Made by a program: the position numbers and the translations under genes
Origin: a virus
Direction: 5' to 3' (one strand)
Length of the DNA stretch: 39,254 bases
Virus genome (UHGV): UHGV-0143367
In this document: positions 1 through 39,254 of the stretch, piece after piece
How positions within the stretch are numbered: the first letter of the stretch is position 1
How the letters are laid out: every line of letters starts with the position of its first letter
The notes under the pieces: model-generated
Database searches by the model: none
The model's input: the letters and a program-made list of their open reading frames with translations, nothing else
Told to the model about the DNA's origin: nothing

Positions 1-2539
1 GCAACGCGGCTTCCAGGTTGGTATCAATGTCGCCTGTCAGGCGGTCACCGTCGGCGGATGTAAGAAAACCGGTACCAATACTATCCAGATACTCATCCGT
101 ATTATCATTGGAAAGCCCTCTCTCCCAGTCAGTCCAGTCAGAGCGGTTGCCTATTTTGTCGATAAGGCGCGCTCGATACCAGAACTCCTGCCCGGCACGA
201 AGCCCCATCTGTGAATATGTGGACTGCGGGTAAGGAACATTACTCAGCAACAGAGCCGTGTTGCCGTCGCGTTCCTGCGCATACTGCAGCTCCGTATAGA
301 GCGAGTCCTCAGCTCCTGCGGGAATAGACCAGTCGATACGAATACCCCATAGCATCGGGGTTGTTCTCAAATTGACAGGAACGGGTGGCTTCCCGATTTT
401 GCCATCCAGCTGGACTTCCTTTGATACTGCCCATACCGAGGCAACATCCATCGCGTTGATGGCCCGAACACGAACGACATAACGGCCGGCATAAATACCA
501 TCGACCTCAATTCGGGTATTTCCTGTCCTGCCTCCATTAATCCAGTCGCCGCTGTTCTGGCGCCATTGCACCTCGTAGGCGATGGCGTTTACCACCGGGT
601 CCCATGTTGCGACCAGGGTGTTAATACCTATCCCCTGAACAATTCGGTATTCACTGGTGATTTCAATGTTCGTTGGTACAGCCTGGCTACCTGGTGGGAC
701 CACGGTCACAGGACGGTCTTCGACAATCGCGCCATCATCAATTTTCGCGAATTTGTTCGGGTTATAGGGCAACCCGGATATTGTCACCAGGTCATCACTC
801 CCGATGGCCACACGGCGAACCCTGAATAACTGGATGGCCAGATCCTGCTGGTCAATTACCCACGCCGACTCAGCGTTCGGTAATACGCTGTATGCAGATT
901 CCACAGTGACCGCGCGGCCAGATACTGACTTAATCGTTCGTCCTTCGGCCTTTCCCGTCGGCAGGTTGATGATCAGCCGATTACCGGGAACGGCAACGGT
1001 ATTCCTGTCCAGCGTGATTTTTGTACCTGCAGCTGCAGCTACACGGCCACCGTTCGCCCGTCCGGCCAGTGGTGCGTTATTCACGCCGATCACTTTGCCT
1101 ACCCTCGGAATACGGCCTTCCATGCCCGTTTTGAACTCCACCGCATTATCATCGCGGTTTGTCTCGATGCCCCACAATCCGCGGCGCTGCGCCTCACTCT
1201 CGCGCGTGCAGCCGACGGCAGTCATTTCCATCGTATTGAAACCAAATCGCGAAGATACTTCAGGTACGTGAACGCTGGCCTGATCATCGTTGTAGCCGTT
1301 GTTCGGGTTGCTGTAAGTCACTATCGCCGCAGAATAGTTGGTACGTTCGGATGAGCTGGAGAAGTTGAACGAACCGACAATATTGGACTTATTGAAGACA
1401 AAGTCCGGGTCCAGCTCGCGCGGCATATCGGCATCAAGCGAAAGCAGATTATTCGACCAGCTGATCATCCCCCTGAAAATCGCCGCCAAATCCATCAGGA
1501 CCGTCCAGGCGTCGGTTCTCTGTGAAATGTACAGGTCGCAAAGATGACGCGCTTCTGTGCCTCCTGCGCCGTCAGAAACCTTCGCATCGCAGTACTGAGC
1601 TATCTGATAGAGCGTCCACTTATCAACGAGGTTTGTCGTTATGCGGCGACCCAGGCCGTACCGGGCATTCGTCACGATGTCGTAAAAAATCCAGGCCGGG
1701 TTGTTCGTCCATGCCCATTTAAACGTCCCGTCCCACGTACCGCTATACGTCCTGTTGATCGGGTCATAGTTCGATGGAACGCGAATAATGATCCCCTTCA
1801 TTTTTATCGTTACTGTCGGCGTACGACCATCGAACAACTGAGAATCGAACTGGACGAACAGCAGCGAGGTGTGGGGATACCGCAGCTTGGCATCAACGAT
1901 ATCGGTTATCGATTCGATTCGGGATGTATCGGCGTGCCGTGCATCATTGGCGTTTGGTGTAAGGCGTCTTACACGAATTTGCCATCCAGCCTGTGCCGGT
2001 GGCAGCTCAATTCGATAGCTACGCTCATAGCCATTATTAGCAATACCACTTGCGGTATCCCGCCCGTATTCGACATAGGAACTGCCATCAGTTGAGATAT
2101 CAATGGCAAACTCAACGGTATAACCGCTCTTCCCACCTGAGTCTCGCAGTTCATACAGGCCATTAGGGAACTTCAGGCGCAGACGAACGGCTGAGAGCTG
2201 CGTGTTATTAATCGACTTAACCCACGGCGTCCCGTATTTCAGCTCCGTAGAAACGGCCACTTCATTTTCAACAGCAGGGAAGCCGGAAATATATGGCTGG
2301 TCGACAGTCCCGCTACGCCATTCCCAGGTAACGCCTGGGAAGTTTGCATTCCCGGAATCATCCAGCAGCGGTGTGCCATCGAGATAAATATCCTTGCCTG
2401 AGAATCCGCCGGCGGCTTCGCCTTCGGTCAGCGCCAGTAATATCTTCATGTAAGCAACTGAAGCGATCTCGGTACCGCGATTCTCGCCTTTATCGCTACT
2501 TCCGCTGCCGCCGCCACCTTTTGCGCCTGTAATTTCCAT
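1..2539 (-). CDS. J: Host-specificity / central tail fibre protein J, N-terminal ~846 aa; C-terminus lies beyond the window start
   Basis: Manual minus-strand translation from ATG at 2539 runs open to position 1 (absent from ORF track because no stop in window). Contains block IIRVPSNYDPINRTYSGTWDGTFKWAWTNNPAWIFYDIVTNARYGLGRR, matching the conserved lambda J core as recalled. GGAG Shine-Dalgarno upstream. Confidence 0.85.
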   Translation of the reverse strand, partial: MEITGAKGGGGSGSSDKGENRGTEIASVAYMKILLALTEGEAAGGFSGKDIYLDGTPLLDDSGNANFPGVTWEWRSGTVDQPYISGFPAVENEVAVSTELKYGTPWVKSINNTQLSAVRLRLKFPNGLYELRDSGGKSGYTVEFAIDISTDGSSYVEYGRDTASGIANNGYERSYRIELPPAQAGWQIRVRRLTPNANDARHADTSRIESITDIVDAKLRYPHTSLLFVQFDSQLFDGRTPTVTIKMKGIIIRVPSNYDPINRTYSGTWDGTFKWAWTNNPAWIFYDIVTNARYGLGRRITTNLVDKWTLYQIAQYCDAKVSDGAGGTEARHLCDLYISQRTDAWTVLMDLAAIFRGMISWSNNLLSLDADMPRELDPDFVFNKSNIVGSFNFSSSSERTNYSAAIVTYSNPNNGYNDDQASVHVPEVSSRFGFNTMEMTAVGCTRESEAQRRGLWGIETNRDDNAVEFKTGMEGRIPRVGKVIGVNNAPLAGRANGGRVAAAAGTKITLDRNTVAVPGNRLIINLPTGKAEGRTIKSVSGRAVTVESAYSVLPNAESAWVIDQQDLAIQLFRVRRVAIGSDDLVTISGLPYNPNKFAKIDDGAIVEDRPVTVVPPGSQAVPTNIEITSEYRIVQGIGINTLVATWDPVVNAIAYEVQWRQNSGDWINGGRTGNTRIEVDGIYAGRYVVRVRAINAMDVASVWAVSKEVQLDGKIGKPPVPVNLRTTPMLWGIRIDWSIPAGAEDSLYTELQYAQERDGNTALLLSNVPYPQSTYSQMGLRAGQEFWYRARLIDKIGNRSDWTDWERGLSNDNTDEYLDSIGTGFLTSADGDRLTGDIDTNLEAAL

Positions 2540-2553
2540 TGCTAACTCCGGGC

Positions 2554-2578
2554 AAAAAAAATCCCGCCGAAGCGGGAT
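2554..2578 (-). terminator. Rho-independent terminator-like hairpin (ATCCCGC-ttcg-GCGGGAT + U7 on minus strand) between I and J
   Basis: Perfect 7-bp GC-rich stem, 4-nt loop, followed on the minus strand by a 7-8 nt T run. Confidence 0.55.
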
Positions 2579-2595
2579 AGTTGGATAAAGGTCTT

Positions 2596-3207
2596 TTAGT
2601 TCTGGTCCTCGGCGTAGATCCCGCCGCTAATCAGTACGCCGCCGATTTCACGGATGCCGTAAAGAATCGGAACACCACTCCCCGCGGCCACCTGGTTCGC
2701 CGGCGCACCGAACGAGTAACTTTTCCGGGTGTCTTTTGATTCGTTCGTCATACCCTGCGTCCCTGCTGGAACGAGCATCTGCGCAACACCACCCAGCATC
2801 ATTGCCGCACCCATTTTGTAGAGAAACGGTGATGCTGCTGCGTATGGTGTAAAACTGAGCACGAATCCCACTGCAACTAATACGGCACCAAAAATAGTCT
2901 GGAACGCCCCATTTTTCTTGCTGCCGATAATCACCGGCGCAATGCGGATAACTTCGTGTACGCCATCCAGCTGCAGGTCCTGCTCGCGGATATTGCGTTC
3001 GCCGTTAAAGATGGCATACGTAATACCCCGCTCCTGGCTTGTTTCCAGCCAAAGTTCGAAACCGGGGATCATGATGCAGAGCGCGCGTATCGCTTCACGT
3101 ACGGATGAGACGGACAGCCGGTGCTCGCGCCCAAATAACGTTCCCAGCTTGCCGTACAGGCGCACCAGGACGACTTTTTCAACGGTATTAAGGGATTCAC
3201 TGCCCAT
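2596..3207 (-). CDS. I: Tail assembly protein I-like
   Basis: 203-aa ORF in the lambda I position (between K and J), hydrophobic C-terminal half; synteny-based. Confidence 0.7.
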   Translation of the reverse strand: MGSESLNTVEKVVLVRLYGKLGTLFGREHRLSVSSVREAIRALCIMIPGFELWLETSQERGITYAIFNGERNIREQDLQLDGVHEVIRIAPVIIGSKKNGAFQTIFGAVLVAVGFVLSFTPYAAASPFLYKMGAAMMLGGVAQMLVPAGTQGMTNESKDTRKSYSFGAPANQVAAGSGVPILYGIREIGGVLISGGIYAEDQN

Positions 3208-3904
3208 CTCTATACCTCAGCGTTAACAGCGTACGGTCGCGCCACATGCCGCCGTACGGAACAACTTCACTCAGCCGGCCATACATGTGGTGGAACATCT
3301 TTCCGTCCCCCAGGTAAATGCCGGCATGGTTAATTTCATCGGCCTTGTACTGCATCAGGATGATATCGCCCGGCTGCAGCTCGCTGACGTGCGAGTAAAA
3401 CCCCGCCTCAGCATAGTGCCGAACGTAGAGATTCTCTCCGCGTGTCCACCAGTTATCGGTCCGCTCAAAGTTGGGTAACTCTATGCCACGTTCCTGCTTG
3501 TACCAGTCGCGGATAAGCCCATAGCAGTCCCAACTGCCATGGATAAACGGACGCTTCAGCAGCGGCGGTGTATCGGCTGGCGTGGTGACGGTGTGCTCTC
3601 CGGATGGCCACGACATAATGATCCATGGCAGGCCGCTTTCATGGCATTGCTTCAGGTCTTCTGCAGACGCATGTGGCCCGGCATCAGGATGCGAATGCAC
3701 AACCGCCAGCACCTCGCCAGCGTCCTCAGCATCGGCCCAGGCTTCAGCACTGATCCGGAAAAATTCAGCGGGCTGGTCGTGGGTGTTTTCGCAGGGAATA
3801 TACCGGCGCTGGCGTCCAGCCCGGATAATCAACCCGCAACACTCATGCGGATATACCTTCTCGGCATGCTTCTGGATGGCGGTAATCAGTCGCTGGCTCA
3901 GCAT
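3197..3904 (-). CDS. K: Tail tip assembly protein K (JAB/MPN + NlpC/P60-like)
   Basis: HSHP metal-binding motif (AVVHSHPDAG) and HAGIYLGDG segment; start placed at internal ATG 3904 just after the L stop rather than the upstream ORF-track start at 4003. Confidence 0.75.
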   Translation of the reverse strand: MLSQRLITAIQKHAEKVYPHECCGLIIRAGRQRRYIPCENTHDQPAEFFRISAEAWADAEDAGEVLAVVHSHPDAGPHASAEDLKQCHESGLPWIIMSWPSGEHTVTTPADTPPLLKRPFIHGSWDCYGLIRDWYKQERGIELPNFERTDNWWTRGENLYVRHYAEAGFYSHVSELQPGDIILMQYKADEINHAGIYLGDGKMFHHMYGRLSEVVPYGGMWRDRTLLTLRYRDGQ

Positions 3905-3906
3905 GG

Positions 3907-4656
3907 TTACATCCTTATCAGTGCAATGGCCGGGTAGCCGCCGAACGGCAGCTCTGAGTTTTCGCCCCAGCGCAATTTGCAGCCGGCTACGGTGCCGGGA
4001 CATTCATCTTTCGCCGGGTTGTCGACCCGGTTGCCAAATTTGTCGAAGTAATTTGTTCCGGTATAGCCACAGTCGGCGCCACGGTATTGGCCCTGCAGGC
4101 ACCAGGCGCAACGGCTCAGCATCTGGCGGCCCGGTAGCTTCTGCCCGGTCACATCGACCGGCGAGGATAATTTGAACTGGACAGTGGTGTCGTTCTCCGC
4201 AGACTTGCTGTCGATGTACCAGACCTCCACGCTGTCAGCGGTCGGGTCGGCGCCAGGGTTGCCGTCGGGGAAGTTTTCCGCATCGAGATAATGTGCGTAG
4301 GTCCGGTGAACCGTCACCTTGGCCTGCTTCATGTCCTGGAACATGCCACACAGGGAAGAGATCGAGCCGTCCAGGTTGGCTACCGATAATTTCGGTGTAG
4401 CCGGCGAGCCATCACCGTTCGATTCCATGTCCTCAATCCGGCATGGCCACGCATCGTAGCGTATGCCCTGCCAGAAAATAGGCTTACCGGGCAGCAGGCT
4501 GGCATCATCGCCGGCGGCGAGGATCTCTTCTGCGGTGTACGGGATGGCGTGGTTATGGAAATAAAGCACCTCGGCCCCGAACGCAGTGCCGTCCACCTCG
4601 TACAGTTCGATTTTGCTGCCGGGTTCTAATTTCTGATCATCAGCTGCGATACCCAT
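3907..4656 (-). CDS. L: Tail tip protein L
   Basis: 249 aa; N-terminal IELYEVDG...IFWQGIRYDAWP and C-terminal Cys cluster (CAWC...CGYTG...CPGTVAGC) match lambda L as recalled. Confidence 0.85.
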   Translation of the reverse strand: MGIAADDQKLEPGSKIELYEVDGTAFGAEVLYFHNHAIPYTAEEILAAGDDASLLPGKPIFWQGIRYDAWPCRIEDMESNGDGSPATPKLSVANLDGSISSLCGMFQDMKQAKVTVHRTYAHYLDAENFPDGNPGADPTADSVEVWYIDSKSAENDTTVQFKLSSPVDVTGQKLPGRQMLSRCAWCLQGQYRGADCGYTGTNYFDKFGNRVDNPAKDECPGTVAGCKLRWGENSELPFGGYPAIALIRM

Positions 4657-4668
4657 GGGGTTCTCCTG

Positions 4669-4688
4669 ATTGGGACCATGGTCCCAAT
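4669..4688. repeat. SopB-box-like palindrome ATTGGGACCATGGTCCCAAT (centromere-like site)
   Basis: Perfect 20-bp palindrome, core identical in arms to the F sopC SopB-binding inverted repeat TGGGACC-NN-GGTCCCA. Confidence 0.7.
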
Positions 4689-4691
4689 AAC

Positions 4692-4713
4692 AAAAAACCC
4701 CGCAGAGCGGGGT
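4692..4713 (-). terminator. Rho-independent terminator downstream of the lipoprotein moron
   Basis: CCCCGC-agag-GCGGGG stem-loop followed by a U6 run on the minus strand. Confidence 0.55.
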
Positions 4714-4736
4714 TTGTGTGGGGGTGGGGGATGAAG

Positions 4737-5114
4737 CTATTTCACGTCATCAGACCATTTGACGGCATTTAAATTGACACCTGTGGTCACATCTTTAAAC
4801 GCGCCACCAAAATAGGCGTAGTAATAAAGTTGGAAGCCGGTGTATCCCCCATAACTATTTTTAGCATTAACACCTACCGGTACTGTATAGGCAAAATGCT
4901 TGCTACTTTCTGTATACGATTTTTTTGGCGTGAAAAATCTATATTTTGCAGAGTCAGGATCTTTCAGCCTTAGATCAATCGTTGACTTTATTTGCTCCTG
5001 GTAATCTGTCGGCAACGGCTCATAAACTGCGCGATTAACTTCTGCTTTTGTCATGGGTTGGACACAACCAGCTAATGCAGCACACATAACAAATGCGGAA
5101 AATAGTTCTTTCAT
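4737..5114 (-). CDS. Lipoprotein moron inserted between tail genes M and L
   Basis: 125 aa with signal peptide and lipobox (MCAALAGC); lower-GC insert inside an otherwise syntenic lambda tail operon; own downstream terminator. Confidence 0.6.
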   Translation of the reverse strand: MKELFSAFVMCAALAGCVQPMTKAEVNRAVYEPLPTDYQEQIKSTIDLRLKDPDSAKYRFFTPKKSYTESSKHFAYTVPVGVNAKNSYGGYTGFQLYYYAYFGGAFKDVTTGVNLNAVKWSDDVK

Positions 5115-5122
5115 ATATCCCT

Positions 5123-5476
5123 CTATGATGATTCGGCTCGATATGCCGTCACAAACGTAACAGATAGAGACATACGAGCAAAATCCATCACGGTAGGTTT
5201 TATCTGGGTGGCACGATATAACCCAAGCTCACCCAGGGGGTTGACCCACTTAAACGCACGTGTTTCGCCATGCTCTCTGAGAAACGTCAGGATGGGGCGG
5301 ATATCCTCATTTAACCCGACAAACGTCAGTGGCCATGACTGCGTTTCGGAGTTAATACCGTCGCCAGTTACCTGCTCGTAACCGTCGCCATATTGCGCTG
5401 ACCGGGTACGAAATTGAATGTCCCCGACAGGACCATTCCTCGGCGACCAGTTGAATGTTTCCAGCGCCATTATCAC
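5123..5476 (-). CDS. M: Tail tip assembly protein M
   Basis: 117 aa; GDGYEQ motif and position between H and L as in lambda. Confidence 0.7.
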   Translation of the reverse strand: MIMALETFNWSPRNGPVGDIQFRTRSAQYGDGYEQVTGDGINSETQSWPLTFVGLNEDIRPILTFLREHGETRAFKWVNPLGELGLYRATQIKPTVMDFARMSLSVTFVTAYRAESS

Positions 5477-8448
5477 GCCCCCTTGATTGCGTTCAGGATC
5501 ATGCCGTTATTCGATAACTCACGGTCCAGCACGCTATAGCAGACCTGCTTAATCTGGGATAGCGCCTCGAGGCTTAGAGCTTCATCACTGGTTTTTCCCT
5601 GGTCTTTGGATTGCTGGGTTGCCGCGCCCTGCTTAATCACCTGCAGCGGGATATTCACCATGACGCGGATATTCCGATTATCGCTGCCGGCATCTTCATT
5701 ACTGGAAGGCCGGGCTATGCTACCACCGACCAAACCGCCGTCTGCATATCCGCTGCCATAGGTCAGCTGGTTCAGGAAGTTCAGCATGCCAGGCTTTTGC
5801 ACGACGTTCTGAGGAACTACCCATTCGCCTTTATGGACCACGCCGGCAACATCGTGCCTACCACCATCACCTGTATAACCACCATCTGCAAAACCAAAAA
5901 ATGACCCAAACCCAGCCGCGTTAATGCCAGCCTTTACAGTCTGCGCAACTAACATTCTGGATAGCATCTGACCGATATCATTGATGACAGATACAGCAAA
6001 TGACTTAAAATCTGCTTTCCCTTTTGAAGCGAACGTCCAGACCATATCACTCATACCATTCATAGTATTTTTCGTGACATCGTAAACTTGCGAATTAACA
6101 TCCTCAGCATCTGTAAACCAATCACTCATAGCCCGTTTAAAACCGGATGCGGCATCTTCCTGTGCTCTAACCTTTTCCTTCGCTGAGCGGCGCACTATAT
6201 TGATCTGCTTCTGCTCCTCATTATCCAGAATGGCCGTCTGTTTTTGGTACTCCCTCGATGCGCTATCCGTAATTTGCTTATCCAATTCCTCACGCAGTTT
6301 TGAGAACCTTTCACGCACTTGCTGCTCAGCAACCAGCTGTTCATACGCATCTGAAGTCATCGTCATCTGAGCAACCCGGTTGCTGTACTCCTGCTGCAAC
6401 TGGATTGTTGAGCGGTACAGCTCCTGATTCTGCTCTTGCATCTGCAGGCCGATTTTCCGCTGCGCGTTGGCTCGGTCCAGACTGGCGTTGATCTGCAGCT
6501 GGTTACGAAGCTCAGTTTCCTGCGCCAGCAGACTGCGCTGGCCAGCGGTCAGGATGCGCTTTTCTTTCAGATCGGCAACTTCCTGATTGAACTGCAGCAG
6601 CTTACGCTCGCTGTTCGTCAGTTCTTCCGTCTGGTCGTTCTGCGTACGCAGCACCGTCTCTTCCTGCTTCAGCTCCTGCAGGCGGCGAGTGGCAGCATCA
6701 TCGCTGTAGGCTTTCTCACGCGCTTTTTTCTGCTCGGCGTACATCTTGTTCACGCCAGCCATCGCCTGCGTGTACTCCGCCGTGCCTTTCGTATAGTTCG
6801 CGTTAACCAGTGCGATAGCATCAGCGCGCTCTTTTTCGCGCGATACGCCCGCTTTCATCAGGCCAGAAAGGGTGTTTTCATCCTTCAGGCGCTTCGTCAG
6901 CTCTTCGCGCTCTTTCTTCCGCTGCTGGTAGAGTTTTTCAGCTTCTTCACGCTGTTTGATGGCGGGGTCTTCGGTTGGCGTCAGATCGACATTGGCACCA
7001 GCGGCCATCGCCTGGGCGGTAGCCATATGCGCATCGCCCATGGTCTTAAAAGCATCAGCCACAAACCCTTTCAGGGACTTCCACGCGCCTTCCAGCACGC
7101 CGACCTGGCTTTCCTGCTCTTTGAGTTTCTGGGAAACGTCATCCATGGCCGCCTGCTGCAGCAGCGCGGTAGCCTCAGTCGTTTTCCCCTGGCGGTTCAG
7201 GGTAACAATCTGATCGACCATACTGCTGTTCAGCAAAATCCCCTGATCGGTCAGCTTTTGCAGCGCGTTCAGCGGGTCGCCGCTGAGACTGGAAAGCAGC
7301 GTAACCAGGTCATCAGAACTCTGGCCAATTTCTTCCATACGGGTGCCAAGCCCCGCCACCTGATCCAGAATATCGCCGCCGAACCCGGCGCCGACAGCGG
7401 CAGTGACCGACTTAACCGCACCGGCGGTGTCGCCCAGGCGGGAAACCAGGTTCTGCAGGTACATCACGTTCATCACGGACTGCTGCCCGGACTTCTGCAA
7501 TGCCTTATTGAATCCGTCGATCTCCGCCTGGCTGTGCGAGAATGCGGTATAAATCGCGGTACCGACGCCGGCAACCGCCATCACGGCAAGGCCGACAGGA
7601 CCGCCGACCATCGCCAGCGCACCACGCAATAACCCGGCACTGGCCGCAGCCGCACGCTGGCCGAGCGAGAGTTCCTGGCTGACAACCGCCAGATTACGGG
7701 TCGATGTGGCCAGCTGCTGCTTACCGTTGGATTCGGCAATATCGGCGGCCAGCACGGCTTTTGTCGCTTCTGCCAGGCTGCCTTTCCCTTTGGCTTCCGC
7801 CAGGTTGGCTTCATTAATCACACGCGAGTTTTTAACGTGCTCTTCCTGATAATCAACCGTCAGCCCGAACTGTTTGTTTACCTCGGCCTGTTTGGCGTAA
7901 TACTCATCGAGTGCGAATGCACGTTCACGATCGGCCTTCGCCGCCTCAATAGTTTTCACAGCGGCGTTCTGTTTGGCGATGGCCTCTTCGCGGAGGCTCC
8001 TGGCGTTCTCAATGACGCCGCGCGCCGCATCAACCTGCGCCGCAGTGAACTCAATCTGGGCCTGTCGCTGGTTCTTCAGGCCATTCACGCTGTTTGATAG
8101 CGCGGTGCTCATACCCTCGCTGAGCGAAGTAACCAGCGCGTTTGCTATAGAACTACCGGCAACGTTACTACCGGCAGAGATGCTGGCCAGCAGGCCGCGC
8201 ATCTCATCAAGCCCGGTCAGACGCTTATCAACCGTGCGGCCAAGTTTGTTAAAATCAGCATCGAGACCGGTGATCCCTTTGCTGACTCCTTCGTATGACT
8301 GGCGGGTATTTTTGGCATCCGCCTGCGCCTTTCTGTTGAACTGTTGCGCCCCACTGTCAGCCGACCGCATCGCATCAGCAAACTGCGATTTGAAGCTGGC
8401 CGAGTTCAGGTGAAGCGCAACAGCCAACGATGCAACATCAGCAGCCAT
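5473..8448 (-). CDS. H: Tail tape measure protein
   Basis: 991 aa, coiled-coil and Ala/Gln-rich low complexity, hydrophobic central segment, Gly-rich C-terminal region; position after G/G-T. Confidence 0.9.
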   Translation of the reverse strand: MAADVASLAVALHLNSASFKSQFADAMRSADSGAQQFNRKAQADAKNTRQSYEGVSKGITGLDADFNKLGRTVDKRLTGLDEMRGLLASISAGSNVAGSSIANALVTSLSEGMSTALSNSVNGLKNQRQAQIEFTAAQVDAARGVIENARSLREEAIAKQNAAVKTIEAAKADRERAFALDEYYAKQAEVNKQFGLTVDYQEEHVKNSRVINEANLAEAKGKGSLAEATKAVLAADIAESNGKQQLATSTRNLAVVSQELSLGQRAAAASAGLLRGALAMVGGPVGLAVMAVAGVGTAIYTAFSHSQAEIDGFNKALQKSGQQSVMNVMYLQNLVSRLGDTAGAVKSVTAAVGAGFGGDILDQVAGLGTRMEEIGQSSDDLVTLLSSLSGDPLNALQKLTDQGILLNSSMVDQIVTLNRQGKTTEATALLQQAAMDDVSQKLKEQESQVGVLEGAWKSLKGFVADAFKTMGDAHMATAQAMAAGANVDLTPTEDPAIKQREEAEKLYQQRKKEREELTKRLKDENTLSGLMKAGVSREKERADAIALVNANYTKGTAEYTQAMAGVNKMYAEQKKAREKAYSDDAATRRLQELKQEETVLRTQNDQTEELTNSERKLLQFNQEVADLKEKRILTAGQRSLLAQETELRNQLQINASLDRANAQRKIGLQMQEQNQELYRSTIQLQQEYSNRVAQMTMTSDAYEQLVAEQQVRERFSKLREELDKQITDSASREYQKQTAILDNEEQKQINIVRRSAKEKVRAQEDAASGFKRAMSDWFTDAEDVNSQVYDVTKNTMNGMSDMVWTFASKGKADFKSFAVSVINDIGQMLSRMLVAQTVKAGINAAGFGSFFGFADGGYTGDGGRHDVAGVVHKGEWVVPQNVVQKPGMLNFLNQLTYGSGYADGGLVGGSIARPSSNEDAGSDNRNIRVMVNIPLQVIKQGAATQQSKDQGKTSDEALSLEALSQIKQVCYSVLDRELSNNGMILNAIKGA

Positions 8449-8656
8449 TTCCTAAGATCCTCAGACAATCAGCGAACTGCTGAGCGCCCTCAGACGGTGC
8501 AACAGCAGGCTGCGGTGATGGTAGTTTTTGTGGTTGTGGTTCGTCGGCGATTTCCGTTTTGAGAAGGTTAAAATAGGCTTCCCAATACGTAAGAATATTC
8601 GCCGGCAGATCACTCAGTTTTCGCGGGTCAGGCTCACCCCAGCGGTCTGCCAGCAT
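8438..8656 (-). CDS. T: T segment of tail assembly chaperone G-T, reached by -1 frameshift from G
   Basis: ORF in the -1 frame relative to G, directly downstream of the slippery heptamer; manual read-through gives ...EAEKKLTNSPRLRLLFMLADRWGEPDP... Confidence 0.7.
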   Translation of the reverse strand: MLADRWGEPDPRKLSDLPANILTYWEAYFNLLKTEIADEPQPQKLPSPQPAVAPSEGAQQFADCLRILGNGC

Positions 8657-8685
8657 GAACAGCAGCCGGAGCCGGGGCGAGTTGG

Positions 8686-9030
8686 TTAGTTTTTTTCCGC
8701 TTCCTCTGGCGTGCCATAGGAATAACGCTGAACCGCGGTGATGGCGGTCAGCAAGTCAGCTGAAGCATGCGCATCCAGCAGCTCCTCCGCCGTCGGCAGG
8801 TCTTTTTTGCCTGGGCGGGTACCGTCTTCATTCACCAACGCCTGCAGGAACAAACTGGCCCCCAGGATGGAGAGTTGGCGTGATGTCTGGCCGTCTTTTC
8901 GGGCCGCATCAACCGTATCGTTATAATTATCCAGCTCGGTATTGGTCAGACGGCGAATAAACACCTTCTGGCCAAGCAGTTTCTTTTCAGTCGTTGTATT
9001 CAATGGGGTGGTGAGGGATTTGTAGTTCAT
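8686..9030 (-). CDS. G: Tail assembly chaperone G
   Basis: 114 aa ORF between major tail protein and tape measure, ending in the slippery site. Confidence 0.75.
   Translation of the reverse strand: MNYKSLTTPLNTTTEKKLLGQKVFIRRLTNTELDNYNDTVDAARKDGQTSRQLSILGASLFLQALVNEDGTRPGKKDLPTAEELLDAHASADLLTAITAVQRYSYGTPEEAEKN
8689..8695 (-). other. Programmed -1 ribosomal frameshift slippery site A_AAA_AAC at the 3' end of G
   Basis: Minus strand reads GCG GAA AAA AAC TAA; the heptamer AAAAAAC sits immediately before the G stop codon. Confidence 0.7.
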
Positions 9031-9092
9031 GACGATGATCCTGATGATGAATGAGTGAAGGGAAGCCGGGCCGGGTCAGCTATTAAATGGCG

Positions 9093-9566
9093 TTATTCGC
9101 CGCCAGCATCAGCTGGAGTAACGGTCCATTTCAGTTTGTTCTGCTTGCCGTAAACCTCCAGCTGCAGCACCTTGCCTTTCGGTGAATCGACGGTCTGCAT
9201 GCTCCAGCCGGCAAGAACGAGCTGAATCTCCGCCAGACGGCGGTTCGGGAACTGCATGAAGAATACGACCGTTTCTTTCGCGTCAGCGGAGGCCAGCAGC
9301 GCCTGCTGTGCTACATCATCTGGGTCATCAATAAAGACCAGCGTTTTATCTTCGCCTTCGCCCATGTCAGCCATATATTTCGGCTCGGTATCAATCAGGC
9401 GGGTAACGTCGATAAACGTCCCTTTGTTGCCTGTGGCTCCGATGGCCGTTGCCGACTGCAACAGCTTCGCCGTTGCAAGTGTTGCGCCAACTGTGCCGTA
9501 AGACACGCGGGTACCCGCCGGGAGAGATGCATACTCCGAGGGGGATTTGATATTTTCGTCAGCCAT
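9093..9566 (-). CDS. V: Major tail tube protein (V-like, without C-terminal Ig domain)
   Basis: 157 aa, position immediately upstream of G; Shine-Dalgarno present. Confidence 0.65.
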   Translation of the reverse strand: MADENIKSPSEYASLPAGTRVSYGTVGATLATAKLLQSATAIGATGNKGTFIDVTRLIDTEPKYMADMGEGEDKTLVFIDDPDDVAQQALLASADAKETVVFFMQFPNRRLAEIQLVLAGWSMQTVDSPKGKVLQLEVYGKQNKLKWTVTPADAGGE

Positions 9567-9578
9567 TTTTATCTCCGA

Positions 9579-9989
9579 TTATTGACCTTCCAGCCCGATG
9601 CGGATTTCGGTTGCCAGCACCTGCAGGATTTTTTGAACGTTGTAATCCATCGCCGGACGAATAAACGGCTTGGCCACCTGTTTTACGGTGCCAAACTCTT
9701 GCGCCAGGGCTTTCATGTGATGGAATTTGCTGGGACCGACACGAAGCGTGACGATCGTGTTATAGCGGGATGTTTCTGCTACGTTGGTGCTGCGGATTTT
9801 GATGCTGTCGCGCATGTGCGGCCCGATGCTTTCCTCATCGAAACCGGCGCTGCTAATCATGTCCAACTGAACGATTTTCATCGCCTCACGTCCAGCATCA
9901 CGTAGCAACTTCACACCCACTTTTTTGTCGATATCTTCCAGAATCCGATCGAAATCCTTCCCGGTCGGGAATTTAATGTTCATCTCCAT
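9579..9989 (-). CDS. Tail terminator / tail completion protein (HK97 gp10-like)
   Basis: 136 aa, synteny between neck proteins and major tail protein. Confidence 0.45.
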   Translation of the reverse strand: MEMNIKFPTGKDFDRILEDIDKKVGVKLLRDAGREAMKIVQLDMISSAGFDEESIGPHMRDSIKIRSTNVAETSRYNTIVTLRVGPSKFHHMKALAQEFGTVKQVAKPFIRPAMDYNVQKILQVLATEIRIGLEGQ

Positions 9990-9994
9990 AGGAT

Positions 9995-10375
9995 TTACTC
10001 TGGAACCGTAAACGTAAAATCGCGGATGAGGCGGTACTGTACGCGTCCGCTGGTCAGGGTGACTTTATCCTGCTGGATGCCACCGCGTTCAACATACTGG
10101 ACCGGATAGCTTTCAAGCTCACCGTGTACCAGCGTTTTCCACTCGTCCCATAACGCCTTATCCAGCGCCAGCATGTGGGTGTAGTCGTCAACGATGTACA
10201 AATTTACCTGCATCCGTACATCACAAAGCCCCGTACGCACCAGACCATCGCCGACCGGTGGATCGGAAATTCGCTGAAACGTGACCCCTTCCTGCACGCT
10301 GTCAGGCAGCAGCAGCGGGTACGCTTTCAGGCCCGTTATGCGCTCCAGCGCAGGTTTAATTGCCAGCTCGATCAT
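9995..10375 (-). CDS. Neck / tail completion protein
   Basis: 126 aa, synteny in head-tail joining module. Confidence 0.4.
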   Translation of the reverse strand: MIELAIKPALERITGLKAYPLLLPDSVQEGVTFQRISDPPVGDGLVRTGLCDVRMQVNLYIVDDYTHMLALDKALWDEWKTLVHGELESYPVQYVERGGIQQDKVTLTSGRVQYRLIRDFTFTVPE

Positions 10376-10700
10376 GGCGCCCGTCAGCCTCCCCCGTGAT
10401 GATCATGCGGTCCGGAAGTCGGTCAACGTTGCGAACGGTATAAACCCGGTCCTTTGTGGCCACCTTCCAGTCGATATCCACTTCACGCGGATAGAGAGTA
10501 AATTCACAGGTTTCGACCACCTGCTGCTGGTCCAGCGTCCGGATTTTCCGTCCTGAAATCAGCTCTTTCTTCGCCCAGGCTTTCCCCGCCTGCACTTCCT
10601 GCGCCGGAAGCGGCTCACCCAGCGGGCCTTCGCCAATAACGATGTAGCTGAACGACAGCCGGCAATTCAGCTCGCCGGGTTGCAGTGGTTTCTGGCTCAT
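10356..10700 (-). CDS. Head closure / head-tail adaptor protein
   Basis: 114 aa, synteny. Confidence 0.45.
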   Translation of the reverse strand: MSQKPLQPGELNCRLSFSYIVIGEGPLGEPLPAQEVQAGKAWAKKELISGRKIRTLDQQQVVETCEFTLYPREVDIDWKVATKDRVYTVRNVDRLPDRMIITGEADGRHDRAGN

Positions 10701-11026
10701 ACTGTGTGCTCCATCAGCGGAAACAGCAGGTAAGAGACGCCAAGTTCTGACGGCGTTCCTTCGCCGGCCCCTGTCGGGTTGAGATACCAGTGGGCGACCA
10801 TCATCTGCATGGCCAGCTGGATATCGTCATCAATCAGGTACGCCGGCTGGCCTTCCGGAAGTTTGTCCAGTTCATCCTGCGATTCTGCCAGGCGACAGTA
10901 ATACGAGCGCTCGATACTGCGACGCGCGGCACCAATCAGGCGCGTCAGCAGATCATCATGCTCGGTAAAATCCAGCTCGAGGCGCAGCTGGACCTTAACT
11001 TCATCCAATGTCGGTTTCATGGTCAT
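10697..11026 (-). CDS. Head-tail connector protein (gp6-like)
   Basis: 109 aa, synteny directly after the capsid module. Confidence 0.45.
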   Translation of the reverse strand: MTMKPTLDEVKVQLRLELDFTEHDDLLTRLIGAARRSIERSYYCRLAESQDELDKLPEGQPAYLIDDDIQLAMQMMVAHWYLNPTGAGEGTPSELGVSYLLFPLMEHTV

Positions 11027-11333
11027 CGTCTCCCCGACGAGGATTCAACGCACGCTTCGCATCTTCTGGCCAGGCTGCAATTTTGCGCGTAACCAGCTCT
11101 TCAGCGTATTCAGCATCGAATGCAGCGACATCAGCGCGCGAATAGCGATGATATGGCCCCAGGAACACAACAGCGCGACGTTCCGGCGCGGATTTCACCG
11201 CTGGGACCACGGTCCCAATTTCATCACCGGTAATCACACCGTCGACAATATTGGAGGTATCAATAATCGCATCAACACCATCAACGGAAGTTGTGGTGTC
11301 CGCGTCTGTTTCTTTTTTAGGTTTTCCAGCCAT
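11001..11333 (-). CDS. Hypothetical head-module protein with an embedded SopB-box palindrome
   Basis: 110 aa ORF between major capsid and connector genes; the motif TGGGACCACGGTCCCA (11202-11217) encodes ...GTVVP... in frame. Confidence 0.4.
   Translation of the reverse strand: MAGKPKKETDADTTTSVDGVDAIIDTSNIVDGVITGDEIGTVVPAVKSAPERRAVVFLGPYHRYSRADVAAFDAEYAEELVTRKIAAWPEDAKRALNPRRGDDDHETDIG
11202..11217. repeat. SopB-box-like inverted repeat TGGGACC-AC-GGTCCCA, identical to the F sopC core
   Basis: Direct sequence match; lies inside a coding region. Confidence 0.65.
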
Positions 11334-11414
11334 GGTCTATCTCCAGCTAAAGTGAATAAAAAAGGCCCGCTTAGCGGGCCTTTTCAGCATCGAACGAATC
11401 ACTATCGCGAACAA

Positions 11415-12704
11415 TTACCAGAGAACGCCGGTACCGAGCGCCAGACCTTCGACGTGACGGAAACCAATATCGTGCTCAACGATAACGCGGATCAGGGACT
11501 GGTTACGGGCGAACGCAGAAACGGTGTTGCCATCCGCATCGATGTAAGTTGCTTCACGCGAGAAATCGACCTTCATGTCTCCCTCTTCACCGATCAGCAC
11601 ATCGCTGAAGTCAGCGAAGTAAATCTCTGACTCGTTACCGCCGGTACCGAGGTTCGCCGGGATCGCGCTGGTACGCTCAATCGGATAGCCCTTCAGCATA
11701 CCGGTGGCCATTTCTGGATAGACCTTGTTCCCGTTGCCATCACGCAGACCAAACAGCTTCATGTAGGTACGGTTGGACATACCCCAGCCGCACTGCAGCA
11801 TGTTGCTGTTGCCATCCATGGTCATCAGGATAAGCCCATCCAGATAGGTGTCGATGTTCTGCAGCGTTGGGTCAGCATCCTTATCCCATGCTTTGAAGCG
11901 TGTCGCAGCGGTCGCAACTGCTTTCATGCCCTTCGGCGTGTCAGCGGTGCCATCATCGCGCAGGAAGGCTTTATCTTCGCGGGTAGCAATACCGCTGATG
12001 ATATCGCCCAGCACCAGCTGCTCAACGGAGAACCCGGCACGACCAATCAGCTGGTTCGACAGCGGAACCATACAGATCATCGTTTTCGCGCTGAGTTTCA
12101 CATCATCAAAGCTGGCGCCGCTGGCTTTCACATCCTTCCCTTCACCGACATAGCTGGCAGTCGAACCACCGGCCAGGCGTGGGAGCGCCAGATTGCCGTT
12201 CGGCAGTGGCACGGAGCGCGCACCCAGCTTACGAACGATGGTGCGGTCGCGCAGCAGCTCGATGACCTCGTTCTGCATGTTGGTCGGAACCAGCGCGCCG
12301 CCAGAACCGGCAGCAGTGCTGATCGCCATCGCGACCTGATTATCGTTCAGTTCCTTAGCGGCAAAGATCTGCGCATCGCCCAGGTTACCACCACCGGCGG
12401 CGATAGCCATAACCATGCGGGTCATGCTCGCGCCCTTGTACTGAGCGGGTTCGGCTTTCACATGAATCTCCGGCGCGCCAGTACCCATTGCGGATACCGG
12501 AACCGCTACCGCTGCTGCGGCGCGTTCTGCCGCTTCCAGACGGGTGATTTGAGCGGTGATATCGGTGAACTGTTGCTGCAGGCTGTGAAACTGAGTCAGT
12601 TGCTCGGCGGACAATACGCCGCCGCCCAGCTCAACCTGAGCCAGAGCCTGAACCTGATCGTTAATACCCGCGCGCTGACGACGTAATTCTTCAATCTGAG
12701 GCAT
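11415..12704 (-). CDS. Major capsid protein, HK97 fold, with N-terminal coiled-coil delta/scaffold domain
   Basis: 429 aa; N-terminal ~100 aa coiled coil then capsid-like body; strong terminator-like hairpin downstream (11360-11395); position after protease. Confidence 0.85.
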   Translation of the reverse strand: MPQIEELRRQRAGINDQVQALAQVELGGGVLSAEQLTQFHSLQQQFTDITAQITRLEAAERAAAAVAVPVSAMGTGAPEIHVKAEPAQYKGASMTRMVMAIAAGGGNLGDAQIFAAKELNDNQVAMAISTAAGSGGALVPTNMQNEVIELLRDRTIVRKLGARSVPLPNGNLALPRLAGGSTASYVGEGKDVKASGASFDDVKLSAKTMICMVPLSNQLIGRAGFSVEQLVLGDIISGIATREDKAFLRDDGTADTPKGMKAVATAATRFKAWDKDADPTLQNIDTYLDGLILMTMDGNSNMLQCGWGMSNRTYMKLFGLRDGNGNKVYPEMATGMLKGYPIERTSAIPANLGTGGNESEIYFADFSDVLIGEEGDMKVDFSREATYIDADGNTVSAFARNQSLIRVIVEHDIGFRHVEGLALGTGVLW

Positions 12705-12775
12705 GATTTTTCTCTCTTTTTAGACATAAAAAAGCAGCCATATGGCTGCTTTCAGGGTGACGCGTAGGCGTCGGG

Positions 12776-13753
12776 TTAAAGTTGGGTCTGCATGTCCATG
12801 ACTGAGGCCCGTAACAGGATTGATTGCTGGGGTTTTCGGTACTTTGCTGCAATCGCGTTGATAGCCGATTGTGGGTCGGAAACTTCATCAGCTAACCCGG
12901 CAGCAACCGCGTCAGCACCTGTATACAGCGCCGCCTGCGTATCGATAACCGCCTGTTGCGCCATGCCGCGGTATTCAGCAACCGAACTGGTGAATACCTC
13001 ATACATCTGGTCGATCATGCCCTGAAACATCGCCTGGGCCTGCTCGCTCAATGGTTCATGCGGCGAGCCGTTGTTCTTGTTATCACCTCGGAAAATCGTC
13101 GTAAACTTCAGACCGATATTCTCTTCCCACTTTGACGCCTCCATGTGCTCCATGATGACGCCAATCGACCCCACACCGCTGGTCTGGCTGACGATAACCT
13201 TGCTACATGCCGACGCGATAAAATAGGCCGCTGAGTAGGCACTGAAATTCACGATAGCGGTGATCGGCTTCACGTCACGCGACTGGAAAATATAATCGGC
13301 CAGTTCTTTACAGCCGACTGCAGCTCCGCCACCAGAGTTAATATCCAGCACGATTTCACTGACGGCCGCATCGTTCAGCGCAACATTAATCAGGCTGCGG
13401 ATTCGCTCGTAGCTGGTCAGCTCCGTACAGGCCGCCGTAATCTGGCCGCGTCGCGGCACCAGGATGCCGTGAACAGGGATCACCGCAATACCACCGGCCG
13501 CCTGCGTTTGCTCAGGCTCTGGGGCATCATCGGCTTCGAACGCCATAGACAAATCCGGAGAACCATTCCCCTGCAGGCGCGGGACCAGAACGGCTTTCAC
13601 CGAGTCCATAATCTGGCGCGTTGCATAGTGCGGAACACCGAAGACCTGATCCGCAAGGTGCGGCAGGTTAATCATTTTTAGTTTCATGGTTTCCACCAAA
13701 AGAAAAGCCCGCTGCTGCGGGCTTGTTTCAGGTACGTGCCAGAATGGCTTCAA
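12776..13753 (-). CDS. Prohead maturation protease (S49/ClpP-like)
   Basis: 325 aa; S49 family-like segments (GGGAAVG, SAYSAAYFIASA); between portal and capsid. Confidence 0.75.
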   Translation of the reverse strand: MKPFWHVPETSPQQRAFLLVETMKLKMINLPHLADQVFGVPHYATRQIMDSVKAVLVPRLQGNGSPDLSMAFEADDAPEPEQTQAAGGIAVIPVHGILVPRRGQITAACTELTSYERIRSLINVALNDAAVSEIVLDINSGGGAAVGCKELADYIFQSRDVKPITAIVNFSAYSAAYFIASACSKVIVSQTSGVGSIGVIMEHMEASKWEENIGLKFTTIFRGDNKNNGSPHEPLSEQAQAMFQGMIDQMYEVFTSSVAEYRGMAQQAVIDTQAALYTGADAVAAGLADEVSDPQSAINAIAAKYRKPQQSILLRASVMDMQTQL

Positions 13754-14990
13754 TCTCTTTCAGCTGTGAGGCTGAGGCTTTGCTGACGCCCTGAATAACC
13801 TTGGCGCTATCCACCATATTCAGCGGTGTCAGGTAGGTTTCACCACCAGGAATAGGCGGCAGATTCTCCATGCGGCGGATATCATTAACCGATAACCAGC
13901 CCCACTGGCGCCCCAGCGCGTACGATTCATAGCGCGATTTCTGGTCCCCTCGCAGCAGCGAGGAAACGTTGAACTCGATATACAGATCCCGGCGTTCGCT
14001 GGGCAGTAGCAGATCGCGCATCATCGCGCTTTCATGTCGCTTCAGCCATGCCAGCAGCGTGTACATCACGTATTGCAGACCCTGGTGCTCGATGTTGTTG
14101 TTGGTCGATTGCTCCAGCAACTGAATCATGTGCGGCGGGACTTTATACAGTCGGCAGATTTCGTTCACCGACCATTTACGCGATTCCAGCAGCTGCGCTT
14201 TCTCGTTGTCCTGAGACAACTGCTTATAGCTCATGCCCTCCTGCAGCAGCGCGACAGAAAACGCATTACGGACGCCGGAATAACGGTCCGTCCATTTGGC
14301 CAGCAGCTTATCAATCGCCTCCTGGCTCTTGATTGCCGCCGCCTCTCTTGGTCGTTCAATAACACCGCTCATTGTCGTGCCGCGCGCAAATACCTGGGCT
14401 GCGTGCTGCTCGACGGCCAGGCCGAGGCCGAGAACATCCGCGTTCGTCTGGATTGGCGACGTGCCGACATAACCGTCGAACGAGAAATATTTAACGTGAT
14501 GCACCATGCGCATCGGCAATGTTTCACCGAGATCGGGGAGATGGTAATAAGGCATCGCGTCCGGGCCTTTCATCACAATGACCTTTTTCGGGTTCACTGG
14601 AATCAATTCCGTCGGTTCACCTTTCCCGTTGCGCTCAATCAGTGCAAACGAGTTGCCTTCAATCCCCAGCGCGCCCTGCTGCTGCTCGTAGTACTCAAAA
14701 GAGGTGTCTTTCTTGTTCGGCTGGGAGTGAATCAGGTCATAAAGCGGGTGATCGGTCGCCCTAATACGCCCGCCTTTTTCATCACGTCGATACAATTCAC
14801 ACGGCAGCTGCGCCACCGACTCCGCCAGAAGCGTCACACATGCCCGGACCGCCGACATGGCCATGGCCGTTTCCGGCGTGATAATGATGCCCGATGAGCT
14901 ACTGCTGGCACCGAACCCACCAAGGACGGTCCAGTCGCCTCGGTTTACTCCGGGTTTTGATGCTCCCCGGAAAAATTGGGGGATAAACAT
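13728..14990 (-). CDS. Portal protein (HK97 family)
   Basis: 420 aa, position after terminase large subunit, typical size. Confidence 0.8.
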   Translation of the reverse strand: MFIPQFFRGASKPGVNRGDWTVLGGFGASSSSSGIIITPETAMAMSAVRACVTLLAESVAQLPCELYRRDEKGGRIRATDHPLYDLIHSQPNKKDTSFEYYEQQQGALGIEGNSFALIERNGKGEPTELIPVNPKKVIVMKGPDAMPYYHLPDLGETLPMRMVHHVKYFSFDGYVGTSPIQTNADVLGLGLAVEQHAAQVFARGTTMSGVIERPREAAAIKSQEAIDKLLAKWTDRYSGVRNAFSVALLQEGMSYKQLSQDNEKAQLLESRKWSVNEICRLYKVPPHMIQLLEQSTNNNIEHQGLQYVMYTLLAWLKRHESAMMRDLLLPSERRDLYIEFNVSSLLRGDQKSRYESYALGRQWGWLSVNDIRRMENLPPIPGGETYLTPLNMVDSAKVIQGVSKASASQLKEIEAILART

Positions 14991-15175
14991 TAGTTGTTCC
15001 CCTTGTTAGCTGACTGACCCAGATATTTAGCCCACATACATGAGCAAAAAACACAGAGAACGCCGCCGGTGATTAGTCCCGCTGCGGGAGAAAATAGCCA
15101 TGCGCCGGCAGAGATCATGACGGCGCCGGCCAGACCAATCAGAAAAATCAGAACCGAGATCGCTGCTGTTAACAT
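14990..15175 (-). CDS. Small hydrophobic protein between terL and portal
   Basis: 61 aa, two predicted transmembrane stretches, tightly packed between flanking genes. Confidence 0.3.
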   Translation of the reverse strand: MLTAAISVLIFLIGLAGAVMISAGAWLFSPAAGLITGGVLCVFCSCMWAKYLGQSANKGNN

Positions 15176-16890
15176 GCCACGTCTTCCTCGTCATAAATGG
15201 ATTTGCCGCCCCCGCCTCCGCCGTTCTGCAGCGCGCGCGTAAGGGCGTTAAACAACGCTGTCGCGCCGTCGATTTTTGATTGTTTATCGCCTTTTGTCGG
15301 GCGAACGACGTCATCGCTGCCGGGAATGAACTTCCCGATAACGTTGCTGATACACCAGGTGAGAATCGGATTGCCGTCGTGGTGGAATCTCCCGCCAGCG
15401 AGCGCCGCTTCCAGCTCGTTCATCGCCGGAGACATGTTCTGGAAGTTCTGCGTGATCTCCACACATTCAACCCCGTCATCCTCCAGTAAATGGCGCAGCG
15501 CTGTCGCGCCGGCGGGGTCGATGTCCGCCTCTTTAATCCTGATTTCCTGCCGCAGATCGAGGATGCTGGCGTGAATCTCACGATAATCAGCCTCGGCGCC
15601 ATCGGTCGCCTCCAGTACCTTCATCGTGACGAATTTCCGGTACCGGTCAGCAGCTTTAAGGTGCTTAGGATCGGTGCTGTGAACTGTATCTTCCGGGACC
15701 CAAAATTTGGGGGCCACGGAGTAGTAGTGCTTCTTGCCCTCAATTTCCCGCGTGAATAAAGGTATGCAGGCGTTCATATCGAGCTTTTTCGCGAGATCCA
15801 GCCCCAGATTGGCATCGTCATCAGTAAAGTCCGACAGCTTCAGCGTCTTATCTTCGGCTTCTTTCCACTGCTCCATATTGAAGAACGCTGCGGCACCGGA
15901 AACCCACATATTCAGACGCTTTGTCTTAAATGCGTTCGTCATACGCGGGACTTTCTTTGCCACTTCCAGCAGCTCGACCAGATCGCTGTATTTCACCGAG
16001 ACATCGAGGTTCGGGTTGGCTTTAATCAGGTTTGCCGGGTCAGTCCAGTCGTCCCCCTGATCCAGCTCGTAAATCATGCCAAACAGTCGATCGTTCGGGG
16101 TGATTTCGTCCAGCGCCTCTTTGACCTCTTTGTCCTTGTCGTAACAAGGTGATTCGAGGTCAGTACCGGCAGTGGTAATAATCAGCGTCAACGGCTGAGA
16201 ACGGGCGCCCATGCCCGTCGTCATCGCCTGGTAAAGACGGTCTGTTTTGTGCTCGTGGTATTCGTCAATGATGGCGCAGCTGGGTGAGTCACCATCACCA
16301 GGGTCGCCGACCACCGGCGCAAATATGGAGCCGTCCGGACGCGTCAGCTTCTCGGTCCAGACTGAAACATCAAACCGCCGGCGCAGCGCTGGCAGCATTT
16401 TTGCTATTTGTTGGGCTGGGGTGAAGACCTTCTTGGCCTGCCTCATCTGCGTGGCGCCACAGTAGACTTCTGCGCTATTTTCGCCATCAGCGCAGAACAT
16501 ATACATACCAATGCCCGCAGAGATAAACGATTTACCGTTTTTACGGGCAACGCGGATGTAGGCTTCCTTAAAGCGTCGTTTTTTGTTGGATTTCGTAACC
16601 CAGCCGAAGATCGAGCAGAAAGCGAAGGCTTGCCACATTTCCAGCTTCAGTTTCTGCCCTTTGAGGTCCCCACTGGAGTGGGGTAGCAGCTGAACAAATC
16701 GACATGCACGTTCAGCTAAATCCCGGTCAAATCGGTACGGATAATCCTTATCCAGTGATTTTTTCAGGTCGTCAAAATGGCGCTGGCAGGCCAGCCGGAT
16801 GTATTTACAGGCGACTATGCTGCCGCTGAGCACATCACGCGCATACTGATTCGCCAGATTGACGTTCGGGTATGCGGCCATATAACTCAT
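15169..16890 (-). CDS. Terminase large subunit
   Basis: ORF-track ORF starts at a TTG directly after the terS stop; more probable start is the ATG for MSYMAAYPNV at ~16890. Size and position typical of TerL. Confidence 0.85.
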   Translation of the reverse strand: MSYMAAYPNVNLANQYARDVLSGSIVACKYIRLACQRHFDDLKKSLDKDYPYRFDRDLAERACRFVQLLPHSSGDLKGQKLKLEMWQAFAFCSIFGWVTKSNKKRRFKEAYIRVARKNGKSFISAGIGMYMFCADGENSAEVYCGATQMRQAKKVFTPAQQIAKMLPALRRRFDVSVWTEKLTRPDGSIFAPVVGDPGDGDSPSCAIIDEYHEHKTDRLYQAMTTGMGARSQPLTLIITTAGTDLESPCYDKDKEVKEALDEITPNDRLFGMIYELDQGDDWTDPANLIKANPNLDVSVKYSDLVELLEVAKKVPRMTNAFKTKRLNMWVSGAAAFFNMEQWKEAEDKTLKLSDFTDDDANLGLDLAKKLDMNACIPLFTREIEGKKHYYSVAPKFWVPEDTVHSTDPKHLKAADRYRKFVTMKVLEATDGAEADYREIHASILDLRQEIRIKEADIDPAGATALRHLLEDDGVECVEITQNFQNMSPAMNELEAALAGGRFHHDGNPILTWCISNVIGKFIPGSDDVVRPTKGDKQSKIDGATALFNALTRALQNGGGGGGKSIYDEEDVAC

Positions 16891-16900
16891 CCATAAAAAA

Positions 16901-16916
16901 TGGGACCGTGGTCCCA
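16901..16916. repeat. SopB-box-like inverted repeat TGGGACC-GT-GGTCCCA at the terS/terL junction
   Basis: Direct sequence match; overlaps the terS stop codon. Confidence 0.65.
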
Positions 16917-16917
16917 A

Positions 16918-17376
16918 TTAAAAATCGTCGAAATCGTTTCCCGCTTCTCTGCCACCTTGCCCCGGATTAGCAACTCTGACCCGGCTGTTCGGGTCCAGTT
17001 TCAGAACGACGCTCAGCCTGATGAGCTGCGAAATGTACTTATCGCGCGCTTTCACCGCGGCGCCCAGCTTCTGGCCGCCGGCAGCAGTTTCATCGCCTAT
17101 CCCGTCGCCTTTGATTTCCTGATTCGCGTCGTACAGCAGCTGCACGGTGTTGCAGTACTCCATCAGCAGGTAGCAATCTTCCATCTCAAAATTTCCACGG
17201 TCGATCATCAGCCGGCAGGTCCGTTTCCAGGCATCGACTGCCATATCACCCAGCAATTCCTCTGGCGGTGAAACGGCGCGAGTTACGGAACTGACCTGCG
17301 TGCCGGCATTGTTCGGTTTCCGGCCTCCGCCAGGAGAGCGCACTCCTGTCGCCATTCGTGCACCTCCATGCATCAA
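16918..17376 (-). CDS. Terminase small subunit
   Basis: 152 aa immediately upstream of terL; Gly-rich N-terminus. Confidence 0.7.
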   Translation of the reverse strand: MMHGGARMATGVRSPGGGRKPNNAGTQVSSVTRAVSPPEELLGDMAVDAWKRTCRLMIDRGNFEMEDCYLLMEYCNTVQLLYDANQEIKGDGIGDETAAGGQKLGAAVKARDKYISQLIRLSVVLKLDPNSRVRVANPGQGGREAGNDFDDF

Positions 17377-18171
17377 TTGCGTTTTCTGTTACGTTAAAAA
17401 TCACCAAAAAAAAGATCTTATTTCCCACGCGTAAAAATCGACTTGAAGCGGCAGTCCTCAAACACGAAAGGGGTTAGGGATTTTCCCCCCCCCCCCTACC
17501 CCCCGGCTGGCGGCGGTTCTGTAGCCGGCCTGCCGGGGTCCGCTGCTCAGGGCGCGCGGGTCGGGCAATGGGTGTGTGGGCCAGGCGCTGATCTTCTGGT
17601 TGCCGTCGGTGCGGCTGCAATTCACCACAACTGGAAGCGCCCTGGCCTCACACCGCATGCTGAGGCGTGGTGGTTGTCCATCGGGTTCAGGACGCTTCCA
17701 TGTTATGAGCTGGCAATAAAAATCCCGGCGTACCGGGATTCGCTCTGCTGACCCTTGCAGTGGGAGACTGGATCACCTCCTTCATTGCGCTTATGGGTGG
17801 CGCACTCATCACAAGGAGAAGGGCACCAGAAAGCTGTGGCGGGTTATCGCCACTCTTTCCCTGAAGGGTGGCCCTTAGAGCTATGCGCCAACGTTCTGAT
17901 GCCCTTATCGCTGTGATGCCGCCACACTTTCGCAGTGGCCGCGCCCATGCCGTGGGTGGCGCTTAGGGTTCGTCTCTGCTCCCCCGCAGCTGTAACCGGT
18001 GCGCTTATCGGCGTTCGCGCTGCCTTACCGGTGCTTCTTTTCTTATTAACCCTCACCAGATGCAAAGCTGGCTCTCTACTCGGAGACTAGGGGGCCGGTT
18101 ACTACCCAGCCATCGCCGCCGTTCGGCTGCTGCGGTCTACCCGCTTTAATGCTTCATCTTCTTTCCCTCCG
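17377..18171. other. Non-coding GC-rich region upstream of terS; putative cos packaging region containing a C12 homopolymer
   Basis: About 800 bp with no convincing ORF; HNH-terS-terL arrangement typical of cos packaging; C12 run at 17485-17496 followed by TACCCCCC. Confidence 0.4.
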
Positions 18172-18372
18172 TCAGTCCAGATAGAAATTGTCATTCAGCC
18201 GGCGACGATTGCCGTTGCTGGCGTTATGGGGGCAGGCATCCGATGAATGCCCAGCGCCACCGCAATATGAGCAGCGTAGGTTGGCACGGCGGGAAGAACC
18301 GCCCCACGTTTTAGGGCAGTTCGCTACGGTATGCAGCTGCGAGCCGCAGTAGGTACAACGGATATATGCCAT
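18172..18372 (-). CDS. Small protein with two tandem CCHC zinc knuckles (CX2CX4HX4C)
   Basis: 66 aa; CTYCGSQLHTVANC and CSYCGGAGHSSDAC both fit C-X2-C-X4-H-X4-C. Confidence 0.5.
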   Translation of the reverse strand: MAYIRCTYCGSQLHTVANCPKTWGGSSRRANLRCSYCGGAGHSSDACPHNASNGNRRRLNDNFYLD

Positions 18373-18734
18373 CAGTTAAACCGCTCCTTAGCTGTCTTCC
18401 GGCGGTGGCATGGCCAGCACAACGATTCGAGGTTGCTATCGTCATCGGTGCCGCCGTGGGCTTTCGGGATGATGTGATCCACACTTTCAGCTTTCATGCC
18501 TATGCCCCGGCGCCGGCAGTCCTGGCAGAGATATTTATCCCGCATCAGAATGCGATCGCGGCGTATCTCCCATGGTCTTCCATACCCGCGATCCTGTCGG
18601 CTCTTCCCTGGCTGGTAATTACGCCAGCCATCACCGGCGTGCTGCTGGCGATGGCTATCGCAATATCCTGATGGGTCGTTAGTGGCGGTAGAGCATCCTT
18701 TGTGCTTACAAGGGCGCTTAGCGCGGGCTGGCAT
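18372..18734 (-). CDS. HNH endonuclease (terminase-associated)
   Basis: C-terminal CQDCRRRG...VDHIIPKAHGGTDDDSNLESLCWPCHRRK HNH motif; start trimmed to internal Met (MPARAKRP) because the longer ORF overlaps the upstream gene. Confidence 0.8.
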   Translation of the reverse strand: MPARAKRPCKHKGCSTATNDPSGYCDSHRQQHAGDGWRNYQPGKSRQDRGYGRPWEIRRDRILMRDKYLCQDCRRRGIGMKAESVDHIIPKAHGGTDDDSNLESLCWPCHRRKTAKERFN

Positions 18735-19698
18735 TATCGTTTCCCAGCGCGTTGAAAGCAGATCGTACCGCACGAGCCAGGGCAATAGCCGCTTCTTCGG
18801 TTCGACCCCCTGGTACGTTGGGGAGAGTAGCGGCGAGCACTGCTGATAATGTTTCTTTCGCAATATCGTGGCAGGAAAGACCCAATGATGCTGTATGTGC
18901 AAGTGGTGGTAATGCTTTCGATACCATGGTGCTGCTATCACCCCAATTACTGATGATGATTCGCCCACCGCCAGCCAGATTGACAACCATGTCCTTATCG
19001 CTCACCTCAAATGAAATGCCATGAATGTTACTATCGGCACCAGATGCGGACGGGGCATCGTTTACGTTAATGCTCATAGATGCTGTATAGGTTAATGGCG
19101 TTATCTCACCGCAGCTCGTATGTTGCTTAAAGATTTGAGAGGATACTCGGGCATTTGCTATAGCCTGAGCCAGAACGTTCACAGCATCCCCGATACATGG
19201 GCGACCACTTTTCCAAGCATCGTCAAGAATCTTACCTACATCGATGTTGCTATTACTGGTCTTCGGCTTCAGCGTTTCTGCCGCGTGGATAGTTTCCGAA
19301 ATAAATGCGTTATTGATGAAGACTTCACCGTTTTCAATCTTAAATTTTGGTGCAACAAAAGAGGTCATTAAGCACATGTCGTTACTACCAGCCATTGCAT
19401 TGAGGTACTCTTCTGCATTGCTGGATGACACACCTTCGATCCAGTCACTTCCCATCCAATCACGAACTGCACCATTTTTATCAATCGGTCGTAAGCGAAT
19501 CTGCAGGCGTTCGCCACCCTTAAGGCCACCGATTAACGCTCCAACTAATGGCCATGCGATAACCTGTCTTTTCAAACGTCCATCGGCGTTGAGATACTGC
19601 ATTTCAAGCCGCGAATGCTCGCCGCTATTTTCTGGCCACTGCCATTCAACCTGGATACCCCAGACTCGGGGTGACGTTAATACTTGCGGAAGTTGCAT
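18718..19698 (-). CDS. Hypothetical 326-aa protein, possible N-terminal FN3/Ig-like fold
   Basis: AAGGA Shine-Dalgarno before ATG; lower GC than the structural block; no recognisable catalytic motif. Confidence 0.45.
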   Translation of the reverse strand: MQLPQVLTSPRVWGIQVEWQWPENSGEHSRLEMQYLNADGRLKRQVIAWPLVGALIGGLKGGERLQIRLRPIDKNGAVRDWMGSDWIEGVSSSNAEEYLNAMAGSNDMCLMTSFVAPKFKIENGEVFINNAFISETIHAAETLKPKTSNSNIDVGKILDDAWKSGRPCIGDAVNVLAQAIANARVSSQIFKQHTSCGEITPLTYTASMSINVNDAPSASGADSNIHGISFEVSDKDMVVNLAGGGRIIISNWGDSSTMVSKALPPLAHTASLGLSCHDIAKETLSAVLAATLPNVPGGRTEEAAIALARAVRSAFNALGNDNASPR

Positions 19699-19810
19699 TG
19701 AATTTTCCTTTTAGACGTGAGCCTGTCGCACGGCAAAGCCGCCAAGAGTTAACGGATTACCCAGGCTCACTACTGAAAGACTCTCTTTGATGTGCGCGTG
19801 CGATGCGCAT

Positions 19811-19833
19811 AAAAAAACCACCCGAAGGTGGTT
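19811..19833 (-). terminator. Rho-independent terminator (AACCACC-ttcg-GGTGGTT + U7)
   Basis: Perfect 7-bp stem followed by a 7-nt U run on the minus strand. Confidence 0.6.
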
Positions 19834-19839
19834 CATTTC

Positions 19840-19859
19840 ATTGGGACCATGGTCCCAAT
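19840..19859. repeat. SopB-box-like palindrome ATTGGGACCATGGTCCCAAT
   Basis: Perfect 20-bp palindrome, same sequence as 4669-4688 and 32501-32520. Confidence 0.7.
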
Positions 19860-20173
19860 CAGGCAGCCTGTTCGCTGGCCACCGGTGGGTAATGCAGTGT
19901 GCTGTAGACCGGCAGCTCCATTTTGTACGCGTAGTGATACTCAGCGGTCGCGCCAGATGACGCCTGCCAGCCTGGCAGCATCAAAATGGCATCCGCACAG
20001 CGCAGCATCGCAAAGCAGATGTCCATATACTCGCGCGGCTCCATGCCTGCCGGTAGCGTGGCGGGATTAAGGACGACATGCCCATGCTTAGCCAGCCGCT
20101 CAGCTTCTTTGTTGAACGCCTCGCGGTTGAAATTCTCACTGCCTGTCATGGGGCCAGCGATGTAGACTTTCAT
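19859..20173 (-). CDS. DUF4406 / nucleoside 2-deoxyribosyltransferase-like protein
   Basis: 104 aa starting MKVYIAGPMTG, the characteristic N-terminal motif of this fold family as recalled. Confidence 0.5.
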   Translation of the reverse strand: MKVYIAGPMTGSENFNREAFNKEAERLAKHGHVVLNPATLPAGMEPREYMDICFAMLRCADAILMLPGWQASSGATAEYHYAYKMELPVYSTLHYPPVASEQAA

Positions 20174-20436
20174 TCGTCATCCTCAATCAGTGCCGTTAAT
20201 TTGATGGCAAACATCGGTTCGTAATACGGGTCAATCAGTGTCATGAACCAAATCGGGATACCCGATAGCCAATCGGCAGCATCCAGTGTCCATTCCGGCA
20301 CCCAATTCCGCGTGGCCACATCCGGGCATTCATCGTTACGCATGTTGACGTAGACCGGAACACACCCCCAGAACAATCCATAATGCGTGAACTGGCGGCG
20401 TATCTCGGCTTTCGTCATTCTTTTAAAGAGCGCCAT
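20170..20436 (-). CDS. Hypothetical protein
   Basis: 88-aa ORF, start/stop coupled with neighbours. Confidence 0.35.
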   Translation of the reverse strand: MALFKRMTKAEIRRQFTHYGLFWGCVPVYVNMRNDECPDVATRNWVPEWTLDAADWLSGIPIWFMTLIDPYYEPMFAIKLTALIEDDE

Positions 20437-20443
20437 ATTCCCT

Positions 20444-20692
20444 CTACTTCGGTGGGATACAGCCCGCTTCCAGCGCGGCTATATATCCGGTGAGCTTCCC
20501 CATATCGCTCTCCGGGATGACGAAATAACCATCCACATGAGCAATATCAATCGTCGGTTTTTCCGCTGCGCATGGTGCCGCTTTCATTGTCGGTACCAAC
20601 TGATCCGAGTTCCCGCACGCGCCCAAACCTACGCAGATAATCAGCAGGGTTATTGCGCGCATAATCAATGCGCTGTTGCCGCTCATCTTCAC
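20444..20692 (-). CDS. Lipoprotein (possible o-spanin)
   Basis: 82 aa, signal peptide with lipobox LGAC; position downstream of holin/endolysin candidates. Confidence 0.4.
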   Translation of the reverse strand: MKMSGNSALIMRAITLLIICVGLGACGNSDQLVPTMKAAPCAAEKPTIDIAHVDGYFVIPESDMGKLTGYIAALEAGCIPPK

Positions 20693-21150
20693 TGTGCGTC
20701 TTTGCTACCTGGATGATCATTTCCAGGATAATCGCCAGCACTCTCAATCCTACTTCCACGAATCTCTCCCCGGTTTTTAGCTGTTTCAACTGCAACGCGG
20801 TATTCGTCATCCGTGGCGCCAGCGGCTTTTGCCGTTTCCGTAACCTGCTTAGCGACTGAGGCATTACGCGCATGCTTGTAATTCGCCGCTACATAATCCA
20901 GGACCATCATCACGACGCTGGGGATCTTGTCCGTTACCGATGGCGGCAGAACGGCACGCAGCTGCGCGATGGCATAGAGCACAATAAAGACCGCCGTTAC
21001 TCCACCGGCCCAGCCAGCGGGAAGGCTGGAGATCAGCGAGTCGATATCAATGCTATCTGCTGCAAACACCGGACGAGTGACCATCAGCAGCAGGAAGAAC
21101 ACGCCGTTCATGAGTACCCAGGCGCGGGTAATGCTTCTTAATTTGTTCAT
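20689..21150 (-). CDS. Membrane protein in lysis cassette (possible spanin/antiholin component)
   Basis: Start placed at internal Met (MNKLRSITRAW...) to avoid overlap with upstream gene; N-terminal signal/TM and a second hydrophobic segment. Confidence 0.3.
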   Translation of the reverse strand: MNKLRSITRAWVLMNGVFFLLLMVTRPVFAADSIDIDSLISSLPAGWAGGVTAVFIVLYAIAQLRAVLPPSVTDKIPSVVMMVLDYVAANYKHARNASVAKQVTETAKAAGATDDEYRVAVETAKNRGEIRGSRIESAGDYPGNDHPGSKDAQ

Positions 21151-21163
21151 GGGAACCTCACAT

Positions 21164-21655
21164 TCACTGGCCAAGCAACGCATCAACATCAGCGCGGCGA
21201 CATTTATCGAGATAGTCAGCTGGCGTACCTTTGCCGGCGACGGTGTTGTAGTATTTTTTCCAGTAGTCCGCGCGAGCCTCACGCGTACCGGGAATGGATT
21301 CCGGTACCGCCAGGTAGCGCAAACGACAAAACAGCATCGCCATCAGTGGTGATGTGCGAAGCTCCTGGTAAACCGTTCGGCTCAGGTCGATGCCAAACGT
21401 GGAAAGAAGAGGGGCCGCATAACGGCTGTTCCGGTACTTATCGCGCAACCATTCAAACGTACCGATATCGACCTGGGTCAATCCGGTACCGGCGCTCGTT
21501 GGTGTCGGATCTTTAAAGTCACCGAGCAGCGTTTCTGCTGCTGCCGTTTCGACACACAGCGAAACCGCGGCGTTATTTTTACCGTGTCCTATCACGTCAC
21601 AGATAACCGTGGCGTAACGAACCGCGTCCTGTTTGCTAATCAGTCCGTAATTCAT
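21164..21655 (-). CDS. Putative endolysin (by position after holin)
   Basis: 163 aa, typical endolysin size; no catalytic motif recognised with certainty. Confidence 0.35.
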   Translation of the reverse strand: MNYGLISKQDAVRYATVICDVIGHGKNNAAVSLCVETAAAETLLGDFKDPTPTSAGTGLTQVDIGTFEWLRDKYRNSRYAAPLLSTFGIDLSRTVYQELRTSPLMAMLFCRLRYLAVPESIPGTREARADYWKKYYNTVAGKGTPADYLDKCRRADVDALLGQ

Positions 21656-21963
21656 CGTTGTTTTCTCCCGCCGAATAAACGGCTGATAGTCCGCTTCGCA
21701 AACCGCGTGACCTCGTTGACTGTATGCGGCCAGGCCACCGACGCGAGTCCGGCCAAAGTGATAATTTTTAGAATTGAGATTTCGCCGATCACGCCGTAAG
21801 ACCAGAGGATGATGGCTACCAGAACCCCCCGAAGGACATCACCTACAAGGCGCTTTAAATTGATGGGGTCGGCAGAGAGCAGGGCGCTGGATATTGCTCC
21901 TGCTGCGAGCATGAGCAAAACCAGCCATAAATCAGGATTCCCGTATTCGATAGCTGTGTTCAT
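21652..21963 (-). CDS. Putative holin
   Basis: About 103 aa from MNTAIEY; two to three hydrophobic helices and a charged C-terminus; first gene after the 21992-22017 terminator. Confidence 0.5.
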   Translation of the reverse strand: MNTAIEYGNPDLWLVLLMLAAGAISSALLSADPINLKRLVGDVLRGVLVAIILWSYGVIGEISILKIITLAGLASVAWPHTVNEVTRFAKRTISRLFGGRKQR

Positions 21964-21991
21964 GACGCAACCCGAGACCTGCAGCGCAGGC

Positions 21992-22017
21992 AAATAAAAA
22001 GCCCCGCAATGCGGGGC
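21992..22017 (-). terminator. Rho-independent terminator (GCCCCGC-att-GCGGGGC + U-rich) upstream of lysis genes
   Basis: Perfect 7-bp GC stem plus UUUUUAUUU on the minus strand. Confidence 0.6.
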
Positions 22018-22022
22018 TGTGG

Positions 22023-23084
22023 TTATAATTCTGTAATTTCTGAGACAGTCTGTAAGAAGCGCTCCTCTTCCAGCTCAACGCCAATTGCACGCCGGCCCAG
22101 CTGCATAGCTGCTTTGACCGTTGCCCCCGAACCCATAAAGAAGTCGGCTACCAGGTCGCCAGGGCGAGTACTGGCTGAGATGATATCGATCATCATCTCT
22201 ATCGGCTTTTCACATGGATGTTTACCGGGATAATGCTGGACTGGTGGGTACGTCCAGACGTTCGTATGCGGTACGTCCTTTGTTACCCGGAATGGGCGCC
22301 GCAGGTTTTCGTACTGCTCACGCAAATCACCGTACTGTTTAACCAGTTCTGAATACTGCCCCGATAACTCGTTGTATTCCGCTTCCAGCACGGCGTGGTC
22401 GGACAGTAAGCCAGAGGTTTTCTTCTCTTTCGCTACCCGATTAAACAACGCCTGAAGAGCCTGGTATTGTTTTTCGCTGGGCAGTTGCCATTGGCTTGAG
22501 CTAAACCAGTGGCTGCACATTTGAGTACCCGTCGCCGCGTTAATCTCTGCTGCCGAAATACCCAGGCGCTGCCGGGTAGTTCGGAAGTATTCAATCAACG
22601 GCGCAAAGACCTGGCTTTTCAGTTCCCGGCACTTCGTCGCATACCCGGCATTACCTTTTGCGAATCCCTCAGAGCCATAATGTTCAGCAAACACAATGTG
22701 CTCAGTCGCCGGGAAATACGATCTCAAATCCTCTTTCCGGCAGCCGTTCCAACGACCGCTCGGTTTGGCCCAGATGATATGGTTTAGCACGTTGAACCGC
22801 TCGCCTATCAGCAGTTCTGTGTCAGATGACAGCTTAGGACCGCAGAATACGTACAGAGAGCCAGCCGGCTTCAGCACCCGCCAGAATTCCGCCAAGCACT
22901 CATCGAGCCATGCCAGATAATCAACAGCCGTCGGCCATTGGTTATCCCACGATGCCGCCTTTACTTTGTAGTAGGGCGGGTCGGTGATGATGGCATCGAT
23001 ACTGTTGTCCGGGAGAGTTTTTATGTATGCCAGAGTATCAGCACGCACAAGAACGGCACTGTTTATATTTACAGTGTTTTCCAT
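22023..23084 (-). CDS. DNA methyltransferase, beta-class (N6-adenine or N4-cytosine), orphan
   Basis: 353 aa; DPPY catalytic motif near the N-terminus (AIITDPPYY) and FxGxG AdoMet motif near the C-terminus (FFMGSGAT); no adjacent restriction endonuclease. Confidence 0.8.
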   Translation of the reverse strand: MENTVNINSAVLVRADTLAYIKTLPDNSIDAIITDPPYYKVKAASWDNQWPTAVDYLAWLDECLAEFWRVLKPAGSLYVFCGPKLSSDTELLIGERFNVLNHIIWAKPSGRWNGCRKEDLRSYFPATEHIVFAEHYGSEGFAKGNAGYATKCRELKSQVFAPLIEYFRTTRQRLGISAAEINAATGTQMCSHWFSSSQWQLPSEKQYQALQALFNRVAKEKKTSGLLSDHAVLEAEYNELSGQYSELVKQYGDLREQYENLRRPFRVTKDVPHTNVWTYPPVQHYPGKHPCEKPIEMMIDIISASTRPGDLVADFFMGSGATVKAAMQLGRRAIGVELEEERFLQTVSEITEL

Positions 23085-23220
23085 GGTGTTTATCAGCCTT
23101 TTTTGATAGGCTCGTTTTGCTGTTGCGCATCAGCAATGGGCCTTGTTTCACCCTGTCCCGCGGCATGGGCTGAAAGCTGTGGCATGGTCACACATGCTGC
23201 AGCGCCCATTTTCAAGGCAC

Positions 23221-23244
23221 AAAAAAACCGCCATGAAGGCGGTT
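23221..23244 (-). terminator. Rho-independent terminator (AACCGCC-ttcat-GGCGGTT + U7)
   Basis: Stem-loop followed by a U run on the minus strand. Confidence 0.55.
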
Positions 23245-23317
23245 AGAATAAGCTGGTTACAGAAAACCCAACTTAGAAAAAGTTTAATTTTTTTGTGAAG
23301 TTTTTGCAAGCTCCAGG

Positions 23318-23335
23318 TTGGGACCATGGTCCCAA
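23318..23335. repeat. SopB-box-like palindrome TTGGGACCATGGTCCCAA
   Basis: Perfect 18-bp palindrome in an AT-rich intergenic region. Confidence 0.7.
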
Positions 23336-23422
23336 TTTATCCGCGTCGCCACAACACGCCTGGAATATCCAACCTATCCGCCATCGACAAGCTGGGAAAT
23401 AGGACATATCAAAGCATCTGGA

Positions 23423-23704
23423 TCACCCGGCAGACTGGCGATCAGAGCTAGAGCCATACAGGCTGTAGTACTTGCTGCTCTGCTGATACAACTCAACATC
23501 TATCCGCTTTCGTATGGCTTCACAGTCTTGAGTCATCTCTCCAGCAGCGCCCATTAAATTAATGGCCTCGTTCAGATAAATGCTGCCTTCACTGCTATCC
23601 AGCGTCCGACGAACAACCTGAATCAATGCGTTTAGCTGCTGTAGTTTCAACGCGAGTAAATCAGAACTGCATGTGTCGTCTGTCATCAATTCAACCTCCT
23701 GCAA
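23423..23704 (-). CDS. Hypothetical protein
   Basis: 93-aa ORF. Confidence 0.35.
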   Translation of the reverse strand: MQEVELMTDDTCSSDLLALKLQQLNALIQVVRRTLDSSEGSIYLNEAINLMGAAGEMTQDCEAIRKRIDVELYQQSSKYYSLYGSSSDRQSAG

Positions 23705-23713
23705 CCTAGCTAC

Positions 23714-23950
23714 TTAATCCGGCAGCCAGCTATCGTCTTCCCAGACGCTCTGTAAGATGTCCATAGCTGCACTGTGCTCATCTGCTGATTTAGTGCCGGT
23801 GATCTGCACCGCAGAGCTACTGCTCTTTGCTATGCGCAATGTGAATTTTTCGAACTGAGGGGAAAGGCGCTGCTTTACCTGCTCTGAAAGAGCGGCCATT
23901 ACTTTTTCTGAAACCTTAGCTTCTTGATCAATAAGTATTTCTACTCTCAC
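23714..23950 (-). CDS. dinI: DinI-like protein (RecA/SOS modulator)
   Basis: 78 aa; MRVEILIDQ N-terminus and ILQSVWEDDSWL C-terminus resemble E. coli DinI (MRIEVTIAK...ILQETWESADDW) as recalled. Confidence 0.65.
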   Translation of the reverse strand: MRVEILIDQEAKVSEKVMAALSEQVKQRLSPQFEKFTLRIAKSSSSAVQITGTKSADEHSAAMDILQSVWEDDSWLPD

Positions 23951-24034
23951 CGAGATCCCCTTTCCTTGATGATACTGTTTATTTATACAGTGTAAATAGA
24001 GAAAGGGGATCTTCCAAGCTGATTTTAAAAATAT

Positions 24035-24661
24035 TTATCGTATCGATAGGTTTTTGTATCGGATTGTTATCAATCCATATTTCCCAGAACTGATTGCAGC
24101 GGCGCCAGCGGCCAGGATGTCATCACGGTTTATCGGTAGGCCGGCGGCAAGGATTGGATGCTCCCCGGGGATAAATTCAGCAACGCAGTGGTTTTCGGTC
24201 TGCTCGTTGTCTATTTTCCCTGTCGCTGAATCCACAAAACCTACTCGGCCAACGATAAACCAGATTCGGCTGGCCAGCTGCCAGGGAAACCAGTTTTCGC
24301 CAGGACGGGCACGGAAAAGCCATTGAGAATAAGCACCACGCTCAGCCTCTACGCGCGCCTTACGGAAGAAGTTTCCCATGCCATTGTGCGGAGTGGCCGC
24401 TCGGCTGTCCTCTTTCGAGAATGGCGGGTTGGCATAAAGCGCCGGCAGTACGCCGCGACGTTTTGTTTCAGCCATCCAGTCCAGCTGCAGGCAATTATCT
24501 TCGCGGGTAAAAAACTCCGGCAGAAGATGATTTTCAGTGCTGGCGCATGCATCAACATGGCAAGGGCGCAATAGCTCGAAAAGGCCCGCGGCTATGCGCG
24601 GGTCAGTTCTCCATGTGTCTCGATGCTCAGCGGCGGTGTGGCTGCGATGATCTAAGAGCAT
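24035..24661 (-). CDS. Phage Dam-family DNA N6-adenine methyltransferase
   Basis: 208 aa; NPPF motif (LYANPPFS) preceded by a DACAS segment, arrangement of small phage Dam-family enzymes. Confidence 0.65.
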   Translation of the reverse strand: MLLDHRSHTAAEHRDTWRTDPRIAAGLFELLRPCHVDACASTENHLLPEFFTREDNCLQLDWMAETKRRGVLPALYANPPFSKEDSRAATPHNGMGNFFRKARVEAERGAYSQWLFRARPGENWFPWQLASRIWFIVGRVGFVDSATGKIDNEQTENHCVAEFIPGEHPILAAGLPINRDDILAAGAAAISSGKYGLITIRYKNLSIR

Positions 24662-24888
24662 GCCACCTCCCGAATACGATAGCTGTATGACTTACCTGGC
24701 CCGTTGGAACGGCGCTCGGCTTCACCCAACTCTACTGCGCTATCGAGCATGCGACGAATAGTCCTAGTATTCAGGCCAACATCAAATGACAACGTGCCGG
24801 TAGAAATGAAACCATCACCGCCGGCAGTGACGTTCGCCATTGTTCGGCGCGTCAATGTGTTTATCAATACGATGTTCCGGTCTATCAT
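24652..24888 (-). CDS. Hypothetical protein
   Basis: 78-aa ORF, translationally coupled. Confidence 0.35.
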   Translation of the reverse strand: MIDRNIVLINTLTRRTMANVTAGGDGFISTGTLSFDVGLNTRTIRRMLDSAVELGEAERRSNGPGKSYSYRIREVACS

Positions 24889-25196
24889 GCGCCCCCCTGA
24901 TCTGCGTCGGGTAAACGCTTAATTAGTTCCTGCACATCATCAACAATTTTCTCAGCCTGCAGGCGAAGGTCGCTTTTCGGAGTAGGGCGATCCCATTTTG
25001 CCATCTGGGCGCTTTCTTCTGCAGAATGCGTTGCCAACCGAGACAGCTGTCCGTTAAGACCATCATCAATATTGCGCGTTTCGTCAGCTTTCATGCCGTT
25101 ACACTGCCCATATTCAACATCAACATATTCGCGAATATCCTGGCTTGTCGCAGTATCTGGCACTTCAATTTCGACTGTCACTGTTACTACTTTCAC
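24885..25196 (-). CDS. Hypothetical acidic protein
   Basis: 103-aa ORF. Confidence 0.35.
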   Translation of the reverse strand: MKVVTVTVEIEVPDTATSQDIREYVDVEYGQCNGMKADETRNIDDGLNGQLSRLATHSAEESAQMAKWDRPTPKSDLRLQAEKIVDDVQELIKRLPDADQGGA

Positions 25197-25447
25197 TGTT
25201 CCGGCCTCCAGTCGAGTGGAAATACCTCATCCAAGAATCGGCAATTTGTCGCCTTACCATCGCGCGATTTAACGAGAATGTTCACAACGAATATGCCAAG
25301 ACGGTGTTCCTCTTCAATAACTGATTTTCTGACTTCATAGCCGACAACCTCATATTCGCGCATACCGCATGACGACAGGTTAATAAGCACGAAACAACCG
25401 ACGGGAGGAAGGTTTTTCCCATCCCAGATACTTTTCATTCCCATCAT
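25193..25447 (-). CDS. Hypothetical protein
   Basis: 84-aa ORF. Confidence 0.35.
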   Translation of the reverse strand: MMGMKSIWDGKNLPPVGCFVLINLSSCGMREYEVVGYEVRKSVIEEEHRLGIFVVNILVKSRDGKATNCRFLDEVFPLDWRPEQ

Positions 25448-25740
25448 GCTTCTCCTTCGATAACCAATCTGCGCACTTTAATCAGGTGTGGACGGGTTAG
25501 TTTGCACAGTTGCTCGGTTGCGGCGTCGATGGTGTCGAACTTGTGCGCCTCTTCGATATTCAGCGTCCAGTATTTGGCCTTACCATCACCTAAATCAGAC
25601 TCGAAATAGTTTCGCTTTACGTCCATACGCTTTGGCCTACCGAGCATCAACACAATGCCACGCTCATCAAAGAGAATGTCGTCACCCTCCAGCGTCATTA
25701 GGACAAATGGCCCTTCTGGTTTCACTGTTTTGATTGTCAT
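25444..25740 (-). CDS. Hypothetical protein
   Basis: 98-aa ORF. Confidence 0.35.
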   Translation of the reverse strand: MTIKTVKPEGPFVLMTLEGDDILFDERGIVLMLGRPKRMDVKRNYFESDLGDGKAKYWTLNIEEAHKFDTIDAATEQLCKLTRPHLIKVRRLVIEGEA

Positions 25741-25768
25741 AATCCGCGCTCCTTTCTTGTCTGAGTGC

Positions 25769-26395
25769 CTATTGCGCCGGAAATGCCGTCTCTAGATGGC
25801 AGTAATGCGCGCCGTCATGCTTAACCGATAAATCCAACTCCCTTTTACAGCGTGGGCATACAGCTACTGGCTTACAGCCCGCAGCAACAAGAGCTTCGAT
25901 TACTTGGTACTCGTTCATCACTAACGGCAGTTCGATATCTCCATCCGGATAGAACGAGTCCGGCAGCTTGACGGGGCGGAACTCCAGCTCAGCAATATGT
26001 GATTTAGCTTCTTCGTATGCATGGACATAAACACCCATCGTCCGCAGGAGGTTCAGACGGCCTGCAACTAACTCGGCAATCTGTTTATCCCTAGCTTCCA
26101 GCTCGCCTACCAGCGCCATGACATTGGTCGGATTGGCCAGCGCAATGAATGCGGCATCATGGGCCGTATTCAGCTCGCTTCTCCATTCTGAGCGAAATAA
26201 TTTGCACAGAACTACGCGAGCCGCTCCGCCTCTTAGCAAGGCAACTGGCGCCTGAACAATTGAGTTGAACCCGGAGCGCGCATAACTCCACTCGCCTTGA
26301 GTCGCAAGACTTGCGGCTAATTTCATCCGTTGAACCAGTTCAGTGATAGCGCTCATTTCTTCACCTTCCATTTGCGATCGCATTCTTCCAACCAA
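25769..26395 (-). CDS. Hypothetical protein, possibly Ead/Ea22-like, with C-terminal Cys4 cluster
   Basis: 208 aa; coiled-coil middle and CPRCK...C.H C-terminus; family assignment from memory only. Confidence 0.35.
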   Translation of the reverse strand: MVGRMRSQMEGEEMSAITELVQRMKLAASLATQGEWSYARSGFNSIVQAPVALLRGGAARVVLCKLFRSEWRSELNTAHDAAFIALANPTNVMALVGELEARDKQIAELVAGRLNLLRTMGVYVHAYEEAKSHIAELEFRPVKLPDSFYPDGDIELPLVMNEYQVIEALVAAGCKPVAVCPRCKRELDLSVKHDGAHYCHLETAFPAQ

Positions 26396-26754
26396 CCAGC
26401 TAAATTCGCGCTGGCTATTCCATTCATGCCTGTACCTAAATGATATTTTTCACGATGCTTTCTGCAGCGAATCCATACAGGAAATGCCACTATCCAGAAG
26501 ATGAACGGCCAGACAACAATTCCTGCCAAAGCAGTGATAAGAACCGCCAGCATGAGCGGTAGCTCCCTGACTTCCGTGCCAGGGAATTCATAACAAACAT
26601 CTGCAAAAGCTGAAAAAACGGCATCGTATCTGTCGGCTGTAAAAGCCATGCAGTCCAGATAGTTAAAATCGTATCCGGTCGCCGCAGCCCATGTAGGGCG
26701 ATCGAGGAAGTGCTTAAGCGTTAGCATCCTGCCCACCACTCGGTTGATATTCAT
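26356..26754 (-). CDS. Small membrane protein (uncertain)
   Basis: 133 aa from internal ATG of ORF 26353-27099; hydrophobic stretch LPLMLAVLITALAGIVVWPFIFWIVAFPVWI; overlaps exonuclease 3' end by ~40 nt. Confidence 0.25.
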
Positions 26755-27676
26755 AAAGGCCCTGGTGGCGCTTATCGCGCGTGTTCCAGTTCTTCTTGGC
26801 GGCGTTCTCCAGCTGCTCGACGTCGCTATCATCAAACACAACATCGGTGGCCTCTTCGCCATGTGCGCCGCACTCATGACAGAAAACAACGGCGCCGGCA
26901 TACAGGCCATCCTCGCCATAGTTGGCTGGGTTCCACAAAGGTTTGTACTGGAGGCCATGCAGGTGGTGAACAAACACAGACGGCGGCCCGTAGCAGAACG
27001 GGCAGGGGGCCAGCCCTGAATCATCACTGTGGTGAAGGTCAGCGCCGCTGTCTGGAAGATGGGGATCGTTGCAGACGCTTTCCAGAACGCGGAGAACACG
27101 CTGGCAGTCGGCCAGCGAACGGTGAGCTTCAGCGCTGACAGTTACACCCTGCTGAACAACGGCCATCGACAGAGACTGTCGGACAAAGTTTCTATCCTTC
27201 ATAGAAAGCGCGCCGTACCACTGGCTGTAAGTCTCTTTCGCATCGATATGGCCAGAATGAATGCGGCTGTACATTTCCAGCATGGCCGCCGGTGCCAGAT
27301 CGTTATAAAGGCCAGTAATCAGGCAGGTCTGAGTAATCAACCGGGCATCAAATTTTGAGTTCCAGGCAAGCCACTTATGGCCGCCAATCGCGGCGACTAC
27401 CGCCGGATAAACTTCCTGCCAGGATGGGGCATCAGCAACCATTTCGTTGGTGATGTTGTTGATAGCGGTCGCAGCTGCGGGGATAGGGCGGGTCGGCTTA
27501 ACAAGCGTATCAAGCAGCACATCACCACGCATATTGATGATCGAGATTTCGATAATCTCATCATTATCTGCCATCCCGGTTGTTTCCGTATCAATAATAC
27601 GAAAATCACTTTTAAGCCATGTAGCCATTAACAGCTGTAAAATAGTCTTATGTGCATTATCCATCATTATTTCCAT
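26714..27676 (-). CDS. DnaQ-like DEDDh 3'-5' exonuclease fused to a C-terminal Lar-like zinc ribbon
   Basis: Exo I motif FRIIDTETTG near N-terminus, H-x4-D (HRSLAD) Exo III-like; C-terminal CPFCYG...CHECGA...AAKKNWNTR resembles the Lar restriction-alleviation family. Confidence 0.65.
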   Translation of the reverse strand: MEIMMDNAHKTILQLLMATWLKSDFRIIDTETTGMADNDEIIEISIINMRGDVLLDTLVKPTRPIPAAATAINNITNEMVADAPSWQEVYPAVVAAIGGHKWLAWNSKFDARLITQTCLITGLYNDLAPAAMLEMYSRIHSGHIDAKETYSQWYGALSMKDRNFVRQSLSMAVVQQGVTVSAEAHRSLADCQRVLRVLESVCNDPHLPDSGADLHHSDDSGLAPCPFCYGPPSVFVHHLHGLQYKPLWNPANYGEDGLYAGAVVFCHECGAHGEEATDVVFDDSDVEQLENAAKKNWNTRDKRHQGLYEYQPSGGQDANA

Positions 27677-27867
27677 ATTCTTTGTTGATATGTCGCTGAT
27701 TGTCTGGGGCGAAATCTGCTGACTGGCAGATAAACCTGAACATATTTAAGACCTGGCTGAAACGACGCCGTTATTGATACCCGGCGTCCTGATGCTTTGT
27801 ACTTATTTGCCAGCTCCGTAGCTTCCTGTTCTGTCATTGGCCCCTGCATAAACAGATCCAATGCCAT
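27667..27867 (-). CDS. Hypothetical small protein
   Basis: 66-aa ORF between exonuclease and rdgC-like gene. Confidence 0.3.
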   Translation of the reverse strand: MALDLFMQGPMTEQEATELANKYKASGRRVSITASFQPGLKYVQVYLPVSRFRPRQSATYQQRIWK

Positions 27868-27869
27868 AT

Positions 27870-28808
27870 TTATTCCTGTGGCGTGAGGCTATTATCTTCC
27901 AGATCCACGCCGATAAACTCTTCCAGCCCGGACAGAATTTGATGTGTGTAGTTAGTCACGAGGTGCATTTCAGCAATCAAAGCCTGCGATAAGTCATCGC
28001 GTTCCATATCATCGTCGTAATCGAACGATTTTAAATGAACGTTGCCATTCGGCGGCATGACAAGGTTGAAGTTCGCTAAGTTTTCAATTTGACCATTATC
28101 AGGGCGTTTATAAAGAGACATCTCAACTGAACGGGCCGTCATTCCGGAAAGAATATTTCGTGCATCGTCAGTATCATTCGATACGCCATCAAGCGTGATT
28201 TTTAAAGACGTGTCTTCACCAGTGAATAACGTTTTCCCATACGGCGAAATAGCCAATATAGGTGGCAGCTTATAGATGCTATTTCCCTCAGTCATATTCT
28301 TAGTAACTGCTGTGGAAGTAAAATGTGAATTCCCCCATGGCATCGCATGCAGACTGCCCAGCGTGTTACGCAAAAATGACAGTGCATCCTCACACTTTGA
28401 TGCCGTTCCGCCAGAAACCAACAGAAGGCGGCGAGCTGGCCACATCAGGATGTAGATCGCGGTGTTACTGATTGGGGAGTACTTCATCACATCGCTCTCA
28501 GCCTGGAAGCGCATCTCTTCCATCAGCTCCGGAGTAACCTCCCGACCGTCTACGATTACTTCATCGGTACGTTCGTTAAGCAGACGCTGAACCGCCAGCT
28601 GGTCAGGGCGGCGCTTGCTAGCGAAATAACGGAAAAGATACTTACCATCAACAGTAAGCATGCGTTCATCGCCAATTCTGGCCCAGCCTTTACCCTCACG
28701 TTCACAATCAGACAGGCCATCAAACGCACGTTCGATGAGTAGTTCGTTGATGTTTTCGGGTACTGCTGTTTTGCTGATGTAAGGGAATACGCAACGGAAG
28801 TTTTTCAT
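27870..28808 (-). CDS. rdgC: RdgC-like recombination-associated protein
   Basis: Matches E. coli RdgC segments as recalled (ASKCEDALSFLRNTLGSL vs AKKAEDTLALLRKSLGSL); start set to internal MKNFRCVF. Confidence 0.65.
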   Translation of the reverse strand: MKNFRCVFPYISKTAVPENINELLIERAFDGLSDCEREGKGWARIGDERMLTVDGKYLFRYFASKRRPDQLAVQRLLNERTDEVIVDGREVTPELMEEMRFQAESDVMKYSPISNTAIYILMWPARRLLLVSGGTASKCEDALSFLRNTLGSLHAMPWGNSHFTSTAVTKNMTEGNSIYKLPPILAISPYGKTLFTGEDTSLKITLDGVSNDTDDARNILSGMTARSVEMSLYKRPDNGQIENLANFNLVMPPNGNVHLKSFDYDDDMERDDLSQALIAEMHLVTNYTHQILSGLEEFIGVDLEDNSLTPQE

Positions 28809-29044
28809 CTTATTTTCCTTTATAACGACGATTAGCATTGGCCCTGGCCTTATCCATGGCTTGCTGACGTTGGCTCTTTGTATTTGCCTTTGCTACTGGC
28901 TGCACGCTGGGTTCTGCCTGCCGTTTCGCTGGCGGGGAACGCAACCGCGCAATAAGTAGAAATAGCGATGAGTGAAATCACCAGAATCGTGATAAGTGCG
29001 ATTCGTCCCGAAAAGGTTATCTGCCATAATTACCTCATCCGATT

Positions 29045-29062
29045 TTGGGACCATGGTCCCAA
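29045..29062. repeat. SopB-box-like palindrome TTGGGACCATGGTCCCAA
   Basis: Perfect 18-bp palindrome, intergenic. Confidence 0.7.
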
Positions 29063-29066
29063 TGAG

Positions 29067-29369
29067 TTAAATATTCATCTTTTTTGCAAGACTTTCATTT
29101 TGTTGCTCTGTATAGCGCTTTAACCAAAGCTCCTGAATATGCTGGTCACCTGGTTTATTTGCGCCACACCACTCCGCAATAACGGCATTTCGACACCAGT
29201 CAGGATGTGTTCTGAATCCGCAAGATGGACAAAACATCAAATATTCATTGCGTAGCTCAGATCTAACTAATTTCGGTTTTACTGCGTGGTGATGCATTAC
29301 TTGTTTGCAAAGGCAGGAAGGAATTTCACCGCCTGTTGCTGATATGCTTCTTCCGTAATTGGTCGACAT
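29067..29369 (-). CDS. Small Cys/His-rich (zinc-ribbon-like) protein
   Basis: 100 aa with CLC...H, CPSCG, C...C clusters; function unknown. Confidence 0.4.
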   Translation of the reverse strand: MSTNYGRSISATGGEIPSCLCKQVMHHHAVKPKLVRSELRNEYLMFCPSCGFRTHPDWCRNAVIAEWCGANKPGDQHIQELWLKRYTEQQNESLAKKMNI

Positions 29370-29991
29370 GTATTAACGCCTCCCGATCCATTTGAACACC
29401 GCAGGCCAACATGACATCCCAGCGATTTTTATAATTCTTCCGCCATAGGTCATATTTCACACCACATAGCTGGCTCAATTCTTCCTGGCTGTATTTAAGC
29501 TCGCCGCGGTTAATGAAATTTTTTGATTCCTGTAGAGCCAACCAGGCAAGTGCTTTTAAGTTGCTTTCAGTCTTGCCGTTCATTTTTGGCGATTTGCTTT
29601 CAGCCAAGTTAATCAGCAGGGAATGCCAGATATGTGTTGTCAGTATTGTTTGATATTCAAATGAAATTGAATCGCCGTAGCAGTAATTCAACCAGGATTT
29701 ATACGGCTCAGGCATTTTCAATAACGCGCTACGCCATGACACCTGGCTAAAAATGGCTGGCGATACCGGGATCATGCTCGTATGGTAACGCTTGCCTTCT
29801 CTGTAGCTGATTGGCTCGGCATCAATGACAATGACAGTGTCGTTATCGATATCAATTTCACGCTGCGGCTTTGCAGTAAATCGGCTCTGCAGTGGCGCAC
29901 GTTCTGCCATCGCGATGATCTGATTGCGGTGCGATTTTGAGAACGACAAAAGCGCTGCAGTAAGCTCGTTGCGAACAAAATTAAACTGCAT
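29326..29991 (-). CDS. Hypothetical regulatory protein (candidate late antiterminator Q by position)
   Basis: 221-aa ORF downstream of cro in the immunity region; no motif confirmed. Confidence 0.35.
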   Translation of the reverse strand: MQFNFVRNELTAALLSFSKSHRNQIIAMAERAPLQSRFTAKPQREIDIDNDTVIVIDAEPISYREGKRYHTSMIPVSPAIFSQVSWRSALLKMPEPYKSWLNYCYGDSISFEYQTILTTHIWHSLLINLAESKSPKMNGKTESNLKALAWLALQESKNFINRGELKYSQEELSQLCGVKYDLWRKNYKNRWDVMLACGVQMDREALIHVDQLRKKHISNRR

Positions 29992-30634
29992 ATTTGCCCC
30001 CTGCTTGATGGCCTAGCGGGCTTAGCGCACTAAGTTCAACGTGGTCCGGTTTAATGCCGGTGGCCATTTCTATATTCAGGATTTCCCGATAGAGGTATGA
30101 CGACAACTCATACAGGCGGTTCTGCAGCTGCTTCAGCGCGTGCTGGTCATCACTGCCATCGTATACACCGTCCTGGGCTGGCGCTGAGTTGGCGAGAACG
30201 GCACCGAATTTCACAGTGATCTCGTCAATTTCAGCGTCGACAGAATCAACACGAATACGGTTGTACTTAGGCATGCGGACCCATTGCAGACCCTGCATTG
30301 CGGCCAGCTTTTGAGAGCACTTATTACGGTACTCTTCCGGAAGACATGACAACCACGTTAACACCCAGTCTGCAGGCATCGGCGTATCACCAGCCAGGAC
30401 GCGCTGTGCACGCTTAATGCAACGGCTACGCCAGCGCATGTAATCCGTGACATTGATGCCTTCAGACCCCATATCAACAAGTCCCTGGAGTTCCAGAGCC
30501 GGAATCAAGCGCATTGTAGAGAATTGTGCGACACTGCCGCCGGTTTCATCGAGCATCCGCAAGGTTGCCCGTATAACCACTGATGACATTGTGTCTCGCG
30601 ATGGACGTTTATTCTGCCCCATGGTCTGAGTCAT
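29981..30634 (-). CDS. Hypothetical early protein downstream of cro (candidate regulator)
   Basis: Start at ATG 30634 with AAGGA Shine-Dalgarno; overlaps cro 3' end. Confidence 0.4.
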   Translation of the reverse strand: MTQTMGQNKRPSRDTMSSVVIRATLRMLDETGGSVAQFSTMRLIPALELQGLVDMGSEGINVTDYMRWRSRCIKRAQRVLAGDTPMPADWVLTWLSCLPEEYRNKCSQKLAAMQGLQWVRMPKYNRIRVDSVDAEIDEITVKFGAVLANSAPAQDGVYDGSDDQHALKQLQNRLYELSSYLYREILNIEMATGIKPDHVELSALSPLGHQAGGKYAV

Positions 30635-30815
30635 CCTTTTCTTTATGCAGTGTGTAATCAGATTTGAGTCGGCCATTTGTCTTAACTTCCAGCTCGTACT
30701 GCCTAAGCATGGGGACATCCTCTCCCCATTTGTAGATCGCAACGCGAGTACAACCGAGCAGTTCGCAGAGTTTGTTTATGCCGCCGCAGGCGGCTATGGC
30801 GTCTTTTGTTTTCAT
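30609..30815 (-). CDS. cro: Cro-like HTH regulator
   Basis: 68 aa; HTH segment (AIAACGGINKLCELLGCTRVAIYKW); divergent from the repressor gene. Confidence 0.7.
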   Translation of the reverse strand: MKTKDAIAACGGINKLCELLGCTRVAIYKWGEDVPMLRQYELEVKTNGRLKSDYTLHKEKDDSDHGAE

Positions 30816-30930
30816 GAAATGATACTAACCAAGCTATACAAGTTTTGTAAAGTGTACTTGTCAAAATTTACATTAATATTCCCTTTAGCCTTGTATAGCT
30901 AGCTATACAGATTTGATTTAATATCTCTCT
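30816..30930. promoter_or_regulatory. Divergent cro/cB promoter-operator region with 18-bp perfect palindrome TGTATAGCTAGCTATACA (30892-30909) and half-site AGCTATACA (30832-30840)
   Basis: Minus-strand -35 TTGACA (30859-30864) with 17-bp spacer to TTGTAT (30836-30841); palindrome lies ~20 bp upstream of the apparently leaderless cB ATG. Confidence 0.5.
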
Positions 30931-31560
30931 ATGGAAAAACGTGGTGATTGGCTGAAGGCTCGCCGTGAAGAGCTGAAGAAGCGAAATAAATCAAAGTTCT
31001 CAGTGAGAGCTGTTGCCGAACGCATCGGTATTACCGGTGCTGGCCTCTCGCATCTCGAAAACAGCGATGCTATGCCCGCGTTAGATCTGGCTATCAAGCT
31101 GGCGCGAGAGCTGGGCCGTCCTGTTGAATGGATCTTAACCGGTGCTGGCGGGGATGTGTTCCGTGGAGTCCCTGTTATTGGTTCTACTGCTACCGGTCCC
31201 AATCTGGAAATGATAAACAGCGGTCTGGCTCAAAACTGCCGGGAATTCGTTGATATCAATGTACAGGATGCAGCCTTATACGGCCTGATGGTCGATAACG
31301 ACGTTGCAGCGCCGTATCATATCGGTGAAGTACTGATCGCAGACCCTAATCGCGAGCCGGTGACAGGGGAAGATGTGGTGGTAGTCACAAAATCTGGCAA
31401 TGATACGTTTATTAAGATGTTAGCGTCTAAACGTGATGGCAAAGTGTTTCTTGACGCGCCGAACGACAGATCTCAGCGCGTGATAATCGATCTTGACGAA
31501 ATTATTTTGATTCATCCCGTTATCTGCGTGGCTAAATCTATAGCAGTTAAGGCCAGATAG
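30931..31560 (+). CDS. cB: Prophage repressor CB (CI-like HTH-XRE with C-terminal S24/LexA-like domain)
   Basis: 209 aa; N-terminal HTH (FSVRAVAERIGITGAGLSHLEN), C-terminal beta-rich domain; divergent from cro. Confidence 0.75.
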   Translation: MEKRGDWLKARREELKKRNKSKFSVRAVAERIGITGAGLSHLENSDAMPALDLAIKLARELGRPVEWILTGAGGDVFRGVPVIGSTATGPNLEMINSGLAQNCREFVDINVQDAALYGLMVDNDVAAPYHIGEVLIADPNREPVTGEDVVVVTKSGNDTFIKMLASKRDGKVFLDAPNDRSQRVIIDLDEIILIHPVICVAKSIAVKAR

Positions 31561-31580
31561 TAAATTTTAGTAACCAAGGT

Positions 31581-31610
31581 TTGTCAAATGCACTTGTCAG
31601 AGGCTATTAT
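31581..31610 (+). promoter_or_regulatory. Sigma70-like promoter (TTGTCA-18 bp-TATTAT) directed toward repA
   Basis: -35 TTGTCA at 31581-31586, -10 TATTAT at 31605-31610. Confidence 0.4.
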
Positions 31611-31703
31611 GTGGCGTGATAGCAATGATGAGTAAGAACTTGCCCCAGAGGTATAGTGCCAAGTGAGCACTTTTTAACCACCTCTGGATTCAGACAAATA
31701 AAA

Positions 31704-31731
31704 AGCCCCGGATGTGGCGTCCAGGGCTTTT
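31704..31731 (+). terminator. Terminator-like hairpin in repA leader
   Basis: AGCCCCGGA ... TCCAGGGCT stem (one mismatch) followed by TTTT. Confidence 0.4.
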
Positions 31732-31841
31732 CGGTGAAACAGGTCTAGAGTCAGCTCTTGTCGAAATGTGATTGGCGTTCACTAACAAAGATGCTAATCA
31801 AGACACAAGTGTGGAGTTGATTGTAGTTCGTTTCACCTGCA

Positions 31842-31868
31842 CTGCGCAACTGCGCAGCGTCTTTTTTT
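31842..31868 (+). terminator. Terminator-like hairpin plus T7 run ending ~10 nt before the repA start codon
   Basis: CTGCGC-aact-GCGCAG stem followed by CGTCTTTTTTT, then GGTGA Shine-Dalgarno and ATG. Confidence 0.4.
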
Positions 31869-31878
31869 GGGTGAAATA

Positions 31879-34800
31879 ATGAATTTAACGGAATATTTTC
31901 AACACAAATTTAACTCTGACCCGTTTTCGCTGCTTGATGCAGCATCAAATGAACTGAGTGATCTCGCGAACGCTGCCGGTATCGACTGGCATAAATGCGC
32001 TGGAGATATTCAGCTTTCTGCCTCTCGCGGTTCCGCTGAAAAATTCACAAAGTATGCCCACCATGGTCCTGCCGTTACTGATCCAAAGCTGAAAGGCAAG
32101 GTTGAGATTTACTCCCGCATGGAGTGTTCTCAGGACGGTATCAAATACCCGTTCATCAACTTTGTCTGTAAAGGTGCTGACGCTGGCGTATGGAGTGGCT
32201 TCCAGTTCCTTATCTCTGAATACCGTCGATACAAAGAACAGAACGGTGGGACCGTGGTCCCACTGTCTGCGCGTGAACTGGAGCAGCGTAAACGTGCTGA
32301 GGCGCGCCGCCATGAACGTGAGCGCCAGCAGGCTATCTCTGTGTTTATGGAGTCGCAGCGCCGCGACGCTGACCTGAACGAATACCTGCAGTTCTCCGCC
32401 GCATTCGCCAAGGCACCGGCAGAAGATGGTTCATGGCCATATGCGGTGAAGAAAGGCATCAGCTCTGTTTTCTCATACTGTAACGTAAGACGCGTAACCC
32501 ATTGGGACCATGGTCCCAATTCTAAAGCGGTTAAAAAACAAACTGTTATGGCGATTCCGCTGTCGCATATTGATGACCGTCGGGAAGACCGTGAATCTCG
32601 CGTTGGGCCGATTGTTGGCTGGCAGCGAATCACCGAGAGAAACGACAAGCTGCAGACCCGCGCTGTAGATTCCGGTGACTTTGCCGGTTCGTGTCACATC
32701 ATCGGCCAGCTGCGCGGCGCAACCAGGATCTGTGTTGTTGAAGGGTTCGCGACTGGTGCCAGCGTGTTCGCTGTAGCGAAAAAACGCTTTGATGCTGTTG
32801 TTGTGGCTGTGTCAGCAAATAACGTTATCAAGGTTGTTGATCAGCTGGTCAGCCTGTACCCAGGCATGGAAATCTGGTGCGCACTGGATAACGACCAGAA
32901 ATCGGCGCGGAATGGAAAAGGCAATACCGGGTTAAGAGTCGGCATCGATGTGATGAAGAAATTCCCGCAGGTCCGCTGCACATTCCCGATTTTCGACAGC
33001 AGCGAAACCGAATTAAGCGACTTTAACGATCTCCACCAGGCGCGCGGCGCCACCGAAACCAACCGCCAGCTGTTTTCAAAACAGAACCGCCTGCAGCTGC
33101 CAGGCAATTCCTTTGATGCTGAAATGCTGTCTCTGGCCGTTGCGCCGGTTTCCGATCGCCGCGCGTTCTCGCGCCAGCTGGTACGCTGCATTGATGCCGG
33201 CATGATGCAATGCCCGTCCAAGTTATCCCCGCAGGAGCTGATCTCGCTGATAAAAATGAAGCTGGACCAGCTCGGCGCCGACAAAGCGCTGCACGGTACC
33301 GTGTATAACCGCGTTAAACGCGCCTTCAAACAGAAATGCGACAAGGCCCAGGCTTTCCGATCATTCAGCGAGCGCGTAACGAACCCGGCAATACGCCCCG
33401 ACCACATCACCTATAAGCGGTTTGAAACACCCCACATGACCAAGGAAGTGCTGGATTACATCAAAGCACTGAGCGGCCCGGTAATCGTCCGTGCCGGCAT
33501 GGGGTCGGGCAAATCCAAACACTTGCTGCGCCCTATGATGCACAGCGCGCAGCGCGGCGTTTCGGTGGCGCACCGCGTTTCGCTGATTGGTGGCCTCTGG
33601 GACATGATGACGCGTGCCGACGATGGCCGTCGCATGAATTGCGACATCCTGCACTACCAGGACCCCGGCTATCAGGAGCTGGCGCCGTATGCCAGCAAAC
33701 TGACAATTTGTATTAACTCTATCGTGAAGGGCTGCTGGCAGCCACTGATGCGCAAACACGATTTCTTTGGCCTGGATGAAGCCACCCAGGGCCTGCGCGC
33801 CACGCTTTCCGGTAAAGCGATGGCGCACCCGGTTGATGTATTCAACCGTCTTATCGACTCTATCGCGTACAGCGATGACCACGCGCTGCTGGTTGATGCA
33901 GACGCCAGCGATATCCTGGTAGACCTCTGCGAACTGGCGCTGGCCAAACGCGAACAAACAGGCCTGTCGACCTGGACACAGATCCACGTCATCGAGCTGC
34001 CGGTTGATGTGAAGTACAAAAAAGCCGATGGCACGCGCGAAGCGCGCCGCGTACTTTACACCGACACCGATCGCATCATGGTTGAAGTACTGAAAGCCGT
34101 GGCTGCCGGCGAAAAATTCCTGCTGGCCACTGACTCAACCAACTTTGCCGAACAGTTGCTACTGCAGCTGCGCGACCGCTGGCCAGAAAAGAAATGGCTT
34201 TACGTCAGCCAGGACACAAAGCCGGATCAGGAAGTTGTGGCGTTTACCGACGCGCCGAACCAGCGCGCTAAACTCTACGATGGCCTTATTTATAGCCCGG
34301 CTATCAGTTCTGGCGTATCGATCGAAGAACGGCACTTCACCCGCCATTTCGGCTGCTTCTGCGGCCAGGTAGTGCCGTCCGACGCCATTCAGATGCTGCG
34401 CCGCGACAGGACCGCCACCGAATTTATGGTCGGCCTGAACAAGCTGCCTGGCGTACGCGAAGAGAACGCCGACAACATCCGCCGTGGGTTCCTGCAGGCA
34501 CTGCTGGAAACTGCCGAGATAAACGAAGAATTTACCGACGCCATCCTGGATGGCGACCGCCTTTCCCTTGGTCTGGCGGACACCACCTATGTCCGCATGA
34601 AATTTAAAGTTGCCGCGATGGAGGCCCAGGCCAGAAACGATTTCGCCAACAACCTGATCTGCATTCTCTACGCCGATGGCTATAACGTCAGCCACTTGGC
34701 CGAAGACTCGCTGGCCAGCGAAACCGGCAAAGAACTGCGTAAGGCATCGAAAGAGCGGGTCTGGGATATGACCGTTCTGCGCCATATGGAAGTGGAAACC

Positions 34801-35868
34801 CCGGACGAAGACGAACGCGACGAACTGATGGGCAAGCGATCACTATCTGAAGATGAGCAGGCGCAACTGGCGCGCTGGGATATCGAAAAAGAGTTGATGC
34901 TGGATGTCAGCCCGGAATCTCTGAAATTCCTGCTCGATGGCGGGAAGAAGAAACTGACGCTGGCCGAACTGATGACGATGGATGAAATGACCGCCGCACG
35001 CATTGACCGTGAGCAGCAGGCTTTCACGTTCACCTACCAATTCCGCAAAGGGCCGCGTAACGAATTTGTAACGATCACCGCGCTCAACCGCGAAGCAGCT
35101 GATGCGCAGTTCGACCGCATGCAGCCAGGAATAACCGGCTACACCGTCCAAAGCCGCCCGGTGATGGAAGTAACCCAGCGTACGTACGCATCGCTGCACC
35201 GTAAGGCCGCCAGGGAGTATTTCTCCACCTGCGGTATTAACCCAGATACCGGCGCCGGTGAAGCCAGCCAGGAAGGTATGGCGGAAGCTATGGCCAAACT
35301 TATGGACCCAACCACCGCGGATCGTTTCAACAACGTCCTGCGGTTCGGTGGCTATATAAACCCTAAAGGCCGCCAGAAACGCCCCGAGACGGTTTTCAAA
35401 CAGATCTGTGAGGCATTCGGTTACGCGACTCAGAAACGCCGCCTACCGCGTTCACAGGGCCTCGGTTACGTGTGGTCAATCGTCCCCGAATCCTGGGAAT
35501 TCATTCACGGAATTCTGGCGCGTCGCGCCGAGGCATCACTGTCGTTTGTCCAGATGAAACTGGATGTGGGGGCACCGGAAGAACCGGATCTCGATTGCCG
35601 ATCAAATATAGATGTAAGATCCCAATCTGGATCTGCTGAGACGGCATTTATTGAGGCAACGCTGACGACGATTGAAGAGGCTATCGCTGCGATGCCGGTG
35701 CCATTTGCATGGCTGAGAACCGCACTGACGCCGGAAGAACTGGCACAACTCGCGACTATGCCGCCACGGTTGATACAGGCGACGGTTGCCGGGCTGTTTA
35801 TGGCTGACAATATGTGGCAACTATCAGATGGCCAATACAACGAACTGAAGCGGTTGCAGGCGGTTTAA
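31879..35868 (+). CDS. repA: Replication protein RepA (primase-helicase) of N15-type linear plasmid-prophage
   Basis: About 1329 aa from ATG 31879 (ORF track begins at upstream TTG); Walker A GMGSGKSK; size and position next to cB and telN as in N15. Confidence 0.85.
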   Translation: MNLTEYFQHKFNSDPFSLLDAASNELSDLANAAGIDWHKCAGDIQLSASRGSAEKFTKYAHHGPAVTDPKLKGKVEIYSRMECSQDGIKYPFINFVCKGADAGVWSGFQFLISEYRRYKEQNGGTVVPLSARELEQRKRAEARRHERERQQAISVFMESQRRDADLNEYLQFSAAFAKAPAEDGSWPYAVKKGISSVFSYCNVRRVTHWDHGPNSKAVKKQTVMAIPLSHIDDRREDRESRVGPIVGWQRITERNDKLQTRAVDSGDFAGSCHIIGQLRGATRICVVEGFATGASVFAVAKKRFDAVVVAVSANNVIKVVDQLVSLYPGMEIWCALDNDQKSARNGKGNTGLRVGIDVMKKFPQVRCTFPIFDSSETELSDFNDLHQARGATETNRQLFSKQNRLQLPGNSFDAEMLSLAVAPVSDRRAFSRQLVRCIDAGMMQCPSKLSPQELISLIKMKLDQLGADKALHGTVYNRVKRAFKQKCDKAQAFRSFSERVTNPAIRPDHITYKRFETPHMTKEVLDYIKALSGPVIVRAGMGSGKSKHLLRPMMHSAQRGVSVAHRVSLIGGLWDMMTRADDGRRMNCDILHYQDPGYQELAPYASKLTICINSIVKGCWQPLMRKHDFFGLDEATQGLRATLSGKAMAHPVDVFNRLIDSIAYSDDHALLVDADASDILVDLCELALAKREQTGLSTWTQIHVIELPVDVKYKKADGTREARRVLYTDTDRIMVEVLKAVAAGEKFLLATDSTNFAEQLLLQLRDRWPEKKWLYVSQDTKPDQEVVAFTDAPNQRAKLYDGLIYSPAISSGVSIEERHFTRHFGCFCGQVVPSDAIQMLRRDRTATEFMVGLNKLPGVREENADNIRRGFLQALLETAEINEEFTDAILDGDRLSLGLADTTYVRMKFKVAAMEAQARNDFANNLICILYADGYNVSHLAEDSLASETGKELRKASKERVWDMTVLRHMEVETPDEDERDELMGKRSLSEDEQAQLARWDIEKELMLDVSPESLKFLLDGGKKKLTLAELMTMDEMTAARIDREQQAFTFTYQFRKGPRNEFVTITALNREAADAQFDRMQPGITGYTVQSRPVMEVTQRTYASLHRKAAREYFSTCGINPDTGAGEASQEGMAEAMAKLMDPTTADRFNNVLRFGGYINPKGRQKRPETVFKQICEAFGYATQKRRLPRSQGLGYVWSIVPESWEFIHGILARRAEASLSFVQMKLDVGAPEEPDLDCRSNIDVRSQSGSAETAFIEATLTTIEEAIAAMPVPFAWLRTALTPEELAQLATMPPRLIQATVAGLFMADNMWQLSDGQYNELKRLQAV
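32247..32262. repeat. SopB-box-like inverted repeat TGGGACC-GT-GGTCCCA inside repA
   Basis: Direct match; encodes ...GGTVVP... in the RepA frame. Confidence 0.65.
32501..32520. repeat. SopB-box-like palindrome ATTGGGACCATGGTCCCAAT inside repA
   Basis: Perfect 20-bp palindrome; encodes ...HWDHGPN... in the RepA frame. Confidence 0.7.
35585..35640. other. Candidate replication-origin element inside the 3' end of repA: four GATC sites in 47 bp with inverted repeat AGATCC...GGATCT
   Basis: GATC at 35587, 35600, 35618, 35630; the N15 ori maps within the 3' part of repA (recalled, not verified here). Confidence 0.3.
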
Positions 35869-35878
35869 GGGGATATCT

Positions 35879-36220
35879 ATGTCGACTACTGATTTTTTGA
35901 AAACACTGGATCGTGTCCAGCTGCAGTTCTGCCGGAATAAGTGCGACGAAATGCTTCGTGCTATCCAGGAAGAACAAAAGAAGGTCGCCTGGGCGGTAAC
36001 TGATGGCTCGGTCAACTACGGCTGGTACCGAACTGAGGACTACCTTAAAGCTGTCGAATGCCTGGTACGCGAAGCTGAGAAGCGCTGGAACGAAGAGACT
36101 GAAGAAGACAAAGGCAACCCGCAAACTCGCGGCTGGCTGAACTTTTCTATTCAGGGCCAGCGCCTGCCGGCGTCCGAATACGAAGCGCTGTTTGCTGATG
36201 GCCAGTGGGGGTTAACGTGA
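35879..36220 (+). CDS. Hypothetical protein, first gene of operon downstream of repA
   Basis: 113 aa; strong Shine-Dalgarno (AAGGGGA) 10 nt after the repA stop. Confidence 0.45.
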   Translation: MSTTDFLKTLDRVQLQFCRNKCDEMLRAIQEEQKKVAWAVTDGSVNYGWYRTEDYLKAVECLVREAEKRWNEETEEDKGNPQTRGWLNFSIQGQRLPASEYEALFADGQWGLT

Positions 36221-36597
36221 TCTACAAATATGAAAACTTGTGTGAGAAAGGATTCGTTCGAATTCCCGTAAGCAGGGCTACGCATAACAAAATGCTGCCA
36301 AACTGCAAGCAACGATTTGGAGCAAAAATTGAGTATTACTTCGAGCCAGAATCTCAGATATTCGAGGCACAGTATTTCACTTCGGCATGGATGAAGGTTT
36401 TGCTCATCGTTGTCATGTTTCTTCCTGCAATCGTCATGCAGGGTGTTCCCAGAACTATTCGTGACACTGGCGATTTAATTCACCAACGGGAAAGAGGGAA
36501 ATTTTCGTCTGATAGATGGTTTTTGAAACGTGAAAAGACGACAGATGGCGCACTTGAAAGTTATATCGACCAGAAACTACGTGAGGTAGGGGCATGA
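36205..36597 (+). CDS. Hypothetical membrane protein (non-ATG start)
   Basis: GTG start at 36205 or 36217 overlapping the upstream stop; one transmembrane helix (WMKVLLIVVMFLPAIVMQGV). Confidence 0.4.
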   Translation: MGVNVIYKYENLCEKGFVRIPVSRATHNKMLPNCKQRFGAKIEYYFEPESQIFEAQYFTSAWMKVLLIVVMFLPAIVMQGVPRTIRDTGDLIHQRERGKFSSDRWFLKREKTTDGALESYIDQKLREVGA

Positions 36598-36977
36598 TTG
36601 ATATTAACGTAAAAAAGCTAACTGACTACGATCTGGATGAGCTTAAGCAAGATATTGCACGAGAAATTGAACGCCGCGCCAGTGGCCCGACCCGCGTCGT
36701 TTATGTGGTGACTGAGTTTGGAGAGCATCGGGCCTTTGCTGATTTTCGCTGCGCGGCGATCTGCTTTTCTGACATAGCTCAATCTGTTCTGGAAGATGCA
36801 GGGACCAAAGAAGGAACGGAAATGTTTTATATGAATAAAGGTACCCTGCTTTATGGTATCAGACCTGTAGAAATGACGCTGAATGACTTTGAGTTGAAAG
36901 TTGAGCAGAAGTATTTCGACGATGTGTGCTACGAAAAGCGGCTGCAGGAAATGTTTCCAGAAACGGAGCTTAAATAA
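36594..36977 (+). CDS. Hypothetical protein
   Basis: 127 aa; ATGA overlap with upstream stop indicates translational coupling. Confidence 0.45.
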   Translation: MIDINVKKLTDYDLDELKQDIAREIERRASGPTRVVYVVTEFGEHRAFADFRCAAICFSDIAQSVLEDAGTKEGTEMFYMNKGTLLYGIRPVEMTLNDFELKVEQKYFDDVCYEKRLQEMFPETELK

Positions 36978-37111
36978 TTATTTATCGCAGAGGATGAACG
37001 AGGAAATTTTCGCAAAACATCCGGTAGAAATATTGGTGACAGTTTTCGGCATATAATTCAGCCGGATGCCGTTAGAGGTTCGTCCCTACGGGCTGGATAG
37101 GTCGGTTGTAA

Positions 37112-37133
37112 AACCGGGACCACGGTCCCGGTT
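37112..37133. repeat. SopB-box variant AACCGGGACC-AC-GGTCCCGGTT
   Basis: 10-bp arms around an AC spacer; inner arms GGGACC/GGTCCC as in the other copies, outer position differs (C/G instead of T/A); convergent intergenic region. Confidence 0.55.
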
Positions 37134-37140
37134 ATGTGAA

Positions 37141-39042
37141 TTAATTTTCTGGGAAATACGCAAACCATGCTGATTTCATGGCACTGCTGATACTATCCGC
37201 CGCGCCACTCCAGGCGTATAGCTGCCCCTTGTATTTGAAACGGATCGTCCAGCTGCCGTCGTCACTACGAACGGGCGCGGAGAAGCGTGGACGAGTGTCT
37301 ATTGGTACTGGTTTTTCCTCTTCGGCCTCGGCGGTCACGCCATCTTCTCGGCCTTCCTCTTCAGCTTCCAGCGCCTGGGTATCGTCACTGGTTTCCTCTC
37401 TATCGGCACCGCTATCGCCAGCGAGGTCGTCTTCACCATCCAGTTCGTCAGAGGTTATGACAATAGAGGGCGCATCTGCATTGTTAATCGTACTGCTCAT
37501 AGCCAGCGCCTCAGCAACAAAATCAAGATACCGGCGAACTAGCGTCGGGTTAAATCCAGCATCTCGTAATATTTTTGTGTTGATGACGATATCAGCTGAT
37601 TCCTCCACCAGCCGCTTTGTTGTTTCATGAATACGGATACCGGCATCGCCCCTGGCGAAGCCAGGCATTTGGTCGTCAAGCGCTTGTAGAGCAGCGAGGC
37701 GCTTATTTTCAATCCCCGTTTCCGGGCGCCAGCTGCGTGAGAAATTATGCAGTTTGAACTGTTTGTAGTGCAGCTGCGTATTTTCGTCGTCATGCCCCAG
37801 GATTTCAGAGAAAAAGACGTCCTCATCAACGTTTTTCCAGCGCGGGTCGTAGCGGAAAAACGCCTCATAGGTGATACGCGCATAAATTGCGCGCGTGTCT
37901 TTGAATGTTCGGCGGTCGTCGCCGAAGAACAGCTTCGCGTGCTGGTTAAATGTGTTACCAAGAATTGATGCGATGCGCACATTTGCGGCCCGGTAGCTAT
38001 CATCGTTCAACAGAGATCTGATTTCGTCAAAATCAGCCGCTGCGGGGCAACTTCTCAGTTCATTTAAACGTTGAACGAACAGGGCCGGGTCGCACAGCAC
38101 ATAAATTTTACGCCCCTTATCCTCGCCGGTTCGTTTTTTGGCCTGCCCGTAGAAAATAACTTCATACTTGCCGGTAACCTCAAATTCTCCCTGAACCATC
38201 ACCTCAATCAATCGACGCCCGGATACGGCTGCTAGCGCGAACGCCAGCGGCGCCATATCCTTACGTTGCGTGATAAGTGATGGTTCAAACGCCTTGTAGA
38301 TCTGCTCGGTCACAGCCTGCATATATTTGGGGTAGTCCAAGAGTACAGTTGACCGTTTCTTCTCGCTGAGCACCTCGCCCCAGCGCTGCTGTATCGATGA
38401 GCGTTCTGCCGGACTCAACTGCAGGTGATACAGAATTTCATGGTTGATTTTCAGGCCGTTCAGATCATCCAACAAGCGGGTTCCCTGTTGGAACGCGGCA
38501 TGCATTTCGGTTTCGACCGACTTCCAGTCTTGGCTGGTCAACGCGTTAAGATAGATGCTCCAGGCAGGGTATTTTTTTGCCAGGCGCGTCAATTTTTTCT
38601 CCGCAGCCGGTCCGAACTTCATACCCGAAAGCACCTCCGCCAGCGGCATAATTTCCTTCAGTTGGCCCTGTAGATTGCCGTATGCCTGACGAATATCTGC
38701 CGCAGGCATAGATTGCCACGCCTGTAATTCAGCACTGTAGGCGGGGTATTTTGCCGCTAACTTTTCAATGCTGCTGGTGAAGTGATGGTGCAAACGGTCG
38801 TCGAACTGTTTACGAATACGGGTCATATACGCGTTATAAGTATTGGCTGTAATGCGTTTCTTCAAACCGTTACCACGGAACTTCCTTTTATCTAAAAATA
38901 GCGCGTTTTTAACACGTGTAGCCGCAGCCTTATATTTTCGTGTCTTATCTCCCTGTGGGATGTCGGACGCTTCGATAGCGTCAACGTCCGCCACCAAATC
39001 AGAGATGATTTTACCAATTCCGCCATCGCCTAGCTTCGCCAT
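37141..39042 (-). CDS. telN: Protelomerase (telomere resolvase) TelN
   Basis: 633 aa; long blocks match N15 TelN as recalled (QGDKT, NALF.DKRKFRG.GL.KRITAN, HLQLSPAER.SIQQRW, MAPLAFALAAVSGRR, WKNVDEDVFF.EILGHDDENTQLHYKQFKL.NFSR.WRPE, MPGFARGDAG); acidic C-terminal tail; GAGGGGGG Shine-Dalgarno. Confidence 0.95.
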   Translation of the reverse strand: MAKLGDGGIGKIISDLVADVDAIEASDIPQGDKTRKYKAAATRVKNALFLDKRKFRGNGLKKRITANTYNAYMTRIRKQFDDRLHHHFTSSIEKLAAKYPAYSAELQAWQSMPAADIRQAYGNLQGQLKEIMPLAEVLSGMKFGPAAEKKLTRLAKKYPAWSIYLNALTSQDWKSVETEMHAAFQQGTRLLDDLNGLKINHEILYHLQLSPAERSSIQQRWGEVLSEKKRSTVLLDYPKYMQAVTEQIYKAFEPSLITQRKDMAPLAFALAAVSGRRLIEVMVQGEFEVTGKYEVIFYGQAKKRTGEDKGRKIYVLCDPALFVQRLNELRSCPAAADFDEIRSLLNDDSYRAANVRIASILGNTFNQHAKLFFGDDRRTFKDTRAIYARITYEAFFRYDPRWKNVDEDVFFSEILGHDDENTQLHYKQFKLHNFSRSWRPETGIENKRLAALQALDDQMPGFARGDAGIRIHETTKRLVEESADIVINTKILRDAGFNPTLVRRYLDFVAEALAMSSTINNADAPSIVITSDELDGEDDLAGDSGADREETSDDTQALEAEEEGREDGVTAEAEEEKPVPIDTRPRFSAPVRSDDGSWTIRFKYKGQLYAWSGAADSISSAMKSAWFAYFPEN

Positions 39043-39054
39043 GTGCCCCCCTCA

Positions 39055-39176
39055 TTATCGTAACAATATGCGCAAACATTACACCTAAAAGGCTAAAAAT
39101 CAACCTATAAATCATCGTAACATAATTCTAATTATGTGTAAATAATTATCGTAACTGTTAATTAATTTATCGTAAC
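39055..39176 (+). repeat. Four direct copies of ATCGTAAC (mostly TTATCGTAAC) between the telN start and the telomere palindrome; inverted copy GTTACG at 39193-39198
   Basis: Exact 8-mer at 39057, 39114, 39148, 39169 in an AT-rich stretch; candidate TelN occupancy/regulatory repeats. Confidence 0.55.
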
Positions 39177-39200
39177 ATCATTTGCATATACTGTTACGTT

Positions 39201-39254
39201 AAACGACACACATTATTAAATATACGCGCGTATATTTAATAATGTGTGTCGTTT
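39201..39254. repeat. Telomere resolution site (telRL-like): perfect 54-bp palindrome centred on TATACGCGCGTATA
   Basis: AAACGACACACATTATTAAATATACGC|GCGTATATTTAATAATGTGTGTCGTTT is its own reverse complement; central (CG)3 in TATA context resembles the N15 telO core; located ~160 bp upstream of the telN start. Confidence 0.85.

Follow-up and report, generated by a model that had tools for sequence, protein, structure and literature searches.

The window analysed here, the whole 39,254-nt stretch of DNA, carries ten dispersed copies of a 16-bp inverted repeat (hereafter, box) that are very probably the centromere sites, equivalent to parS/sopC, of a type Ia SopAB partition system belonging to a PY54-like telomere phage, a hairpin-ended linear plasmid of ~46.5 kb.

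The box repeat and the element that carries it

The motif scan found eight exact copies of TGGGACC-NN-GGTCCCA (TGGGACCNNGGTCCCA, starting at 4671, 11202, 16901, 19842, 23319, 29046, 32247 and 32503) and two further variant boxes, at 695 and 37115, changed at arm positions 3 and 1, respectively. The exact box was absent from 100/100 dinucleotide-preserving shuffles of the window, and the relaxed functional core GNGACC-RY-GGTCNC was matched by 10/10 sites against 0.01 expected; the enrichment is 8 exact plus 2 near copies compared with 0-0.1 expected. A previous sequence-only reading had counted at least nine copies; the repeat itself was confirmed, but the ninth copy (37112-37133) is a variant. 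The same reading was right about the one-mismatch copy at 695-710, about the starts at 4669, 19840, 23318, 29045, 32501 and 37112 (which are those of the extended palindromes) and about five copies being perfect palindromes centred on AT, of which those at 4669, 19840 and 32501 span 20 bp and those at 23318 and 29045 span 18 bp.

The F-type SopB site is defined as the 16-bp inverted repeat TGGGACC-PuPy-GGTCCCA in which arm positions 2, 4, 5, 6 and 7 are unaltered (PMC3177203), and the arms of the window box are, as had been proposed, the same as those of the F sopC SopB site TGGGACCACGGTCCCA (PMC3597684, PMC2910045). Binding of F SopB needs the Pu-Py centre, and arm positions 1 and 3 are the least important (PMC3177203). 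The centre is purine-pyrimidine in 10/10 window sites, and all departures from the consensus are confined to arm position 1 or 3, positions 2, 4, 5, 6 and 7 being intact in every site. The flanks have nothing in common except a weak AT preference. Six of the ten boxes are intergenic, adjoining terminators or promoters, and 4/10 lie inside coding sequence. The boxes, their positional counterparts in related elements and the marker features of the window (window coordinates) were:

695..710, no strand: variant box TGGGACCACGGTCACA within the J gene (tail tip), mismatched once, at arm position 3; no counterpart in PY54, P840 or pAR-0403
4669..4688, no strand: 20-bp perfect palindrome ATTGGGACCATGGTCCCAAT, intergenic, lineage-specific site; flanked by a terminator (4715-4695, minus) and the tail L gene start (3907-4656, minus)
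11202..11217, no strand: exact box, AC centre, within a 110-aa ORF (11001-11333, minus) downstream of the capsid gene; PY54 6566, P840 6668
16901..16916, no strand: exact box, GT centre, between the terminase small subunit stop (16918-17376, minus) and the terminase large subunit; PY54 508, P840 513, pAR-0403 28417
19840..19859, no strand: 20-bp perfect palindrome directly 3' of the nucleoside 2-deoxyribosyltransferase/DUF4406-like stop (19859-20173, minus), preceding a terminator (19834-19815, minus); N15 IR4, phiKO2 48618 ('putative plasmid partitioning site'), PY54 44409
23318..23335, no strand: 18-bp perfect palindrome just upstream of a conserved late-promoter/terminator region (terminator 23244-23226, minus), which precedes the gene for a DNA methyltransferase (22023-23084, minus); N15 IR3, phiKO2 45385, PY54 40976, pAR-0403 34191 (alignment)
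29045..29062, no strand: 18-bp perfect palindrome downstream of Q (29326-29991, minus) and a Lar-like gene (29067-29369, minus), upstream of an exonuclease/RdgC-like gene (27870-28838, minus); N15 IR2, phiKO2 40346, PY54 34394
32246..32263, no strand: exact box inside repA, codons ~123-128 (G-T-V-V-P); N15 IR1, phiKO2 37906 (RepA A-T-V-V-A there), PY54 31240
32501..32520, no strand: 20-bp perfect palindrome inside repA, codons ~209-214
37112..37133, no strand: variant box CGGGACCACGGTCCCG, symmetric T>C / A>G at arm position 1, repeat with 10-bp arms, flanked by telN and by the convergent gene for a DUF5448 protein (36594-36977, plus); PY54 26513 and P840 26451, both exact and downstream of tel
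31879..35868, plus: RepA, primase-helicase type replication protein, 1329 aa, hosting two boxes
37141..39042, minus: protelomerase TelN, 633 aa, TelK/ResT domains 4/4 matched
39201..39254, no strand: tel palindrome, perfect, 54 bp, centred at 39227/39228

The window covers ~39 kb of a telomere phage of the N15/PY54 family that is roughly 46.5 kb long. It carries telN, repA, the cB/cro/Q immunity region, genes for head and tail and, at telL, a hairpin fold-back. This is the complement of an N15-like telomere phage: protelomerase, tel palindrome, primase-helicase RepA, immunity region and siphovirus structural genes; TelN marks the element as such. The tel palindrome comprises the tip of the telL hairpin and 27 nt read through from the fold-back, so the window ends at a plasmid telomere. 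Both telomeres are spanned by inverted-dimer contigs (L005 and L040), which indicates hairpin ends. Megablast searches gave nothing above ~75% identity among INPHARED phages and PLSDB plasmids, except short lambdoid segments, and no match among complete E. coli genomes. A scan of the genome collection with the 18-mer TTGGGACCATGGTCCCAA matched, among Enterobacterales, only Rouxiella badensis and Pantoea piersonii; the remaining matches were single chance ones in unrelated MAGs.

Linked sopAB genes and box specificity

There was no sopA or sopB in the window (tblastn, E>0.3), and the prediction that both would be encoded beyond J was borne out: they lie past J and the tail fibre gene, next to telRL, on contigs 99.8-99.98% identical to the window, from which, outside the window itself, the genes were read. 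Of these contigs, L036 and L037 match window 27141-39253 at 99.98% identity and L005-L007 match window 6-13207 at 99.8%, L006 and L037 being one and the same 46,511-bp contig. The gene order is J, DUF6453, tail fibre, sopB, sopA, a toxin-antitoxin pair, telRL and telN, placing sopB ~4.3 kb past the left window end, by the telR end. An eleventh box lies inside the 5' end of sopB. The genes overlap and are co-oriented, and encode a SopB of 393 aa and a SopA of 389 aa that both score above the NCBIfam equivalog cut-offs (SopA, 752.8 bits vs 725, NF010259; SopB, 444 bits vs 274, NF010252). SopB residues 72-241 match TIGR00180. The pair has the features of type Ia ParABS genes: a Walker-type ParA with an N-terminal extension and an HTH ParB with a CTP-binding N-terminal domain, in one operon. 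In L037, sopB, which seems to be damaged, was uncalled and sopA was shortened, so some isolates may carry a defective Sop system.

The linked SopB aligns to the F SopB structure 3MKY (E=5e-36) and conserves the F base-contacting residues S189, R190, K191, I192, R195 and R219, as defined in PMC2910045; on the 99.98%-identical contigs it carries AENISRKIIVRC and ELSAR, comprising the F-type helix and R219. Unlike F SopB, it has a ~70-aa C-terminal extension. The recognition helix, N-I-S-R-K-I-I, is of the F type. This helix (NISRKII) pairs with TGGGACC in F, PY54, P840, pAR-0403 and the present element, and the helix G[IV]DRNI[VI] pairs with TGCGACC in N15, phiKO2, PhiR46_1, 48ST307 and E. asburiae pJBIWA007_2. 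The co-variation spans ten systems and couples one base per half-site with three helix residues, a clean natural specificity switch that is even encoded in the RepA protein, whose residues follow the embedded box (GTVVP here vs ATVVA in N15/phiKO2). Specificity switches when the SopB recognition helix is swapped (PMC2910045). The N15 IR1-4 box, TGCGACC..GGTCGCA, is of a different specificity class (PMC7205306; PMC2910045); the N15 sites were used as centromeres experimentally, and F SopB was inactive on them (PMC7205306). The N15-type site does not occur in the window. At the homologous tail intergenic position (window 4671), a plasmid whose SopB belongs to the other specificity class has only a decayed box retaining 10/16 bases. 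The F-type class has consistently 2 to 3 times more sites than the N15-type class.

Comparison with known systems

Among the closest arrangements is that of the Yersinia telomere phages PY54 and vB_YenS_P840 (SpyA/SpyB), which have the same TGGGACC-PuPy-GGTCCCA box and a 393-aa SopB 61% identical to that of the present element with the recognition helix unchanged. Each has 8 exact boxes and 3 position-3 variants, a total equal to that of the present element. Nine box positions are shared: the TerS/TerL junction, the post-capsid ORF, the sopB 5' end, downstream of tel, the repA pair 256 bp apart (two positions), after Q/Lar, upstream of the late methyltransferase, and after DUF4406/NDT. The DNA identity to the element is only ~71%, and patchy. 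The tail module is lambda-like here (L, K, I, J) and different in PY54/P840: boxes 4671 and 695 of the present element face a 15.7-kb box-free gap in the two phages. PY54 boxes 39870 and 41121 are missing from the present element. The 2023 P840 paper has no discussion of dispersed boxes. The Salmonella enterica linear plasmid pAR-0403 (NZ_CP044185.1), whose DNA is only ~73% identical to the window and whose SopB has the helix ISRKIIM, carries nine G-type sites, sharing the 256-bp repA pair, the TerS/TerL site and the late-promoter site, and has an 18-kb box-free tail region. The 256-bp repA pair also occurs in viral contig L015, and not in the N15-type genomes compared. The box positions are syntenic across genomes just 65-75% identical, and the present element has the PY54-type dispersed set: a G-type box at ~9-11 largely syntenic positions, the repA pair and the sopB 5' box.

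Dispersed F-consensus sites had been described on three phage genomes by Pillet et al. 2011 (PMC3177203). The F-type dispersed arrangement is one already seen in PY54 and its relatives, and its density, which the sequence-only reading took for a dense version of the N15 layout, is no new extreme: PY54 and P840 have as many sites, pAR-0403 has 9, and a Rouxiella contig has more. The analogy with N15 drawn in that reading holds for the layout: IR1-IR4 of N15, like the four sites of phiKO2 labelled 'putative plasmid partitioning site', are also single dispersed inverted repeats on linear plasmid-prophages, with no array next to sopAB, and all four N15 centromere positions have positional homologues in the present element. 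It fails for the sequence, as the N15 SopB helix and box differ: arm position 3 in N15/phiKO2 (TGCGACC vs TGGGACC) and helix IDRNIV vs ISRKII. The sites of N15 and phiKO2 also number just 4-6 and are confined to the replication and lysis arm.

Compared to F sopABC, the 16-bp box and its requirement for a Pu-Py centre are the same, the SopB residues that contact DNA are conserved, SopA is an equivalog, and the number of boxes is similar (~11 here vs 12, 10 functional, in F; PMC3177203; PMC2910045). The arrangement differs: in F, a circular plasmid, the 43-bp repeats form a single tandem array immediately after sopB, whereas the present element has no array, its boxes lying 0.26-6.5 kb apart on a linear replicon, several within genes. 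An F-type sopC array next to sopB (tandem 43-45-bp repeats, at least 2, typically 8-17) was not found; the sopB-proximal 6.5 kb (L036 1-6530) contain a single box, inside sopB. The element is a well-resolved addition to a small, little-studied class, telomere phages with the dispersed F SopB box and not the N15 box, and bears on the distribution of ParB loading sites along linear replicons, on phage-plasmid incompatibility with IncF plasmids and on the annotation of dispersed SopB sites; the known picture of the Sop partition mechanism is unchanged.

Proposed function, alternatives and spacing of the boxes

From the sites and the linked genes we infer a partition pathway in which a SopB dimer would bind each 16-bp box through its F-type helix-turn-helix and would then load and spread, by analogy with F ParB/SopB, forming partition complexes; SopA, a Walker-type ATPase, would place these on the nucleoid and thereby secure a copy for each daughter cell. 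In F, 10-12 boxes form the tandem sopC array; here the putative centromere consists of 11 boxes spread singly over the entire replicon. Most sit at operon boundaries; two are inside repA, while J, a small ORF of the head region and sopB contain one each. According to Grigoriev and Lobocka in 2001 and to the F sopC work, a single N15 or F box reportedly suffices for partition; eleven sites are far above this need, and some boxes may thus serve another purpose. One such purpose would be the control of phage gene expression, by spreading and silencing at operon boundaries or by aiding late transcription. The number of sites is in line with this, as are the six intergenic boxes beside terminators or promoters, such as 4671 (4715-4695), 19842 (19834-19815) and 23319 (the late-promoter/terminator unit), and the N15 Sop system is said to facilitate late gene expression (Ravin, Rech and Lane in 2008). 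That most boxes serve mainly for expression is nevertheless improbable: four are within coding sequence, away from promoters, and such a role is compatible with partition, being an added role and no true alternative.

That the palindromes have nothing to do with SopB and are RNA or DNA hairpins, such as intrinsic terminators or processing sites, is very improbable. Boxes 16901 and 32247 were flagged as terminator-like in the scan, each being followed on the minus strand by a T-rich tract, and N15 IR4 was first annotated as a putative terminator stem-loop; however, a T tract is present in only 2/10 boxes and genuine terminators adjoin the boxes, for which reasons the terminator reading was rejected. 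Moreover, pairing of all seven arm bases leaves a sterically poor 2-nt loop, four boxes are inside ORFs, and the 16-bp sequence, invariant between differing flanks, co-varies with the helix of SopB, something not expected of a hairpin. No compensatory stem changes preserving pairing were seen across the relatives; the changes seen were a symmetric G to C at position 3 (the class switch), a symmetric T to C at position 1 (37115) and single-arm changes at position 3. An origin by chance, as a dispersed mobile repeat or as a restriction-modification-related palindrome has a negligible probability. Each box contains two GGWCC (AvaII-type) sites, as the last of these would have it, but the absence of copies from the shuffles and the syntenic positions effectively refute these origins, and a mobile repeat was rejected because the box flanks are unrelated beyond their AT preference.

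Within the partition reading, the two added tail-module boxes are the only unusual point of the arrangement. They make the spacing unusually even, much more so than in PY54/P840: the largest gap is 6.5 kb (P≈0.004 vs uniform placement, in a post hoc test). Even spacing as a family trait was considered and rejected, PY54, P840, pAR-0403 and N15 all having 15-25-kb gaps. It is conceivable, although rather doubtful, that the tail boxes were selected so that no part of the 46.5-kb replicon is more than ~3.3 kb from a box, making the element a quasi-holocentric plasmid with a SopB condensate over the whole molecule, telomeres included. If so, full SopB coverage might aid the segregation or untangling of a linear hairpin-ended replicon, or keep the prophage transcriptionally quiet, and a co-resident F-like plasmid with the identical box would cross-react, leading to incompatibility or SopB titration.

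Dispersed SopB boxes of the window

Exact copies of the 16-bp F-type SopB box (TGGGACCNNGGTCCCA) were found by pattern search at eight positions of the window, compared with none in 100 dinucleotide-preserving shuffles of it, and a chance origin was therefore rejected. A mismatch-tolerant search added two variants (expected 0.11), giving the following sites:

695, inside J, variant TGGGACCACGGTCACA
4671, intergenic, adjoining a terminator, exact
11202, exact
16901-16916, TerS/TerL junction, exact
19842, after the NDT/DUF4406 gene and before a terminator, exact; homologue of N15 IR4
23319, exact; homologue of N15 IR3
29046, downstream of Q and the Lar-like gene, exact; homologue of N15 IR2
32247, in repA, exact; homologue of N15 IR1
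32503, in repA, exact
37115, variant CGGGACCACGGTCCCG

The relaxed core GNGACC-RY-GGTCNC fits all ten (expected 0.01), and each has a purine-pyrimidine centre (AT, AC or GT). The sequence-only reading had claimed nine exact copies, the ninth of which (37112-37133, with 10-bp arms) is instead a symmetric position-1 variant; its start coordinates were correct, being those of the extended palindromes, and both the one-mismatch copy at 695 and the five AT-centred perfect palindromes of 18-20 bp were found as described. Explanations of the boxes as a mobile repeat or as terminators were also rejected.

A telomere phage with sopAB beyond J

Genes located in the window include:

37141-39042, minus strand, protelomerase
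31879-35868, plus strand, RepA
CB-like repressor, Cro, Q and Lar-like protein
exonuclease and methyltransferases
TerS, TerL, capsid, tape-measure protein, tail proteins L, K and I, and the 5' part of J

A perfect 54-bp palindrome with its centre at 39227/8 closes the window (39201-39254); it represents the telL hairpin together with 27 nt of fold-back, read through by the assembler. Public contigs include inverted dimers about telR (L005, 93 kb, at about 20520) and about telL (L040); palindrome and dimers agree with covalently closed hairpin ends, which leave such marks in an assembly. The nearest annotated relatives (phiKO2, PY54 and linear plasmids of Klebsiella, Salmonella and Enterobacter) are only 71-75% identical, in patches, and a search of complete E. 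coli genomes with the window gave no match. Gene content, hairpin and patchy relatives therefore identify the window as part (about 39 kb) of a new telomere phage resembling N15 and PY54, viewed from the telL end. A segment of about 120 bp (19694-19822), adjoining a terminator and the 19842 box, shares 90-94% identity with lambdoid phages mEp390, mEp237, HK639 and Salmonella FSL SP-016, a level well beyond that of the remaining window; some of these phage records annotate a terminator there, and the segment is possibly a conserved element with a regulatory or RNA role.

A homology search of the window detected neither sopA nor sopB. Exact-sequence lookup of two window proteins retrieved many public contigs, among them near-identical ones, three (L005, L006, L007) 99.8% identical to window 6-13207 and two (L036, L037) 99.98% identical to window 27141-39253; one 46,511-bp contig comprises both L006 and L037, and the plasmid size is about 46,540 bp. 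Their gene order is J, a DUF6453 protein, tail fibre, sopB (393 aa), sopA (389 aa), a TacA/GNAT toxin-antitoxin pair, telRL and telN, so that the earlier prediction of a sopAB lying beyond J and absent from the window is borne out. Both SopA and SopB pass NCBIfam equivalog cut-offs. As in PY54, sopB itself, beyond the window, contains an eleventh box (TGGGACCGCGGTCACA) about 50 bp into the gene. The TacA-like antitoxin and GNAT (TacT-like) acetyltransferase toxin, also encoded outside the window (L036 5185-6046), where they separate sopA from the telomere site, are a second plasmid-maintenance module beside the partition operon. In the assembly containing L037 (GCA_032558115.1), sopB is uncalled and sopA is 373 aa rather than 389 aa (L037 1363-3810); the operon of this isolate may be frameshifted or damaged.

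Specificity class and conserved positions

The F SopB site is TGGGACCACGGTCCCA (PMC3597684), and the AT-centred version used for the F SopB crystal structure (PMC2910045) also occurs in the window. Binding by F SopB requires arm positions 2, 4, 5, 6 and 7 and a purine-pyrimidine centre, while changes at positions 1 and 3 are tolerated (PMC3177203); departures in the variant boxes of this element, PY54 and P840 are confined to position 1 or 3. The N15 IR1-4 and phiKO2 sites are TGCGACC..GGTCGCA, on which F SopB is non-functional (PMC7205306). Specificity resides in the recognition helix (PMC2910045), and ten systems, five per class, were compared: helix N-I-S-R-K-I-I accompanies box TGGGACC in F, PY54, P840, Salmonella pAR-0403 and this element, and helix G-[IV]-D-R-N-I-[VI] accompanies TGCGACC in N15, phiKO2, PhiR46_1, 48ST307 and E. 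asburiae pJBIWA007_2. The base-contacting residues of F SopB (S189, R190, K191, I192, R195, R219) are all kept in the element's SopB.

Table. Box number by genome.
Genome; class; boxes
N15; N15-type; 4
phiKO2; N15-type; 4
E. asburiae pJBIWA007_2; N15-type; 4
PhiR46_1; N15-type; 5
48ST307; N15-type; 6
pAR-0403; F-type; 9
PY54; F-type; 11
P840; F-type; 11
This element; F-type; 11
Rouxiella badensis contig (NZ_MRWE01000038.1, 47.9 kb); F-type; at least 13, with four pairs 37-38 bp apart

Each of the four N15 sites has a homologue in the window. In an alignment of six genomes, a conserved unit of late promoter and terminator comes after the IR3/23319 box, and only the class-defining base varies. 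At the box embedded in repA (32246-32263, codons ~123-128), RepA reads G-T-[VT]-V-P in F-type and A-T-V-V-A in N15-type genomes; because RepA co-varies with the box, the cis site dictates two residues of an essential protein. Unlike the N15-type, the F-type class has two boxes in repA, exactly 256 bp apart (a pair common to the window, PY54, P840, pAR-0403 and viral contig L015), and extra boxes between TerS and TerL, in the ORF that follows the capsid gene, downstream of telN and within sopB. TTTTTT follows the TerS/TerL box on the coding (minus) strand, where a scan flagged a terminator-like feature; this tract is not kept in PY54.

The sequence-only reading holds in outline, and its likeness to N15 extends to the dispersed layout; the boxes are of the F/PY54 type, not the N15 type, and eleven is a normal number for that class rather than unusually dense. 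Pillet et al. 2011 (PMC3177203) had already mentioned three phage genomes with dispersed sites of the F consensus, and the element is a further case of an arrangement already seen in PY54-like relatives.

Function and spacing of the boxes

The dispersed boxes are real and functional-looking. By homology to F and N15, they are best supported as dispersed centromere sites: each would be bound by SopB dimers, nucleating partition complexes that SopA would position. The boxes may plausibly have a transcriptional role as well, since many of them lie against promoters or terminators and the Sop system of N15 reportedly affects late genes.

Two boxes (695 and 4671) lie in the tail module, which in PY54, P840 and pAR-0403 lacks boxes over 15-18 kb. 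Gaps in prophage coordinates are 2.1, 4.6, 0.26, 3.2, 5.7, 3.5, 2.9, 5.7, 6.5, 4.0, 5.0 and 3.0 kb; under uniform placement, a crude null applied post hoc to one lineage, P≈0.004 for a largest gap of at most 6.5 kb (of 46.5 kb) and P≈0.003 for the coefficient of variation. Spacing is thus more even than random, in contrast to PY54, P840, pAR-0403 and N15, a modestly interesting particularity of a known type of system.

The tail module of E. asburiae pJBIWA007_2, which has an N15-type Sop, is ~75% identical to that of the window, and its position ~19285-19300, homologous to window 4671-4686, reads CAGGAGCACGGCCCCC, matching the box at 10/16 bases. This decayed site fits upkeep of a box being conditional on the presence of the cognate SopB, and suggests transfer of the tail module from one specificity class to the other, with later erosion of the F-type box in the E. 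asburiae plasmid. Pantoea piersonii carries the same box four times within 500 bp; this and the Rouxiella pairs, both tighter arrangements, may be intermediates between dispersed and array layouts.

Follow-up and report, generated by a model that had tools for sequence, protein, structure and literature searches.

The window analysed (the whole 39,254-nt stretch of virus genome UHGV-0143367) belongs to an N15/phiKO2-like phage-plasmid. It encodes a RepA-type replicase, a repressor, a Q-like antiterminator and a 633-aa phrog_5272 protein which, on account of its size, we take to be the protelomerase (N15 TelN has ∼631 aa). The HNH endonuclease, 66-aa protein and terminase genes (18372–18986, 18172–18372 and 15169–17376) lie around cos in the arrangement typical of HK97-like cos packaging, all on the minus strand, as the original prediction had stated. 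In the alignment with phiKO2, the right end of that genome falls at window position 17444; the Shine-Dalgarno (SD)-like tract studied here (the motif; Table 1) thus lies ∼330 bp from the cohesive-end site, and the cos-proximal location proposed for it was correct. At the cos block, a homopolymer-rich tract (17481–17510; GGGGGGTAGGGGGGGGGGGGAAAATCCC on the minus strand) contains a G-run whose length differed among relatives, which is either true variation beside the cohesive-end site or assembly noise. A consensus scan detected no sigma-70-like promoter in 17200–18500, and a tRNA/tmRNA scan gave no match.

Table 1. Features at and around the SD-like tract (positions refer to the window)
Feature	Position	Strand	Remarks
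HNH endonuclease gene	18372–18986	−	
66-aa gene	18172–18372	−	CxxC-rich, zinc-ribbon-like protein; stop codon 18174–18172
SD and mini-ORF	18146–18170	−	GGAGGG 18170–18165; ATG AAG CAT TAA 18157–18146; directly 5′ of the structured RNA
Structured RNA domain	17921–18143	−	multi-helix; anchor CGGGTAGACCGCAGC 18143–18129; terminal GNRA hairpin 17940–17921
Long hairpin	17807–17918	−	stable, clade-specific; between structured RNA and motif
Orphan SD-like tract (motif)	17769–17782	−	AAGGAGGTGATCC(A); 13–14 nt perfect complement of the 16S 3′ tail
Intrinsic terminator	17715–17741	−	stem 17741/17740–17733, loop TACG, stem 17728–17720/17721, T-rich tail
Short homologous segment	17577–17625	−	matches the inside of the mEp213 hairpin before an N-like gene
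cos block	17396–17507		conserved with phiKO2-like phages; downstream limit of the inserted cassette
terS (small terminase)	16918–17376	−	
terL (large terminase)	15169–16917	−	
Q-like antiterminator gene	29326–29991		

The motif lies in what sequence comparison indicates to be a ∼660-bp non-coding cassette (∼17508–18171), an insertion that separates the 66-aa gene from cos in one N15/phiKO2-like clade. In most of 67 more distant loci, gathered by TerS similarity (69–87% amino-acid identity), the homologue of the 66-aa gene ends ∼30 bp from the cos block; the intervening ∼17508–18171 is therefore an insertion. The motif was absent upstream of terS, at up to two mismatches, from all 67. Read 5′ to 3′ on the minus strand, the cassette begins with an SD and a mini-ORF, followed by the structured RNA domain (the 5′ half of the cassette, ∼225 nt, ∼140 bases upstream of the motif), the long hairpin, a 24-nt spacer and the motif. 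A 27-nt spacer, the terminator and ∼200 nt that include 17625–17577 then lead to the cos block (17507–17396) and terS. The 5′ part (18170–17922) was the only part of the cassette with homologues outside the clade, which were found in phiKO2, Edwardsiella phage EPP-1, mEp213, many plasmids and E. coli prophages, always unannotated. The motif-bearing tail (17626–17912) had no homologue in blastn searches of phages, plasmids and E. coli genomes, nor, with sensitive blastn, in 190 fetched loci. The pattern AGTCTCCCACTGCAAGGG gave no match in IMG/VR and six unrelated chance matches in JGI metagenomes, and a pattern for the terminator gave none in IMG/VR.

The sequence 17925 to 17712, which spans the long hairpin, folded with a predicted −92.8 kcal/mol (z = −4.9). 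No homologue of this hairpin was found beyond the clade, and its differences among relatives were mostly G-C to G-U changes. The terminator, starting ∼30 nt downstream of the motif, was predicted as a 9-bp hairpin in both the minimum free energy (MFE) and centroid folds, and only one of its 28 columns varied in a comparison of seven related sequences. A simple consensus scan missed this minus-strand terminator, probably because the G-U extension of its stem uses one T. Plausibly, it keeps unmodified polymerase from crossing cos and reaching the genes for packaging and structure but lets Q-modified polymerase read through, an idea based on the operon layout and the presence of the Q-like gene. 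Further downstream, the non-coding segment 17577–17625 (minus strand) was 85–88% identical across unrelated phages, with counterparts in L003 (2376–2420), Stx1 phage SH2026Stx1 (10016–10064) and Klebsiella phage phiKp_30 (1294–1342). The mEp213 counterpart forms the inside of a long hairpin that has the structured RNA on one side and, on the other, an N-like gene preceded by an SD of its own; the window has no gene after the segment.

The original prediction had reported a 13-nt identity to the 3′ end of 16S rRNA, and GGATCACCTCCTT indeed occurs exactly once in the window, as an exact match at 17770–17782 on the plus strand. The minus strand reads AAGGAGGTGATCC from 17782 to 17770; base 17769 is A, and adding it extends this complement to 14 nt. 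The perfect extended SD announced for the transcribed strand is thus present as AAGGAGGTGATCCA (17782 to 17769), a 14-nt perfect complement of an enterobacterial (E. coli-type) 16S tail, which we take to be ...GGTTGGATCACCTCCTTA-3′. With up to one mismatch allowed, 0.03 matches to GGATCACCTCCTT were expected per shuffled window (3 of 100 shuffles contained one), and the probability of at least 13 nt of 16S complementarity was 0.007 in 300 block shuffles of the window; for a perfect 14-nt match, the chance probability is ∼0.002–0.007 per window. The second-longest 16S complementarity in the whole window was 9 nt, and RBS-like matches preceding a start codon reached at most 7 nt. The duplex between the motif and the 16S tail was predicted at −28 kcal/mol, versus −10 to −16 kcal/mol for the duplexes of three real RBSs from the window. 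A predicted 2–5 kcal/mol would be needed to open the tract, and 2.3 kcal/mol to open GGAGG alone; in the predicted ensemble GGAGG is weakly paired with UCUCC at 17765–17761. The motif is therefore a real sequence and a priori an unusual one, of which no description was found in the searchable literature.

Two candidate pairings of the tract were rejected. CCTTCTCCTT, on the 3′ arm of the long hairpin, pairs within that hairpin in the MFE fold rather than with the motif downstream, and the substitutions found in relatives L198 and L201 were not compensatory in that register. The GGAGG/UCUCC mini-hairpin was predicted but is weak, and it was not kept in L198.

A captured fragment of a 16S rRNA gene would account for the 13–14 nt that the plus strand shares with the 3′ terminus of 16S rRNA, and the original prediction had offered an rRNA-derived remnant as one origin. 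The identity nevertheless stops abruptly at 14 nt on both sides, no match to the SSU rRNA model was obtained with Rfam in 17300–18450 at E ≤ 10, and neither a tRNA nor any other remnant of an rRNA operon is present. The flanks are also unlike the 16S 3′ domain and the 16S–23S spacer of E. coli. For practical purposes this origin thus appears refuted by the sequence, and we give it next to no credence. The only Rfam alignment over the motif in 17300–18450 (E ≤ 10) was to RF01867, the Caulobacter sRNA CC2171 (window 17721–17792, minus strand). Membership in that family was rejected, the score being 18.3 bits against a gathering threshold of 75 (E = 0.22) with an 87-nt internal part of the model missing. 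The alignment arises from the SD string and a generic terminator: the CC2171 consensus has AAGGAGGUGAUCCAGU followed by a terminator, and this extended anti-16S string is thus also carried by another RNA. No Rfam family reached its gathering threshold anywhere in the window.

A translational role was considered in light of the start codons available. The original prediction had noted that no usable start codon follows the SD, and none of ATG, GTG or TTG was found on the minus strand from the motif to 17701. The nearest conceivable codons are ATC (17773) and CTG (17760), 2 and 15 nt from GGAGG, respectively. Like a canonical SD, the motif is perfectly complementary to the 16S 3′ tail on the mRNA-sense strand, but it differs in lacking a start codon at 4–12 nt and a conserved ORF, in not being conserved itself, and in its length of 14 nt, twice that of the functional RBSs of this genome (at most 7 nt). 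The motif might instead be the RBS of a cryptic small ORF, starting either at one of these two minus-strand codons or, on the plus strand, at the GTG of a 34-aa hydrophobic ORF (17760–17864). The SD sequence itself would be ideal, and the plus-strand frame would encode a short hydrophobic segment followed by RRR, reminiscent of small membrane peptides. Both minus-strand codons, though, fall outside workable spacing, and no SD precedes the plus-strand GTG. Every ORF that crosses the motif, on either strand, was interrupted in relatives: in L195 by TAG in both the minus-strand frame (ATC TAG) and the plus-strand ORF (GAC TAG), and in L219 by a frameshift in the minus-strand frame due to an altered T-run length and by loss of all downstream similarity in the plus-strand ORF. 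The frame downstream of the SD has therefore not been kept open, and a coding role for the motif region was rejected on both strands. Two nearby ORFs, neither of which covers the motif, had no PHROG match. The stop codons appear largely to refute a cryptic ORF, which we hold to be very improbable. SD-like stimulators of frameshifting or pausing (prfB, dnaX) resemble the motif in being strong SD-like tracts unused for initiation. Those stimulators lie in translated ORFs at a fixed distance upstream of a slippery site, whereas the motif lies in no translated ORF.

Conservation was examined in 22 same-clade loci, from Citrobacter-type assemblies and metagenomes, on contigs encoding an identical 66-aa protein or TerS, or TerS variants 88–93% identical. 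In four of them (L197, L208, L213 and L217) a large DNA methylase replaces the HNH gene. The exact AAGGAGGTGATCC was present in 15 loci (L192–194, L196, L197, L199, L200, L208–212, L214, L215 and L217), and the motif was intact in most haplotypes, the more diverged L209–L215 group included. The remaining motifs were AAGGAGGTGATCT (...GATCT) in L195, AAGGAGGTGGTCC (...GGTCC, with loss of GATC) in L218, TAAGGAGGTGATCG in L219, and AAGAAGGCGATCC in L198 and L201. The last of these (the L198 variant is also written AAGAAGGCG) combines a G-to-A change in the core with a T-to-C change, and its predicted duplex is reduced to −17 kcal/mol, versus −28. L219 retains 13 nt of complementarity in a register shifted by one (TAAGGAGGTGATC). 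None of the substitutions in the motif was compensated in any predicted pairing partner.

The variable positions of the motif were 17779, 17775, 17773 and 17770. Across 11 distinct haplotypes of 18169–17700, this amounts to 4 of 13 positions, versus 57 of 470 (12%) for the region overall, and only 12% of 13-nt windows were as variable. In the seven-sequence comparison (18170–17715), 23% of the motif columns varied, against 4–9% for each of the mini-ORF, structured RNA, hairpin, spacers and terminator. Since the relatives are close (90–100% identical), the power to detect weak selection with these counts is limited. In L213 and L216 the whole cassette, structured RNA included, is absent, although they have the same cos block and TerS proteins 92–93% identical; ∼100 nt of AT-rich sequence (L213 2257–2355 and the same region of L216) replaces the 660-bp cassette (window 17508–18171). 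A similar AT-rich sequence replaces window ∼17510–17615 in L195. The variation in the motif, together with the loss of the cassette from L213 and L216, indicates that the motif was present in the ancestor of the clade, can be dispensed with, and decays no more slowly than the sequence around it. Judged from these alignments, the pattern is that of neutral sequence and not of a selected ribosome-binding element, which would be expected to show purifying selection on the SD core. The original prediction had named absence from close relatives as the outcome that would speak against it, and this was found in part.

The same relatives bear on a possible function at the DNA level, for instance as a Dam GATC or as a cos-adjacent site for a host factor or for accessory packaging, the likeness to an SD being incidental. 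The motif does contain GATC and lies ∼330 bp from the cohesive-end site, yet it is on the side of the right genome end, far beyond the conserved cos block (17396–17507); GATC is lost in L218, and L213 and L216, whose packaging relies on the same cos and TerS, have no cassette. A DNA site is thus highly unlikely.

An alternative with somewhat more in its favour, unlikely as we consider it, is that the motif works by docking 30S subunits without translation, as a parking, standby or decoy site on a late or read-through transcript. Docking might protect the RNA tail, influence the folding of the terminator or read-through, or keep ribosomes near RNA polymerase while it crosses the untranslated sequence ahead of cos. 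The 14-nt match and its predicted −28 kcal/mol, well beyond the −10 to −16 of real RBSs, agree with such a role, as do the weak sequestration of the tract (2.3 kcal/mol opens GGAGG) and its persistence in most haplotypes, in L219 in a shifted register. The cassette, moreover, starts with a strictly conserved SD and start-stop mini-ORF, so ribosome loading seems to matter to this RNA family; it is this SD and mini-ORF at the other end of the cassette that make ribosome loading a theme of the structured RNA. Set against this, the motif is more variable than its flanks, its core is destroyed without compensation in L198 and L201, near relatives that share cos and TerS do without the cassette, and the 48 other copies of the family have nothing corresponding to the motif. 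The site is also near the 3′ terminator and not at a 5′ end. By standard footprint sizes, a ribosome anchored at this SD would protect the RNA to ∼17751–17755, which leaves 10 nt or more between its edge and the terminator stem (17741/17740). The ribosome-binding decoy put forward in the original prediction accordingly finds no support in the relatives, with 4 of 13 positions variable versus 12%, AAGAAGGCGATCC in one lineage and the cassette absent from others.

The closest precedent for docking is the STAB-SD, an SD-like mRNA stabiliser without a start codon that Agaisse and Lereclus reportedly described in 1996 in the cryIIIA 5′-UTR of Bacillus thuringiensis. The motif shares with it the character of an orphan SD able, at least potentially, to bind 30S subunits without initiation. 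It differs in that the STAB-SD is near the 5′ end of a stable Gram-positive mRNA, while the motif, 30 nt ahead of a terminator, belongs to the 3′ end of a long RNA that is untranslated and encoded by an enterobacterial phage, and its sequence is drifting; nor did the scan of 17200–18500 detect a sigma-70-like promoter that would place it near the 5′ end of a protected mRNA.

Copies of the structured RNA in the 5′ half of the cassette were gathered from IMG/VR with the anchor CGGNTAGACCGCAGC and a profile, giving more than 60, of which 49 were unique; the window copy matched the profile of the other copies with an nhmmer E-value of 2.7e-49. The loci comprise window 17921–18170 (minus strand), L001 798–1050, L002 2497–2751, L003 2447–2685 and the more than 60 IMG/VR loci (L072–L190). 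An SD and a start-stop mini-ORF preceded the RNA in all 49 unique copies (46 recognized by script and three by eye). The spacer between SD and start was 4–11 nt, mostly 8, and the start codon was ATG (ATC in one copy), followed by 0–3 sense codons (six in one copy), which gives mini-ORFs of 1–4 codons, once 7. The stop codon ended 1–9 nt before the anchor, or inside it in one copy. RNAalifold, applied to a 45-copy alignment, predicted 38 pairs in 11 helices. In this alignment 97.7% of the cells were paired, versus 26–38% when the partners were slid, and 19 pairs showed compensatory double changes, in 156 cells. None of 500 shuffles reached any of five structure measures. The frequency of G-U pairs identifies the gene strand as the RNA strand. 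Rfam 15 gave no match over 17921–18170 at E ≤ 10, and no description of this RNA was found in the searchable literature.

Copies of the structured RNA were found in enterobacterial phages, phage-plasmids and prophages. Some are directly behind Q-like antiterminator genes, after a tR′-like terminator, and others precede N-like (phrog_271) or holin genes or follow Rz spanin genes; the copies of the window and of phiKO2 are ahead of cos and terS. These are nut-, put- or qut-type locations, a likeness to the lambda nut and HK022 put elements, and the minigene of 1–4 codons (once 7) with which the RNA begins recalls the lambda bar minigenes. No boxA or boxB was noticed by eye in the structured RNA. 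Identity with the HK022 put RNA, which is ∼70 nt long and forms two stem-loops (PMC9378689), was rejected: there was no putL/putR-type similarity, a search of HK022 region 24000–40578 with the structured-RNA profile gave no match, and size and architecture differ (∼225 nt, 11 predicted helices). A reasonable hypothesis, derived from the predicted fold, is that the RNA is a ribosome-sensing or antitermination-related leader, since termination on the mini-ORF would leave a ribosome sitting over the 5′ strand of the first helices.

Conceivably, the orphan SD might serve, in this lineage, as a functional accessory to a ribosome-sensing leader RNA of a class not yet described, made up of the ∼225-nt element with its obligatory SD and start-stop mini-ORF. 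The mini-ORF at the 5′ end would take up one ribosome and the orphan SD would capture another, and the two would jointly control the folding of the leader and the passage of polymerase through the terminator guarding cos and the genes for packaging and structure. We regard such an accessory role as decidedly improbable.

The most probable explanation, held with reasonable though not strong confidence, is that the motif is a neutral, probably relic SD-like tract and not a working element. It lies in an untranslated, clade-specific spacer between the long hairpin and the terminator, in the 3′ tail of the ∼660-bp cassette of these Citrobacter-type N15/phiKO2-like phage-plasmids. Its likeliest origin would be the RBS of a small gene deleted at a mosaic joint, which left a remnant of a moron or of an N-like cassette; alternatively, the purine-rich run may be fortuitous. 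L219 is informative here: homology with the window ends after the long hairpin and resumes exactly at the motif, and at 1892–2024 L219 carries an unrelated 132-nt insert that contains two short hairpins and ends in an intrinsic terminator of its own (ggggctgacaacggctgtcagcccc ttctt). In L219 the motif is thus at a module boundary, right after a terminator, as the RBSs of phage morons are. Resumption of homology at the motif reads as the signature of such a boundary. Phage mosaic joints are usually found at gene boundaries, where the RBS sits (lambdoid mosaicism). This joint and the mEp213-like segment that no gene follows make the cassette look like a degraded ‘RNA – hairpins – small gene’ module, of which the SD would plausibly be the orphaned RBS of a lost gene.

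No relative with an intact ancestral gene was found among the 190 fetched loci, IMG/VR and JGI metagenomes, and the 475-nt tails of the 48 other structured-RNA copies contained at most 8 nt of 16S complementarity. What counts against neutrality is the match itself, since 14 nt are improbable by chance and surpass every real RBS of the phage by a wide margin. As to the ‘chance’ origin listed in the original prediction, neutral sequence is compatible with the data, but these agree slightly better with a once-real RBS that has decayed at a mosaic joint. The sequences themselves show that the motif is present, on which strand it lies, that it lacks a start codon, that the ORFs across it are broken, that it varies and that the cassette is dispensable; its relic origin and its lack of function are what we infer. 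The motif would now be drifting neutrally, and any 30S docking on the transcript would meet no start codon, lead to no initiation and not be something the phage depends on.

The motif illustrates that neutral sequence can match the 16S tail to a statistically striking degree, and that comparison with relatives is a simple test, which the decoy idea fails. A functional motif would be a rare example of a phage that uses ribosome docking without translation. The practical value of the locus lies in the neighbouring structured RNA, which is the more interesting object: widespread, strongly covarying and unannotated, at junctions relevant to antitermination.

What the first reader, a model, noticed from the sequence alone, without database searches (positions are those of the whole stretch)
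18172..18372. Tandem CCHC zinc-knuckle mini-protein next to HNH and the cos region
A 66-aa ORF with two exact C-X2-C-X4-H-X4-C modules, the spacing of nucleic-acid-binding zinc knuckles, directly upstream of the HNH endonuclease and ~800 bp non-coding cos-like region. It could be an accessory factor for cos recognition or cleavage, or an RNA/ssDNA-binding regulator.
Basis: seen in the sequence. Interest (0 to 1): 0.45.

Follow-up and report, generated by a model that had tools for sequence, protein, structure and literature searches.

The report
Phage zinc-knuckle mini-protein beside cos
A real, strongly conserved 66-residue phage protein made of two retrovirus-style zinc knuckles sits between the HNH nuclease gene and the DNA-packaging site in one group of enterobacterial phages; it is probably a non-essential nucleic-acid-binding helper of packaging, but its function is untested.

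Summary
Window 18172-18372 (minus strand) encodes a 66-aa protein with two exact C-X2-C-X4-H-X4-C modules, the only two in the window's six frames. It is a real gene. Its ATG overlaps the HNH stop codon, all eight zinc ligands are invariant in 36 diverse homologues, and dN/dS is about 0.07-0.10.

It belongs to a large, unnamed family of 58-75-aa stand-alone two-knuckle phage proteins, which includes phiKO2 Gp64. There is no dedicated Pfam or PHROG family and no paper.

In close relatives the gene order is very stable. HNH abuts it in 55 of 78 loci, and a large terminase lies within 2.2 kb downstream in 68 of 71. It is kept in 179 plasmids against 187 carrying the related small terminase.

It is not a core packaging component. 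HK97 has a homologous cos and an HNH but no CCHC gene. A Yersinia prophage has the gene without HNH. Distant relatives sit in mixed contexts.

Best reading (about 0.35): a late, HNH-coupled nucleic-acid-binding accessory of cos cleavage or packaging.

The "800 bp cos-like region" is mostly not cos. Only about 105 bp are. Directly after the CCHC stop lies a roughly 250-nt structured RNA with strong covariation, over 100 copies in phages and plasmids, and no Rfam match.

The parts
18172..18372 (-). 66-aa tandem CCHC zinc-knuckle mini-protein (homologue of phiKO2 Gp64)
   Evidence: ORF and translation. Two exact CX2CX4HX4C modules, unique in the window. Pfam zf-CCHC 22.0 bits vs 20.8. Eight ligands invariant in 36 homologues. 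dN/dS about 0.07-0.10.
18372..18734 (-). HNH endonuclease, 120 aa from ATG 18734. It has an N-terminal C-x4-C...C-x2-H zinc motif and an HNH [CxxC]2 domain. Its stop codon overlaps the CCHC start by one base.
   Evidence: Pfam HNH 1.9e-15. PHROG 144 HNH endonuclease 8e-40. 83% identical to phiKO2 Gp60. Overlap read from the sequence.
17921..18168 (-). Conserved structured RNA element that starts 4 nt after the CCHC stop. It has a 5' Shine-Dalgarno sequence (18168-18163) and a 3-codon mini-ORF, followed by a multi-helix fold.
   Evidence: nhmmer hit 1.7e-58 at these coordinates. 94-sequence alignment A7. 94.5% of cells paired against 29-37% in slid controls, and 31 of 49 pairs with compensatory changes. 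No Rfam match.
18146..18157 (-). Mini-ORF ATG AAG CAT TAA (M-K-H-stop) at the 5' end of the RNA element
   Evidence: Read from the sequence. 90 of 94 distinct copies have ATG plus 0-6 further codons and a stop within the first 60 nt, most commonly 3 codons in all, and 16 are start-stop. A GGAGG-like Shine-Dalgarno precedes the ATG in the consensus and in the copies read.
17716..17740 (-). Terminator-like hairpin AATCCCGG-TACG-CCGGGATT followed by a T-run. It is preceded at 17782-17770 by AAGGAGGTGATCC, a perfect complement of the 16S rRNA 3' end (the 16S sequence is from my own knowledge), with no ORF behind it.
   Evidence: Read from the sequence and present in the MFE fold. Not reported by the simple terminator scan. 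This is an inference.
17400..17504 (.). cos region: G-run GGGGGGTAGGGGGGGGGGGG (17504-17485). The predicted genome end is ...GGACTGCCGCTTCA (17444) | AGTCGATTTTT, followed by an A/T tract.
   Evidence: 83% identical over 103 nt to the joined right and left ends of the linear phiKO2 genome. The same architecture is seen in HK97 ends and in most CCHC loci.
16918..17355 (-). Small terminase subunit (P27 family). The likely start is ATG 17355.
   Evidence: Pfam Terminase_4 7.2e-13. 79% identical to phiKO2 Gp1 from residue 8 of the mechanical ORF.
15169..16917 (-). Large terminase subunit (start codon not refined)
   Evidence: Pfam TerL_ATPase 1.3e-32 and TerL_nuclease 3.6e-34.

Best explanation
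The ORF encodes a late-expressed, zinc-stabilised, basic mini-protein (7 Arg plus 1 Lys against 3 Asp). Its two CCHC knuckles bind nucleic acid. It acts as a dispensable accessory subunit of the HNH/terminase cos-cleavage and packaging machinery in phiKO2/HK97-type phages.

Shown:
- The gene is real and under strong purifying selection.
- All eight zinc ligands and an aromatic residue in each knuckle (Y8, Y36) are conserved.
- It is translationally coupled to HNH.
- In close relatives it is almost always the last gene before cos/terS.

Inferred:
- Coupling lets it be made together with HNH.
- It binds DNA at or near cos. Candidate targets are distorted or single-stranded DNA such as the melted cleavage site or the 3' cohesive end. 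As a "mini-specificity" or clamp subunit it would raise the efficiency or accuracy of nicking or end handling.
- It is not needed for the basic reaction, because HK97 manages without it.
For: Gene reality:
- 1-nt stop/start overlap with HNH, and an AAGGAG 10 nt upstream.
- dN/dS median 0.10 against 67 homologues, and 0.066 over 646 pairs, with synonymous sites near saturation.
- C6, C9, H14, C19, C34, C37, H42 and C47 are invariant in 36 sequences down to 41% identity.

Knuckle type:
- Pfam zf-CCHC is above its cut-off.
- A profile search of PDB sequences returns only CCHC nucleic-acid binders: Air2 3.5e-6, TUT4, RSV and HIV NC.

Synteny in 78 non-redundant close loci:
- HNH abuts in 55 and lies within 2 kb upstream in 17 more.
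- TerL lies within 2.2 kb downstream in 68 of 71 loci with enough sequence.
- Across these loci HNH identity falls to 44-63% and TerL identity to 34-37%, while CCHC stays at 71-85%.

Retention:
- 179 plasmids carry it, against 187 with the related terS.

Distant family members:
- Some abut portal, TerL or head-morphogenesis genes.

Analogy:
- Small zinc-binding proteins next to cos-associated HNH nickases recur in Firmicutes phages, and one is naturally fused to its HNH (Xu & Gupta 2013, PMC3592412).
- I confirmed the phi105 example as the last gene before cos.
Against: - Absent from HK97, which has a homologous cos and an HNH.
- Present in only 10 phage records, against 435 with a homologue of this HNH.
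- A Yersinia ruckeri prophage has it before a lambda-type GpA terminase with no HNH.
- Enterobacter prophages have it right after the lysis genes, 3.7 kb and five genes away from terS.
- In phiKO2 and its plasmid relatives two or three genes separate it from HNH.
- In 68 distant loci no neighbour family dominates. One copy sits in a replication module.
- No HNH-CCHC fusion among the 13 multi-domain or extended hits I read from the 150 best representative hits.
- The G-run in cos is also present in HK97, so it is not a CCHC-specific site.
- The AlphaFold model (pLDDT 81) has no significant structural neighbour.
- Zinc and nucleic-acid binding are untested.
Confidence: 0.35

Rival explanations
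1. It is an accessory ("moron-like") gene unrelated to packaging. On this view a small phage protein targets a host protein or nucleic acid (host takeover or counter-defence) and simply resides in the variable stretch between the lysis genes and cos, travelling with the neighbouring DNA.
For: - Patchy distribution: 10 of 50,697 phage records.
- Absent from HK97.
- Located right after lysis genes in Enterobacter prophages, after KilA-N in Yersinia and after SNF2 in a replication module.
- Heterogeneous neighbours in distant loci.
- The same pre-cos interval also holds variable cargo: Gp61, Gp62 and Gp63, the RNA element, an Abi_alpha gene.
Against: - No promoter-like site was found in 17200-19900, so there is no sign of a promoter of its own.
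- Start/stop overlap with HNH in 55 of 78 loci.
- Kept in about 95% of phiKO2-like plasmids.
- More conserved than the flanking HNH and TerL, which is unusual for cargo.
Confidence: 0.25
2. It is an RNA-binding regulator or chaperone of late transcripts. It might act on the terS leader or on the structured RNA element that lies next to it in this window, as eukaryotic and retroviral CCHC knuckles act on RNA.
For: - The closest sequence relatives are RNA binders: Air2, Lin28-like, TUT4, NC.
- In this window the structured RNA starts 4 nt after its stop codon. In phiKO2 and L084 the same RNA lies 0.5-0.9 kb upstream of it.
Against: - Most CCHC loci have no copy of that RNA. nhmmer found it only in the window, phiKO2 and L084 among the CCHC loci.
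- The RNA occurs in over 100 loci that were fetched independently of the CCHC gene, and I did not test those loci for the gene.
- So the two are independent modules. No RNA target can be named.
Confidence: 0.15
3. It is a virion-associated DNA-end or internal protein. On this view a nucleocapsid-like basic protein is packaged with, or bound to, the genome end. It would protect the cohesive end or help ejection and re-annealing in the next host.
For: - Basic, NC-sized, with two knuckles.
- It is the last gene before the genome end.
- Some distant homologues directly follow portal, head-morphogenesis or tail-sheath genes.
Against: - No virion proteomics evidence was found.
- HK97-type virions are well studied and have no such component, to my knowledge.
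- Position alone does not indicate packaging of the protein.
Confidence: 0.1
4. It is a dedicated inhibitor or chaperone of the HNH nuclease that limits non-specific nicking until the terminase complex assembles.
For: Translational coupling and adjacency to HNH in 71% of close loci.
Against: - Present without any HNH in Yersinia.
- Separated from HNH by 2-5 genes in phiKO2, Klebsiella plasmids and Enterobacter.
- Most HNH-bearing phages lack it.
Confidence: 0.05

Closest known systems
Zinc-ribbon proteins (ZRP) adjacent to cos-associated HNH nicking endonucleases: "Group 4" of Xu & Gupta, Nucleic Acids Res 2013 (PMC3592412)
   Same: A small zinc-motif protein encoded immediately beside a phage HNH endonuclease, next to cos, terS, terL and portal. 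The function is untested; the authors proposed a mini-specificity subunit or a regulator. The window's HNH also has the N-terminal zinc motif of their Group 1. The phi105 example is likewise the last gene before the cohesive end.
   Different: That is a positional class, not a homologous family. The phi105 ZRP shows no similarity to the CCHC profile (hhalign probability 0.5%). Their motifs are CxxC/CxxxC/HxxC ribbons, not C-X2-C-X4-H-X4-C knuckles. Their examples are from Firmicutes phages.
zf-CCHC zinc knuckle (Pfam PF00098), as in retroviral nucleocapsid proteins (HIV-1 NCp7, RSV NC), Air2, Lin28 and CNBP
   Same: Exact C-X2-C-X4-H-X4-C spacing, twice. A glycine follows the second Cys. The linker is basic. 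The overall size (66 aa) is close to NC proteins (55-61 aa). The profile hits these proteins and nothing else in the PDB.
   Different: It is a stand-alone phage protein, not part of Gag. The linker is 14 residues and carries a family-specific P-K-T-W-G-G-S motif. The conserved aromatic is at Cys1+2 (C-T-Y-C). From my own knowledge, it is at Cys1+1 in NC. The tail is an acidic/hydrophobic D-x-F-x-x-D. The similarity is confined to an 18-residue motif, so common descent is not shown.
HK97-type HNH-dependent cos packaging module (gp74 HNH + gp1 TerS + gp2 TerL; Kala et al. 2014; PMC11331095)
   Same: The same module surrounds the ORF: HNH, homologous cos (G-run, GACCGCCGCC-type end, A/T tract), P27-type or related TerS, and TerL.
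   Different: HK97 itself has no CCHC gene. Its HNH-cos interval holds an 83-aa Gp61-like ORF instead.
Klebsiella phage phiKO2 Gp64 (YP_006644.1)
   Same: A 77% identical orthologue, 66 aa, and the last gene before the right cohesive end, 70 nt away.
   Different: Annotated only as "Gp64". In phiKO2 it follows Gp63 rather than HNH, and the RNA element lies upstream of Gp63 rather than downstream of the CCHC gene.

Membership tests
zf-CCHC zinc knuckle (PF00098) | C-X2-C-X4-H-X4-C ligand spacing | tested here: met
   Two exact copies, at residues 6-19 and 34-47. They are unique in the window.
zf-CCHC zinc knuckle (PF00098) | Score at or above Pfam's gathering threshold | tested here: met
   22.0 bits against a cut-off of 20.8, with the best stretch at residues 33-49. 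The margin is small. The related models AIR2-like_ZnK4 and Lin-28A-like fall below their cut-offs.
zf-CCHC zinc knuckle (PF00098) | Ligand residues conserved across homologues | tested here: met
   All eight are invariant in 36 sequences. A few distant relatives have C-X2-C-X3-H-X4-C in knuckle 1.
zf-CCHC zinc knuckle (PF00098) | Binds one Zn2+ per knuckle and binds single-stranded nucleic acid | not testable with these tools
   Needs metal analysis and binding assays.
Retroviral nucleocapsid protein | Encoded as the C-terminal part of a Gag polyprotein of a retroelement | tested here: not met
   It is a stand-alone ORF in a tailed-phage late operon between HNH and terS. Therefore it is not a member. 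The resemblance is functional and architectural only.
Retroviral nucleocapsid protein | Aromatic residue directly after the first Cys of each knuckle, which stacks on guanine | tested here: inconclusive
   A conserved aromatic (Y8, Y36; F in a few) lies at Cys1+2, not Cys1+1. The NC position is from my own knowledge of HIV-1 NCp7 (F16, W37).
ZRP adjacent to cos HNH endonuclease (Xu & Gupta Group 4) | Small protein with zinc-binding motifs encoded immediately upstream or downstream of a phage HNH endonuclease near terS/terL | tested here: met
   It abuts HNH with a 1-nt overlap, and terS and terL follow. The same holds in 55 of 78 related loci.
ZRP adjacent to cos HNH endonuclease (Xu & Gupta Group 4) | Sequence homology to a described ZRP | tested here: not met
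   hhalign of the CCHC profile against phi105 PHI105_00260 gives probability 0.5%. Only one described ZRP was tested. The class is positional, so this does not exclude membership in it.
ZRP adjacent to cos HNH endonuclease (Xu & Gupta Group 4) | Physical or functional interaction with the HNH enzyme | not testable with these tools
   Untested even for the published examples, except for one natural fusion. No HNH-CCHC fusion was seen among the 13 multi-domain or extended hits I read.
Core component of the HK97-type packaging machine | Present wherever the HNH + cos + terminase module is present | tested here: not met
   HK97 lacks it. 435 phage records have the HNH homologue and 10 have the CCHC gene.

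The most novel reading that the evidence does not exclude
Tailed phages carry a widespread family of nucleocapsid-like tandem zinc-knuckle nucleic-acid chaperones. These would work at the genome-packaging site by recognising or handling single-stranded or distorted cos DNA: the melted nick site or the 3' cohesive end. That would be a dsDNA-phage counterpart, convergent or ancestral, of the way retroviral NC knuckles recognise a packaging signal.
Probability: 0.12. Interest if true: 0.75.

Novelty: new variant of a known kind. Interest (0 to 1): 0.5.

Why it matters
If the protein does act at cos, it would add a fourth, optional player to the HNH-TerS-TerL cos-cleavage reaction, which is now being described structurally for HK97. 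It would also give a function to the recurring but unexplained "small zinc protein next to the packaging HNH".

It would show that CCHC knuckles, usually thought of as eukaryotic and retroviral RNA-binding modules, form a sizeable phage family. At least 107 clusters at 50% identity scored below E = 1e-10, and most of the 150 best hits are stand-alone two-knuckle proteins of 58-75 aa.

On the practical side, the gene is missed by annotation in most records, so it is a gap in phage and plasmid-prophage annotation.

Separately, the structured RNA next to it may be a new cis-acting element of antitermination-controlled operons. It may prove to be the more important find.

Tried and rejected
1. Rfam scans of the window and of eight related loci, at gathering and E-value thresholds, gave nothing for the non-coding stretch.
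2. I asked whether the G-run in cos is a CCHC-specific binding site. Rejected: HK97 has the same G-run without the gene.
3. I looked for a Rosetta-stone HNH-CCHC fusion among the 150 best representative hits. I read 13 multi-domain or extended ones and found none. The long hits I read are eukaryote-like multi-knuckle proteins or knuckle-repeat proteins, some carrying bacterial SH3 or YARHG domains.
4. Homology to the phi105 zinc protein beside HNH: none.
5. A Foldseek search of the AlphaFold model against the PDB found no significant match. The best was the CCHC region of T. brucei RNase D, E = 0.99.
6. The search for related loci with the broad alignment A2 failed because no stretch was conserved enough. 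It worked with A1 and A3.
7. I considered the classical HK022-type put RNA as the identity of the RNA element. HK022 and HK639 are not among the 18 phage records that hold the element, and it is about 250 nt rather than about 70 nt. So it is not that family, although a similar role is not excluded.
8. Literature searches for phage CCHC knuckles and for the RNA element found nothing specific.
9. Megablast of the 1.5-kb region against E. coli genomes found no match.
10. My crude gene calling around the RNA element is noisy. Strand and distance statistics should not be relied on.

Full report
**1. What is there**

The finding's coordinates hold a minus-strand ORF, 18372->18172. It encodes MAYIRCTYCGSQLHTVANCPKTWGGSSRRANLRCSYCGGAGHSSDACPHNASNGNRRRLNDNFYLD. 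Both C-X2-C-X4-H-X4-C modules are exact. A regular-expression scan of all six frames of the 39-kb window finds this motif only twice, both times in this ORF. In 200 shuffles the mean was 0.08 matches and there were never two. Pfam's zf-CCHC model scores just above its cut-off, 22.0 against 20.8 bits.

On the transcribed strand the gene order is:
- a 326-aa ORF (19698-18718);
- HNH endonuclease (18734-18372);
- the CCHC gene;
- about 800 nt without a credible ORF;
- P27-type small terminase (17355-16918);
- large terminase (16917-15169).

The HNH stop codon and the CCHC start codon overlap as TGATG, and AAGGAG lies 10 nt upstream. Functionally the gene is the distal partner of a translationally coupled HNH-CCHC pair.

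**2. It is a real, selected gene in a large unnamed family**

- A word-indexed search found 26 clusters, with 51-81% identity over the aligned stretch. All are annotated as hypothetical. They come from Klebsiella, Yersinia, Salmonella, Enterobacter and others.
- A profile search of 1.84 billion representatives found 375 hits, 107 of them below 1e-10. Most are 58-75-aa stand-alone proteins of the form MRCTYCGS..HT...CPKTW.GS..R..LRC.YCG...H...ACPKTW.GNAARAW....V.D.F[VI]KD.
- In an alignment of 36 diverse members all eight ligands are invariant. Y8, G10, P20, Y36 and G38 are nearly so, and the 14-residue inter-knuckle spacing is fixed.
- Against 67 distinct orthologous DNA sequences, non-synonymous divergence is 0.17 and synonymous divergence 0.71. 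Median dN/dS is 0.10, and 0.066 over 646 moderately diverged pairs.
- A profile search of all PDB sequences returns only CCHC knuckle proteins: Air2, TUT4/7, RSV/HIV/MoMLV nucleocapsids, Lin28.
- No dedicated Pfam or PHROG family exists, and no paper was found.
- An AlphaFold model built on the alignment is fairly confident (pLDDT 81) but has no significant Foldseek neighbour.

**3. Where the gene sits**

The window is a relative, about 74-77% identical in DNA, of phiKO2-like linear plasmid-prophages of Klebsiella. phiKO2 Gp64 is the orthologue (77% identity). It is the last gene of the linear genome, 70 nt from the right cohesive end, and terS starts 63 nt into the left end.

I fetched 86 loci with close homologues from IMG/VR and GTDB and mapped reference proteins onto them. 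Among 78 non-redundant loci:
- an HNH gene ends within 15 nt of the CCHC start in 55;
- an HNH gene lies within 2 kb upstream in 17 more;
- no HNH was found upstream in 6;
- a large terminase follows within 2.2 kb in 68 of the 71 loci with enough sequence.

Across these loci HNH identity to the window drops to 44-63% and TerL identity to 34-37%, while CCHC stays at 71-85%. In PLSDB, 179 plasmids carry the gene (177 full length) against 187 with the related terS. The gene is unannotated in the 12 sample rows listed. In this lineage it behaves as a core gene.

**4. Why it is not a core packaging component**

- HK97 is the experimentally defined HNH-dependent cos phage. Its cos region is clearly homologous: AT-rich repeats, a G-run, and a ...GACCGCCGCC end. 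It has an HNH but no CCHC gene. The HNH-cos interval holds an 83-aa Gp61-like ORF.
- Of 50,697 phage records, 435 contain a homologue of this HNH. Only 10 contain the CCHC gene.
- A Yersinia ruckeri prophage has the gene as the last ORF before a lambda-type terS/GpA terminase, with no HNH.
- Enterobacter prophages have it directly after the lysis cassette, five genes before terS.
- One distant copy follows SNF2 and DNA polymerase genes.
- For 68 non-redundant distant loci no neighbouring family dominates. HNH, terminase, portal and head-morphogenesis genes are the most frequent recognisable neighbours, but each appears in only a few loci. Several copies do directly abut portal, TerL, head-morphogenesis or tail-sheath genes.
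- No HNH-CCHC fusion turned up among the 13 multi-domain or extended hits I read.

**5. Mechanism**

The best-supported reading has four parts.
- The protein is made late, together with HNH.
- It folds around two zinc ions and binds nucleic acid.
- It acts as an optional helper of cos cleavage or end handling.
- The first point rests on the stop/start overlap. The other three are inference.

The closest published precedent is Xu & Gupta (2013, PMC3592412). They noted that many cos-associated HNH nickases are flanked by a small "zinc-ribbon protein". One such protein is naturally fused to its HNH. They proposed a mini-specificity subunit or a regulator, and did not test either. I checked their phi105 example. 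It too is the last gene before the cohesive end, but it is not homologous to the CCHC family. The arrangement therefore recurs with unrelated zinc proteins, which modestly favours a functional link with HNH and cos.

For HK97, the small terminase binds 15-29 bp downstream of the cut, and gp74 stimulates cleavage (PMC11331095). The conserved DNA upstream of the cut, including the G-run, has no assigned protein in the passages I read. It cannot be CCHC-specific, because HK97 has it without the gene.

I put this explanation at 0.35. The rivals and their weights are:
- unrelated accessory cargo, 0.25;
- RNA-binding regulator, 0.15;
- virion- or end-associated protein, 0.10;
- HNH inhibitor, 0.05.

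**6. The "cos-like 800 bp"**

Only about 17504-17400 aligns with the joined ends of phiKO2, 83% over 103 nt. The predicted end is at ...GGACTGCCGCTTCA(17444). Relative to phiKO2 and the Klebsiella plasmids, about 660 nt (18171-17510) is extra.

Its first 248 nt (18168-17921) match non-coding DNA in these records:
- phiKO2 (between Gp62 and a terminator);
- Edwardsiella phage EPP-1;
- Klebsiella phages RothC and RothD;
- mEp213;
- plasmids of Pectobacterium, Rahnella, Pantoea, Providencia and Edwardsiella.

A 16-mer from the element hit at least 120 viral contigs. nhmmer found 102 full-length copies, and 94 distinct ones were aligned.

On an RNAalifold structure derived from that same alignment, the pair counts are:
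- 94.5% of cells are paired, against 29-37% when partners are slid;
- 31 of 49 pairs show compensatory changes;
- the covariation score is 0.278, against 0.03-0.05 for slid controls;
- none of 500 shuffles reaches the observed values.

Deriving the structure from the alignment inflates the contrast with the slid controls somewhat. Frequent G-U pairs show that the folded strand is the one co-oriented with the genes.

Ninety of the 94 copies have an ATG, 0-6 further codons and a stop within the first 60 nt (57 have three codons in all; 16 are start-stop). A GGAGG-like Shine-Dalgarno precedes the ATG in the consensus and in the copies read.

Recognisable neighbours are as follows:
- upstream: CI-type repressors (9 of 75), Q antiterminators (about 15) and Rz spanins (about 7);
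- downstream: N-like antiterminators (4), holins (6) and terS (2).

These are the leader and junction positions of antitermination-controlled operons. The element has no Rfam 15 match. It is unannotated in nearly all listed RefSeq E. coli and phage records; a few rows show only a "hypothetical protein" over it. It is not in HK022 or HK639. I regard it as a candidate new cis-acting RNA, independent of the CCHC gene. Among the CCHC loci, nhmmer found it only in the window, phiKO2 and L084.

**7. Verdict**

- The thing is a new variant of a known kind. It is an uncharacterised tandem CCHC-knuckle family filling the "small zinc protein beside the packaging HNH" slot.
- Interest is moderate. It is raised somewhat by the size of the family, the retrovirus-like architecture and the neighbouring RNA element.

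Noticed in passing
window 17921-18168 (minus strand); also L001 3057-3306, L005 2482-2726, L006 2395-2626, L007 2392-2623, L008 2380-2642, L084 5081-5317 and about 100 further loci: A structured RNA element of about 250 nt with a 5' Shine-Dalgarno sequence plus a 1-3-codon mini-ORF. Covariation is strong: 31 of 49 pairs are compensatory, and 94.5% of cells are paired against about 33% in slid controls. It has over 100 copies in enterobacterial phages and plasmids. It typically sits after cI/PL, after Q and its terminator, or between lysis genes and terS. There is no Rfam 15 match, and it is unannotated in nearly all listed RefSeq and GenBank records. It may be a cis-acting antitermination or anti-Rho leader RNA (inference).
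   Followed up: yes
window 17770-17782 and 17716-17740 (minus strand): AAGGAGGTGATCC is a 13-nt perfect complement of the 16S rRNA 3' end (the 16S sequence is from my own knowledge). No start codon or ORF follows it. About 30 nt further on lies a terminator-like hairpin with a T-run. The simple terminator scan did not report the hairpin.
   Followed up: no
window 17577-17625: A 49-nt stretch inside the non-coding insertion is 86-88% identical to unannotated DNA of lambda-type and Stx-converting phages, near the N / early-left region.
   Followed up: no
window 19694-19834: The intergenic stretch after the DUF4406/nucleoside deoxyribosyltransferase-like gene is 91-94% identical to mEp390, HK639 (annotated there as a terminator) and Salmonella phage FSL SP-016. 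It includes a hairpin at 19815-19834 that was scored as terminator-like on both strands. This is far more conserved than the flanking genes.
   Followed up: no
L033 about 6210-6420: One related viral contig carries a second, divergent two-knuckle CCHC ORF directly after the first: VSCSRCGSSRHKISRC...CTRCHRSGHTAKSC. This is a tandem pair of paralogues.
   Followed up: partly
L309 2498-2785 (Bacillus phage phi105): A non-homologous small protein with Cys/His motifs occupies the same slot: immediately after the HNH gene and 27 nt before the annotated cohesive end. It is a positional analogue of the CCHC gene.
   Followed up: yes
L003 7733-8941 (K. variicola plasmid p5_KVTMDU) and NZ_CP061066/CP061057: Some phiKO2-like plasmid-prophages carry a gene annotated as an RNA-guided endonuclease of the TnpB family a few kb upstream of the HNH-cos region.
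   Followed up: no
window 18718-19698 (minus strand): The 326-aa ORF just upstream of HNH has an N-terminal 100-140 residues that match PHROG tail-protein and central-tail-fibre-J families, and phrog_13555 of unknown function. This is an odd place for a tail-like domain. It overlaps the HNH start by 17 nt.
   Followed up: no
PLSDB and GenBank records listed: The CCHC gene is unannotated in most phage and plasmid records that contain it. Features under the match are "none" in all 12 plasmid rows listed and in most phage rows. This is a systematic small-ORF annotation gap.
   Followed up: partly

Follow-up and report, generated by a model that had tools for sequence, protein, structure and literature searches.

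A putative J-derived mosaic gene behind a conserved leader with predicted Shine-Dalgarno pairing in the late operon of an N15-like phage-plasmid

Lambdoid morons in the sense of HK97 and HK022, for example HK97 gp15, have a promoter upstream and a terminator downstream; such morons were reportedly treated by Juhala et al. in 2000 and by Cumby et al. in 2012. The lambda N leader, which is cut by RNase III, is an example of a phage leader that sequesters the Shine-Dalgarno (SD) sequence or is processed. For the J-type central tail fibres (lambda J, N15 gp21 and the F-type pyocin CFP), a structural description is available for the F7 pyocin CFP, where the non-switching distal region, the part that corresponds to the distal motif treated below, consists of a beta-prism base followed by an intertwined beta-helix (bioRxiv 10.64898/2026.01.28.702463). 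Telomere phages can carry a bacteriocin, the telocin, in a locus between RepA and protelomerase (PMC12042878).

The window, by which we mean the whole stretch of 39,254 nucleotides analysed here (UHGV virus genome UHGV-0143367), carries a 326-aa ORF at 18718-19698 on the minus strand. The coordinates given in a preliminary description of this DNA were borne out; the ORF starts with ATG, and the sequence AAGGA is located 8 nt upstream of the ATG. An identical protein is known from Citrobacter freundii (WP_368904238.1). The ORF is a genuine conserved gene, and its host element is an N15-like telomere phage-plasmid of C. freundii. Gene order confirmed the position between the lysis genes on one side and HNH/cos/terminase on the other, and the lower GC content noted before was also found (45-49% at 19000-19600 versus 52-59% in the flanks). 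The upstream neighbour is a DUF4406/nucleoside 2-deoxyribosyltransferase-like gene (19859-20173, minus strand). On the downstream side, the ATG (18734) of the HNH endonuclease gene (18372-18734, minus strand) overlaps the last codons of the 326-aa ORF by 17 nt, and the same overlap is present in L135 (HNH gene 3965-4327, 326-aa ORF 3001-3981). A telocin was considered and rejected: the ORF is in the wrong locus (lysis-cos, not repA-telN) and showed no similarity and no bacteriocin family match. In the phage search, the Klebsiella telomere phage for which a lysogen proteome is available (PMC12042878) gave no match to the ORF.

The N-terminal region, residues 1-105 (19384-19698, minus strand), consists of an FN3 domain and the start of a "spine" and has its homologue in the last FN3 of J, the central tail fibre. 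AF2 assigned a pLDDT of about 80 to residues 1-95, Foldseek searches with the N-terminal model returned FN3 matches at E<=1e-4, and the FN3 region was 33% identical to the last FN3 of both the window's own J and N15 gp21, which substantiates the FN3/Ig-like region suspected earlier. BLASTP aligned it at about 1e-12 with residues 746-841 of the window's J and 733-824 of N15 gp21. The homology extends over residues 1 to about 110, begins at about residue 740 of J, and takes in the "SxxNAxEYL" start of the spine that follows the last FN3 in J, N15 gp21 and the pyocin CFP. It is followed by the motif "F-K-I-x-NG-x-VFI-NN-AFI" at residues 116-140 (19279-19353, minus strand), which is shared with J-type fibres as "F-V-NG-VFI--A-I" and belongs to their distal, non-switching part. 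This "NG-VFI--AFI" stretch aligned with residues 957-991 of N15 gp21 and 1132-1172 of the F2-pyocin fibre. It represents a fragment of PF09327 (Phage_Tail_Tip), scoring 13.9 bits against a gathering cut-off of 22 and over residues 116-139 only. The PHROG tail families phrog_31 and phrog_2589 were matched as well, and in a profile search both the FN3 and the distal motif matched J-like fibres of solved structure, 9l9p_S and 25vf_A. Clear homology to a virion structural protein had been named in the preliminary description as an outcome that would speak against its reading; such homology was found in part, since homology to the tail-tip fibre J is clear for the N-terminal third.

In other respects the protein differs from J. 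It comprises 326 aa instead of about 1100 aa, is encoded far from the tail genes, matches PF09327 below threshold only, and has no coiled-coil/beta-prism fold-switch segment. The absence of the hub domains (about 700 aa in J), the lack of any recognisable docking domain and the unmodelled residues 105-326, with pLDDT below 50 in two monomer AF2 runs, weigh against reading the protein as a fibre.

The middle module (residues 141-228; 19015-19278, minus strand) is common to many family members that have different ends. The C-terminal modules (residues 229-326; 18721-19014, minus strand) are fast-evolving and comprise an inserted "VVNLAGGGRIIISNWGD" beta unit and a helical end "...AVRSAFNALGNDNASPR". 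Residues 141-326 are confined to a small set of enterobacterial elements, and residues 229-326 were found in a small family only, both in a word search and when 1.84 billion representatives were searched exhaustively with HMMER. We had considered that the C-terminal half might be the receptor-binding domain of some full-length J, but both searches returned the small family only. Three long repeat proteins (P0108-P0110) among the matches to this half seem to be there by chance, on account of their repeats. Pfam, NCBIfam and PADLOC gave no match to a catalytic or defence family, in line with the earlier statement that no catalytic motif is recognisable; a catalytic or defence function was rejected on these searches, and the protein matched no model of the PADLOC-DB defence proteins. 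No signal peptide, lipobox or transmembrane segment was detected (maximum Kyte-Doolittle 19-residue mean 0.9; N-terminus MQLPQVLTSPRVWG not hydrophobic), in contrast to envelope superinfection-exclusion proteins of the Cor, Llp, HK97 gp15 and Sie types. By sequence, the product is predicted to be a soluble mosaic derivative of distal J, assembled from the last FN3, the spine start, the distal motif and lineage-restricted C-terminal modules.

The preliminary description had called the protein an orphan, which did not hold: 51 homologues were found, and phrog_13555 was matched at 1.2e-40 over query residues 3-140 (profile positions 7-152 of 232). In tblastn searches, N15 gp59 was related at 2e-20 and Salmonella FSL SP-016_00205 at 3e-29. 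The similarity patterns place the protein in the highly mosaic N15 gp59/phrog_13555/short-DUF1983 family. N15 gp59 (AAC19096.1) has the same N-terminal FN3, with 38% identity over residues 1-137, and occupies the same slot, preceded by an annotated terminator and by a divergent form of the leader described below. FSL SP-016_00205 is also located in this slot with the leader, but the terminator hairpin is missing. The short "DUF1983 domain-containing" proteins of phrog_13555, phrog_29765 and phrog_17079 have the same J-derived mosaic build, and some family members with PF09327 pieces score above the cut-off for that model. However, the usual helical C-terminal end of the family, "...ALKPGGLLY/IW" ("...[KR/L]PGG[LI][LI][WY]"), is missing in the 326-aa protein. 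The query ends in "...NALGNDNASPR", the alternative type-B end, which a minority of family members also have, and its alternative modules are restricted to a few elements from Citrobacter and Salmonella and others related to these. The family is common and its N-terminal domains vary greatly; a single Salmonella cluster is on at least 1000 contigs. One branch carries the NCBI name "Fur-regulated protein". This was dropped as a lead, as the source of the name was not found in the literature and no Fur box was seen by eye. Literature searches on N15 gp59, HK639 gene 13, FSL SP-016 and DUF1983 yielded nothing functional, and no open literature on the family was found.

A strong intrinsic terminator, consisting of a hairpin (19834-19815) and a T-run, is located at 19811-19834 on the strand of the ORF (minus) and directly 5' of the leader; the DUF4406 gene is the last gene ahead of it. 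The strong upstream terminator of the preliminary description was thus recovered. Its designation as the gene's own terminator was wrong, because it precedes the gene; 3' of the ORF no terminator was found, and the stop lies within the overlap with the HNH gene. Three terminators are present on the late strand, 19811-19834 being one of them. Scanning for the sigma-70 consensus, the only promoter type covered, revealed no sigma-70-like promoter in 18000-20600. The nearest such site on the ORF strand is at 23996-23969 and is followed by three terminators. A promoter within or ahead of the leader was also rejected, as no consensus site was found and a start site inside the leader would destroy the conserved helix. 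The gene had further been linked to a SopB box. A sopC/SopB-type palindrome, TGGGACCATGGTCCCA, is indeed present at 19842-19857. The special tie to the gene is unsupported, because such palindromes recur across the window, 8-10 in all: the 16-bp sequence TGGGACCNNGGTCCCA has 8 exact copies and 2 near ones there, compared with 0.11 expected by chance. These palindromes appear to form a putative genome-wide centromere set and not a feature of the 326-aa gene.

Between terminator and start codon lies a conserved 5' leader of about 105 nt (19699-19810, minus strand), which occurs once in the window and whose structure was derived from sequence conservation, RNAalifold and pair counts. In the predicted fold, hairpin P0 is formed by 19808-19805 and 19797-19794, and a composite helix pairs GUGAGCCUG (19770-19762) with CAGGCUCAC (19725-19717). 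At the base of the helix, UCUUU (19780-19776) is predicted to pair with the SD sequence AAAGG (SD core AAGGA, 19710-19706). By RNAalifold and pair counts, 98.4% of cells were paired, and 4 pairs covaried. Leader copies that precede different genes, whether in phages, plasmids or E. coli genomes, are about 91% identical, and conservation of the leader was also put at about 95%. Its core 28-mer was found in at least 120 viral contigs of IMG/VR, and 108 of the 5426 complete E. coli genomes, Nissle 1917 included, carry the element. It could not be assigned to a known RNA: no Rfam covariance model matched the leader, or any other part of the window, at the gathering score, and the weak sub-threshold matches were to the terminator hairpin only. 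A small coding ORF was likewise rejected; the leader is not a conserved coding sequence, because the frame, although open in other copies, is broken by a TAA in the window. Like the lambda N leader, it forms by prediction a long, imperfect helix of about 20 bp that takes in the SD and lies directly upstream of the start codon. The two are unrelated in sequence, however, and the present leader has no Rfam family. Its predicted SD pairing stays the same between 20 and 45 C, which also led us to reject an RNA thermometer.

Terminator, leader and gene appear, from comparison of the copies, to form a mobile three-part unit with the 326-aa ORF as its cargo. All classifiable copies of this unit are co-oriented with the late operon and occupy one of two insertion places, either from the lysis genes to (GT)/HNH/terminase or from the major tail protein V to the tail chaperone G/tape-measure. 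These two late-operon positions in other phages support the earlier assignment to an accessory slot. A hairpin and T-run were found at the same place in 65 of 93 unique leader copies, with differing stems. About 30% of the leader copies lack the upstream terminator, an observation that runs against late expression of a fibre. Among 125 cargo ORFs behind the leader, 76 belong to one mosaic superfamily that includes the 326-aa ORF. The remaining types include a membrane protein, a small secreted-looking protein and glycosyltransferases. The membrane or secreted-looking cargos (C22, C25) resemble classical lysogen-expressed morons and in this respect also count against the late-fibre reading.

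Selection differed along the gene. The dN/dS ratio was 0.11-0.26 for residues 1-105 (FN3) and 0.3-0.45 in most pairs for residues 106-228 (motif and middle module). For residues 229-326 it exceeded 1 among close orthologues, a value based on few substitutions and sites that could reflect relaxed constraint. The ORF was intact in all orthologues and contained in-frame indels only. Among the sister plasmids the 326-aa gene is the most divergent segment, yet always intact, which agrees with its mosaic character.

As the best explanation of these features we tentatively favor, as a possible reading held with less than even confidence, a fibre-like accessory protein that is expressed late and throttled at translation, is probably trimeric and owes its specificity to the fast-evolving C-terminus. 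Transcription of the gene would occur only as read-through of the upstream terminator, by late transcription under Q-type antitermination, and the HNH and terminase genes would be co-transcribed. Its translation may be throttled or gated by the leader, because the leader is predicted to pair with the SD sequence. The product would be a J-like fibre piece, probably trimeric; with two thirds of the protein lacking a usable model, only the J motif underlies the assumption of a trimer. Such a piece could act on the adsorption or cell-surface side, either attached to the virion or released at lysis, with the conserved FN3 as the constant part and the fast-evolving C-terminus as the specificity determinant. 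Of the functions proposed in the preliminary description, a receptor- or surface-interacting role is plausible. Lysogenic conversion or exclusion found no support, in view of the lack of a sigma-70-like promoter, signal peptide and transmembrane segment, the position of the gene downstream of a terminator in the late operon and the overlap with the late HNH gene.

The gene shares much with lambdoid morons: it is an extra gene of deviant GC content that separates genes lying next to each other in relatives, is flanked by transcription signals and occurs at more than one place in late operons. A classical moron, transcribed in the lysogen through either an unrecognised promoter or read-through of the terminator and conferring a benefit such as siphophage exclusion or a surface change, would account for the low GC, the patchy presence among related phages and the two unrelated intergenic positions of the cassette. 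It would also fit the occurrence of the same leader ahead of small membrane or secreted ORFs and of glycosyltransferases filed as "moron" by PHROGs, the "Fur-regulated" name of one branch and a C-terminus evolving as in an arms race. However, the arrangement of signals is not that of a moron. No promoter-like site in the sigma-70 consensus scan and no downstream terminator were found; instead, a terminator directly precedes the leader in about 70% of copies, the SD is predicted to be sequestered, and the stop overlaps a late gene. The predicted product is moreover soluble and not a membrane protein, it cannot reach an incoming phage at the envelope because it has no signal peptide, lipobox or transmembrane segment, and PADLOC returned no match. 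We regard this explanation as somewhat unlikely. The glycosyltransferases suggest another role, in which the protein serves as substrate, scaffold or targeting subunit for the 485-aa and 217-aa enzymes, the partner genes having been lost or replaced in the window. GT485 and/or GT217 are encoded downstream of about 50 of 129 leader copies, GT485 follows 20 of 50 assessable family cargos, and in mEp390 a glycosyltransferase is located directly behind the leader. But 30 of the 50 cargos have no glycosyltransferase, none accompanies family members in the V-to-G slot, and none is present in the window or the sister plasmids, which makes such a partnership improbable.

The two remaining explanations start from the J modules themselves. 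A soluble, cytoplasmic protein that is made of such modules, lacks hub domains and evolves quickly might act as an intracellular decoy, absorbing a host immune sensor of tail-tip fibres or poisoning the central fibres of co-infecting related phages. This is pure inference; no defence or anti-defence family was matched, we know of no host sensor for J, the N-terminal domains of the family are very diverse, and the explanation is judged very improbable. A shade less probable again is a decaying duplicate or a "spare part" for recombination with J that has no function of its own. The mosaic of J-like pieces and the relaxed or positive dN/dS at the C-terminus are compatible with it, but the intact ORF with in-frame indels only, the strong purifying selection on the FN3 and the dedicated, highly conserved leader and ribosome-binding site ahead of the gene are not what it would predict. 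Homologous exchange with the resident J is unlikely, because 33% amino-acid identity is too low, and on this ground the recombination version was ruled out.

The initial picture, an orphan moron that has a terminator and a SopB box of its own, thus gives way to a defined family, a defined cassette and an expression logic. That the family constitutes an unrecognised class of J-derived "mini-fibres" modulating the central tail fibre or the receptor, with the leader as a new RNA motif gating translation in late operons, is a bolder proposal that we consider distinctly unlikely as a whole. The leader itself is a compact, very conserved and predicted SD-occluding RNA, absent from Rfam and found ahead of many different cargos; it could serve as a portable regulatory part and help to locate cassettes of accessory genes within late operons. 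If the family tunes adsorption or host range, it would represent a so far hidden determinant of specificity in temperate siphophages and phage-plasmids, and an adsorption role, if true, would be relevant to the prediction and engineering of host range.

The 326-aa ORF at 18718-19698 (minus strand) lies in the late operon of an N15-like linear phage-plasmid, of which the window is a part. A 1333-aa RepA-like ORF (31867-35868, plus strand) and a 633-aa ORF like the protelomerase TelN (37141-39042, minus strand) matched their N15 counterparts in size and position only, and a CI-like repressor is also encoded. The late genes follow on the minus strand in the order two methylases, holin and endolysin, several small genes, a DUF4406 gene, the ORF, HNH, a zinc-knuckle ORF, the cos region, TerS and TerL, and the head and tail genes. 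The gene for J, the central tail fibre and host-specificity protein, is truncated by the window start, leaving 866 residues visible. The 7 kb surrounding the ORF correspond to Citrobacter freundii contig JAWGLG010000027.1 with a single mismatch, located in the cos region; the closest deposited phages are phiKO2 and the Klebsiella telomere phages at ~75% nucleotide identity. The double zinc-knuckle ORF (66 aa, 18172-18372, minus strand, between HNH and the cos region) is kept in sister plasmids and is still present at a locus (L140) where a Dcm-type methylase stands in place of HNH. In the Klebsiella telomere phages, telocin/immunity pairs are found between RepA and the protelomerase (PMC12042878). 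This slot of the window (36205-36977, plus strand) holds two small ORFs of 130 and 127 aa, the latter DUF5448 and the former with no Pfam match, and no recognizable bacteriocin was found there. The ORF itself was rejected as a telocin because the telocin locus lies between repA and telN.

The ORF starts with ATG, 8 nt downstream of AAGGA. Its low GC content was confirmed (45-49% inside, 52-59% in the surroundings), as was a strong intrinsic terminator upstream on the same strand (hairpin 19834-19815 followed by a T-run). The preliminary description had assigned this terminator to the ORF as its own; however, it precedes the gene, no terminator was found 3' of it, and the final codons share 17 nt with the ATG region of the HNH gene (18734). 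The SopB box reported beside the ORF is a real palindrome (TGGGACCATGGTCCCA, 19842-19857), but its link to the ORF did not hold. Exact copies (TGGGACCNNGGTCCCA) occur at 4671, 11202, 16901, 19842, 23319, 29046, 32247, and 32503 and near copies at 695 and 37115, that is 8 exact and 2 near copies against a chance expectation of 0.11. The palindrome is therefore one of a SopB-type centromere set that spans the genome, and it is uninformative about the ORF. Two copies fall within the repA-like ORF; N15 has four such sites, fewer than the window. The sole good promoter-like site on the late strand (23996-23969, minus strand) is followed by strong terminators at 23244-23226 and 22018-22000, and no sigma-70-type promoter was found between the late promoter region and the ORF. 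Such a pattern is expected where a late operon depends on Q antitermination, and N15 is annotated in this way. The arrangement resembles pR'/tR', where antitermination is needed.

The ORF had been regarded as an orphan, but a search of 5.8 billion proteins yielded 51 relatives (196-356 aa) from Citrobacter, Salmonella, Kluyvera, and Leclercia, and the exact protein sequence is on record as WP_368904238.1. Residues 3-140 fall in phrog_13555 (1e-40), listed in PHROGs with unknown function, and weaker matches were to "central tail fiber J" families. In tblastn searches the first ~140 residues matched N15 gp59 and Salmonella FSL SP-016_00205 with 38% identity. The suspected N-terminal FN3 region was borne out by structure prediction: AF2 modeled residues 1-95 as a beta-sandwich (pLDDT about 80), and Foldseek matched this model to FN3 domains only. 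The domain also matched J proteins of several siphophages by tblastn. In BLASTP, residues 8-102 aligned with ~33% identity to the final FN3 of J, both in the window's protein (746-841) and in N15 gp21, the J of N15 (733-824); residues 94-135 aligned to gp21 957-991. The family profile matched two solved J-like fibres, 9l9p_S and the F2-pyocin fibre 25vf_A, twice each, at the FN3 (~732-827) and at an "F-V-NG-VFI--A-I" motif near the C-termini. The F7 pyocin central fibre is ordered as FNIII-2, spine, a coiled coil switching to beta-prism, a non-switching beta-prism base, an intertwined beta-helix, and a distal prism (bioRxiv 10.64898/2026.01.28.702463). Compared with this fibre, the ORF has kept FNIII-2, the spine start, and some of the non-switching distal portion, whereas both the hub and the fold-switch segment are missing. 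It was rejected as a J protein because hub domains are missing and the PF09327 (Phage_Tail_Tip) score is under the cut-off. The protein is a partial member of the N15 gp59 short-protein family, sharing its N-terminal 140 residues and genomic setting, whereas the C-terminal end differs. A literature search on gp59 and its short relatives found no functional work.

Residues 141-228 are common to many family members whose ends then diverge. They are followed by an inserted "VVNLAGGGRIIISNWGD" unit (residues 229-262), found elsewhere as a free 74-aa ORF or at the N-terminus of other members, and by a helical end "...AVRSAFNALGNDNASPR" (residues 263-326), an alternative to the commoner "...ALKPGGLLY/IW" end. 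Neither a word search nor an exhaustive HMMER search of 1.84 billion representatives found relatives of the C-terminal half beyond a small family, and two AF2 runs gave no confident model of it. No transmembrane segment or signal peptide was detected in the protein, and Pfam, NCBIfam, and PADLOC gave no match, in keeping with the reported lack of a recognizable catalytic motif. At some loci (L013 5850-5987; L016; L107), a small ORF "MQFGKKSKSGLRAF...DKKGK.RIV.G" of 45-65 aa separates the family gene from the leader described below or is joined to the N-terminus of that gene, and a similar "VVNxAGGGRIxxxxWG" unit occurs free, N-terminally, or internally. Both act like small shuffling beta units, similar to the very C-terminal end of N15 gp21. 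In one family branch the N-terminal domain is about 80 aa long and not of the FN3 type (L006 3275-4003; L134 4275-5003, E. coli Nissle 1917). Some members of this branch, such as the L006 copy, are named "Fur-regulated protein" at NCBI, the Nissle 1917 copy being annotated only as a hypothetical protein; no source for the name was found, and no Fur box was seen in the leader.

In comparison with four orthologues from sister plasmids, dN/dS was 0.11-0.26 in the FN3 part, while residues 106-228 gave 0.3-0.45 in most pairs and as much as about 1 in the closest two. For residues 229-326 dN/dS exceeded 1 in close pairs; because few substitutions underlie this value, it indicates relaxed constraint at the least and perhaps diversifying selection. 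No copy is disrupted, all indels being in-frame. Divergence within the compared stretch is among the highest in the middle and C-terminal parts of the ORF; against the most distant sister plasmid, identity in the middle part falls to 75% and the C-terminal segment aligns only in part. Most neighbors are 92-100% identical, and the zinc-knuckle ORF, cos region, and TerS are as divergent as the ORF in some comparisons. The ORF is a functional gene, constant on its N-terminal side and variable on its C-terminal side.

Between the upstream terminator and the ATG lies a conserved leader (19699..19810, minus strand). RNAalifold with 34 non-redundant copies predicted a small hairpin P0 and a long composite helix with the core GUGAGCCUG/CAGGCUCAC, at whose base an invariant UCUUU pairs with the Shine-Dalgarno (SD) sequence AAAGG. 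Paired cells reached 98.4%, compared with at most 46% in a slid register. The inner stem GGCAA/UUGCC covaries (C-G in 17, U-G in 8, and U-A in 7 copies), double changes occur at four pairs, and the outer stem is kept by compensatory changes in divergent copies (Leclercia, N15). Because the main helix is for the most part invariant, covariation support is limited. The SD was predicted to be about 75% paired throughout 20 to 45 °C, so a thermometer was rejected in silico. A coding function was also rejected, the conserved block not being a conserved frame. The leader matched no Rfam family and is like SD-occluding or RNase III-processed phage leaders in principle only.

The ~115 bases from terminator to ATG, present once in the window, are about 91% identical to copies elsewhere despite different flanking genes. 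Copies were found in lambdoid phages (mEp390, mEp237/213/043, HK639, FSL SP-016), in 108 of 5426 complete E. coli genomes, and on enterobacterial plasmids; the exact 28-nt core occurs in at least 120 IMG/VR contigs. Across 100 unique copies, nearly all positions from "TTTATGCGC" to "AAAAGGAAA" are at least 90% conserved, a figure that is partly ascertainment, as the 3' end served as search key. A hairpin and T-run lie directly 5' of the leader in 65 of 93 unique copies, with varying stem sequences. Of the 125 ORFs that come first after the leader, 76, including the ORF, fall in one single-linkage mosaic superfamily with at least five unrelated N-terminal domains, PF09327 pieces, and a helical tail. 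Another 21 are a soluble 485-aa glycosyltransferase, and the remainder are small, among them one that encodes a membrane protein and one whose peptide looks secreted. Judged by same-strand marker genes, all classifiable copies lie at either of two late-operon positions: about 14 between major tail protein V and chaperone G/tape-measure, the others between lysis and (glycosyltransferases)/HNH/terminase. In lambdoid phages the 485-aa enzyme (phrog_1579) and a ~217-aa glucosyltransferase (phrog_854) often stand behind the leader just before HNH/terminase; glycosyltransferase genes occur at about 50 of 129 leader loci (e.g. L001 626-3220, L004 725-3306).

The ORF is the cargo of a terminator-leader-gene unit, co-directional in the late operon, with its SD in a conserved predicted helix and a soluble, J-derived mosaic as product. 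We tentatively favor a joint reading in which it would be transcribed solely by antiterminated late RNA polymerase and its translation would be low or gated, fitting a minor component. The J motif may direct assembly of a trimeric fibre-like piece, which could act in adsorption or cell-surface interaction, on the virion or released at lysis.

The main rival, a prophage-expressed moron with an unrecognized promoter, appears unlikely but deserves consideration: the patchy distribution, the low GC content, and the membrane or secreted nature of some cargos behind the same leader speak for it, whereas the upstream terminator, the failure to find a promoter, and the cytoplasmic protein speak against it. 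An envelope-located exclusion protein does not fit. A link to glycosyltransferases is possible for the family, as such genes follow 20 of 50 assessable family genes, but neither phrog_1579 nor phrog_854 is present in the window. A decoy or poison role and a "spare part" are weaker explanations. The lysogenic-conversion role originally proposed is possible but is not the best-supported reading.

The ORF is a real gene of an uncharacterized, widespread J-derived family, of which it represents a new C-terminal variant, and the RNA-led cassette that carries it is conserved and apparently undescribed so far. The interest lies mostly in the leader and the family and less in the window's own copy.

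Follow-up and report, generated by a model that had tools for sequence, protein, structure and literature searches.

The region from 22023 to 28808 of UHGV-0143367 encodes two DNA methyltransferases, a DinI homologue, an exonuclease-Lar fusion, and an RdgC homologue interspersed with small open reading frames (ORFs), and the question is whether these genes make up one unit or several. The whole stretch analyzed (39,254 nt; here called the window) encodes TelN and RepA proteins that were 56% and 51% identical, respectively, to their N15 counterparts by protein comparison, and P22_Cro, a CB-like HTH repressor, and a Q protein were identified with Pfam. Judged by these sequences, the window is an N15/phiKO2/PY54-type telomere phage (linear plasmid-prophage). 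Megablast against deposited phages gave almost no match, and protein divergence from every deposited phage was about 20 to 60%. The order of the cluster was syntenic, gene for gene, with PY54 ORF43-63, pAR-0403, and N15 genes 40-55, at protein identities of 42 to 78%, and with phiKO2 genes 38-55; across N15, phiKO2, and PY54, the identities were 42 to 80%. The right arms of N15, phiKO2, and PY54 likewise carry, in order, Q, (Lar), an RdgC-like or exonuclease gene, small ORFs, (Dam, DinI), and an antirepressor, followed by a partition site, late promoter, terminator, methylase, terminator, and lysis genes. They differ from the region studied here in that N15, phiKO2, and PY54, like pAR-0403, have a toxin-antitoxin pair and gp50/51 between the antirepressor and the late promoter, which are missing here, and in that the 103-, 84-, and 98-aa ORFs have no counterpart in N15, phiKO2, or PY54. 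We consider it likely that 22023-28808 is the ordinary accessory right arm of N15-like phages, divided into three separately controlled units on the minus strand (Table 1).

Table 1. Features of the right arm and its surroundings, in window coordinates
Feature	Position	Strand	Evidence or remark
HNH gene, only nuclease nearby	18372-18986		Adjoins terminase genes (packaging-module position)
Second strong intrinsic terminator, between methylase and lysis genes	21992..22018	-	8-bp stem, 7 GC pairs, T-run
M.EcoGII-family beta-class N6-adenine methyltransferase, first late gene	22023..23084	-	Pfam N6_N4_Mtase, 146.8 bits
LexA-type palindrome CTGTAAATATAAACAG, methylase codons 4-9	23059..23074	.	LexA-pattern search
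Conserved structured leader RNA 5' of methylase start codon	23082..23223	-	Covariance model R1, 124.9 bits
Intrinsic terminator, tR'-like	23221..23244	-	Terminator scan; conserved in relatives; annotated in N15 and phiKO2
Putative Q-dependent late promoter TTGCAA-17-TAAACT with TAAGTTGGG (-10-like pause element)	23267..23309	-	Conserved in N15, PY54, pAR-0403 (alignment)
SopB-type partition palindrome	23320..23333	.	10 bp 5' of -35 hexamer of late promoter
AntA/AntC-family small antirepressor	23423..23686	-	PHROG 10889 'anti-repressor', E 6e-33
DinI homologue, first gene of SOS operon	23714..23950	-	Pfam DinI, 57.4 bits
SOS promoter TTTACA - LexA box CTGTATAAATAAACAG - TATCAT	23969..23996	-	Sigma-70 scan; exact LexA box
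Small phage Dam-family N6-adenine methyltransferase, last gene of early operon	24035..24661	-	Pfam Dam PF05869, 71.8 bits
Four small ORFs (98, 84, 103, 78 aa)	24652..25740	-	PHROGs 30913, 26831, 8773, 13995, all 'unknown function'
Ead/Ea22-like protein	25769..26356	-	Pfam Ead_Ea22, 37.3 bits
124-aa membrane-protein ORF, one transmembrane segment	26353..26727	-	Read from sequence; absent from initial gene list
DEDDh 3'-5' exonuclease-Lar zinc-ribbon fusion	26714..27676	-	Pfam RNase_T 68.8 bits, Lar_restr_allev 43.7 bits
Conserved 66-aa ORF, between rdgC and exonuclease gene	27667..27867	-	PHROG 1212, E 1.5e-18
RdgC-like recombination-associated protein	27870..28808 (alternative start 28838)	-	Pfam RdgC 33.1 bits (partial); PHROG 724
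Frameshifted homologue of PY54 ORF45/pAR-0403 73-aa gene	28816..29027	-	tblastn, two frames overlapping at base 28935
GGGACCATGGTCCC palindrome, F sopC/N15-type SopB partition site	29047..29060	.	1 of 9 copies in window
Lar-like zinc-ribbon protein, 100 aa	29067..29369	-	PHROG 6795 'Lar-like restriction alleviation', E 7.7e-40
Q-type late antiterminator	29326..29991	-	Pfam Phage_antiter_Q, 143.9 bits; third gene of cro-ORF42-Q operon

All five genes named in the initial annotation were present where it had placed them, on the minus strand and above Pfam curated cutoffs: the 353-aa beta-class DPPY methyltransferase, the small Dam-family NPPF methyltransferase, the DinI homologue, the exonuclease-Lar fusion, and the RdgC homologue, which matched PHROG 724 over its full length (E 5.9e-43). 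From promoter and terminator patterns and their conservation, we infer that most of the region belongs to an early operon. In the lysogen, the cro promoter would be held off by the CB-like repressor; once on, it would yield a single long early transcript running from cro through an ORF42-like gene and Q onward to Dam. The genes after Q would be read in the order Lar-like, RdgC-like, 66-aa ORF, exonuclease-Lar, membrane ORF, Ea22-like, four small ORFs, and Dam, and a terminator scan found no strong terminator between Q and Dam. Q was 58% identical to the Q of Salmonella pAR-0403 and 28% identical to N15 gp40. The 100-aa Lar-like protein was without a match in the Pfam search but was 64% identical to PY54 ORF44; its gene, the second Lar-like gene, sits just beyond the 22023-28808 range. 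With its start at 28808, the RdgC-like protein was 62% identical to pAR-0403 RdgC, and the 66-aa ORF shared 56 to 61% identity with PY54 ORF47 and with its positional counterpart in pAR-0403. The exonuclease-Lar protein had intact DEDDh motifs and two intact CxxC pairs (motif check) and was 56% identical to N15 gp41 over its full length; its parts are fused here and in N15, whereas PY54 has two separate genes and pAR-0403 lacks the Lar part. An apparent gap in the initial gene list is occupied by the 124-aa ORF, whose own ATG overlaps the exonuclease-Lar 3' end and which is coupled by an ATGA overlap to the start of the Ea22-like gene (ORF, 25769-26395; likely start, 26356). Family searches with this ORF, including a PADLOC scan, gave no match. 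The six small ORFs listed initially as unknown (93, 78, 103, 84, 98, and 66 aa) all exist, but the 93-aa ORF encodes an AntA/AntC-family antirepressor. The 78-aa ORF is a homologue of N15 gp47 (47% identical) and PY54 ORF54, the 84-aa ORF is homologous to hypothetical proteins of 9NA-like phages, and the 98-aa ORF had no match among phages. The Dam protein, with NPPF at residue 78 and D-A-C-A-S at residue 37 (motif check), was 67 to 73% identical to PY54 ORF55 and the pAR-0403 Dam. Products of the early operon would serve nonessential functions in DNA metabolism, RecA modulation, and, probably, restriction evasion; in PY54/P840, the rdgC-like and methylase genes tolerate transposon insertions with lysis and lysogeny intact (PMC10612081).

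The SOS promoter, which would be nested at the 3' end of the early operon and drive dinI and the antirepressor gene, was the top sigma-70 match in the 10 kb scanned (10/12), and three matches to the LexA pattern occurred in the window, against 0.43 expected. The same LexA box is found ahead of dinI in PY54 and pAR-0403 and ahead of the ORF at the AntC position in N15. The true start of the antirepressor is probably the ATG at 23686, giving 87 aa. It was 53% identical to PY54 AntA, and its family profile scored 28 to 30 bits on N15 gp31 (AntA), the N15 LexA-box ORF, and phiKO2 gp47. Pairwise BLASTP did not align the antirepressor with the N15 LexA-box ORF, so that the profile alone links them; the N15 ORF is provisionally taken as antC from its position and LexA box. 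The protein here is equally close to N15 AntA and to the N15 LexA-box ORF. N15 AntA is under small-RNA control from immA, whereas PY54 and the phage studied here lack an immA-type operon at the N15 position. A domain search of the CB-like repressor found the HTH domain and did not detect an S24 peptidase domain, and the protein reads DNDV at the position of the GDSM of LexA, i.e., without the catalytic serine motif, although its S24-like domain might be cleavable after all. LexA-controlled antirepressors have been described previously in N15 (AntC) and in the Gifsy dinI-antirepressor operons (PMC3121763, PMC4488713). In the Gifsy dinI-gfoA/gftA operons, too, the promoter contains a LexA box, and dinI leads the operon, followed by a small antirepressor gene (PMC3121763); in both N15 and Gifsy, as here, the switch lies outside the immunity region and the repressor lacks a cleavage site. 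On this reading, dinI and the antirepressor gene would form a LexA-controlled operon that acts as the SOS induction switch of the prophage: DNA damage would remove LexA, the antirepressor would inactivate the noncleavable CB-like repressor, and lytic growth would follow.

The 353-aa methylase had been assigned to the same early unit as the other genes, but a conserved late promoter and terminator precede it. Its DPPY (residue 35) and FxGxG (residue 316) follow the beta-class motif order, and the protein was 80% identical to phiKO2 gp52, 75% identical to PY54 ORF60, and, over its full length, 62% identical to the enzyme of phage 1720a-02, whose gene likewise lies directly after Q. Murray et al. 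called the 1720a-02 enzyme very similar to M.EcoGII (PMC5778455). Extrapolation from this homologue, at about 62% identity, suggests that the methylase is probably sequence nonspecific. M.EcoGII (349 aa), to which it is likened through the 1720a-02 enzyme, has the same motif order, and the likeness extends to the position just after Q and the late promoter, where the gene is expected to be silent in the lysogen; unlike M.EcoGII, the methylase here has a terminator on each side, as well as a structured leader and a LexA-type palindrome. The late promoter agrees with the consensus at only 8/12 positions and escaped the automatic promoter scan. N15 carries it as an annotated promoter with -35/-10 signals, and phiKO2 as a 'putative late promoter.' Downstream of it, in the early transcribed region, the -10-like element TAAGTTGGG is followed by GGG, and alignment of four phages showed the promoter, this element, the terminator, and the leader to be conserved. 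The phiKO2 record gives the order partition site, putative late promoter, terminator, methylase, and terminator. Its partitioning site is at the same place as the palindrome next to the late promoter, and a further one, labeled 'putative plasmid partitioning site,' follows Q, matching the position of the GGGACCATGGTCCC palindrome. An equivalent of the second terminator is annotated in N15 and phiKO2, and the methylase gene is bracketed by two strong terminators. The promoter, -10-like element with GGG, intrinsic terminator, and upstream-encoded Q presumably correspond to lambda pR'-qut-tR'. In contrast to lambda, the Q gene is 6 kb upstream rather than adjacent, a partition-protein site abuts the late promoter, and there is another terminator after the first late gene. 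The first terminator would end both SOS operon transcripts and unmodified late transcripts, and only Q-modified RNA polymerase would pass it to transcribe the structured leader, the methylase gene, the second terminator, and the lysis and virion genes.

The leader, of about 140 nt, showed strong covariation in covariation tests, and covariance model R1 found 43 loci, with one hit each, 5' of the same methylase family. No Rfam family was found for it. Between the same leader and the methylase, one Vibrio-phage branch carries a Com-like zinc-ribbon ORF. Mu com-mom and Mu-like com/nonspecific methylase operons similarly place a toxic, broad adenine-modifying enzyme under layered late control that extends to the mRNA leader (PMC3299994, PMC6483171). 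Here, however, the window has no com gene, the leader is unrelated to that of Mu com-mom, and the enzyme is a beta-class methylase and not of the Mom or Hia5 family.

The initial annotation had read the region as one early block serving counter-defense and host takeover, in which the small ORFs were candidate anti-defense genes. RecA is the target of both RdgC and DinI, and their presence fits such a block, as do two Lar-type modules, the placement of most genes in an early operon with no strong terminator from Q to Dam, and two orphan methylases whose catalytic motifs were checked and are intact. The self-protection part of that proposal is supported for the methylases and Lar-type modules, and restriction escape by M.EcoGII-type enzymes, with which such a role agrees, has been published (PMC5778455). 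Nevertheless, we regard the single block as rather unlikely: the DPPY methylase is downstream of the late promoter and terminator, dinI and its neighbor would be a LexA-controlled induction switch rather than counter-defense, the small ORFs matched no defense-related family (PHROG, PADLOC), and the layout is that of telomere-phage arms in general, already annotated in N15, phiKO2, and PY54, and not a toolkit peculiar to this element. That the methylases are instead modification halves of ordinary restriction-modification systems is favored by the PADLOC best model for both, 'Type II methyltransferase.' However, neither a restriction enzyme, as initially noted, nor any other defense component was found among the 10 cluster proteins scanned (PADLOC) or the other ORFs of approximately 20.7 to 30.7 kb (Pfam/PHROG); the same orphan arrangement recurs in N15, phiKO2, PY54, and many lambdoid phages, and the HNH gene nearby is part of the terminase module. 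This explanation is effectively refuted. We also considered that dinI and its small-ORF partner are an SOS-modulating moron that tunes RecA without controlling induction. Gifsy dinI deletions were without effect on induction (PMC3121763), and the 87-aa protein is only weakly homologous to N15 AntC. This reading is nonetheless improbable, given that the gene after dinI encodes a member of the N15 AntA/AntC family and carries an antirepressor annotation in PY54, that the repressor lacks the catalytic serine motif, and that the LexA box is kept at the SOS-promoter position in all four phages compared.

Within the preferred three-unit arrangement, the palindrome at codons 4 to 9 may function as a LexA operator and place the late methylase under additional SOS control, a possibility that we hold at somewhat below even; the alternatives are an mRNA hairpin or a by-product of a conserved N-terminal peptide. 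The palindrome fits CTGT-N8-ACAG exactly, its spacer is AT rich, and it occurs, with seven spacer variants, in almost every locus whose protein is at least 65% identical, although this conservation is not independent because the sequences are related. Third codon positions in the half sites are invariant where neighboring third positions vary, and one Asn-to-His change leaves ACAG intact. In a distinct Vibrionaceae branch of the methylase family, exact LexA boxes with many spacer variants lie 164 to 190 nt upstream, in noncoding DNA. On the other hand, an intragenic position about 210 nt downstream of the late promoter is unusual for a repressor site, N15 lacks the palindrome, and its flanks lengthen it to CACTGT/ACAGTG, which is equally compatible with an RNA hairpin.

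The cluster itself is ordinary, and its interest lies in the control elements of the M.EcoGII-family methylase. New here are its structured leader RNA, which appears to be undescribed so far, and the LexA-type palindrome within its first codons. Since only Q-modified RNA polymerase would read through, we propose that the phage DNA is methylated just before packaging and that the toxic enzyme is kept silent in the lysogen.

The minus strand carries all long ORFs between about 1 and 30.8 kb, and the features listed in the table include homologues of the N15 protelomerase TelN and primase-helicase RepA. The succession of repressor, cro, ORF42-like and Q genes is the PY54-type immB arrangement (PMC4488713), and such a switch, with a CB/CI repressor gene divergent from cro-Q, was found. 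These homologies and this layout indicated that the window is a divergent telomere phage (linear plasmid-prophage) of the N15/phiKO2/PY54 type. Megablast of the 6.8-kb region under study against phages yielded one 200-bp match, to phiKO2, and its plasmid matches (72-79%) were restricted to the methylase and lysis end. Therefore, comparison at the protein level was needed, and by this measure the nearest relatives were of the Kluyvera and Atlantibacter types of Enterobacteriaceae. A gp35 homologue is the sole recognisable remnant in the window of the N15 gene 30-36 (immA) region, and, as in PY54, an antA operon of the N15 type seems to be lacking.

Positions of genes, regulatory elements and repeats in and around the methylase cluster
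Feature	Position	Strand	Remarks
HNH gene	18372-18986		adjoins terminase genes
Second strong terminator	21992-22018		between methylase and lysis genes
Second exact LexA pattern, CTGTAAATATAAACAG	23059-23074		methylase codons 4-9
Leader RNA	23082-23223	-	about 135-140 nt, between late terminator and methylase start codon
First late-unit terminator	23221-23244		reads AACCGCC...GGCGGTTTTTTT
Membrane-protein ORF, 124 aa	26353-26727	-	one transmembrane segment; no family match
Homologue of PY54 ORF45 and pAR-0403 73-aa gene	28816-29027	-	broken by -1 frameshift at 28935
Second Lar-like gene	29067-29369		PHROG 6795
Q antiterminator gene	29326-29991	-	
PY54-ORF42-like gene	29981-30742	-	
cro, P22_Cro type	30618-30815	-	
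CB/CI-type HTH repressor gene	30931-31560	+	faces cro-ORF42-like-Q genes
RepA primase-helicase homologue	31867-35868		1333-aa ORF; 51% identity to N15 RepA over 1338 aa
N15 gp35 homologue	35882-36211	+	65% identity; between repA and telN
Protelomerase TelN homologue	37141-39042		633-aa ORF; 56% identity to N15 TelN over 630 aa
Palindromes GGGACCNNGGTCCC, nine	4672, 11203, 16902, 19843, 23320, 29047, 32248, 32504, 37116		GGGACC-NN-GGTCCC

All genes named in the initial annotation were present, each scoring above Pfam's own threshold. The large methylase matched N6_N4_Mtase (146.8 bits, residues 29-344) with its motifs in beta-class order, DPPY (motif IV) at residue 35 and FMGSG (motif I, FxGxG) at residue 316; the target recognition domain of this layout falls between the N-terminal motif IV and the C-terminal motif I. 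The small methylase matched Dam (PF05869) at 71.8 bits (cut-off, 28.1) and had an intact NPPF at residue 78. The catalytic motifs of both enzymes (DPPY/FxGxG and NPPF) were thus free of inactivating changes, and the absence of a cognate restriction enzyme was likewise borne out: neither such an enzyme nor any nuclease or other defence model was found among the 10 cluster proteins scanned with PADLOC or in the Pfam and PHROG matches of neighbouring ORFs. DinI scored 57.4 bits in Pfam (cut-off, 24.2), whereas its score in the NCBIfam DinI equivalog, 25 bits against 111, was far too low for the host gene, so that it was taken as a phage paralogue. The 320-aa exonuclease-Lar fusion matched both RNase_T (68.8 bits) and Lar (43.7 bits, residues 222-300; cut-off, 28.6) and retained the DEDDh motifs and two CxxC pairs; a separate 100-aa Lar-like protein had a PHROG family as its sole match. 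The RdgC-like protein reached 33.1 bits in Pfam (cut-off, 25) over profile positions 18-178 of 298 and fell far below the NCBIfam cut-offs, and it matched the phage family PHROG 724 along its full length.

The small ORFs regarded as unknown were also present, but the 93-aa one is a probable antirepressor gene. Those of 103, 84 and 98 aa matched PHROGs of unknown function and had no counterpart in PY54, pAR-0403 or N15; tblastn with the 98-aa ORF gave no phage homologue. The 124-aa membrane-protein ORF had been missed, and it is coupled to the exonuclease-Lar and Ea22-like genes by overlapping start and stop codons. Probable starts are at 26356 for the Ea22-like gene and at 28808 for rdgC. The split ORF45 homologue reflects either a pseudogene or a sequencing error. 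A third methylase, of the cytosine-C5 type found in N15 and pAR-0403, was sought downstream of the lysis genes and was not found there.

The cluster follows the order of PY54, which runs Q, Lar-like, ORF45, RdgC-like, ORF47, several small ORFs and exonuclease, and then Lar-like ORF52, Dam, DinI, AntA, (HicB), ORF59, methylase and holin; pAR-0403, a Salmonella plasmid-prophage, and N15 share this backbone. The large methylase was 60-78% identical to those of N15, PY54 and pAR-0403 and 80% identical to that of phiKO2, and values of 67-73% were obtained for Dam, 42-62% for the RdgC-like protein and 56-61% for the 66-aa ORF. The exonuclease-Lar protein was 56% identical to N15 gp41 over its full length, and the 78-aa ORF was 47% identical to N15 gp47. 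Exonuclease and Lar are fused in the window and in N15, whereas they are two genes in PY54, and pAR-0403 does not have the Lar part. Comparison of 23334-23422 with the DNA of two relatives (L001, 6250-7355; L003, 12340-13640) showed that the toxin-antitoxin and gp50/51 module of N15, phiKO2, PY54 and pAR-0403 is missing at this place in the window. In PY54 and pAR-0403 this module lies between a pair of SopB-type palindromes, a position suggesting gain or loss by recombination between the two. Insertions in the rdgC-like or methylase genes of PY54/P840 still permit lysis and lysogeny (PMC10612081).

The initial annotation had treated the whole cluster as a single early unit, a view that did not hold for dinI and the gene behind it. 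In the 84 bp of intergenic DNA 5' of dinI, the 16-mer CTGTATAAATAAACAG, an exact LexA box, lies exactly between TTTACA and TATCAT (TTTACA-CTGTATAAATAAACAG-TATCAT), and this promoter was the best sigma-70 match (10/12) in the 10 kb scanned. LexA-pattern matches numbered 3 in the window against 0.43 expected. PY54 and pAR-0403 carry an exact box at the same place; N15 is without dam and dinI, and its only LexA box is at the corresponding position, before an unannotated ORF of 75-79 aa. The gene after dinI matched PHROG 10889, "anti-repressor" (E = 6e-33), and also AntA of PY54, and the family profile scored 28-30 bits on N15 gp31 (AntA), the N15 LexA-box ORF and phiKO2 gp47. In pairwise BLASTP, the antirepressor showed no match to N15 gp50, gp51 or the LexA-box ORF, so that the link to the latter is through the family profile only. 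The CB-like repressor encoded at 30931-31560 combines an HTH domain with a C-terminal half that is S24-like. A search of it for an S24 peptidase domain detected none, and DNDV occupies the position of the catalytic GDSM of LexA; this repressor probably does not cleave itself. Induction of N15 relies on a LexA-controlled antirepressor, AntC, as recounted in passages of two papers (via PMC4488713 and PMC3121763), and the Gifsy prophages have a LexA-repressed operon with dinI first and a small antirepressor gene second (PMC3121763). From the LexA box, the antirepressor homology and these precedents, we therefore read 23423-23996 as a putative prophage induction switch and not as a counter-defence element.

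Two irregularities were seen in the N15 RefSeq record (NC_001901). Its single LexA box precedes an ORF (L002, 15593-15832), presumed to be antC, that carries no annotation, and gene 52 (L002, 17388-18476) begins about 230 nt too late and so lacks DPPY; the complete reading frame of gene 52 begins at record position 41387.

The large methylase likewise did not belong to an early unit. After the antirepressor gene, the minus strand holds, in order, GGGACCATGGTCCC, TTGCAA-17 nt-TAAACT, TTTTTCTAAGTTGGG, a terminator, the leader and the methylase ATG, all conserved in an alignment with PY54, pAR-0403 and N15. The phiKO2 annotation has, at the same positions, a "putative plasmid partitioning site," a "putative late promoter" (-35/-10), a terminator, the methylase and a further terminator, and the promoter and the two terminators are also features of the N15 record. 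TAAGTTGGG, in the early transcribed region, resembles the pause signal of lambda pR', which is -10-like and followed by GGG. The features of lambda pR'-tR' were all found, namely, a promoter, the -10-like pause element TAAGTTGGG and a downstream intrinsic terminator, conserved together with a Q gene. This layout indicated that the DPPY methylase is the predicted first gene of a Q-dependent late operon, and transcripts of the SOS operon would also end at the first late terminator.

The nine GGGACC-NN-GGTCCC palindromes of the window match sites annotated in phiKO2, whereas N15 and some relatives (e.g., L006) have the co-varying form GCGACC-NN-GGTCGC. The former match the SopB-binding repeat of F sopC. 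Within or beside the cluster, one copy follows the Lar-like gene and one lies 10 bp upstream of the -35 element of the late promoter; two more are inside repA.

Counter-defence is a partly apt description of the methylases and the Lar modules but not of one early unit, since the dinI-antirepressor pair probably forms a LexA-boxed switch and the DPPY methylase is the predicted first late gene. The cluster is ordinary, already annotated telomere-phage architecture, and the control elements around its M.EcoGII-type methylase, above all the leader RNA, are the parts worth pursuing.

Full-length homologues of this methylase were found by tblastn in 95 phage records, with identities of 80% for phiKO2, 75% for PY54 and 61-63% for many Stx and lambdoid phages, and also in marine telomere phages or myoviruses such as VHML. 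Stx phage 1720a-02 has its methylase gene immediately behind Q, and the window enzyme is 62% identical over its full length to the 1720a-02 enzyme. According to Murray et al., the latter is "very similar" to M.EcoGII, a beta-class, sequence-non-specific adenine methylase of 349 aa, which stays silent in the lysogen that carries it and is harmful upon expression (PMC5778455). On the strength of the 62% identity, the window methylase appears to belong to the M.EcoGII family, and by analogy we infer that it would methylate adenine non-specifically. A LexA-boxed homologue also occurs in Aliivibrio sp. S4MY1 (L035, 7800-11524), in an island of about 4 kb beside thrS-infC-rpmI-rplT that also holds an integrase gene, a winged-helix gene and a membrane protein gene; this homologue is not part of a full prophage.

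The leader was much more conserved than the adjacent non-coding DNA, including in N15 and 1720a-02, and all of the roughly 16 leaders inspected visually were immediately preceded by an intrinsic terminator. Twenty-seven non-redundant leaders were aligned (A2). Since RNAalifold on the plain MAFFT alignment gave only one long-range helix of 5 bp, hairpin assignment was done visually and the result was then tested. Four helices were assigned: P1a (AUGGG with CCCAU), a variable hairpin (P1b), a second variable hairpin (P2) and P3, in which a junction segment pairs with nucleotides -8 to -3 relative to the AUG; the junction sequences were invariant. In the plain MAFFT alignment, 77% of cells paired, compared to 27-45% with the partners slid, the covariation score was 0.246 compared to at most 0.114, and none of 500 shuffles reached the observed percentage paired or covariation score. 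In the model-based alignment, the paired fraction was 85% compared to 31-45%, changes on both sides were seen in 25 of 29 pairs, the covariation score was 0.45 compared to at most 0.11, and RNAalifold independently found P1. A covariance model of the leader (R1) was searched against both strands of 61 sources (726 kb). It gave one strong match (51-136 bits) in 43 sources and none in 18, the sole extra match scoring 17 bits, and every strong match was on the methylase strand. The matches ended at the methylase start codon or, in a Vibrio-phage group, at the start of an ORF of 36-38 aa preceding the methylase. Two of these ORFs were tested, and one matched Zn_ribbon_Com (24.2 bits; cut-off, 22.9) while the other scored 11 bits. 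A Com-like ORF between leader and methylase was seen in Vibrio phage contigs L009, L010, L012, L022, L071, L073, L075, L094, L109 and L118.

Some observations bear on the window's own copy. Folded alone, its leader was not significant (z = -0.98). P1 and P2 were clear and P3 was weak; P3 has good support among lambdoid and other phages, and it was left uncertain in the window because only a 4-bp pairing (GGUG/CACC) is possible. Rfam gave no match at the gathering threshold anywhere in the window, and within 22900-23450 only chance-level sRNA matches of at most 20 bits; an isrK-like match over the short late transcript (13 bits) was likewise at chance level. A leader peptide was rejected as well, because the 40-aa ORF in the leader is not conserved, with phiKO2 having a stop at codon 6. 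The 5' UGGGC of the leader has two possible downstream CCCA partners, of which the proximal CCCAU showed wobble-compatible variation only and the distal GGCCCA was nearly invariant and showed a single compensatory change, from C:G to G:C; this pattern would fit a switch. Overall, we lean slightly toward the leader being a real cis-regulatory RNA.

The case for direct LexA control of the methylase is tentative. Nearly all relatives whose protein is at least 65% identical keep the site at codons 4-9, and its spacer occurs in seven variants. Within the half-sites, third codon positions were invariant while adjacent ones varied, and one Asn-to-His substitution still preserved ACAG. The site is absent in N15, and 1720a-02 reads CTGT-N8-CCAG. 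No sigma-70 promoter was found in the leader that would give the site a normal operator position, and the same palindrome could equally be an mRNA hairpin (CACUGU/ACAGUG). Given this alternative, we consider a working LexA operator at codons 4-9 possible, with its chances put somewhat short of even. In a separate Vibrionaceae branch of the methylase, which is without the R1 leader, exact LexA boxes lie in non-coding DNA 164-190 nt upstream of the start, with many spacer variants; such upstream boxes were seen in loci L014-L021, L035 and L098-L119. No link between M.EcoGII and LexA was found in the literature searched.

The com-mom operon of Mu and the operons of com with a non-specific methylase in Mu-like prophages offer a parallel (PMC3299994, PMC6483171), which suggests translational control of a toxic enzyme by the leader. 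The leader would then control translation in a way analogous to com-mom, as a switch that is either riboswitch-like or dependent on a protein. Together with the LexA operator, it could hold a toxic, probably non-specific adenine methylase silent until SOS sets off late development. Phage methylase genes of the M.EcoGII family may therefore carry an undescribed control cassette of leader RNA and LexA operator, the latter being placed either at codons 4-9 or upstream.

With this cluster, the small N15/phiKO2/PY54 group gains a further and rather divergent member; of this group, both the dinI-antirepressor SOS switch and the layout of partition site, late promoter, terminator, methylase and terminator are conserved hallmarks. 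M.EcoGII-type enzymes serve as reagents, and their silence in lysogens has had no known reason; the leader RNA, the flanking terminators and the LexA-type sites offer a concrete, testable explanation for it. Moreover, the leader is a candidate new class of cis-regulatory RNA in enterobacterial, Stx-phage and Vibrio-phage genomes.

Follow-up and report, generated by a model that had tools for sequence, protein, structure and literature searches.

A single open reading frame (ORF) in a virus genome (UHGV-0143367) appears to join a DnaQ-type exonuclease to a Lar-like zinc ribbon, and a sequence-only reading took this for an unusual domain combination with a role in anti-restriction or in promoting recombination. 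The locus thus raises two questions: whether the protein is truly one polypeptide with these two domains, and, if so, whether the domains form one machine or act independently. We analysed the whole stretch of 39,254 nucleotides (the window), in which the ORF lies at 26714..27676 on the minus strand (left unstated in the sequence-only reading) and encodes 320 amino acids plus a stop codon. Its architecture is that of gp41 of phage N15, and we refer to it as exo-Lar.

The covalent fusion proposed earlier is borne out, as the translation of 26714-27676 is uninterrupted by any frameshift or in-frame stop codon. An arrangement of two genes, or a gene split by a frameshift, can be ruled out, since one ORF is found here and also in N15 and in two related contigs (L006 and L007), with both halves under purifying selection. 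Three start codons are candidates: M1 (27676), M4 (27667) and M5 (27664). The M4 start overlaps the upstream stop codon in a TAATG sequence, and M5 is the choice of the gene caller on the L006 relative. At the other end, the ATG of a downstream gene of 124 amino acids (26353-26727) lies within the exo-Lar tail, giving a 14-nt overlap with the end of the ORF. The anatomy and family assignment of the protein, as set out below, can be regarded as close to certain.

The virus is a telomere phage of the N15/phiKO2/PY54 type, in which the prophage is a linear plasmid. It encodes TelK/TelN-type protelomerase domains (37141-39042) and a RepA-like gene (31867-35868), and also carries a repressor, Q, exo-Lar and Dam, in a gene order as in N15. 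The early-region location noticed from the sequence was confirmed: exo-Lar is downstream of the Q antiterminator and between RdgC-like and Ead/Ea22-like genes, and its early-operon neighbours also include two orphan DNA methyltransferases (Dam and N6_N4). The operon is tightly packed, with overlaps between the start and stop codons of its genes. The L006 and L007 contigs encode syntenic relatives that are 97% and 72% identical, respectively, and share the gene order RepA, repressor, Q, RdgC, a 66-aa gene, exo-Lar, Ea22 and Dam. In scans of genomes and IMG/VR, relatives were matched in the exonuclease domain only.

The closest known counterpart is gp41 of Escherichia phage N15 (NP_046936, 304 amino acids), annotated in RefSeq as 'DNA polymerase exonuclease subunit', which was recovered together with the exo-Lar protein in one family search (as P0028). 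The two proteins agree in both Pfam domains and in the order of these, are 56% identical over 96% of their length and conserve the DEDDh and Cys4 residues. The N15 gene is also located in an early-right operon, after cro and Q and before small accessory genes and a methyltransferase. Judged by sequence and gene order, exo-Lar is thus the syntenic orthologue of N15 gene 41, with the same architecture. However, the exo-Lar protein belongs to a separate clade of the exonuclease tree, with P0001-P0004, and has a longer linker. Moreover, Q and the exonuclease are separated in the present genome by additional genes that are not annotated in N15: a 'Lar-like' ORF of 100 amino acids (PHROG 6795), the RdgC-like gene and the 66-aa ORF. 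That the other 'Lar-like' ORF of the genome (29067-29369) might be a paralogue of the zinc ribbon was rejected, as the two are not detectably related (hhalign probability 3%).

A Pfam profile search supported the two-domain make-up that had been proposed, a DEDDh exonuclease followed by a Lar-family zinc ribbon, and the motifs named in the sequence-only reading (DEDDh, CPFC, CHECGA and WNTR) were all found when their coordinates were checked. The DEDDh (DnaQ/RNase T-type) 3'-5' exonuclease domain (27083..27598, minus strand, amino acids 27-198) matches Pfam PF00929 (RNase_T) with 68.8 bits (gathering cutoff 24 bits) and E 1e-18 over model positions 2-164 of 164, and the protein matches PHROG 192 (exonuclease) with E 1e-39. 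The metal-binding carboxylates of the Exo I motif, D29-T-E31 (27584..27592, minus strand), are invariant in a 64-sequence family alignment. The Exo II aspartate D110 (27347..27349, minus strand) shows no variation in an alignment of 17 sequences and is kept in at least 90% of the 64, and H185 and D190 of the Exo III motif H185-x4-D190 (27107..27124, minus strand), which supplies the 'h' of DEDDh, are invariant in both alignments. The domain is under purifying selection (dN/dS 0.10-0.20), and in the AF2 model its pLDDT is above 90 over most of its length.

When this domain was compared with the PDB using Foldseek, the top matches were Pol III epsilon, DinG-exo, PolC-exo and ExoX, and the probability was 1.00 for each of these and for RNase T. 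The exo-Lar protein has both its RNase H-like alpha/beta exonuclease fold and its DEDDh motifs in common with E. coli Pol III epsilon (DnaQ), ExoX, PolC-exo and DinG-exo (Foldseek E 1e-8 to 2e-7, target TM 0.65-0.77), but identity is only 19-27% and the NCBIfam equivalog cutoffs are missed widely. The catalytic residues are intact, and we predict that the domain is a 3'-5' DNA exonuclease. That DNA rather than RNA would be the substrate is inferred by analogy with its nearest relatives in sequence and fold. As a component of a defence system the protein was rejected: PADLOC gave only generic DEDDh (CRISPR-associated) and PDC-S48 exonuclease profiles, without system context.

The exonuclease is followed by an inter-domain linker (27014..27082, minus strand, amino acids 199-221) that is variable, with indels and low identity in the alignment. 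Its pLDDT is below 50 at residues 206-212 (the pTM of the AF2 model is 0.65), and its dN/dS, 0.25 against L007 and about 2 against N15, is relaxed relative to both domains. Beyond the linker is a Lar-family Cys4 zinc-ribbon module (26777..27013, minus strand, amino acids 222-300) that has a C-terminal helix and whose beta-hairpin is enlarged. This module matches Pfam PF14354 (Lar_restr_allev, gathering cutoff 28.6 bits) with 43.7 bits and E 3e-11 when the whole protein is searched, and with 46.7 bits when the search is confined to the C-terminus, and the alignment spans model positions 3-57 (of 58); the match of the protein to PHROG 599 (Lar-like) has E 6e-10. Zinc knuckle 1, C225-P-F-C228 (26993..27004, minus strand), is invariant in fused and free-standing members of the subfamily, as is, in the subfamily, the VFCHECGA block that contains zinc knuckle 2, C266-H-E-C269 (26870..26881, minus strand; CHECGA is 266-271). 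On the C-terminal helix, W297-N-T-R300 (26777..26788, minus strand) aligns with WNKR of RalR and has a W and an R that do not vary within the subfamily.

The module is under purifying selection (dN/dS 0.04-0.17), is modelled with a pLDDT of 81 and, at 59.5% GC against 49.5% in the early region, is the most GC-rich stretch there. The tail beyond the Pfam match (26717..26776, minus strand, amino acids 301-320) is conserved and predicted to be helical in its proximal part, with a helix at 302-309 in which L307 is invariant and Y308 nearly invariant in the Lar subfamily. Its last ~14 residues are weakly conserved and of low confidence, with AF2 pLDDT below 50 at 307-320.

Lar/RalR of the Rac prophage of E. 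coli K-12 (NP_415864, 64 amino acids) belongs, like this module, to the Pfam family PF14354. An hhalign comparison of the Lar subfamily profile with this protein gave a probability of 87% and E 3.7e-6, and aligned CPFC of knuckle 1, CxxC of knuckle 2 and WNxR. The best viral matches in a BFVD fold search with the C-terminal model were annotated Lar proteins. Both proteins are encoded by phage early accessory genes, and Lar adjoins the exonuclease/recombination genes recE-recT. (In Rac, ralA, encoding the RalA antitoxin sRNA, overlaps the neighbouring rcbA.) On the other hand, Rac Lar is free-standing, whereas the present module follows an exonuclease in the same chain and exceeds Rac Lar in length by ~29 residues, owing to an enlarged hairpin and an extra helix, and pairwise BLAST aligns knuckle 1 only. 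The NCBIfam model TIGR03655 (anti_R_Lar) scored 25.4-26.5 bits, below its cutoff of 39.6, and the RalR equivalog NF007260 scored 12.5 bits against a cutoff of 113, with a match only to residues 18-36 of the C-terminal fragment.

The proposed resemblance to stand-alone Lar proteins therefore stands at the level of the Pfam family, above the cutoff, but does not extend to the TIGR03655 family or to orthology with RalR. On sequence comparison the C-terminus, with its ~29 extra residues, is a divergent member of the Lar family, and belongs to a distinct, enlarged-hairpin subfamily composed mostly of free-standing phage proteins of 90-150 amino acids. An unrelated zinc ribbon is ruled out by the above-threshold Pfam Lar profile and the hhalign alignment with RalR; the sole competing match to the C-terminus, a NOB1 ribbon, is weak (E 0.04-0.19).

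The combination itself is not new, contrary to what was first thought. The same architecture is found in N15 gp41 and in ~44 database protein clusters in which the domains are already annotated, some of them under the names 'Lar family restriction alleviation protein' or 'exonuclease domain-containing protein'. The exo-Lar protein is thus a genuine and fairly ordinary member of an existing family. Over these ~44 fused clusters all four cysteines and the W..R motif are invariant, and the fusion is kept under purifying selection among proteins down to 54% identity.

The two modules are also found apart. Klebsiella phage phiKO2 gp39 is an orthologous exonuclease (57% identity over amino acids 5-202) in the same operon position after Q, but consists of the 202-aa exonuclease alone, without the C-terminal module, which shows that this enzyme can do without the zinc ribbon. 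The downstream phiKO2 proteins gp40 and gp41 gave no Lar or other Pfam match. Conversely, the sister phage L003 has a free-standing 123-aa Lar module at the same operon locus, without an exonuclease. Variants in the N15 clade have lost the first zinc knuckle (P0045 and P0046) or the whole Lar module (P0075), and in Salmonella relatives Ead/Ea22 is fused to the exonuclease instead of Lar. None of 50 exonuclease-only loci has a Lar-pattern ORF within 3 kb, and we therefore rejected the idea that exonuclease and Lar are encoded there as adjacent 'split' genes. In a tree of the exonuclease domain (neighbour-joining, no bootstrap), Lar-fused proteins occur in at least four groups, interleaved with other architectures. 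The Lar module is, furthermore, fused to several unrelated phage modules, on either side; among other long proteins with the Lar subfamily, no partner domain was found in Pfam, and PHROGs gave only families of unknown function. The zinc ribbon thus behaves as a mobile cassette. Since the modules occur separately in sister phages, the value of the fusion as a sign of a joint mechanism is weakened.

A literature search on the exo-Lar protein, N15 gp41, exo-Lar fusions and Lar-domain function found no functional study. As a working model, exo-Lar would be transcribed in the early lytic operon behind Q, as we infer, and would encode an early-lytic accessory protein whose single chain provides two activities that are largely independent of each other. 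One would trim DNA at its 3' ends, acting either on host DNA or on intermediates of phage replication or recombination, and the other would be a binding activity of the Lar type. If it resembles Rac Lar in this respect, the Lar-type module might bias a host type I restriction-modification (R-M) system toward modification while the phage DNA is still unmethylated. We consider an exonuclease with an independently acting Lar-type module to be the best overall explanation, and would give it an even chance of being correct. Our conclusion that the two functions of the protein can be separated, and do not form an obligate joint mechanism, is tentative, with slightly less than even odds of being right.

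An activity in restriction alleviation is plausible by analogy, if on the unlikely side. It is believed that Lar and Ral stimulate EcoKI to methylate DNA de novo; Rac Lar itself is the only case in which relief of restriction has been demonstrated, and the mechanism of Lar is unknown (PMC3177214). RalR, which is identical to Lar, has been reported to be a non-specific DNase toxin (PMC4041452). The transfer of Lar activity to the present module is weak because of the sub-threshold NCBIfam scores and the ~29 extra residues. The presence in the early operon of the Dam and N6_N4 methyltransferases and the RdgC-like gene is consistent with a role in anti-restriction or in DNA transactions. The anti-restriction or recombination role proposed in the sequence-only reading would accordingly be an extrapolation from the family name and the neighbouring genes.

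The main alternative to independent activities is that the protein is one machine, in which the zinc ribbon is a cis-acting DNA- or partner-binding domain that recruits or orients the exonuclease. Its substrates could be, for example, ss/dsDNA junctions, hairpin-telomere replication intermediates or a host protein complex. The purifying selection on both domains over deep divergence supports this alternative; indeed, such retention would fit a cooperative mechanism, e.g., a zinc ribbon that targets the exonuclease, equally well. A further argument is that C. elegans CRN-4, in which a DEDDh nuclease is likewise followed by a small appended zinc domain, is among the matches to the exonuclease fold (ranks 19, 31 and 32). 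The C-terminal zinc domain of CRN-4 is reported to bind DNA (Hsiao et al. 2009, cited in PMC6294518), and is said to be unrelated in sequence to Lar. As CRN-4 is a eukaryotic apoptotic nuclease, the likeness is one of analogy, not of homology of the fusion. Support also comes from one DnaE1 polymerase in which a Lar-like domain substitutes for the partner-binding C-terminal domain (PMC3919608). However, phages of the phiKO2 type have the exonuclease without a C-terminal domain, and elsewhere the C-termini are unrelated. In addition, the Lar subfamily is mostly free-standing or fused to unrelated modules on either side, and the linker is unconstrained and modelled as disordered. We therefore regard a targeted exonuclease as possible but doubtful.

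A more specific form of a functional covalent link is that the zinc ribbon docks the exonuclease on a specific host complex, which would make 3'-end trimming part of an undescribed mechanism of anti-restriction or telomere replication. The docking target could be, for example, a type I restriction enzyme that has stalled, or is translocating, on phage DNA that lacks modification. Another candidate would be the RepA/Pol III replisome at hairpin-telomere intermediates. We consider such docking improbable, and give it some weight because both domains are kept together under purifying selection across a diverse clade.

A still less probable explanation is that the protein is a phage proofreading subunit, which replaces host epsilon on Pol III in RepA-driven replication, with the zinc ribbon as a tether in place of the alpha-binding C-terminal peptide of epsilon. 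Structures of Pol III epsilon are the best fold matches, and the NCBIfam matches include epsilon and PolC models. N15-type phages supply only RepA and rely on the host polymerase. In line with this, plasmid replication requires only repA (PMC10612081). The DnaE1-Lar fusion provides a precedent (PMC3919608). Nevertheless, the scores for epsilon equivalogs are far below their cutoffs (TIGR01406, 50.2 vs 222.7; NF004316, 48.7 vs 196), and the matches to ExoX and DinG-exo, neither of them a polymerase subunit, are about as good as those to epsilon. The alignments to the NCBIfam models of epsilon and PolC also run only to about residue 123 (about 116 for TIGR01406 and NF004316), and it is the linker and Lar module that follow the exonuclease domain. 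Moreover, the bare 202-aa exonuclease of sister phages is without any tether. The widespread label 'DNA polymerase exonuclease subunit' (RefSeq/PHROG) is, as far as sequence models can tell, unsupported at the equivalog level.

It is very unlikely that the protein is an endo-exo DNase, in which the Lar module would cut DNA, as reported for RalR (PMC4041452), and the exonuclease would widen the nicks or breaks and so degrade host or competitor DNA during lytic growth. The invariant His-Glu pair in knuckle 2 (C-H-E-C) could in principle be catalytic, but RalR has C-N-G-C at the aligned position, so this pair is not a shared catalytic feature. The Lar module also falls far short of the RalR equivalog (12.5 vs 113 bits), and the virus is a temperate phage-plasmid with the gene among small accessory genes of the early operon.

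Finally, a fortuitous read-through fusion of two adjoining small genes, with a non-functional or decaying C-terminal part, is suggested by the overlapping start and stop codons of the early operon, because of which single-base changes can fuse neighbours, and by the losses of knuckle 1 or of the whole module in the N15 clade, but is largely refuted by the selection analysis of the Lar part, by the invariant cysteines and W..R motif across the fused clusters and by the confidently folded module, and is hardly credible.

With regard to the wider biology, telomere-phage early operons shuffle exonuclease, Lar and Ead/Ea22 modules in fused and unfused combinations, and this shuffling calls for caution in taking a single fusion as a 'Rosetta stone' for joint function. 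Lar and Ral count among the anti-restriction functions that have been known longest, yet how they work is unknown (PMC3177214). A Lar module fused to an assayable enzyme in the tractable phage N15 is a convenient entry to the Lar mechanism, with which one may ask if the ligand of the zinc ribbon is DNA, a type I R-M complex or a component of the replisome. If the zinc ribbon did dock the exonuclease on a host complex, this would be the first mechanistic handle on Lar-family proteins.

Positions 26714-27676 on the minus strand form one ORF of 320 aa without internal stops or a frameshift that would divide it into two genes. Its product, here called exo-Lar, is matched in Pfam by RNase_T over residues 27-198 (PF00929; E = 1e-18, 68.8 bits against a gathering cutoff of 24) and by Lar_restr_allev over residues 222-300 (PF14354; E = 3e-11, 43.7 bits against a cutoff of 28.6), with the same outcome when the halves were scanned separately. 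The PHROG matches agree, namely phrog_192 at E = 1e-39, labelled 'DNA polymerase exonuclease subunit', and, at E = 6e-10, phrog_599, labelled 'Lar-like restriction alleviation protein'. The sequence-only reading had described an exonuclease fused to a Lar-type zinc ribbon, and every motif that it named is present: D29-T-E31, D110 and H185-x4-D190 in the exonuclease, and C225-P-F-C228, C266-H-E-C269-G-A and W297-N-T-R300 in the Lar module. Given the match to the Lar profile, a ribbon of unrelated type was rejected for the C-terminus. The start codon could be M1, M4 (whose ATG overlaps the stop of the preceding gene as TAATG) or M5, which leaves the conclusion unchanged.

In both fold and sequence, the nearest relatives of the exonuclease are Pol III epsilon, DinG-exo, PolC-exo and ExoX. 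The label 'DNA polymerase exonuclease subunit' is nevertheless unsupported, because all NCBIfam epsilon equivalog cutoffs are missed widely (for example, 50 versus 223 bits) and the epsilon matches end near residue 120. The proposed likeness of the C-terminus to stand-alone Lar proteins stood at the level of Pfam, but not at that of the stricter models, since it scored 25.4 against a cutoff of 39.6 for TIGR03655 and 12.5 against 113 for the RalR equivalog. When compared with the authentic Rac Lar/RalR sequence, taken from the annotated K-12 record, BLASTP aligned the first knuckle alone, while a profile-profile comparison aligned both knuckles and WNxR (probability 87%, E = 3.7e-6); the module in the window is about 29 residues longer. 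Among predicted viral structures, the best matches to the C-terminus are annotated as Lar, and are weak (E = 7.6e-4, TM about 0.5). We thus regard the C-terminus, as judged from its sequence, as a divergent member of the Lar family. In the Rac prophage (NC_000913.3, 1413733-1417386), lar/ralR lies directly downstream of recE (exonuclease VIII) and recT, so that a Lar-type gene there also adjoins an exonuclease and recombination function, although as separate genes, unlike exo-Lar.

The genome is of the telomere-phage type represented by N15, phiKO2 and PY54, whose prophages are linear plasmids. A protelomerase (37141-39042) carries all four TelK/TelN Pfam domains, and the genome further encodes a RepA-like protein of 1333 aa (31867-35868) and has HTH repressor, terminase, portal, capsid and tape-measure genes. 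DNA matches are partial, at 71-75% identity, to PY54 in the RepA region and to phiKO2 in other parts. The window has no megablast match in complete E. coli genomes and one weak match in PLSDB, and neither these genomes nor plasmids contain a near match to exo-Lar; the lineage is thus poorly sampled. Its closest relatives, L006 and L007, are contigs from assemblies of the SRA runs ERR11042443 and SRR10692767; they have the same gene order as the window and encode the closest relatives of exo-Lar (97% and 72% identity).

The combination of domains had been considered unusual, but it is already present in the databases. A tblastn search of phage records identified N15 gene 41 (56% identity, 96% of the query covered), which is syntenic with exo-Lar, placed after cro and Q, and whose 304-aa product gp41 has the identical two Pfam domains. 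A collection of 5.8 billion proteins contains, when clustered at 90% identity, about 44 clusters with both PF00929 and PF14354; their members are from N15, Enterobacter, E. coli and metagenomes, and in some the existing name is 'exonuclease domain-containing protein' or 'Lar family restriction alleviation protein'. No fusion-bearing relative was found in species-representative genomes or IMG/VR, and a literature search found no paper characterizing N15 gp41 or discussing an exonuclease-Lar fusion. Exo-Lar belongs, as a divergent member, to the N15 gp41 family, and is not a new combination.

Across 64 homologues, the DEDDh residues vary little or not at all. In the Lar module, fused and free-standing members alike keep all four cysteines, the VFCHECGA block and W..R without variation. 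Nei-Gojobori estimates of dN/dS against L006, L007 and N15 are 0.10-0.20 for the exonuclease domain and 0.04-0.17 for the Lar module, while the linker is relaxed (0.25 against L007, about 2 against N15). Both halves thus appear to be functional coding sequence. In an AlphaFold model (pTM 0.65), pLDDT exceeds 90 in the exonuclease and is 74-88 in the Lar module, and the linker is of low confidence, with residues 206-212 below 50; modelled by itself, the C-terminus forms a four-stranded sheet and a long helix (pLDDT 81).

Comparison of related loci indicates that the Lar module behaves as a cassette, mobile and separable from the exonuclease. The exonuclease is a 202-aa protein with nothing Lar-like downstream in phiKO2 (gp39) and in many relatives from Klebsiella and Salmonella, and a Lar-pattern ORF was found within 3 kb of none of 50 exonuclease-only loci. 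The related contig L003 shares the operon (repressor, Q, RdgC, a 66-aa ORF and, further on, Dam and DinI) and has a free-standing 123-aa Lar-like gene without the exonuclease. In Salmonella relatives, the same exonuclease carries Ead/Ea22 (PF13935) or unannotated extensions of 100-300 aa; in four proteins from Salmonella telomere-phage relatives (P0070, P0080, P0082 and P0083), Ead/Ea22 is fused directly to the exonuclease in the place of Lar. Protein P0171 joins a Lar module to a domain matching phrog_19550, a family that the Ea22-like protein of the window matches too. Modules of the exonuclease, Lar and Ea22 types are thus paired in several different ways. When exonuclease domains were placed on a neighbour-joining tree, built without bootstrap support, proteins with the Lar fusion were split among four or more groups, with other architectures between them. 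Inside the N15 clade, the Lar module has secondarily decayed or been lost in P0045 and P0046 (first zinc knuckle deleted) and P0075 (truncated to 214 aa). When the C-terminus by itself was used as query, an exhaustive search gave 112 representative clusters, in which all exo-Lar fusions collapse into one representative and most members are free-standing proteins of 90-150 aa. In longer members, the Lar module precedes or follows one of several different phage modules of unknown function. The phrog_8593/14118 module, for example, is N-terminal to Lar in one of P0139 and P0142 and C-terminal in the other, a pattern suggesting that neighbouring early genes have fused repeatedly, in both orders. 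The Lar segment of the window (26777-27013) has a GC content of 59.5%, against an early-region mean of 49.5% and 52.3% in the exonuclease part, placing it in about the top 1% of 237-nt windows across 24000-31000; this contrast hints that the cassette and its surroundings may differ in origin.

As the sequence-only reading had placed it, exo-Lar lies in the early region, within an early-lytic operon whose genes are all on the minus strand. The operon includes a CII-like activator (29981-30742) and the Q antiterminator (29326-29991), whose gene is overlapped at its 3′ end by 44 nt of a 100-aa ORF (29067-29369). This ORF matches PHROG 6795 ('Lar-like restriction alleviation protein', E = 8e-40) and nothing in Pfam, is kept in L006 and L007, and corresponds in place to an unannotated gap of about 410 nt between N15 genes 40 and 41; no kinship with the fused Lar module was detectable (hhalign probability 3%). 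An RdgC-like protein (27870-28838; PF04381, 33 bits; PHROG 724, 'exonuclease recombination-associated', E = 6e-43) is encoded two genes upstream of exo-Lar, before the 66-aa ORF (27667-27867), and has no annotated equivalent in N15. In PY54, insertions in its counterpart ORF46 and in other accessory genes of the same region leave the phage viable (PMC10612081), which by analogy would fit a set of dispensable accessory genes here. Downstream, the ATG of a gene for a predicted 124-aa membrane protein (26353-26727; PHROG 2638, E = 3e-40) lies within the final 14 nt of the exo-Lar ORF, an overlap that suggests translational coupling; a mechanical ORF list starts this gene at a GTG, as a 248-aa ORF that overlaps the Lar-coding region in a different frame. 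Then follow an Ead/Ea22-like gene (25769-26395), whose product has a C-terminal CPRC...H..C motif, several small ORFs, and two orphan methyltransferases that close the region, Dam-type (24035-24661; PF05869) and N6_N4 (22023-23084; PF01555), with DinI between them in L003, L006 and L007. No restriction partner for either was identified among the neighbouring ORFs scanned, and the pair fits self-methylation as an anti-restriction strategy.

Exo-Lar is thus almost certainly, from its sequence, a DEDDh exonuclease with intact catalytic residues, joined by a flexible linker to a conserved Cys4 ribbon of the Lar family, and it shares its operon with the RdgC-like, Ead/Ea22-like and methyltransferase genes. 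Since each module is also found without the other and they recombine freely, we tentatively favour, at somewhat under an even chance, the reading that they are largely independent early functions in one polypeptide. The exonuclease would trim 3′ ends of DNA, and the Lar module would engage in Lar-type binding that tilts type I R-M enzymes to modification, as in the model for Rac Lar (PMC3177214). Such a push would fit the neighbouring methyltransferases; true restriction alleviation by exo-Lar, argued by analogy, is nevertheless unlikely.

The main rival, possible if doubtful, is that the zinc ribbon directs the exonuclease to a substrate or partner. Against the free recombination of the modules, it has in its favour the long-term retention of the fusion, the analogy with CRN-4, and a DnaE1 whose C-terminal, partner-binding domain is replaced by a Lar-like one (PMC3919608). 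Minor alternatives are a proofreader that serves host Pol III in trans and an endo-exo DNase, by analogy with the reported DNase activity of RalR (PMC4041452), whose aligned knuckle, however, lacks the His-Glu pair of the subfamily. A decaying read-through fusion, also minor, is contradicted by the selection data.

The early operons of telomere phages document modular shuffling of exonuclease, Lar and Ea22 modules, and exo-Lar offers an experimentally tractable way into the mechanism of Lar-type proteins.

Follow-up and report, generated by a model that had tools for sequence, protein, structure and literature searches.

A perfect 18-bp palindrome lies between the divergent genes cro and cB of the virus genome UHGV-0143367, which raises the question of which of the two encoded repressors reads it and which promoter is controlled from it. 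The original prediction, made from the DNA letters alone, took the palindrome for an operator of CB. Our analysis of the window (the whole stretch of DNA, 39,254 bp) and of related phages points to another explanation, to which we assign a probability of about 0.78: the palindrome is OR3, mainly the site of Cro and the weakest site of CB, and the primary CB sites lie over the cro and repA promoters. The locus and its setting comprise the following features.

30609-30815, minus strand: cro, 68 amino acids (aa), P22_Cro family (Pfam E value, 1.8e-18)
30892-30909, no strand: OR3, a perfect 18-bp dyad with the arms TGTATAGCT and AGCTATACA (full sequence, TGTATAGCTAGCTATACA)
30931-31560, plus strand: cB/cI prophage repressor gene, 209 aa, an HTH_3 protein (Pfam HTH_3 and Phage_CI_repr)
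37141-39042, minus strand: protelomerase gene, TelK domains (Pfam)

The window is that of a PY54-like telomere phage, with a CB and a Cro that are 62% and 69% identical to the CI and Cro of PY54, respectively; its CB is 39% identical to CB of N15, and its Cro can be aligned with structures 2HIN and 6ON0 of N15 Cro (E value, 1e-6). The palindrome is flanked by genes homologous to those of telomere-phage CB/CI and P22_Cro-type Cro, and the Pfam matches of neighboring genes on the same element include antiterminator Q, a 1,329-aa RepA with a Toprim domain, and the protelomerase. The nearest CB protein cluster is labeled Citrobacter freundii. Near-identity DNA searches found no close relative in phage and plasmid collections, and the window is distinct from N15, PY54, and phiKO2. 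Judged by the CB and Cro matches, the neighboring genes, and the lack of a close DNA match among deposited phages and plasmids, the window is an undescribed PY54-like linear-plasmid prophage. Between the end of the cro ATG at 30815 (on the complement) and the beginning of the cB ATG at 30931 lies a divergent region of exactly 115 bp (30816-30930). This is the operator/promoter region of the primary immunity locus, immB. CB gave no Peptidase_S24 match in Pfam at an E value of ≤0.01 and has no detectable S24 self-cleavage domain, so induction probably proceeds through an antirepressor rather than through RecA-stimulated cleavage. In agreement with this, the CB proteins of N15 and phiKO2 are reported to be without the self-cleavage residues (PMC4997575). 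A 213-aa open reading frame without a Pfam match (29981-30622, minus strand), located between cro and Q, is the counterpart of PY54 ORF42 and P840 ORF40; prophage-repressor activity has been reported for the P840 ORF40 protein (PMC10612081).

The end of the window is formed by a 54-bp perfect palindrome with a central TACGCGCGTA (39201-39254), which adjoins the protelomerase gene. It is probably the telomere resolution site telRL, with the window ending within or at the palindrome. Another perfect palindrome, (A)TTGGGACCATGGTCCCAA(T), is present in five dispersed copies (4669-4688, 19840-19859, 23318-23335, 29045-29062, and 32501-32520), which we take to resemble the scattered partition (centromere) sites of N15. 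A 22-bp perfect palindrome, AAAGCAGCCATATGGCTGCTTT (12731-12752), is located between two leftward open reading frames and may be a terminator or a binding site.

The 18-bp palindrome at 30892-30909 agrees in sequence and coordinates with the original prediction, and the distance to the cB start, given there as about 20 bp, measures 21 nt to the ATG. Its 16-bp core is GTATAGCTAGCTATAC (30893-30908). The search for further copies of the motif that had been proposed found the 9-mer AGCTATACA three times in 39,254 bp, all in the divergent region: at 30832-30840 on the plus strand and in both arms of the palindrome. This compares with 0.14 copies expected by chance, and three copies were reached in 0 of 100 shuffles. 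No second 18-mer site with up to 3 mismatches was found in the 39,254-bp window, and the 16-bp core has two other matches there, each with 3 mismatches, inside genes and at chance level. At 30832, the match can be extended to the 11-nt sequence AGCTATACAAG, which is complementary to CTTGTATAGCT at 30890-30900.

The orthology of the palindrome was assessed with relatives drawn from collections of viral, metagenome, and genome sequences and from contigs coding for CB homologs. The resulting set consists of 28 distinct intergenic regions, PY54 and P840 included, whose CB proteins are approximately 48 to 98% identical to that of the window; genome contigs yielded no locus when scanned with a single protein and one locus when scanned with an alignment. 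The motif TGTATAGCyAGCTrTACA is located 21 to 22 nt before the cB/cI ATG in all 28 distinct relatives and is by far the best-conserved block of the cro-cB intergenic region. Its positions 1 to 8 and 11 to 18 are invariant or nearly so across the relatives, with T1 and A18 invariant, while the three bases on each side are random. Two divergent relatives depart from it at half-site position 4, which is changed in both arms in L021 (TGTCTAG....CTAGACA) and in the left arm in L045 (TGTCTAG), where the dyad is kept, a pattern that suggests a site read by a dimer. One relative contig, Ga0153999_1000041 (83,162 bp), carries immB twice in opposite orientation (47201-50833, reversed, and 32330-35962; L026/L027, also L037/L038), which could mean that the element is dimerized head to head or that the assembly ran across a hairpin telomere.

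The counterparts at the same position are TGTATAGCCAGCTATACA in the Yersinia telomere phage PY54 and TGTATAGCTAGCTGTACA in P840 (vB_YenS_P840). As in these two phages, the palindrome lies on the cB-proximal side of the divergent region, distal to cro and 21 to 22 nt upstream of a cI/cB gene that is very probably leaderless, and it shares with them the 18-bp dyad (17 of 18 bases identical), the G/C ends of the 16-bp core that mark PY54-type Cro specificity, and a single full copy per genome. The 16-bp dyad T-A-(N)10-T-A with the core ATAGCyAGCTAT, a motif defined previously (PMC4997575), is present in the window as GTATAGCTAGCTATAC, in PY54 as GTATAGCCAGCTATAC, and in OR3 of N15 as TTATAGCCAGCTATAA. 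Sequence and position together indicate that the palindrome is the ortholog of OR3 of the N15/PY54-type linear-plasmid phages. In PY54 (L001, about 2938-2993), the elements GATCACTTTT and AAAAGTGATC flank OR3 without being concentric with it, and a GTGATCATCAC palindrome is found just upstream. L018 carries AGTGATGCGTATCACT upstream of OR3; the window lineage is without the flanking elements of PY54 and L018.

The anatomy, orthology, conservation, and covariation reported here come from the window and its relatives, and Cro binding, CB binding, and leaderless mRNAs are those published for the orthologs. In electrophoretic mobility shift assays (EMSA), OR3 was the sole binding site of PY54 Cro in the whole PY54 genome (PMC4488713, Hammerl et al. 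2015). The inner 16 bp suffice for binding, half-sites are not bound, and the outer G/C pair decides the specificity of PY54 Cro versus the N15 and phiKO2 proteins (PMC4488713). The center of the window site is T-A and hence fully symmetric, whereas that of PY54 is C-A. PY54 Cro still binds a fully symmetric, GCT-AGC-centered site (PMC4488713), and this symmetrized variant is exactly the 16-bp core of the window. Cro at OR3 almost abolishes cI transcription in PY54 (PMC4488713). The Cro proteins of phiKO2 (PMC4997575) and N15 (PMC6649833) were also found to bind OR3 only. On the strength of these orthologs, the high-affinity ligand of OR3 in the window is most probably a Cro dimer.

The OR3 of N15 and phiKO2 (U45242, Lobocka et al. 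1996; PMC4997575, Hammerl et al. 2016) has the same inner 14 bp, TATAGCyAGCTATA, as the window and is likewise cB-proximal; it is the sole Cro site in EMSA and is bound by CB as well, a feature of N15 and phiKO2. N15 Cro (PMC6649833, Hall et al. 2019; PDB 6ON0) belongs to the same P22_Cro fold family, with an all-alpha dimer. The two systems differ in the outer pair, which is T/A in N15 and G/C in the window, and neither type of Cro binds the site of the other. They also differ in spacing, since the N15 OR3 ends 11 nt from the cB start and the core of the window site lies 22 nt from it, and the N15 and phiKO2 proteins are only approximately 35 to 39% identical to those of the window.

These similarities and differences are paralleled in the recognition helix of Cro, whose positions we number H1 to H6 after PMC6649833. 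The aligned helices read T-R-V-A-I-Y-K-W in the window and T-P-G-A-V-Y-Q-W in N15. Just as the inner 14 bp of OR3 are common to the two, so are Ala at H3, Tyr at H5, and the Trp that comes next, and H1 is Pro in N15 (outer base T) but Arg in every PY54-type Cro (outer base G). H2 is Val in the window and Asp in PY54. In the inner 14 bp of OR3, N15 and the window differ at the central pair only, yet their CB recognition helices diverge strongly (SLPGVQN in N15, TGAGLSH in the window). Position 14 (A or G) is the one frequently variable position of OR3, and it tracks the Cro helix: x-A-I-Y occurs with A, and S-A-V-Y or S-S-I-Y occurs with G. It does not track the CB helix, as ISSAGL is found with both variants (L029 versus L004). 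Only two contrasts are informative for the covariation of Cro with position 14, and the site and cro are in physical linkage; we therefore treat the covariation as supporting evidence only.

Which gene is controlled from OR3 depends on its geometry relative to the two promoters and to the additional half-site in the region.

30822-30851, minus strand: cro promoter, with -35 TTTACA (30851 to 30846), an 18-bp spacer, and -10 TAGTAT (30827 to 30822), from a promoter scan
30832-30840, plus strand: third OR3 half-site, AGCTATACA, located about -17 to -25 within the spacer of the cro promoter
30919-30924, plus strand: proximal cB promoter, -10 TAATAT, with conserved TA..AT columns and with 6 nt between it and the ATG at 30931

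The cro -10 stands 6 nt before the cro start codon, whose A is at 30815, a leaderless layout. It aligns column for column with the mutationally defined CATAAT of PY54, and its conserved columns across the 28 relatives are TAnnAT. The weak -35 of the proximal cB promoter falls inside OR3. PY54 has a weak P1 promoter and a leaderless cI mRNA, and its cI and cro mRNAs were shown by RACE to begin at the AUG (PMC4488713). Given these RACE data, the TAATAT located 6 nt before the ATG, and the lack of a Shine-Dalgarno sequence before cB, the cB mRNA is very probably leaderless, in line with what had been proposed. A rightward cB promoter with the -35 TTGTAA (30845-30850) was considered and dropped because its -10 is unconserved in the relatives.

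The half-site at 30832-30840 had been placed on the -10 of the cro promoter, a placement that does not hold: the best-supported -10 is TAGTAT at 30827 to 30822, and the half-site falls in the 18-bp spacer. An alternative cro promoter (TTGACA at 30864 to 30859, 17 bp, TTGTAT) would put the half-site on the -10. We judged it weak, as it has no A at -11, was not listed by the promoter scan, and is not the ortholog of the validated PY54 -10. The half-site is kept, as GCTATACA, only in the closest lineage (L009 to L014 and L024), and PY54 is without it. It probably belongs to a degenerate, OR1-like CB site.

We infer binding in the window element by transferring function from orthologs that are 62 to 69% identical; the candidate sites A, B, and OL described below are inferred as well. 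The 16-bp core would be read as two GTATAGCT halves, each contacted by the recognition helix (R-V-A-I-Y-K-W) of one Cro subunit. The bound dimer would cover the -35 and spacer of the proximal cB promoter as well as the path from any upstream cB promoter, and it would leave the cro promoter, whose -35 is 41 bp away, untouched. Synthesis of the prophage repressor would thereby be switched off, committing the phage to lytic growth. CB probably also occupies OR3, as its weakest site, and would in this way regulate its own synthesis negatively. Immunity and copy-number control would probably be exerted from primary CB sites elsewhere, at the degenerate 18-bp (7-4-7) dyads at 30823-30840, 30846-30863, and 31582-31599.

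The explanation that comes closest to competing with this one, although we consider it unlikely, is the arrangement originally proposed, in which the palindrome is the principal CB operator and CB, bound there and on a half-site at the cro -10, maintains immunity as in a lambda-type switch. In its favor, N15 CB gives a footprint on the N15 OR3, a site annotated as a CB protein_bind feature (U45242), and phiKO2 CB binds OR3 in EMSA (PMC4997575). OR3 also fits the 18-bp frame TGnnnAG-N4-CTnnnCA of putative site B, and its invariant outer T and A suit an 18-bp ligand. Because T1 and A18 are invariant though PY54 Cro needs the inner 16 bp only, and because phiKO2 CB requires 18 bp (PMC4997575), these two positions hint at CB as a second, 18-bp ligand constraining OR3, and CB may matter more there than we assume.

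The order of affinities reported for the orthologs argues against a principal role for CB at this site. All five operators are bound by the CB proteins of phiKO2 and N15, and phiKO2 CB prefers OR1 to OR2 and OR3 (PMC4997575, PMC6649833). Preliminary data for PY54 CI indicate that it binds strongly across the cro promoter and less strongly near OR3 (PMC4488713). The PY54-group CI/CB operators were still called unknown in 2023 (PMC10612081), and no later paper was found. Geometry points the same way: OR3 overlaps the cB promoter and ends 41 bp from the cro -35 hexamer, so CB bound there would repress cB and not cro, and OR3 is therefore unlikely to be the operator that confers immunity. The additional half-site lies in the spacer rather than on the -10, and the variant of OR3 tracks the helix of Cro, not that of CB. 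The palindrome is a real operator, at which CB very probably has a secondary, autoregulatory part; ortholog data, geometry, and Cro-helix covariation weaken the case for CB as the main ligand.

The primary CB operators probably lie over the cro and repA promoters, and the comparison with the relatives brought out three candidates.

30823-30840, no strand: putative OR1-like site A, TACTAAC CAAG CTATACA, over the cro -10 and spacer
30846-30863, no strand: putative OR2-like site B, TGTAAAG TGTA CTTGTCA, overlapping the cro -35
31582-31599, no strand: putative OL-like site, TGTCAAA TGCA CTTGTCA, overlapping the -35 and spacer of the repA promoter

Site A is a poor dyad in the window (2 of 7 positions symmetric), and only its right half resembles OR3. 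At the aligned position, L004, L008, and L029 have perfect 7-4-7 dyads (TGATAAG TCAG/TCAA CTTATCA), and the relatives conserve the columns C-T-n-T-n-C in their cro promoter spacers. Site B begins 23 bp after site A, which is the OR1-OR2 and OL1-OL2 spacing of N15 (U45242). In L045, site B is a perfect dyad (TGTCTAG TAAA CTAGACA) whose half-site equals the left half-site of the L045 OR3, and L021 has a near-dyad of the same kind. The promoter scan placed the repA promoter at 31581-31586 (-35 TTGTCA) and 31605-31610 (-10 TATTAT), and the 18-bp dyad at 31582-31599 matches site B at 14 of 18 positions. The original prediction had found no obvious copy of the motif at the repA promoter; this stands for the exact motif, but the related degenerate dyad is present there. 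Both site B and the OL-like site overlap -35 hexamers, and their right halves vary together by lineage (CTTGTCA, CTTATCA, or CAGATCA). Their agreement was 5.82 of 8 within a genome versus 4.89 of 8 when permuted (P < 1e-4, in a permutation test that ignores phylogeny).

The frame TGNNNAG-N4-CTNNNCA has two hits in the window versus 0.57 expected, with two or more hits in 13 of 100 shuffles, and neither it nor a looser version is significantly enriched genome-wide. Sites A, B, and OL therefore rest on the cross-genome comparison rather than on counts within the window. No convincing second OL site was found 23 bp to either side of 31582-31599. A one-residue code between the CB helix (TGAG, SSAG, SYAG, or TSAG) and the half-sites of the lineages was also tried, and it was suggestive but not clean. 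The 18-bp element common to the cro and repA promoters (30846-30863 and 31582-31599) is a candidate primary CB operator, and the 23-bp spacing would fit repression of cro and repA by CB, as in N15 and phiKO2 and as in the preliminary PY54 data. Read jointly, these observations suggest, at somewhat less than even odds, that operators of PY54-type repressors are 18-bp 7-4-7 dyads of the form TGnnnAG-N4-CTnnnCA, largely separate from the operators of Cro. Such dyads would lie over the cro -10 and spacer, the cro -35, and the repA -35 and spacer; their inner bases would be lineage specific and would change jointly at the cro and repA promoters of one genome; and OR3 would be the one member of the family shared with Cro, its main ligand.

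The cB-repA leader (31560-31880), which contains the OL-like site, has a promoter and start that are strongly conserved, with TATTATGTGGCGTRAT in nearly all relatives. It also holds two terminator-like hairpins, one on the minus strand (31700-31732) and one on the plus strand (31842-31857), in a layout reminiscent of N15, for which a repA leader terminator and an antisense RNA are annotated (U45242).

A role of the palindrome in RNA rather than DNA is very improbable. In that case, a cB transcript initiated upstream would fold through the palindrome and the inverted repeat of 11 nt (30832-30842 and 30890-30900), giving for example a hairpin for processing or attenuation. The repeat can be drawn as an 11-bp stem, and PY54 has a strong upstream cI promoter although the leaderless mRNA alone was detected, which could imply processing (PMC4488713). 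The predicted fold, however, is no better than those of shuffled sequences (z = -1.56, with 12 of 200 shuffles folding equally well); there is no Rfam match, and a loopless AT-rich palindrome makes a poor hairpin. The relatives keep the 8- to 9-nt half-site only, not the flanking pairing, and most lineages are without the upstream copy, yet OR3 is still kept. That the palindrome arose by chance or is a restriction or methylation target without a regulatory role has practically no weight, as nothing favors it beyond an embedded restriction-type hexamer (GCTAGC/CTAG), a shuffled window is expected to contain 0.24 perfect palindromes with arms of 9 nt or more, position and sequence are conserved in 28 of 28 relatives while the flanks drift, and the ortholog is an experimentally defined operator.

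The locus can also be compared with the known switches. The expectation of a lambda-like divergent cro/cB switch was borne out, with the palindrome as one of its operators. Like lambda, the window has divergent cI-like and cro genes around an operator/promoter region and, very probably, a leaderless repressor mRNA, and the OR3 adjacent to its repressor gene would, as in lambda, be the preferred site of Cro, from which the repressor gene is turned off. In lambda, both proteins bind all three operators in opposite orders of affinity, and Cro eventually represses itself, whereas in the telomere phages Cro binds OR3 only and no autorepression of Cro is expected; by homology, this probably holds for the window as well. 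The window differs further from lambda in that its prophage repressor also appears to control repA, and in that CB is without a detectable S24 domain. Compared with a tripartite OR, the window has one full OR3-type site and the two degenerate candidates A and B, 23 bp apart. N15 and phiKO2 have clear OR1, OR2, OL1, and OL2 sites of one 16-bp family, whereas the other sites of the window are degenerate.

The expected ligand of the palindrome is thus corrected from CB to mainly Cro, and the lysis/lysogeny switch of an undescribed PY54-like telomere phage can be annotated with confidence. The known picture of telomere-phage switches is unchanged, and the new material consists of the comparative footprint and the candidate CB operators only. 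The comparison of 28 genomes makes two modest additions: it delimits OR3 as a phylogenetic footprint of exactly 18 bp, in which L021 shows a symmetric double change, and for the PY54 group it yields concrete candidate CI/CB operators that can be tested. If the joint reading of these candidates is true, the two repressors would use largely separate operator sets, and the additional half-site of the window lineage would mark an OR1-like site partly converted to the sequence of OR3.
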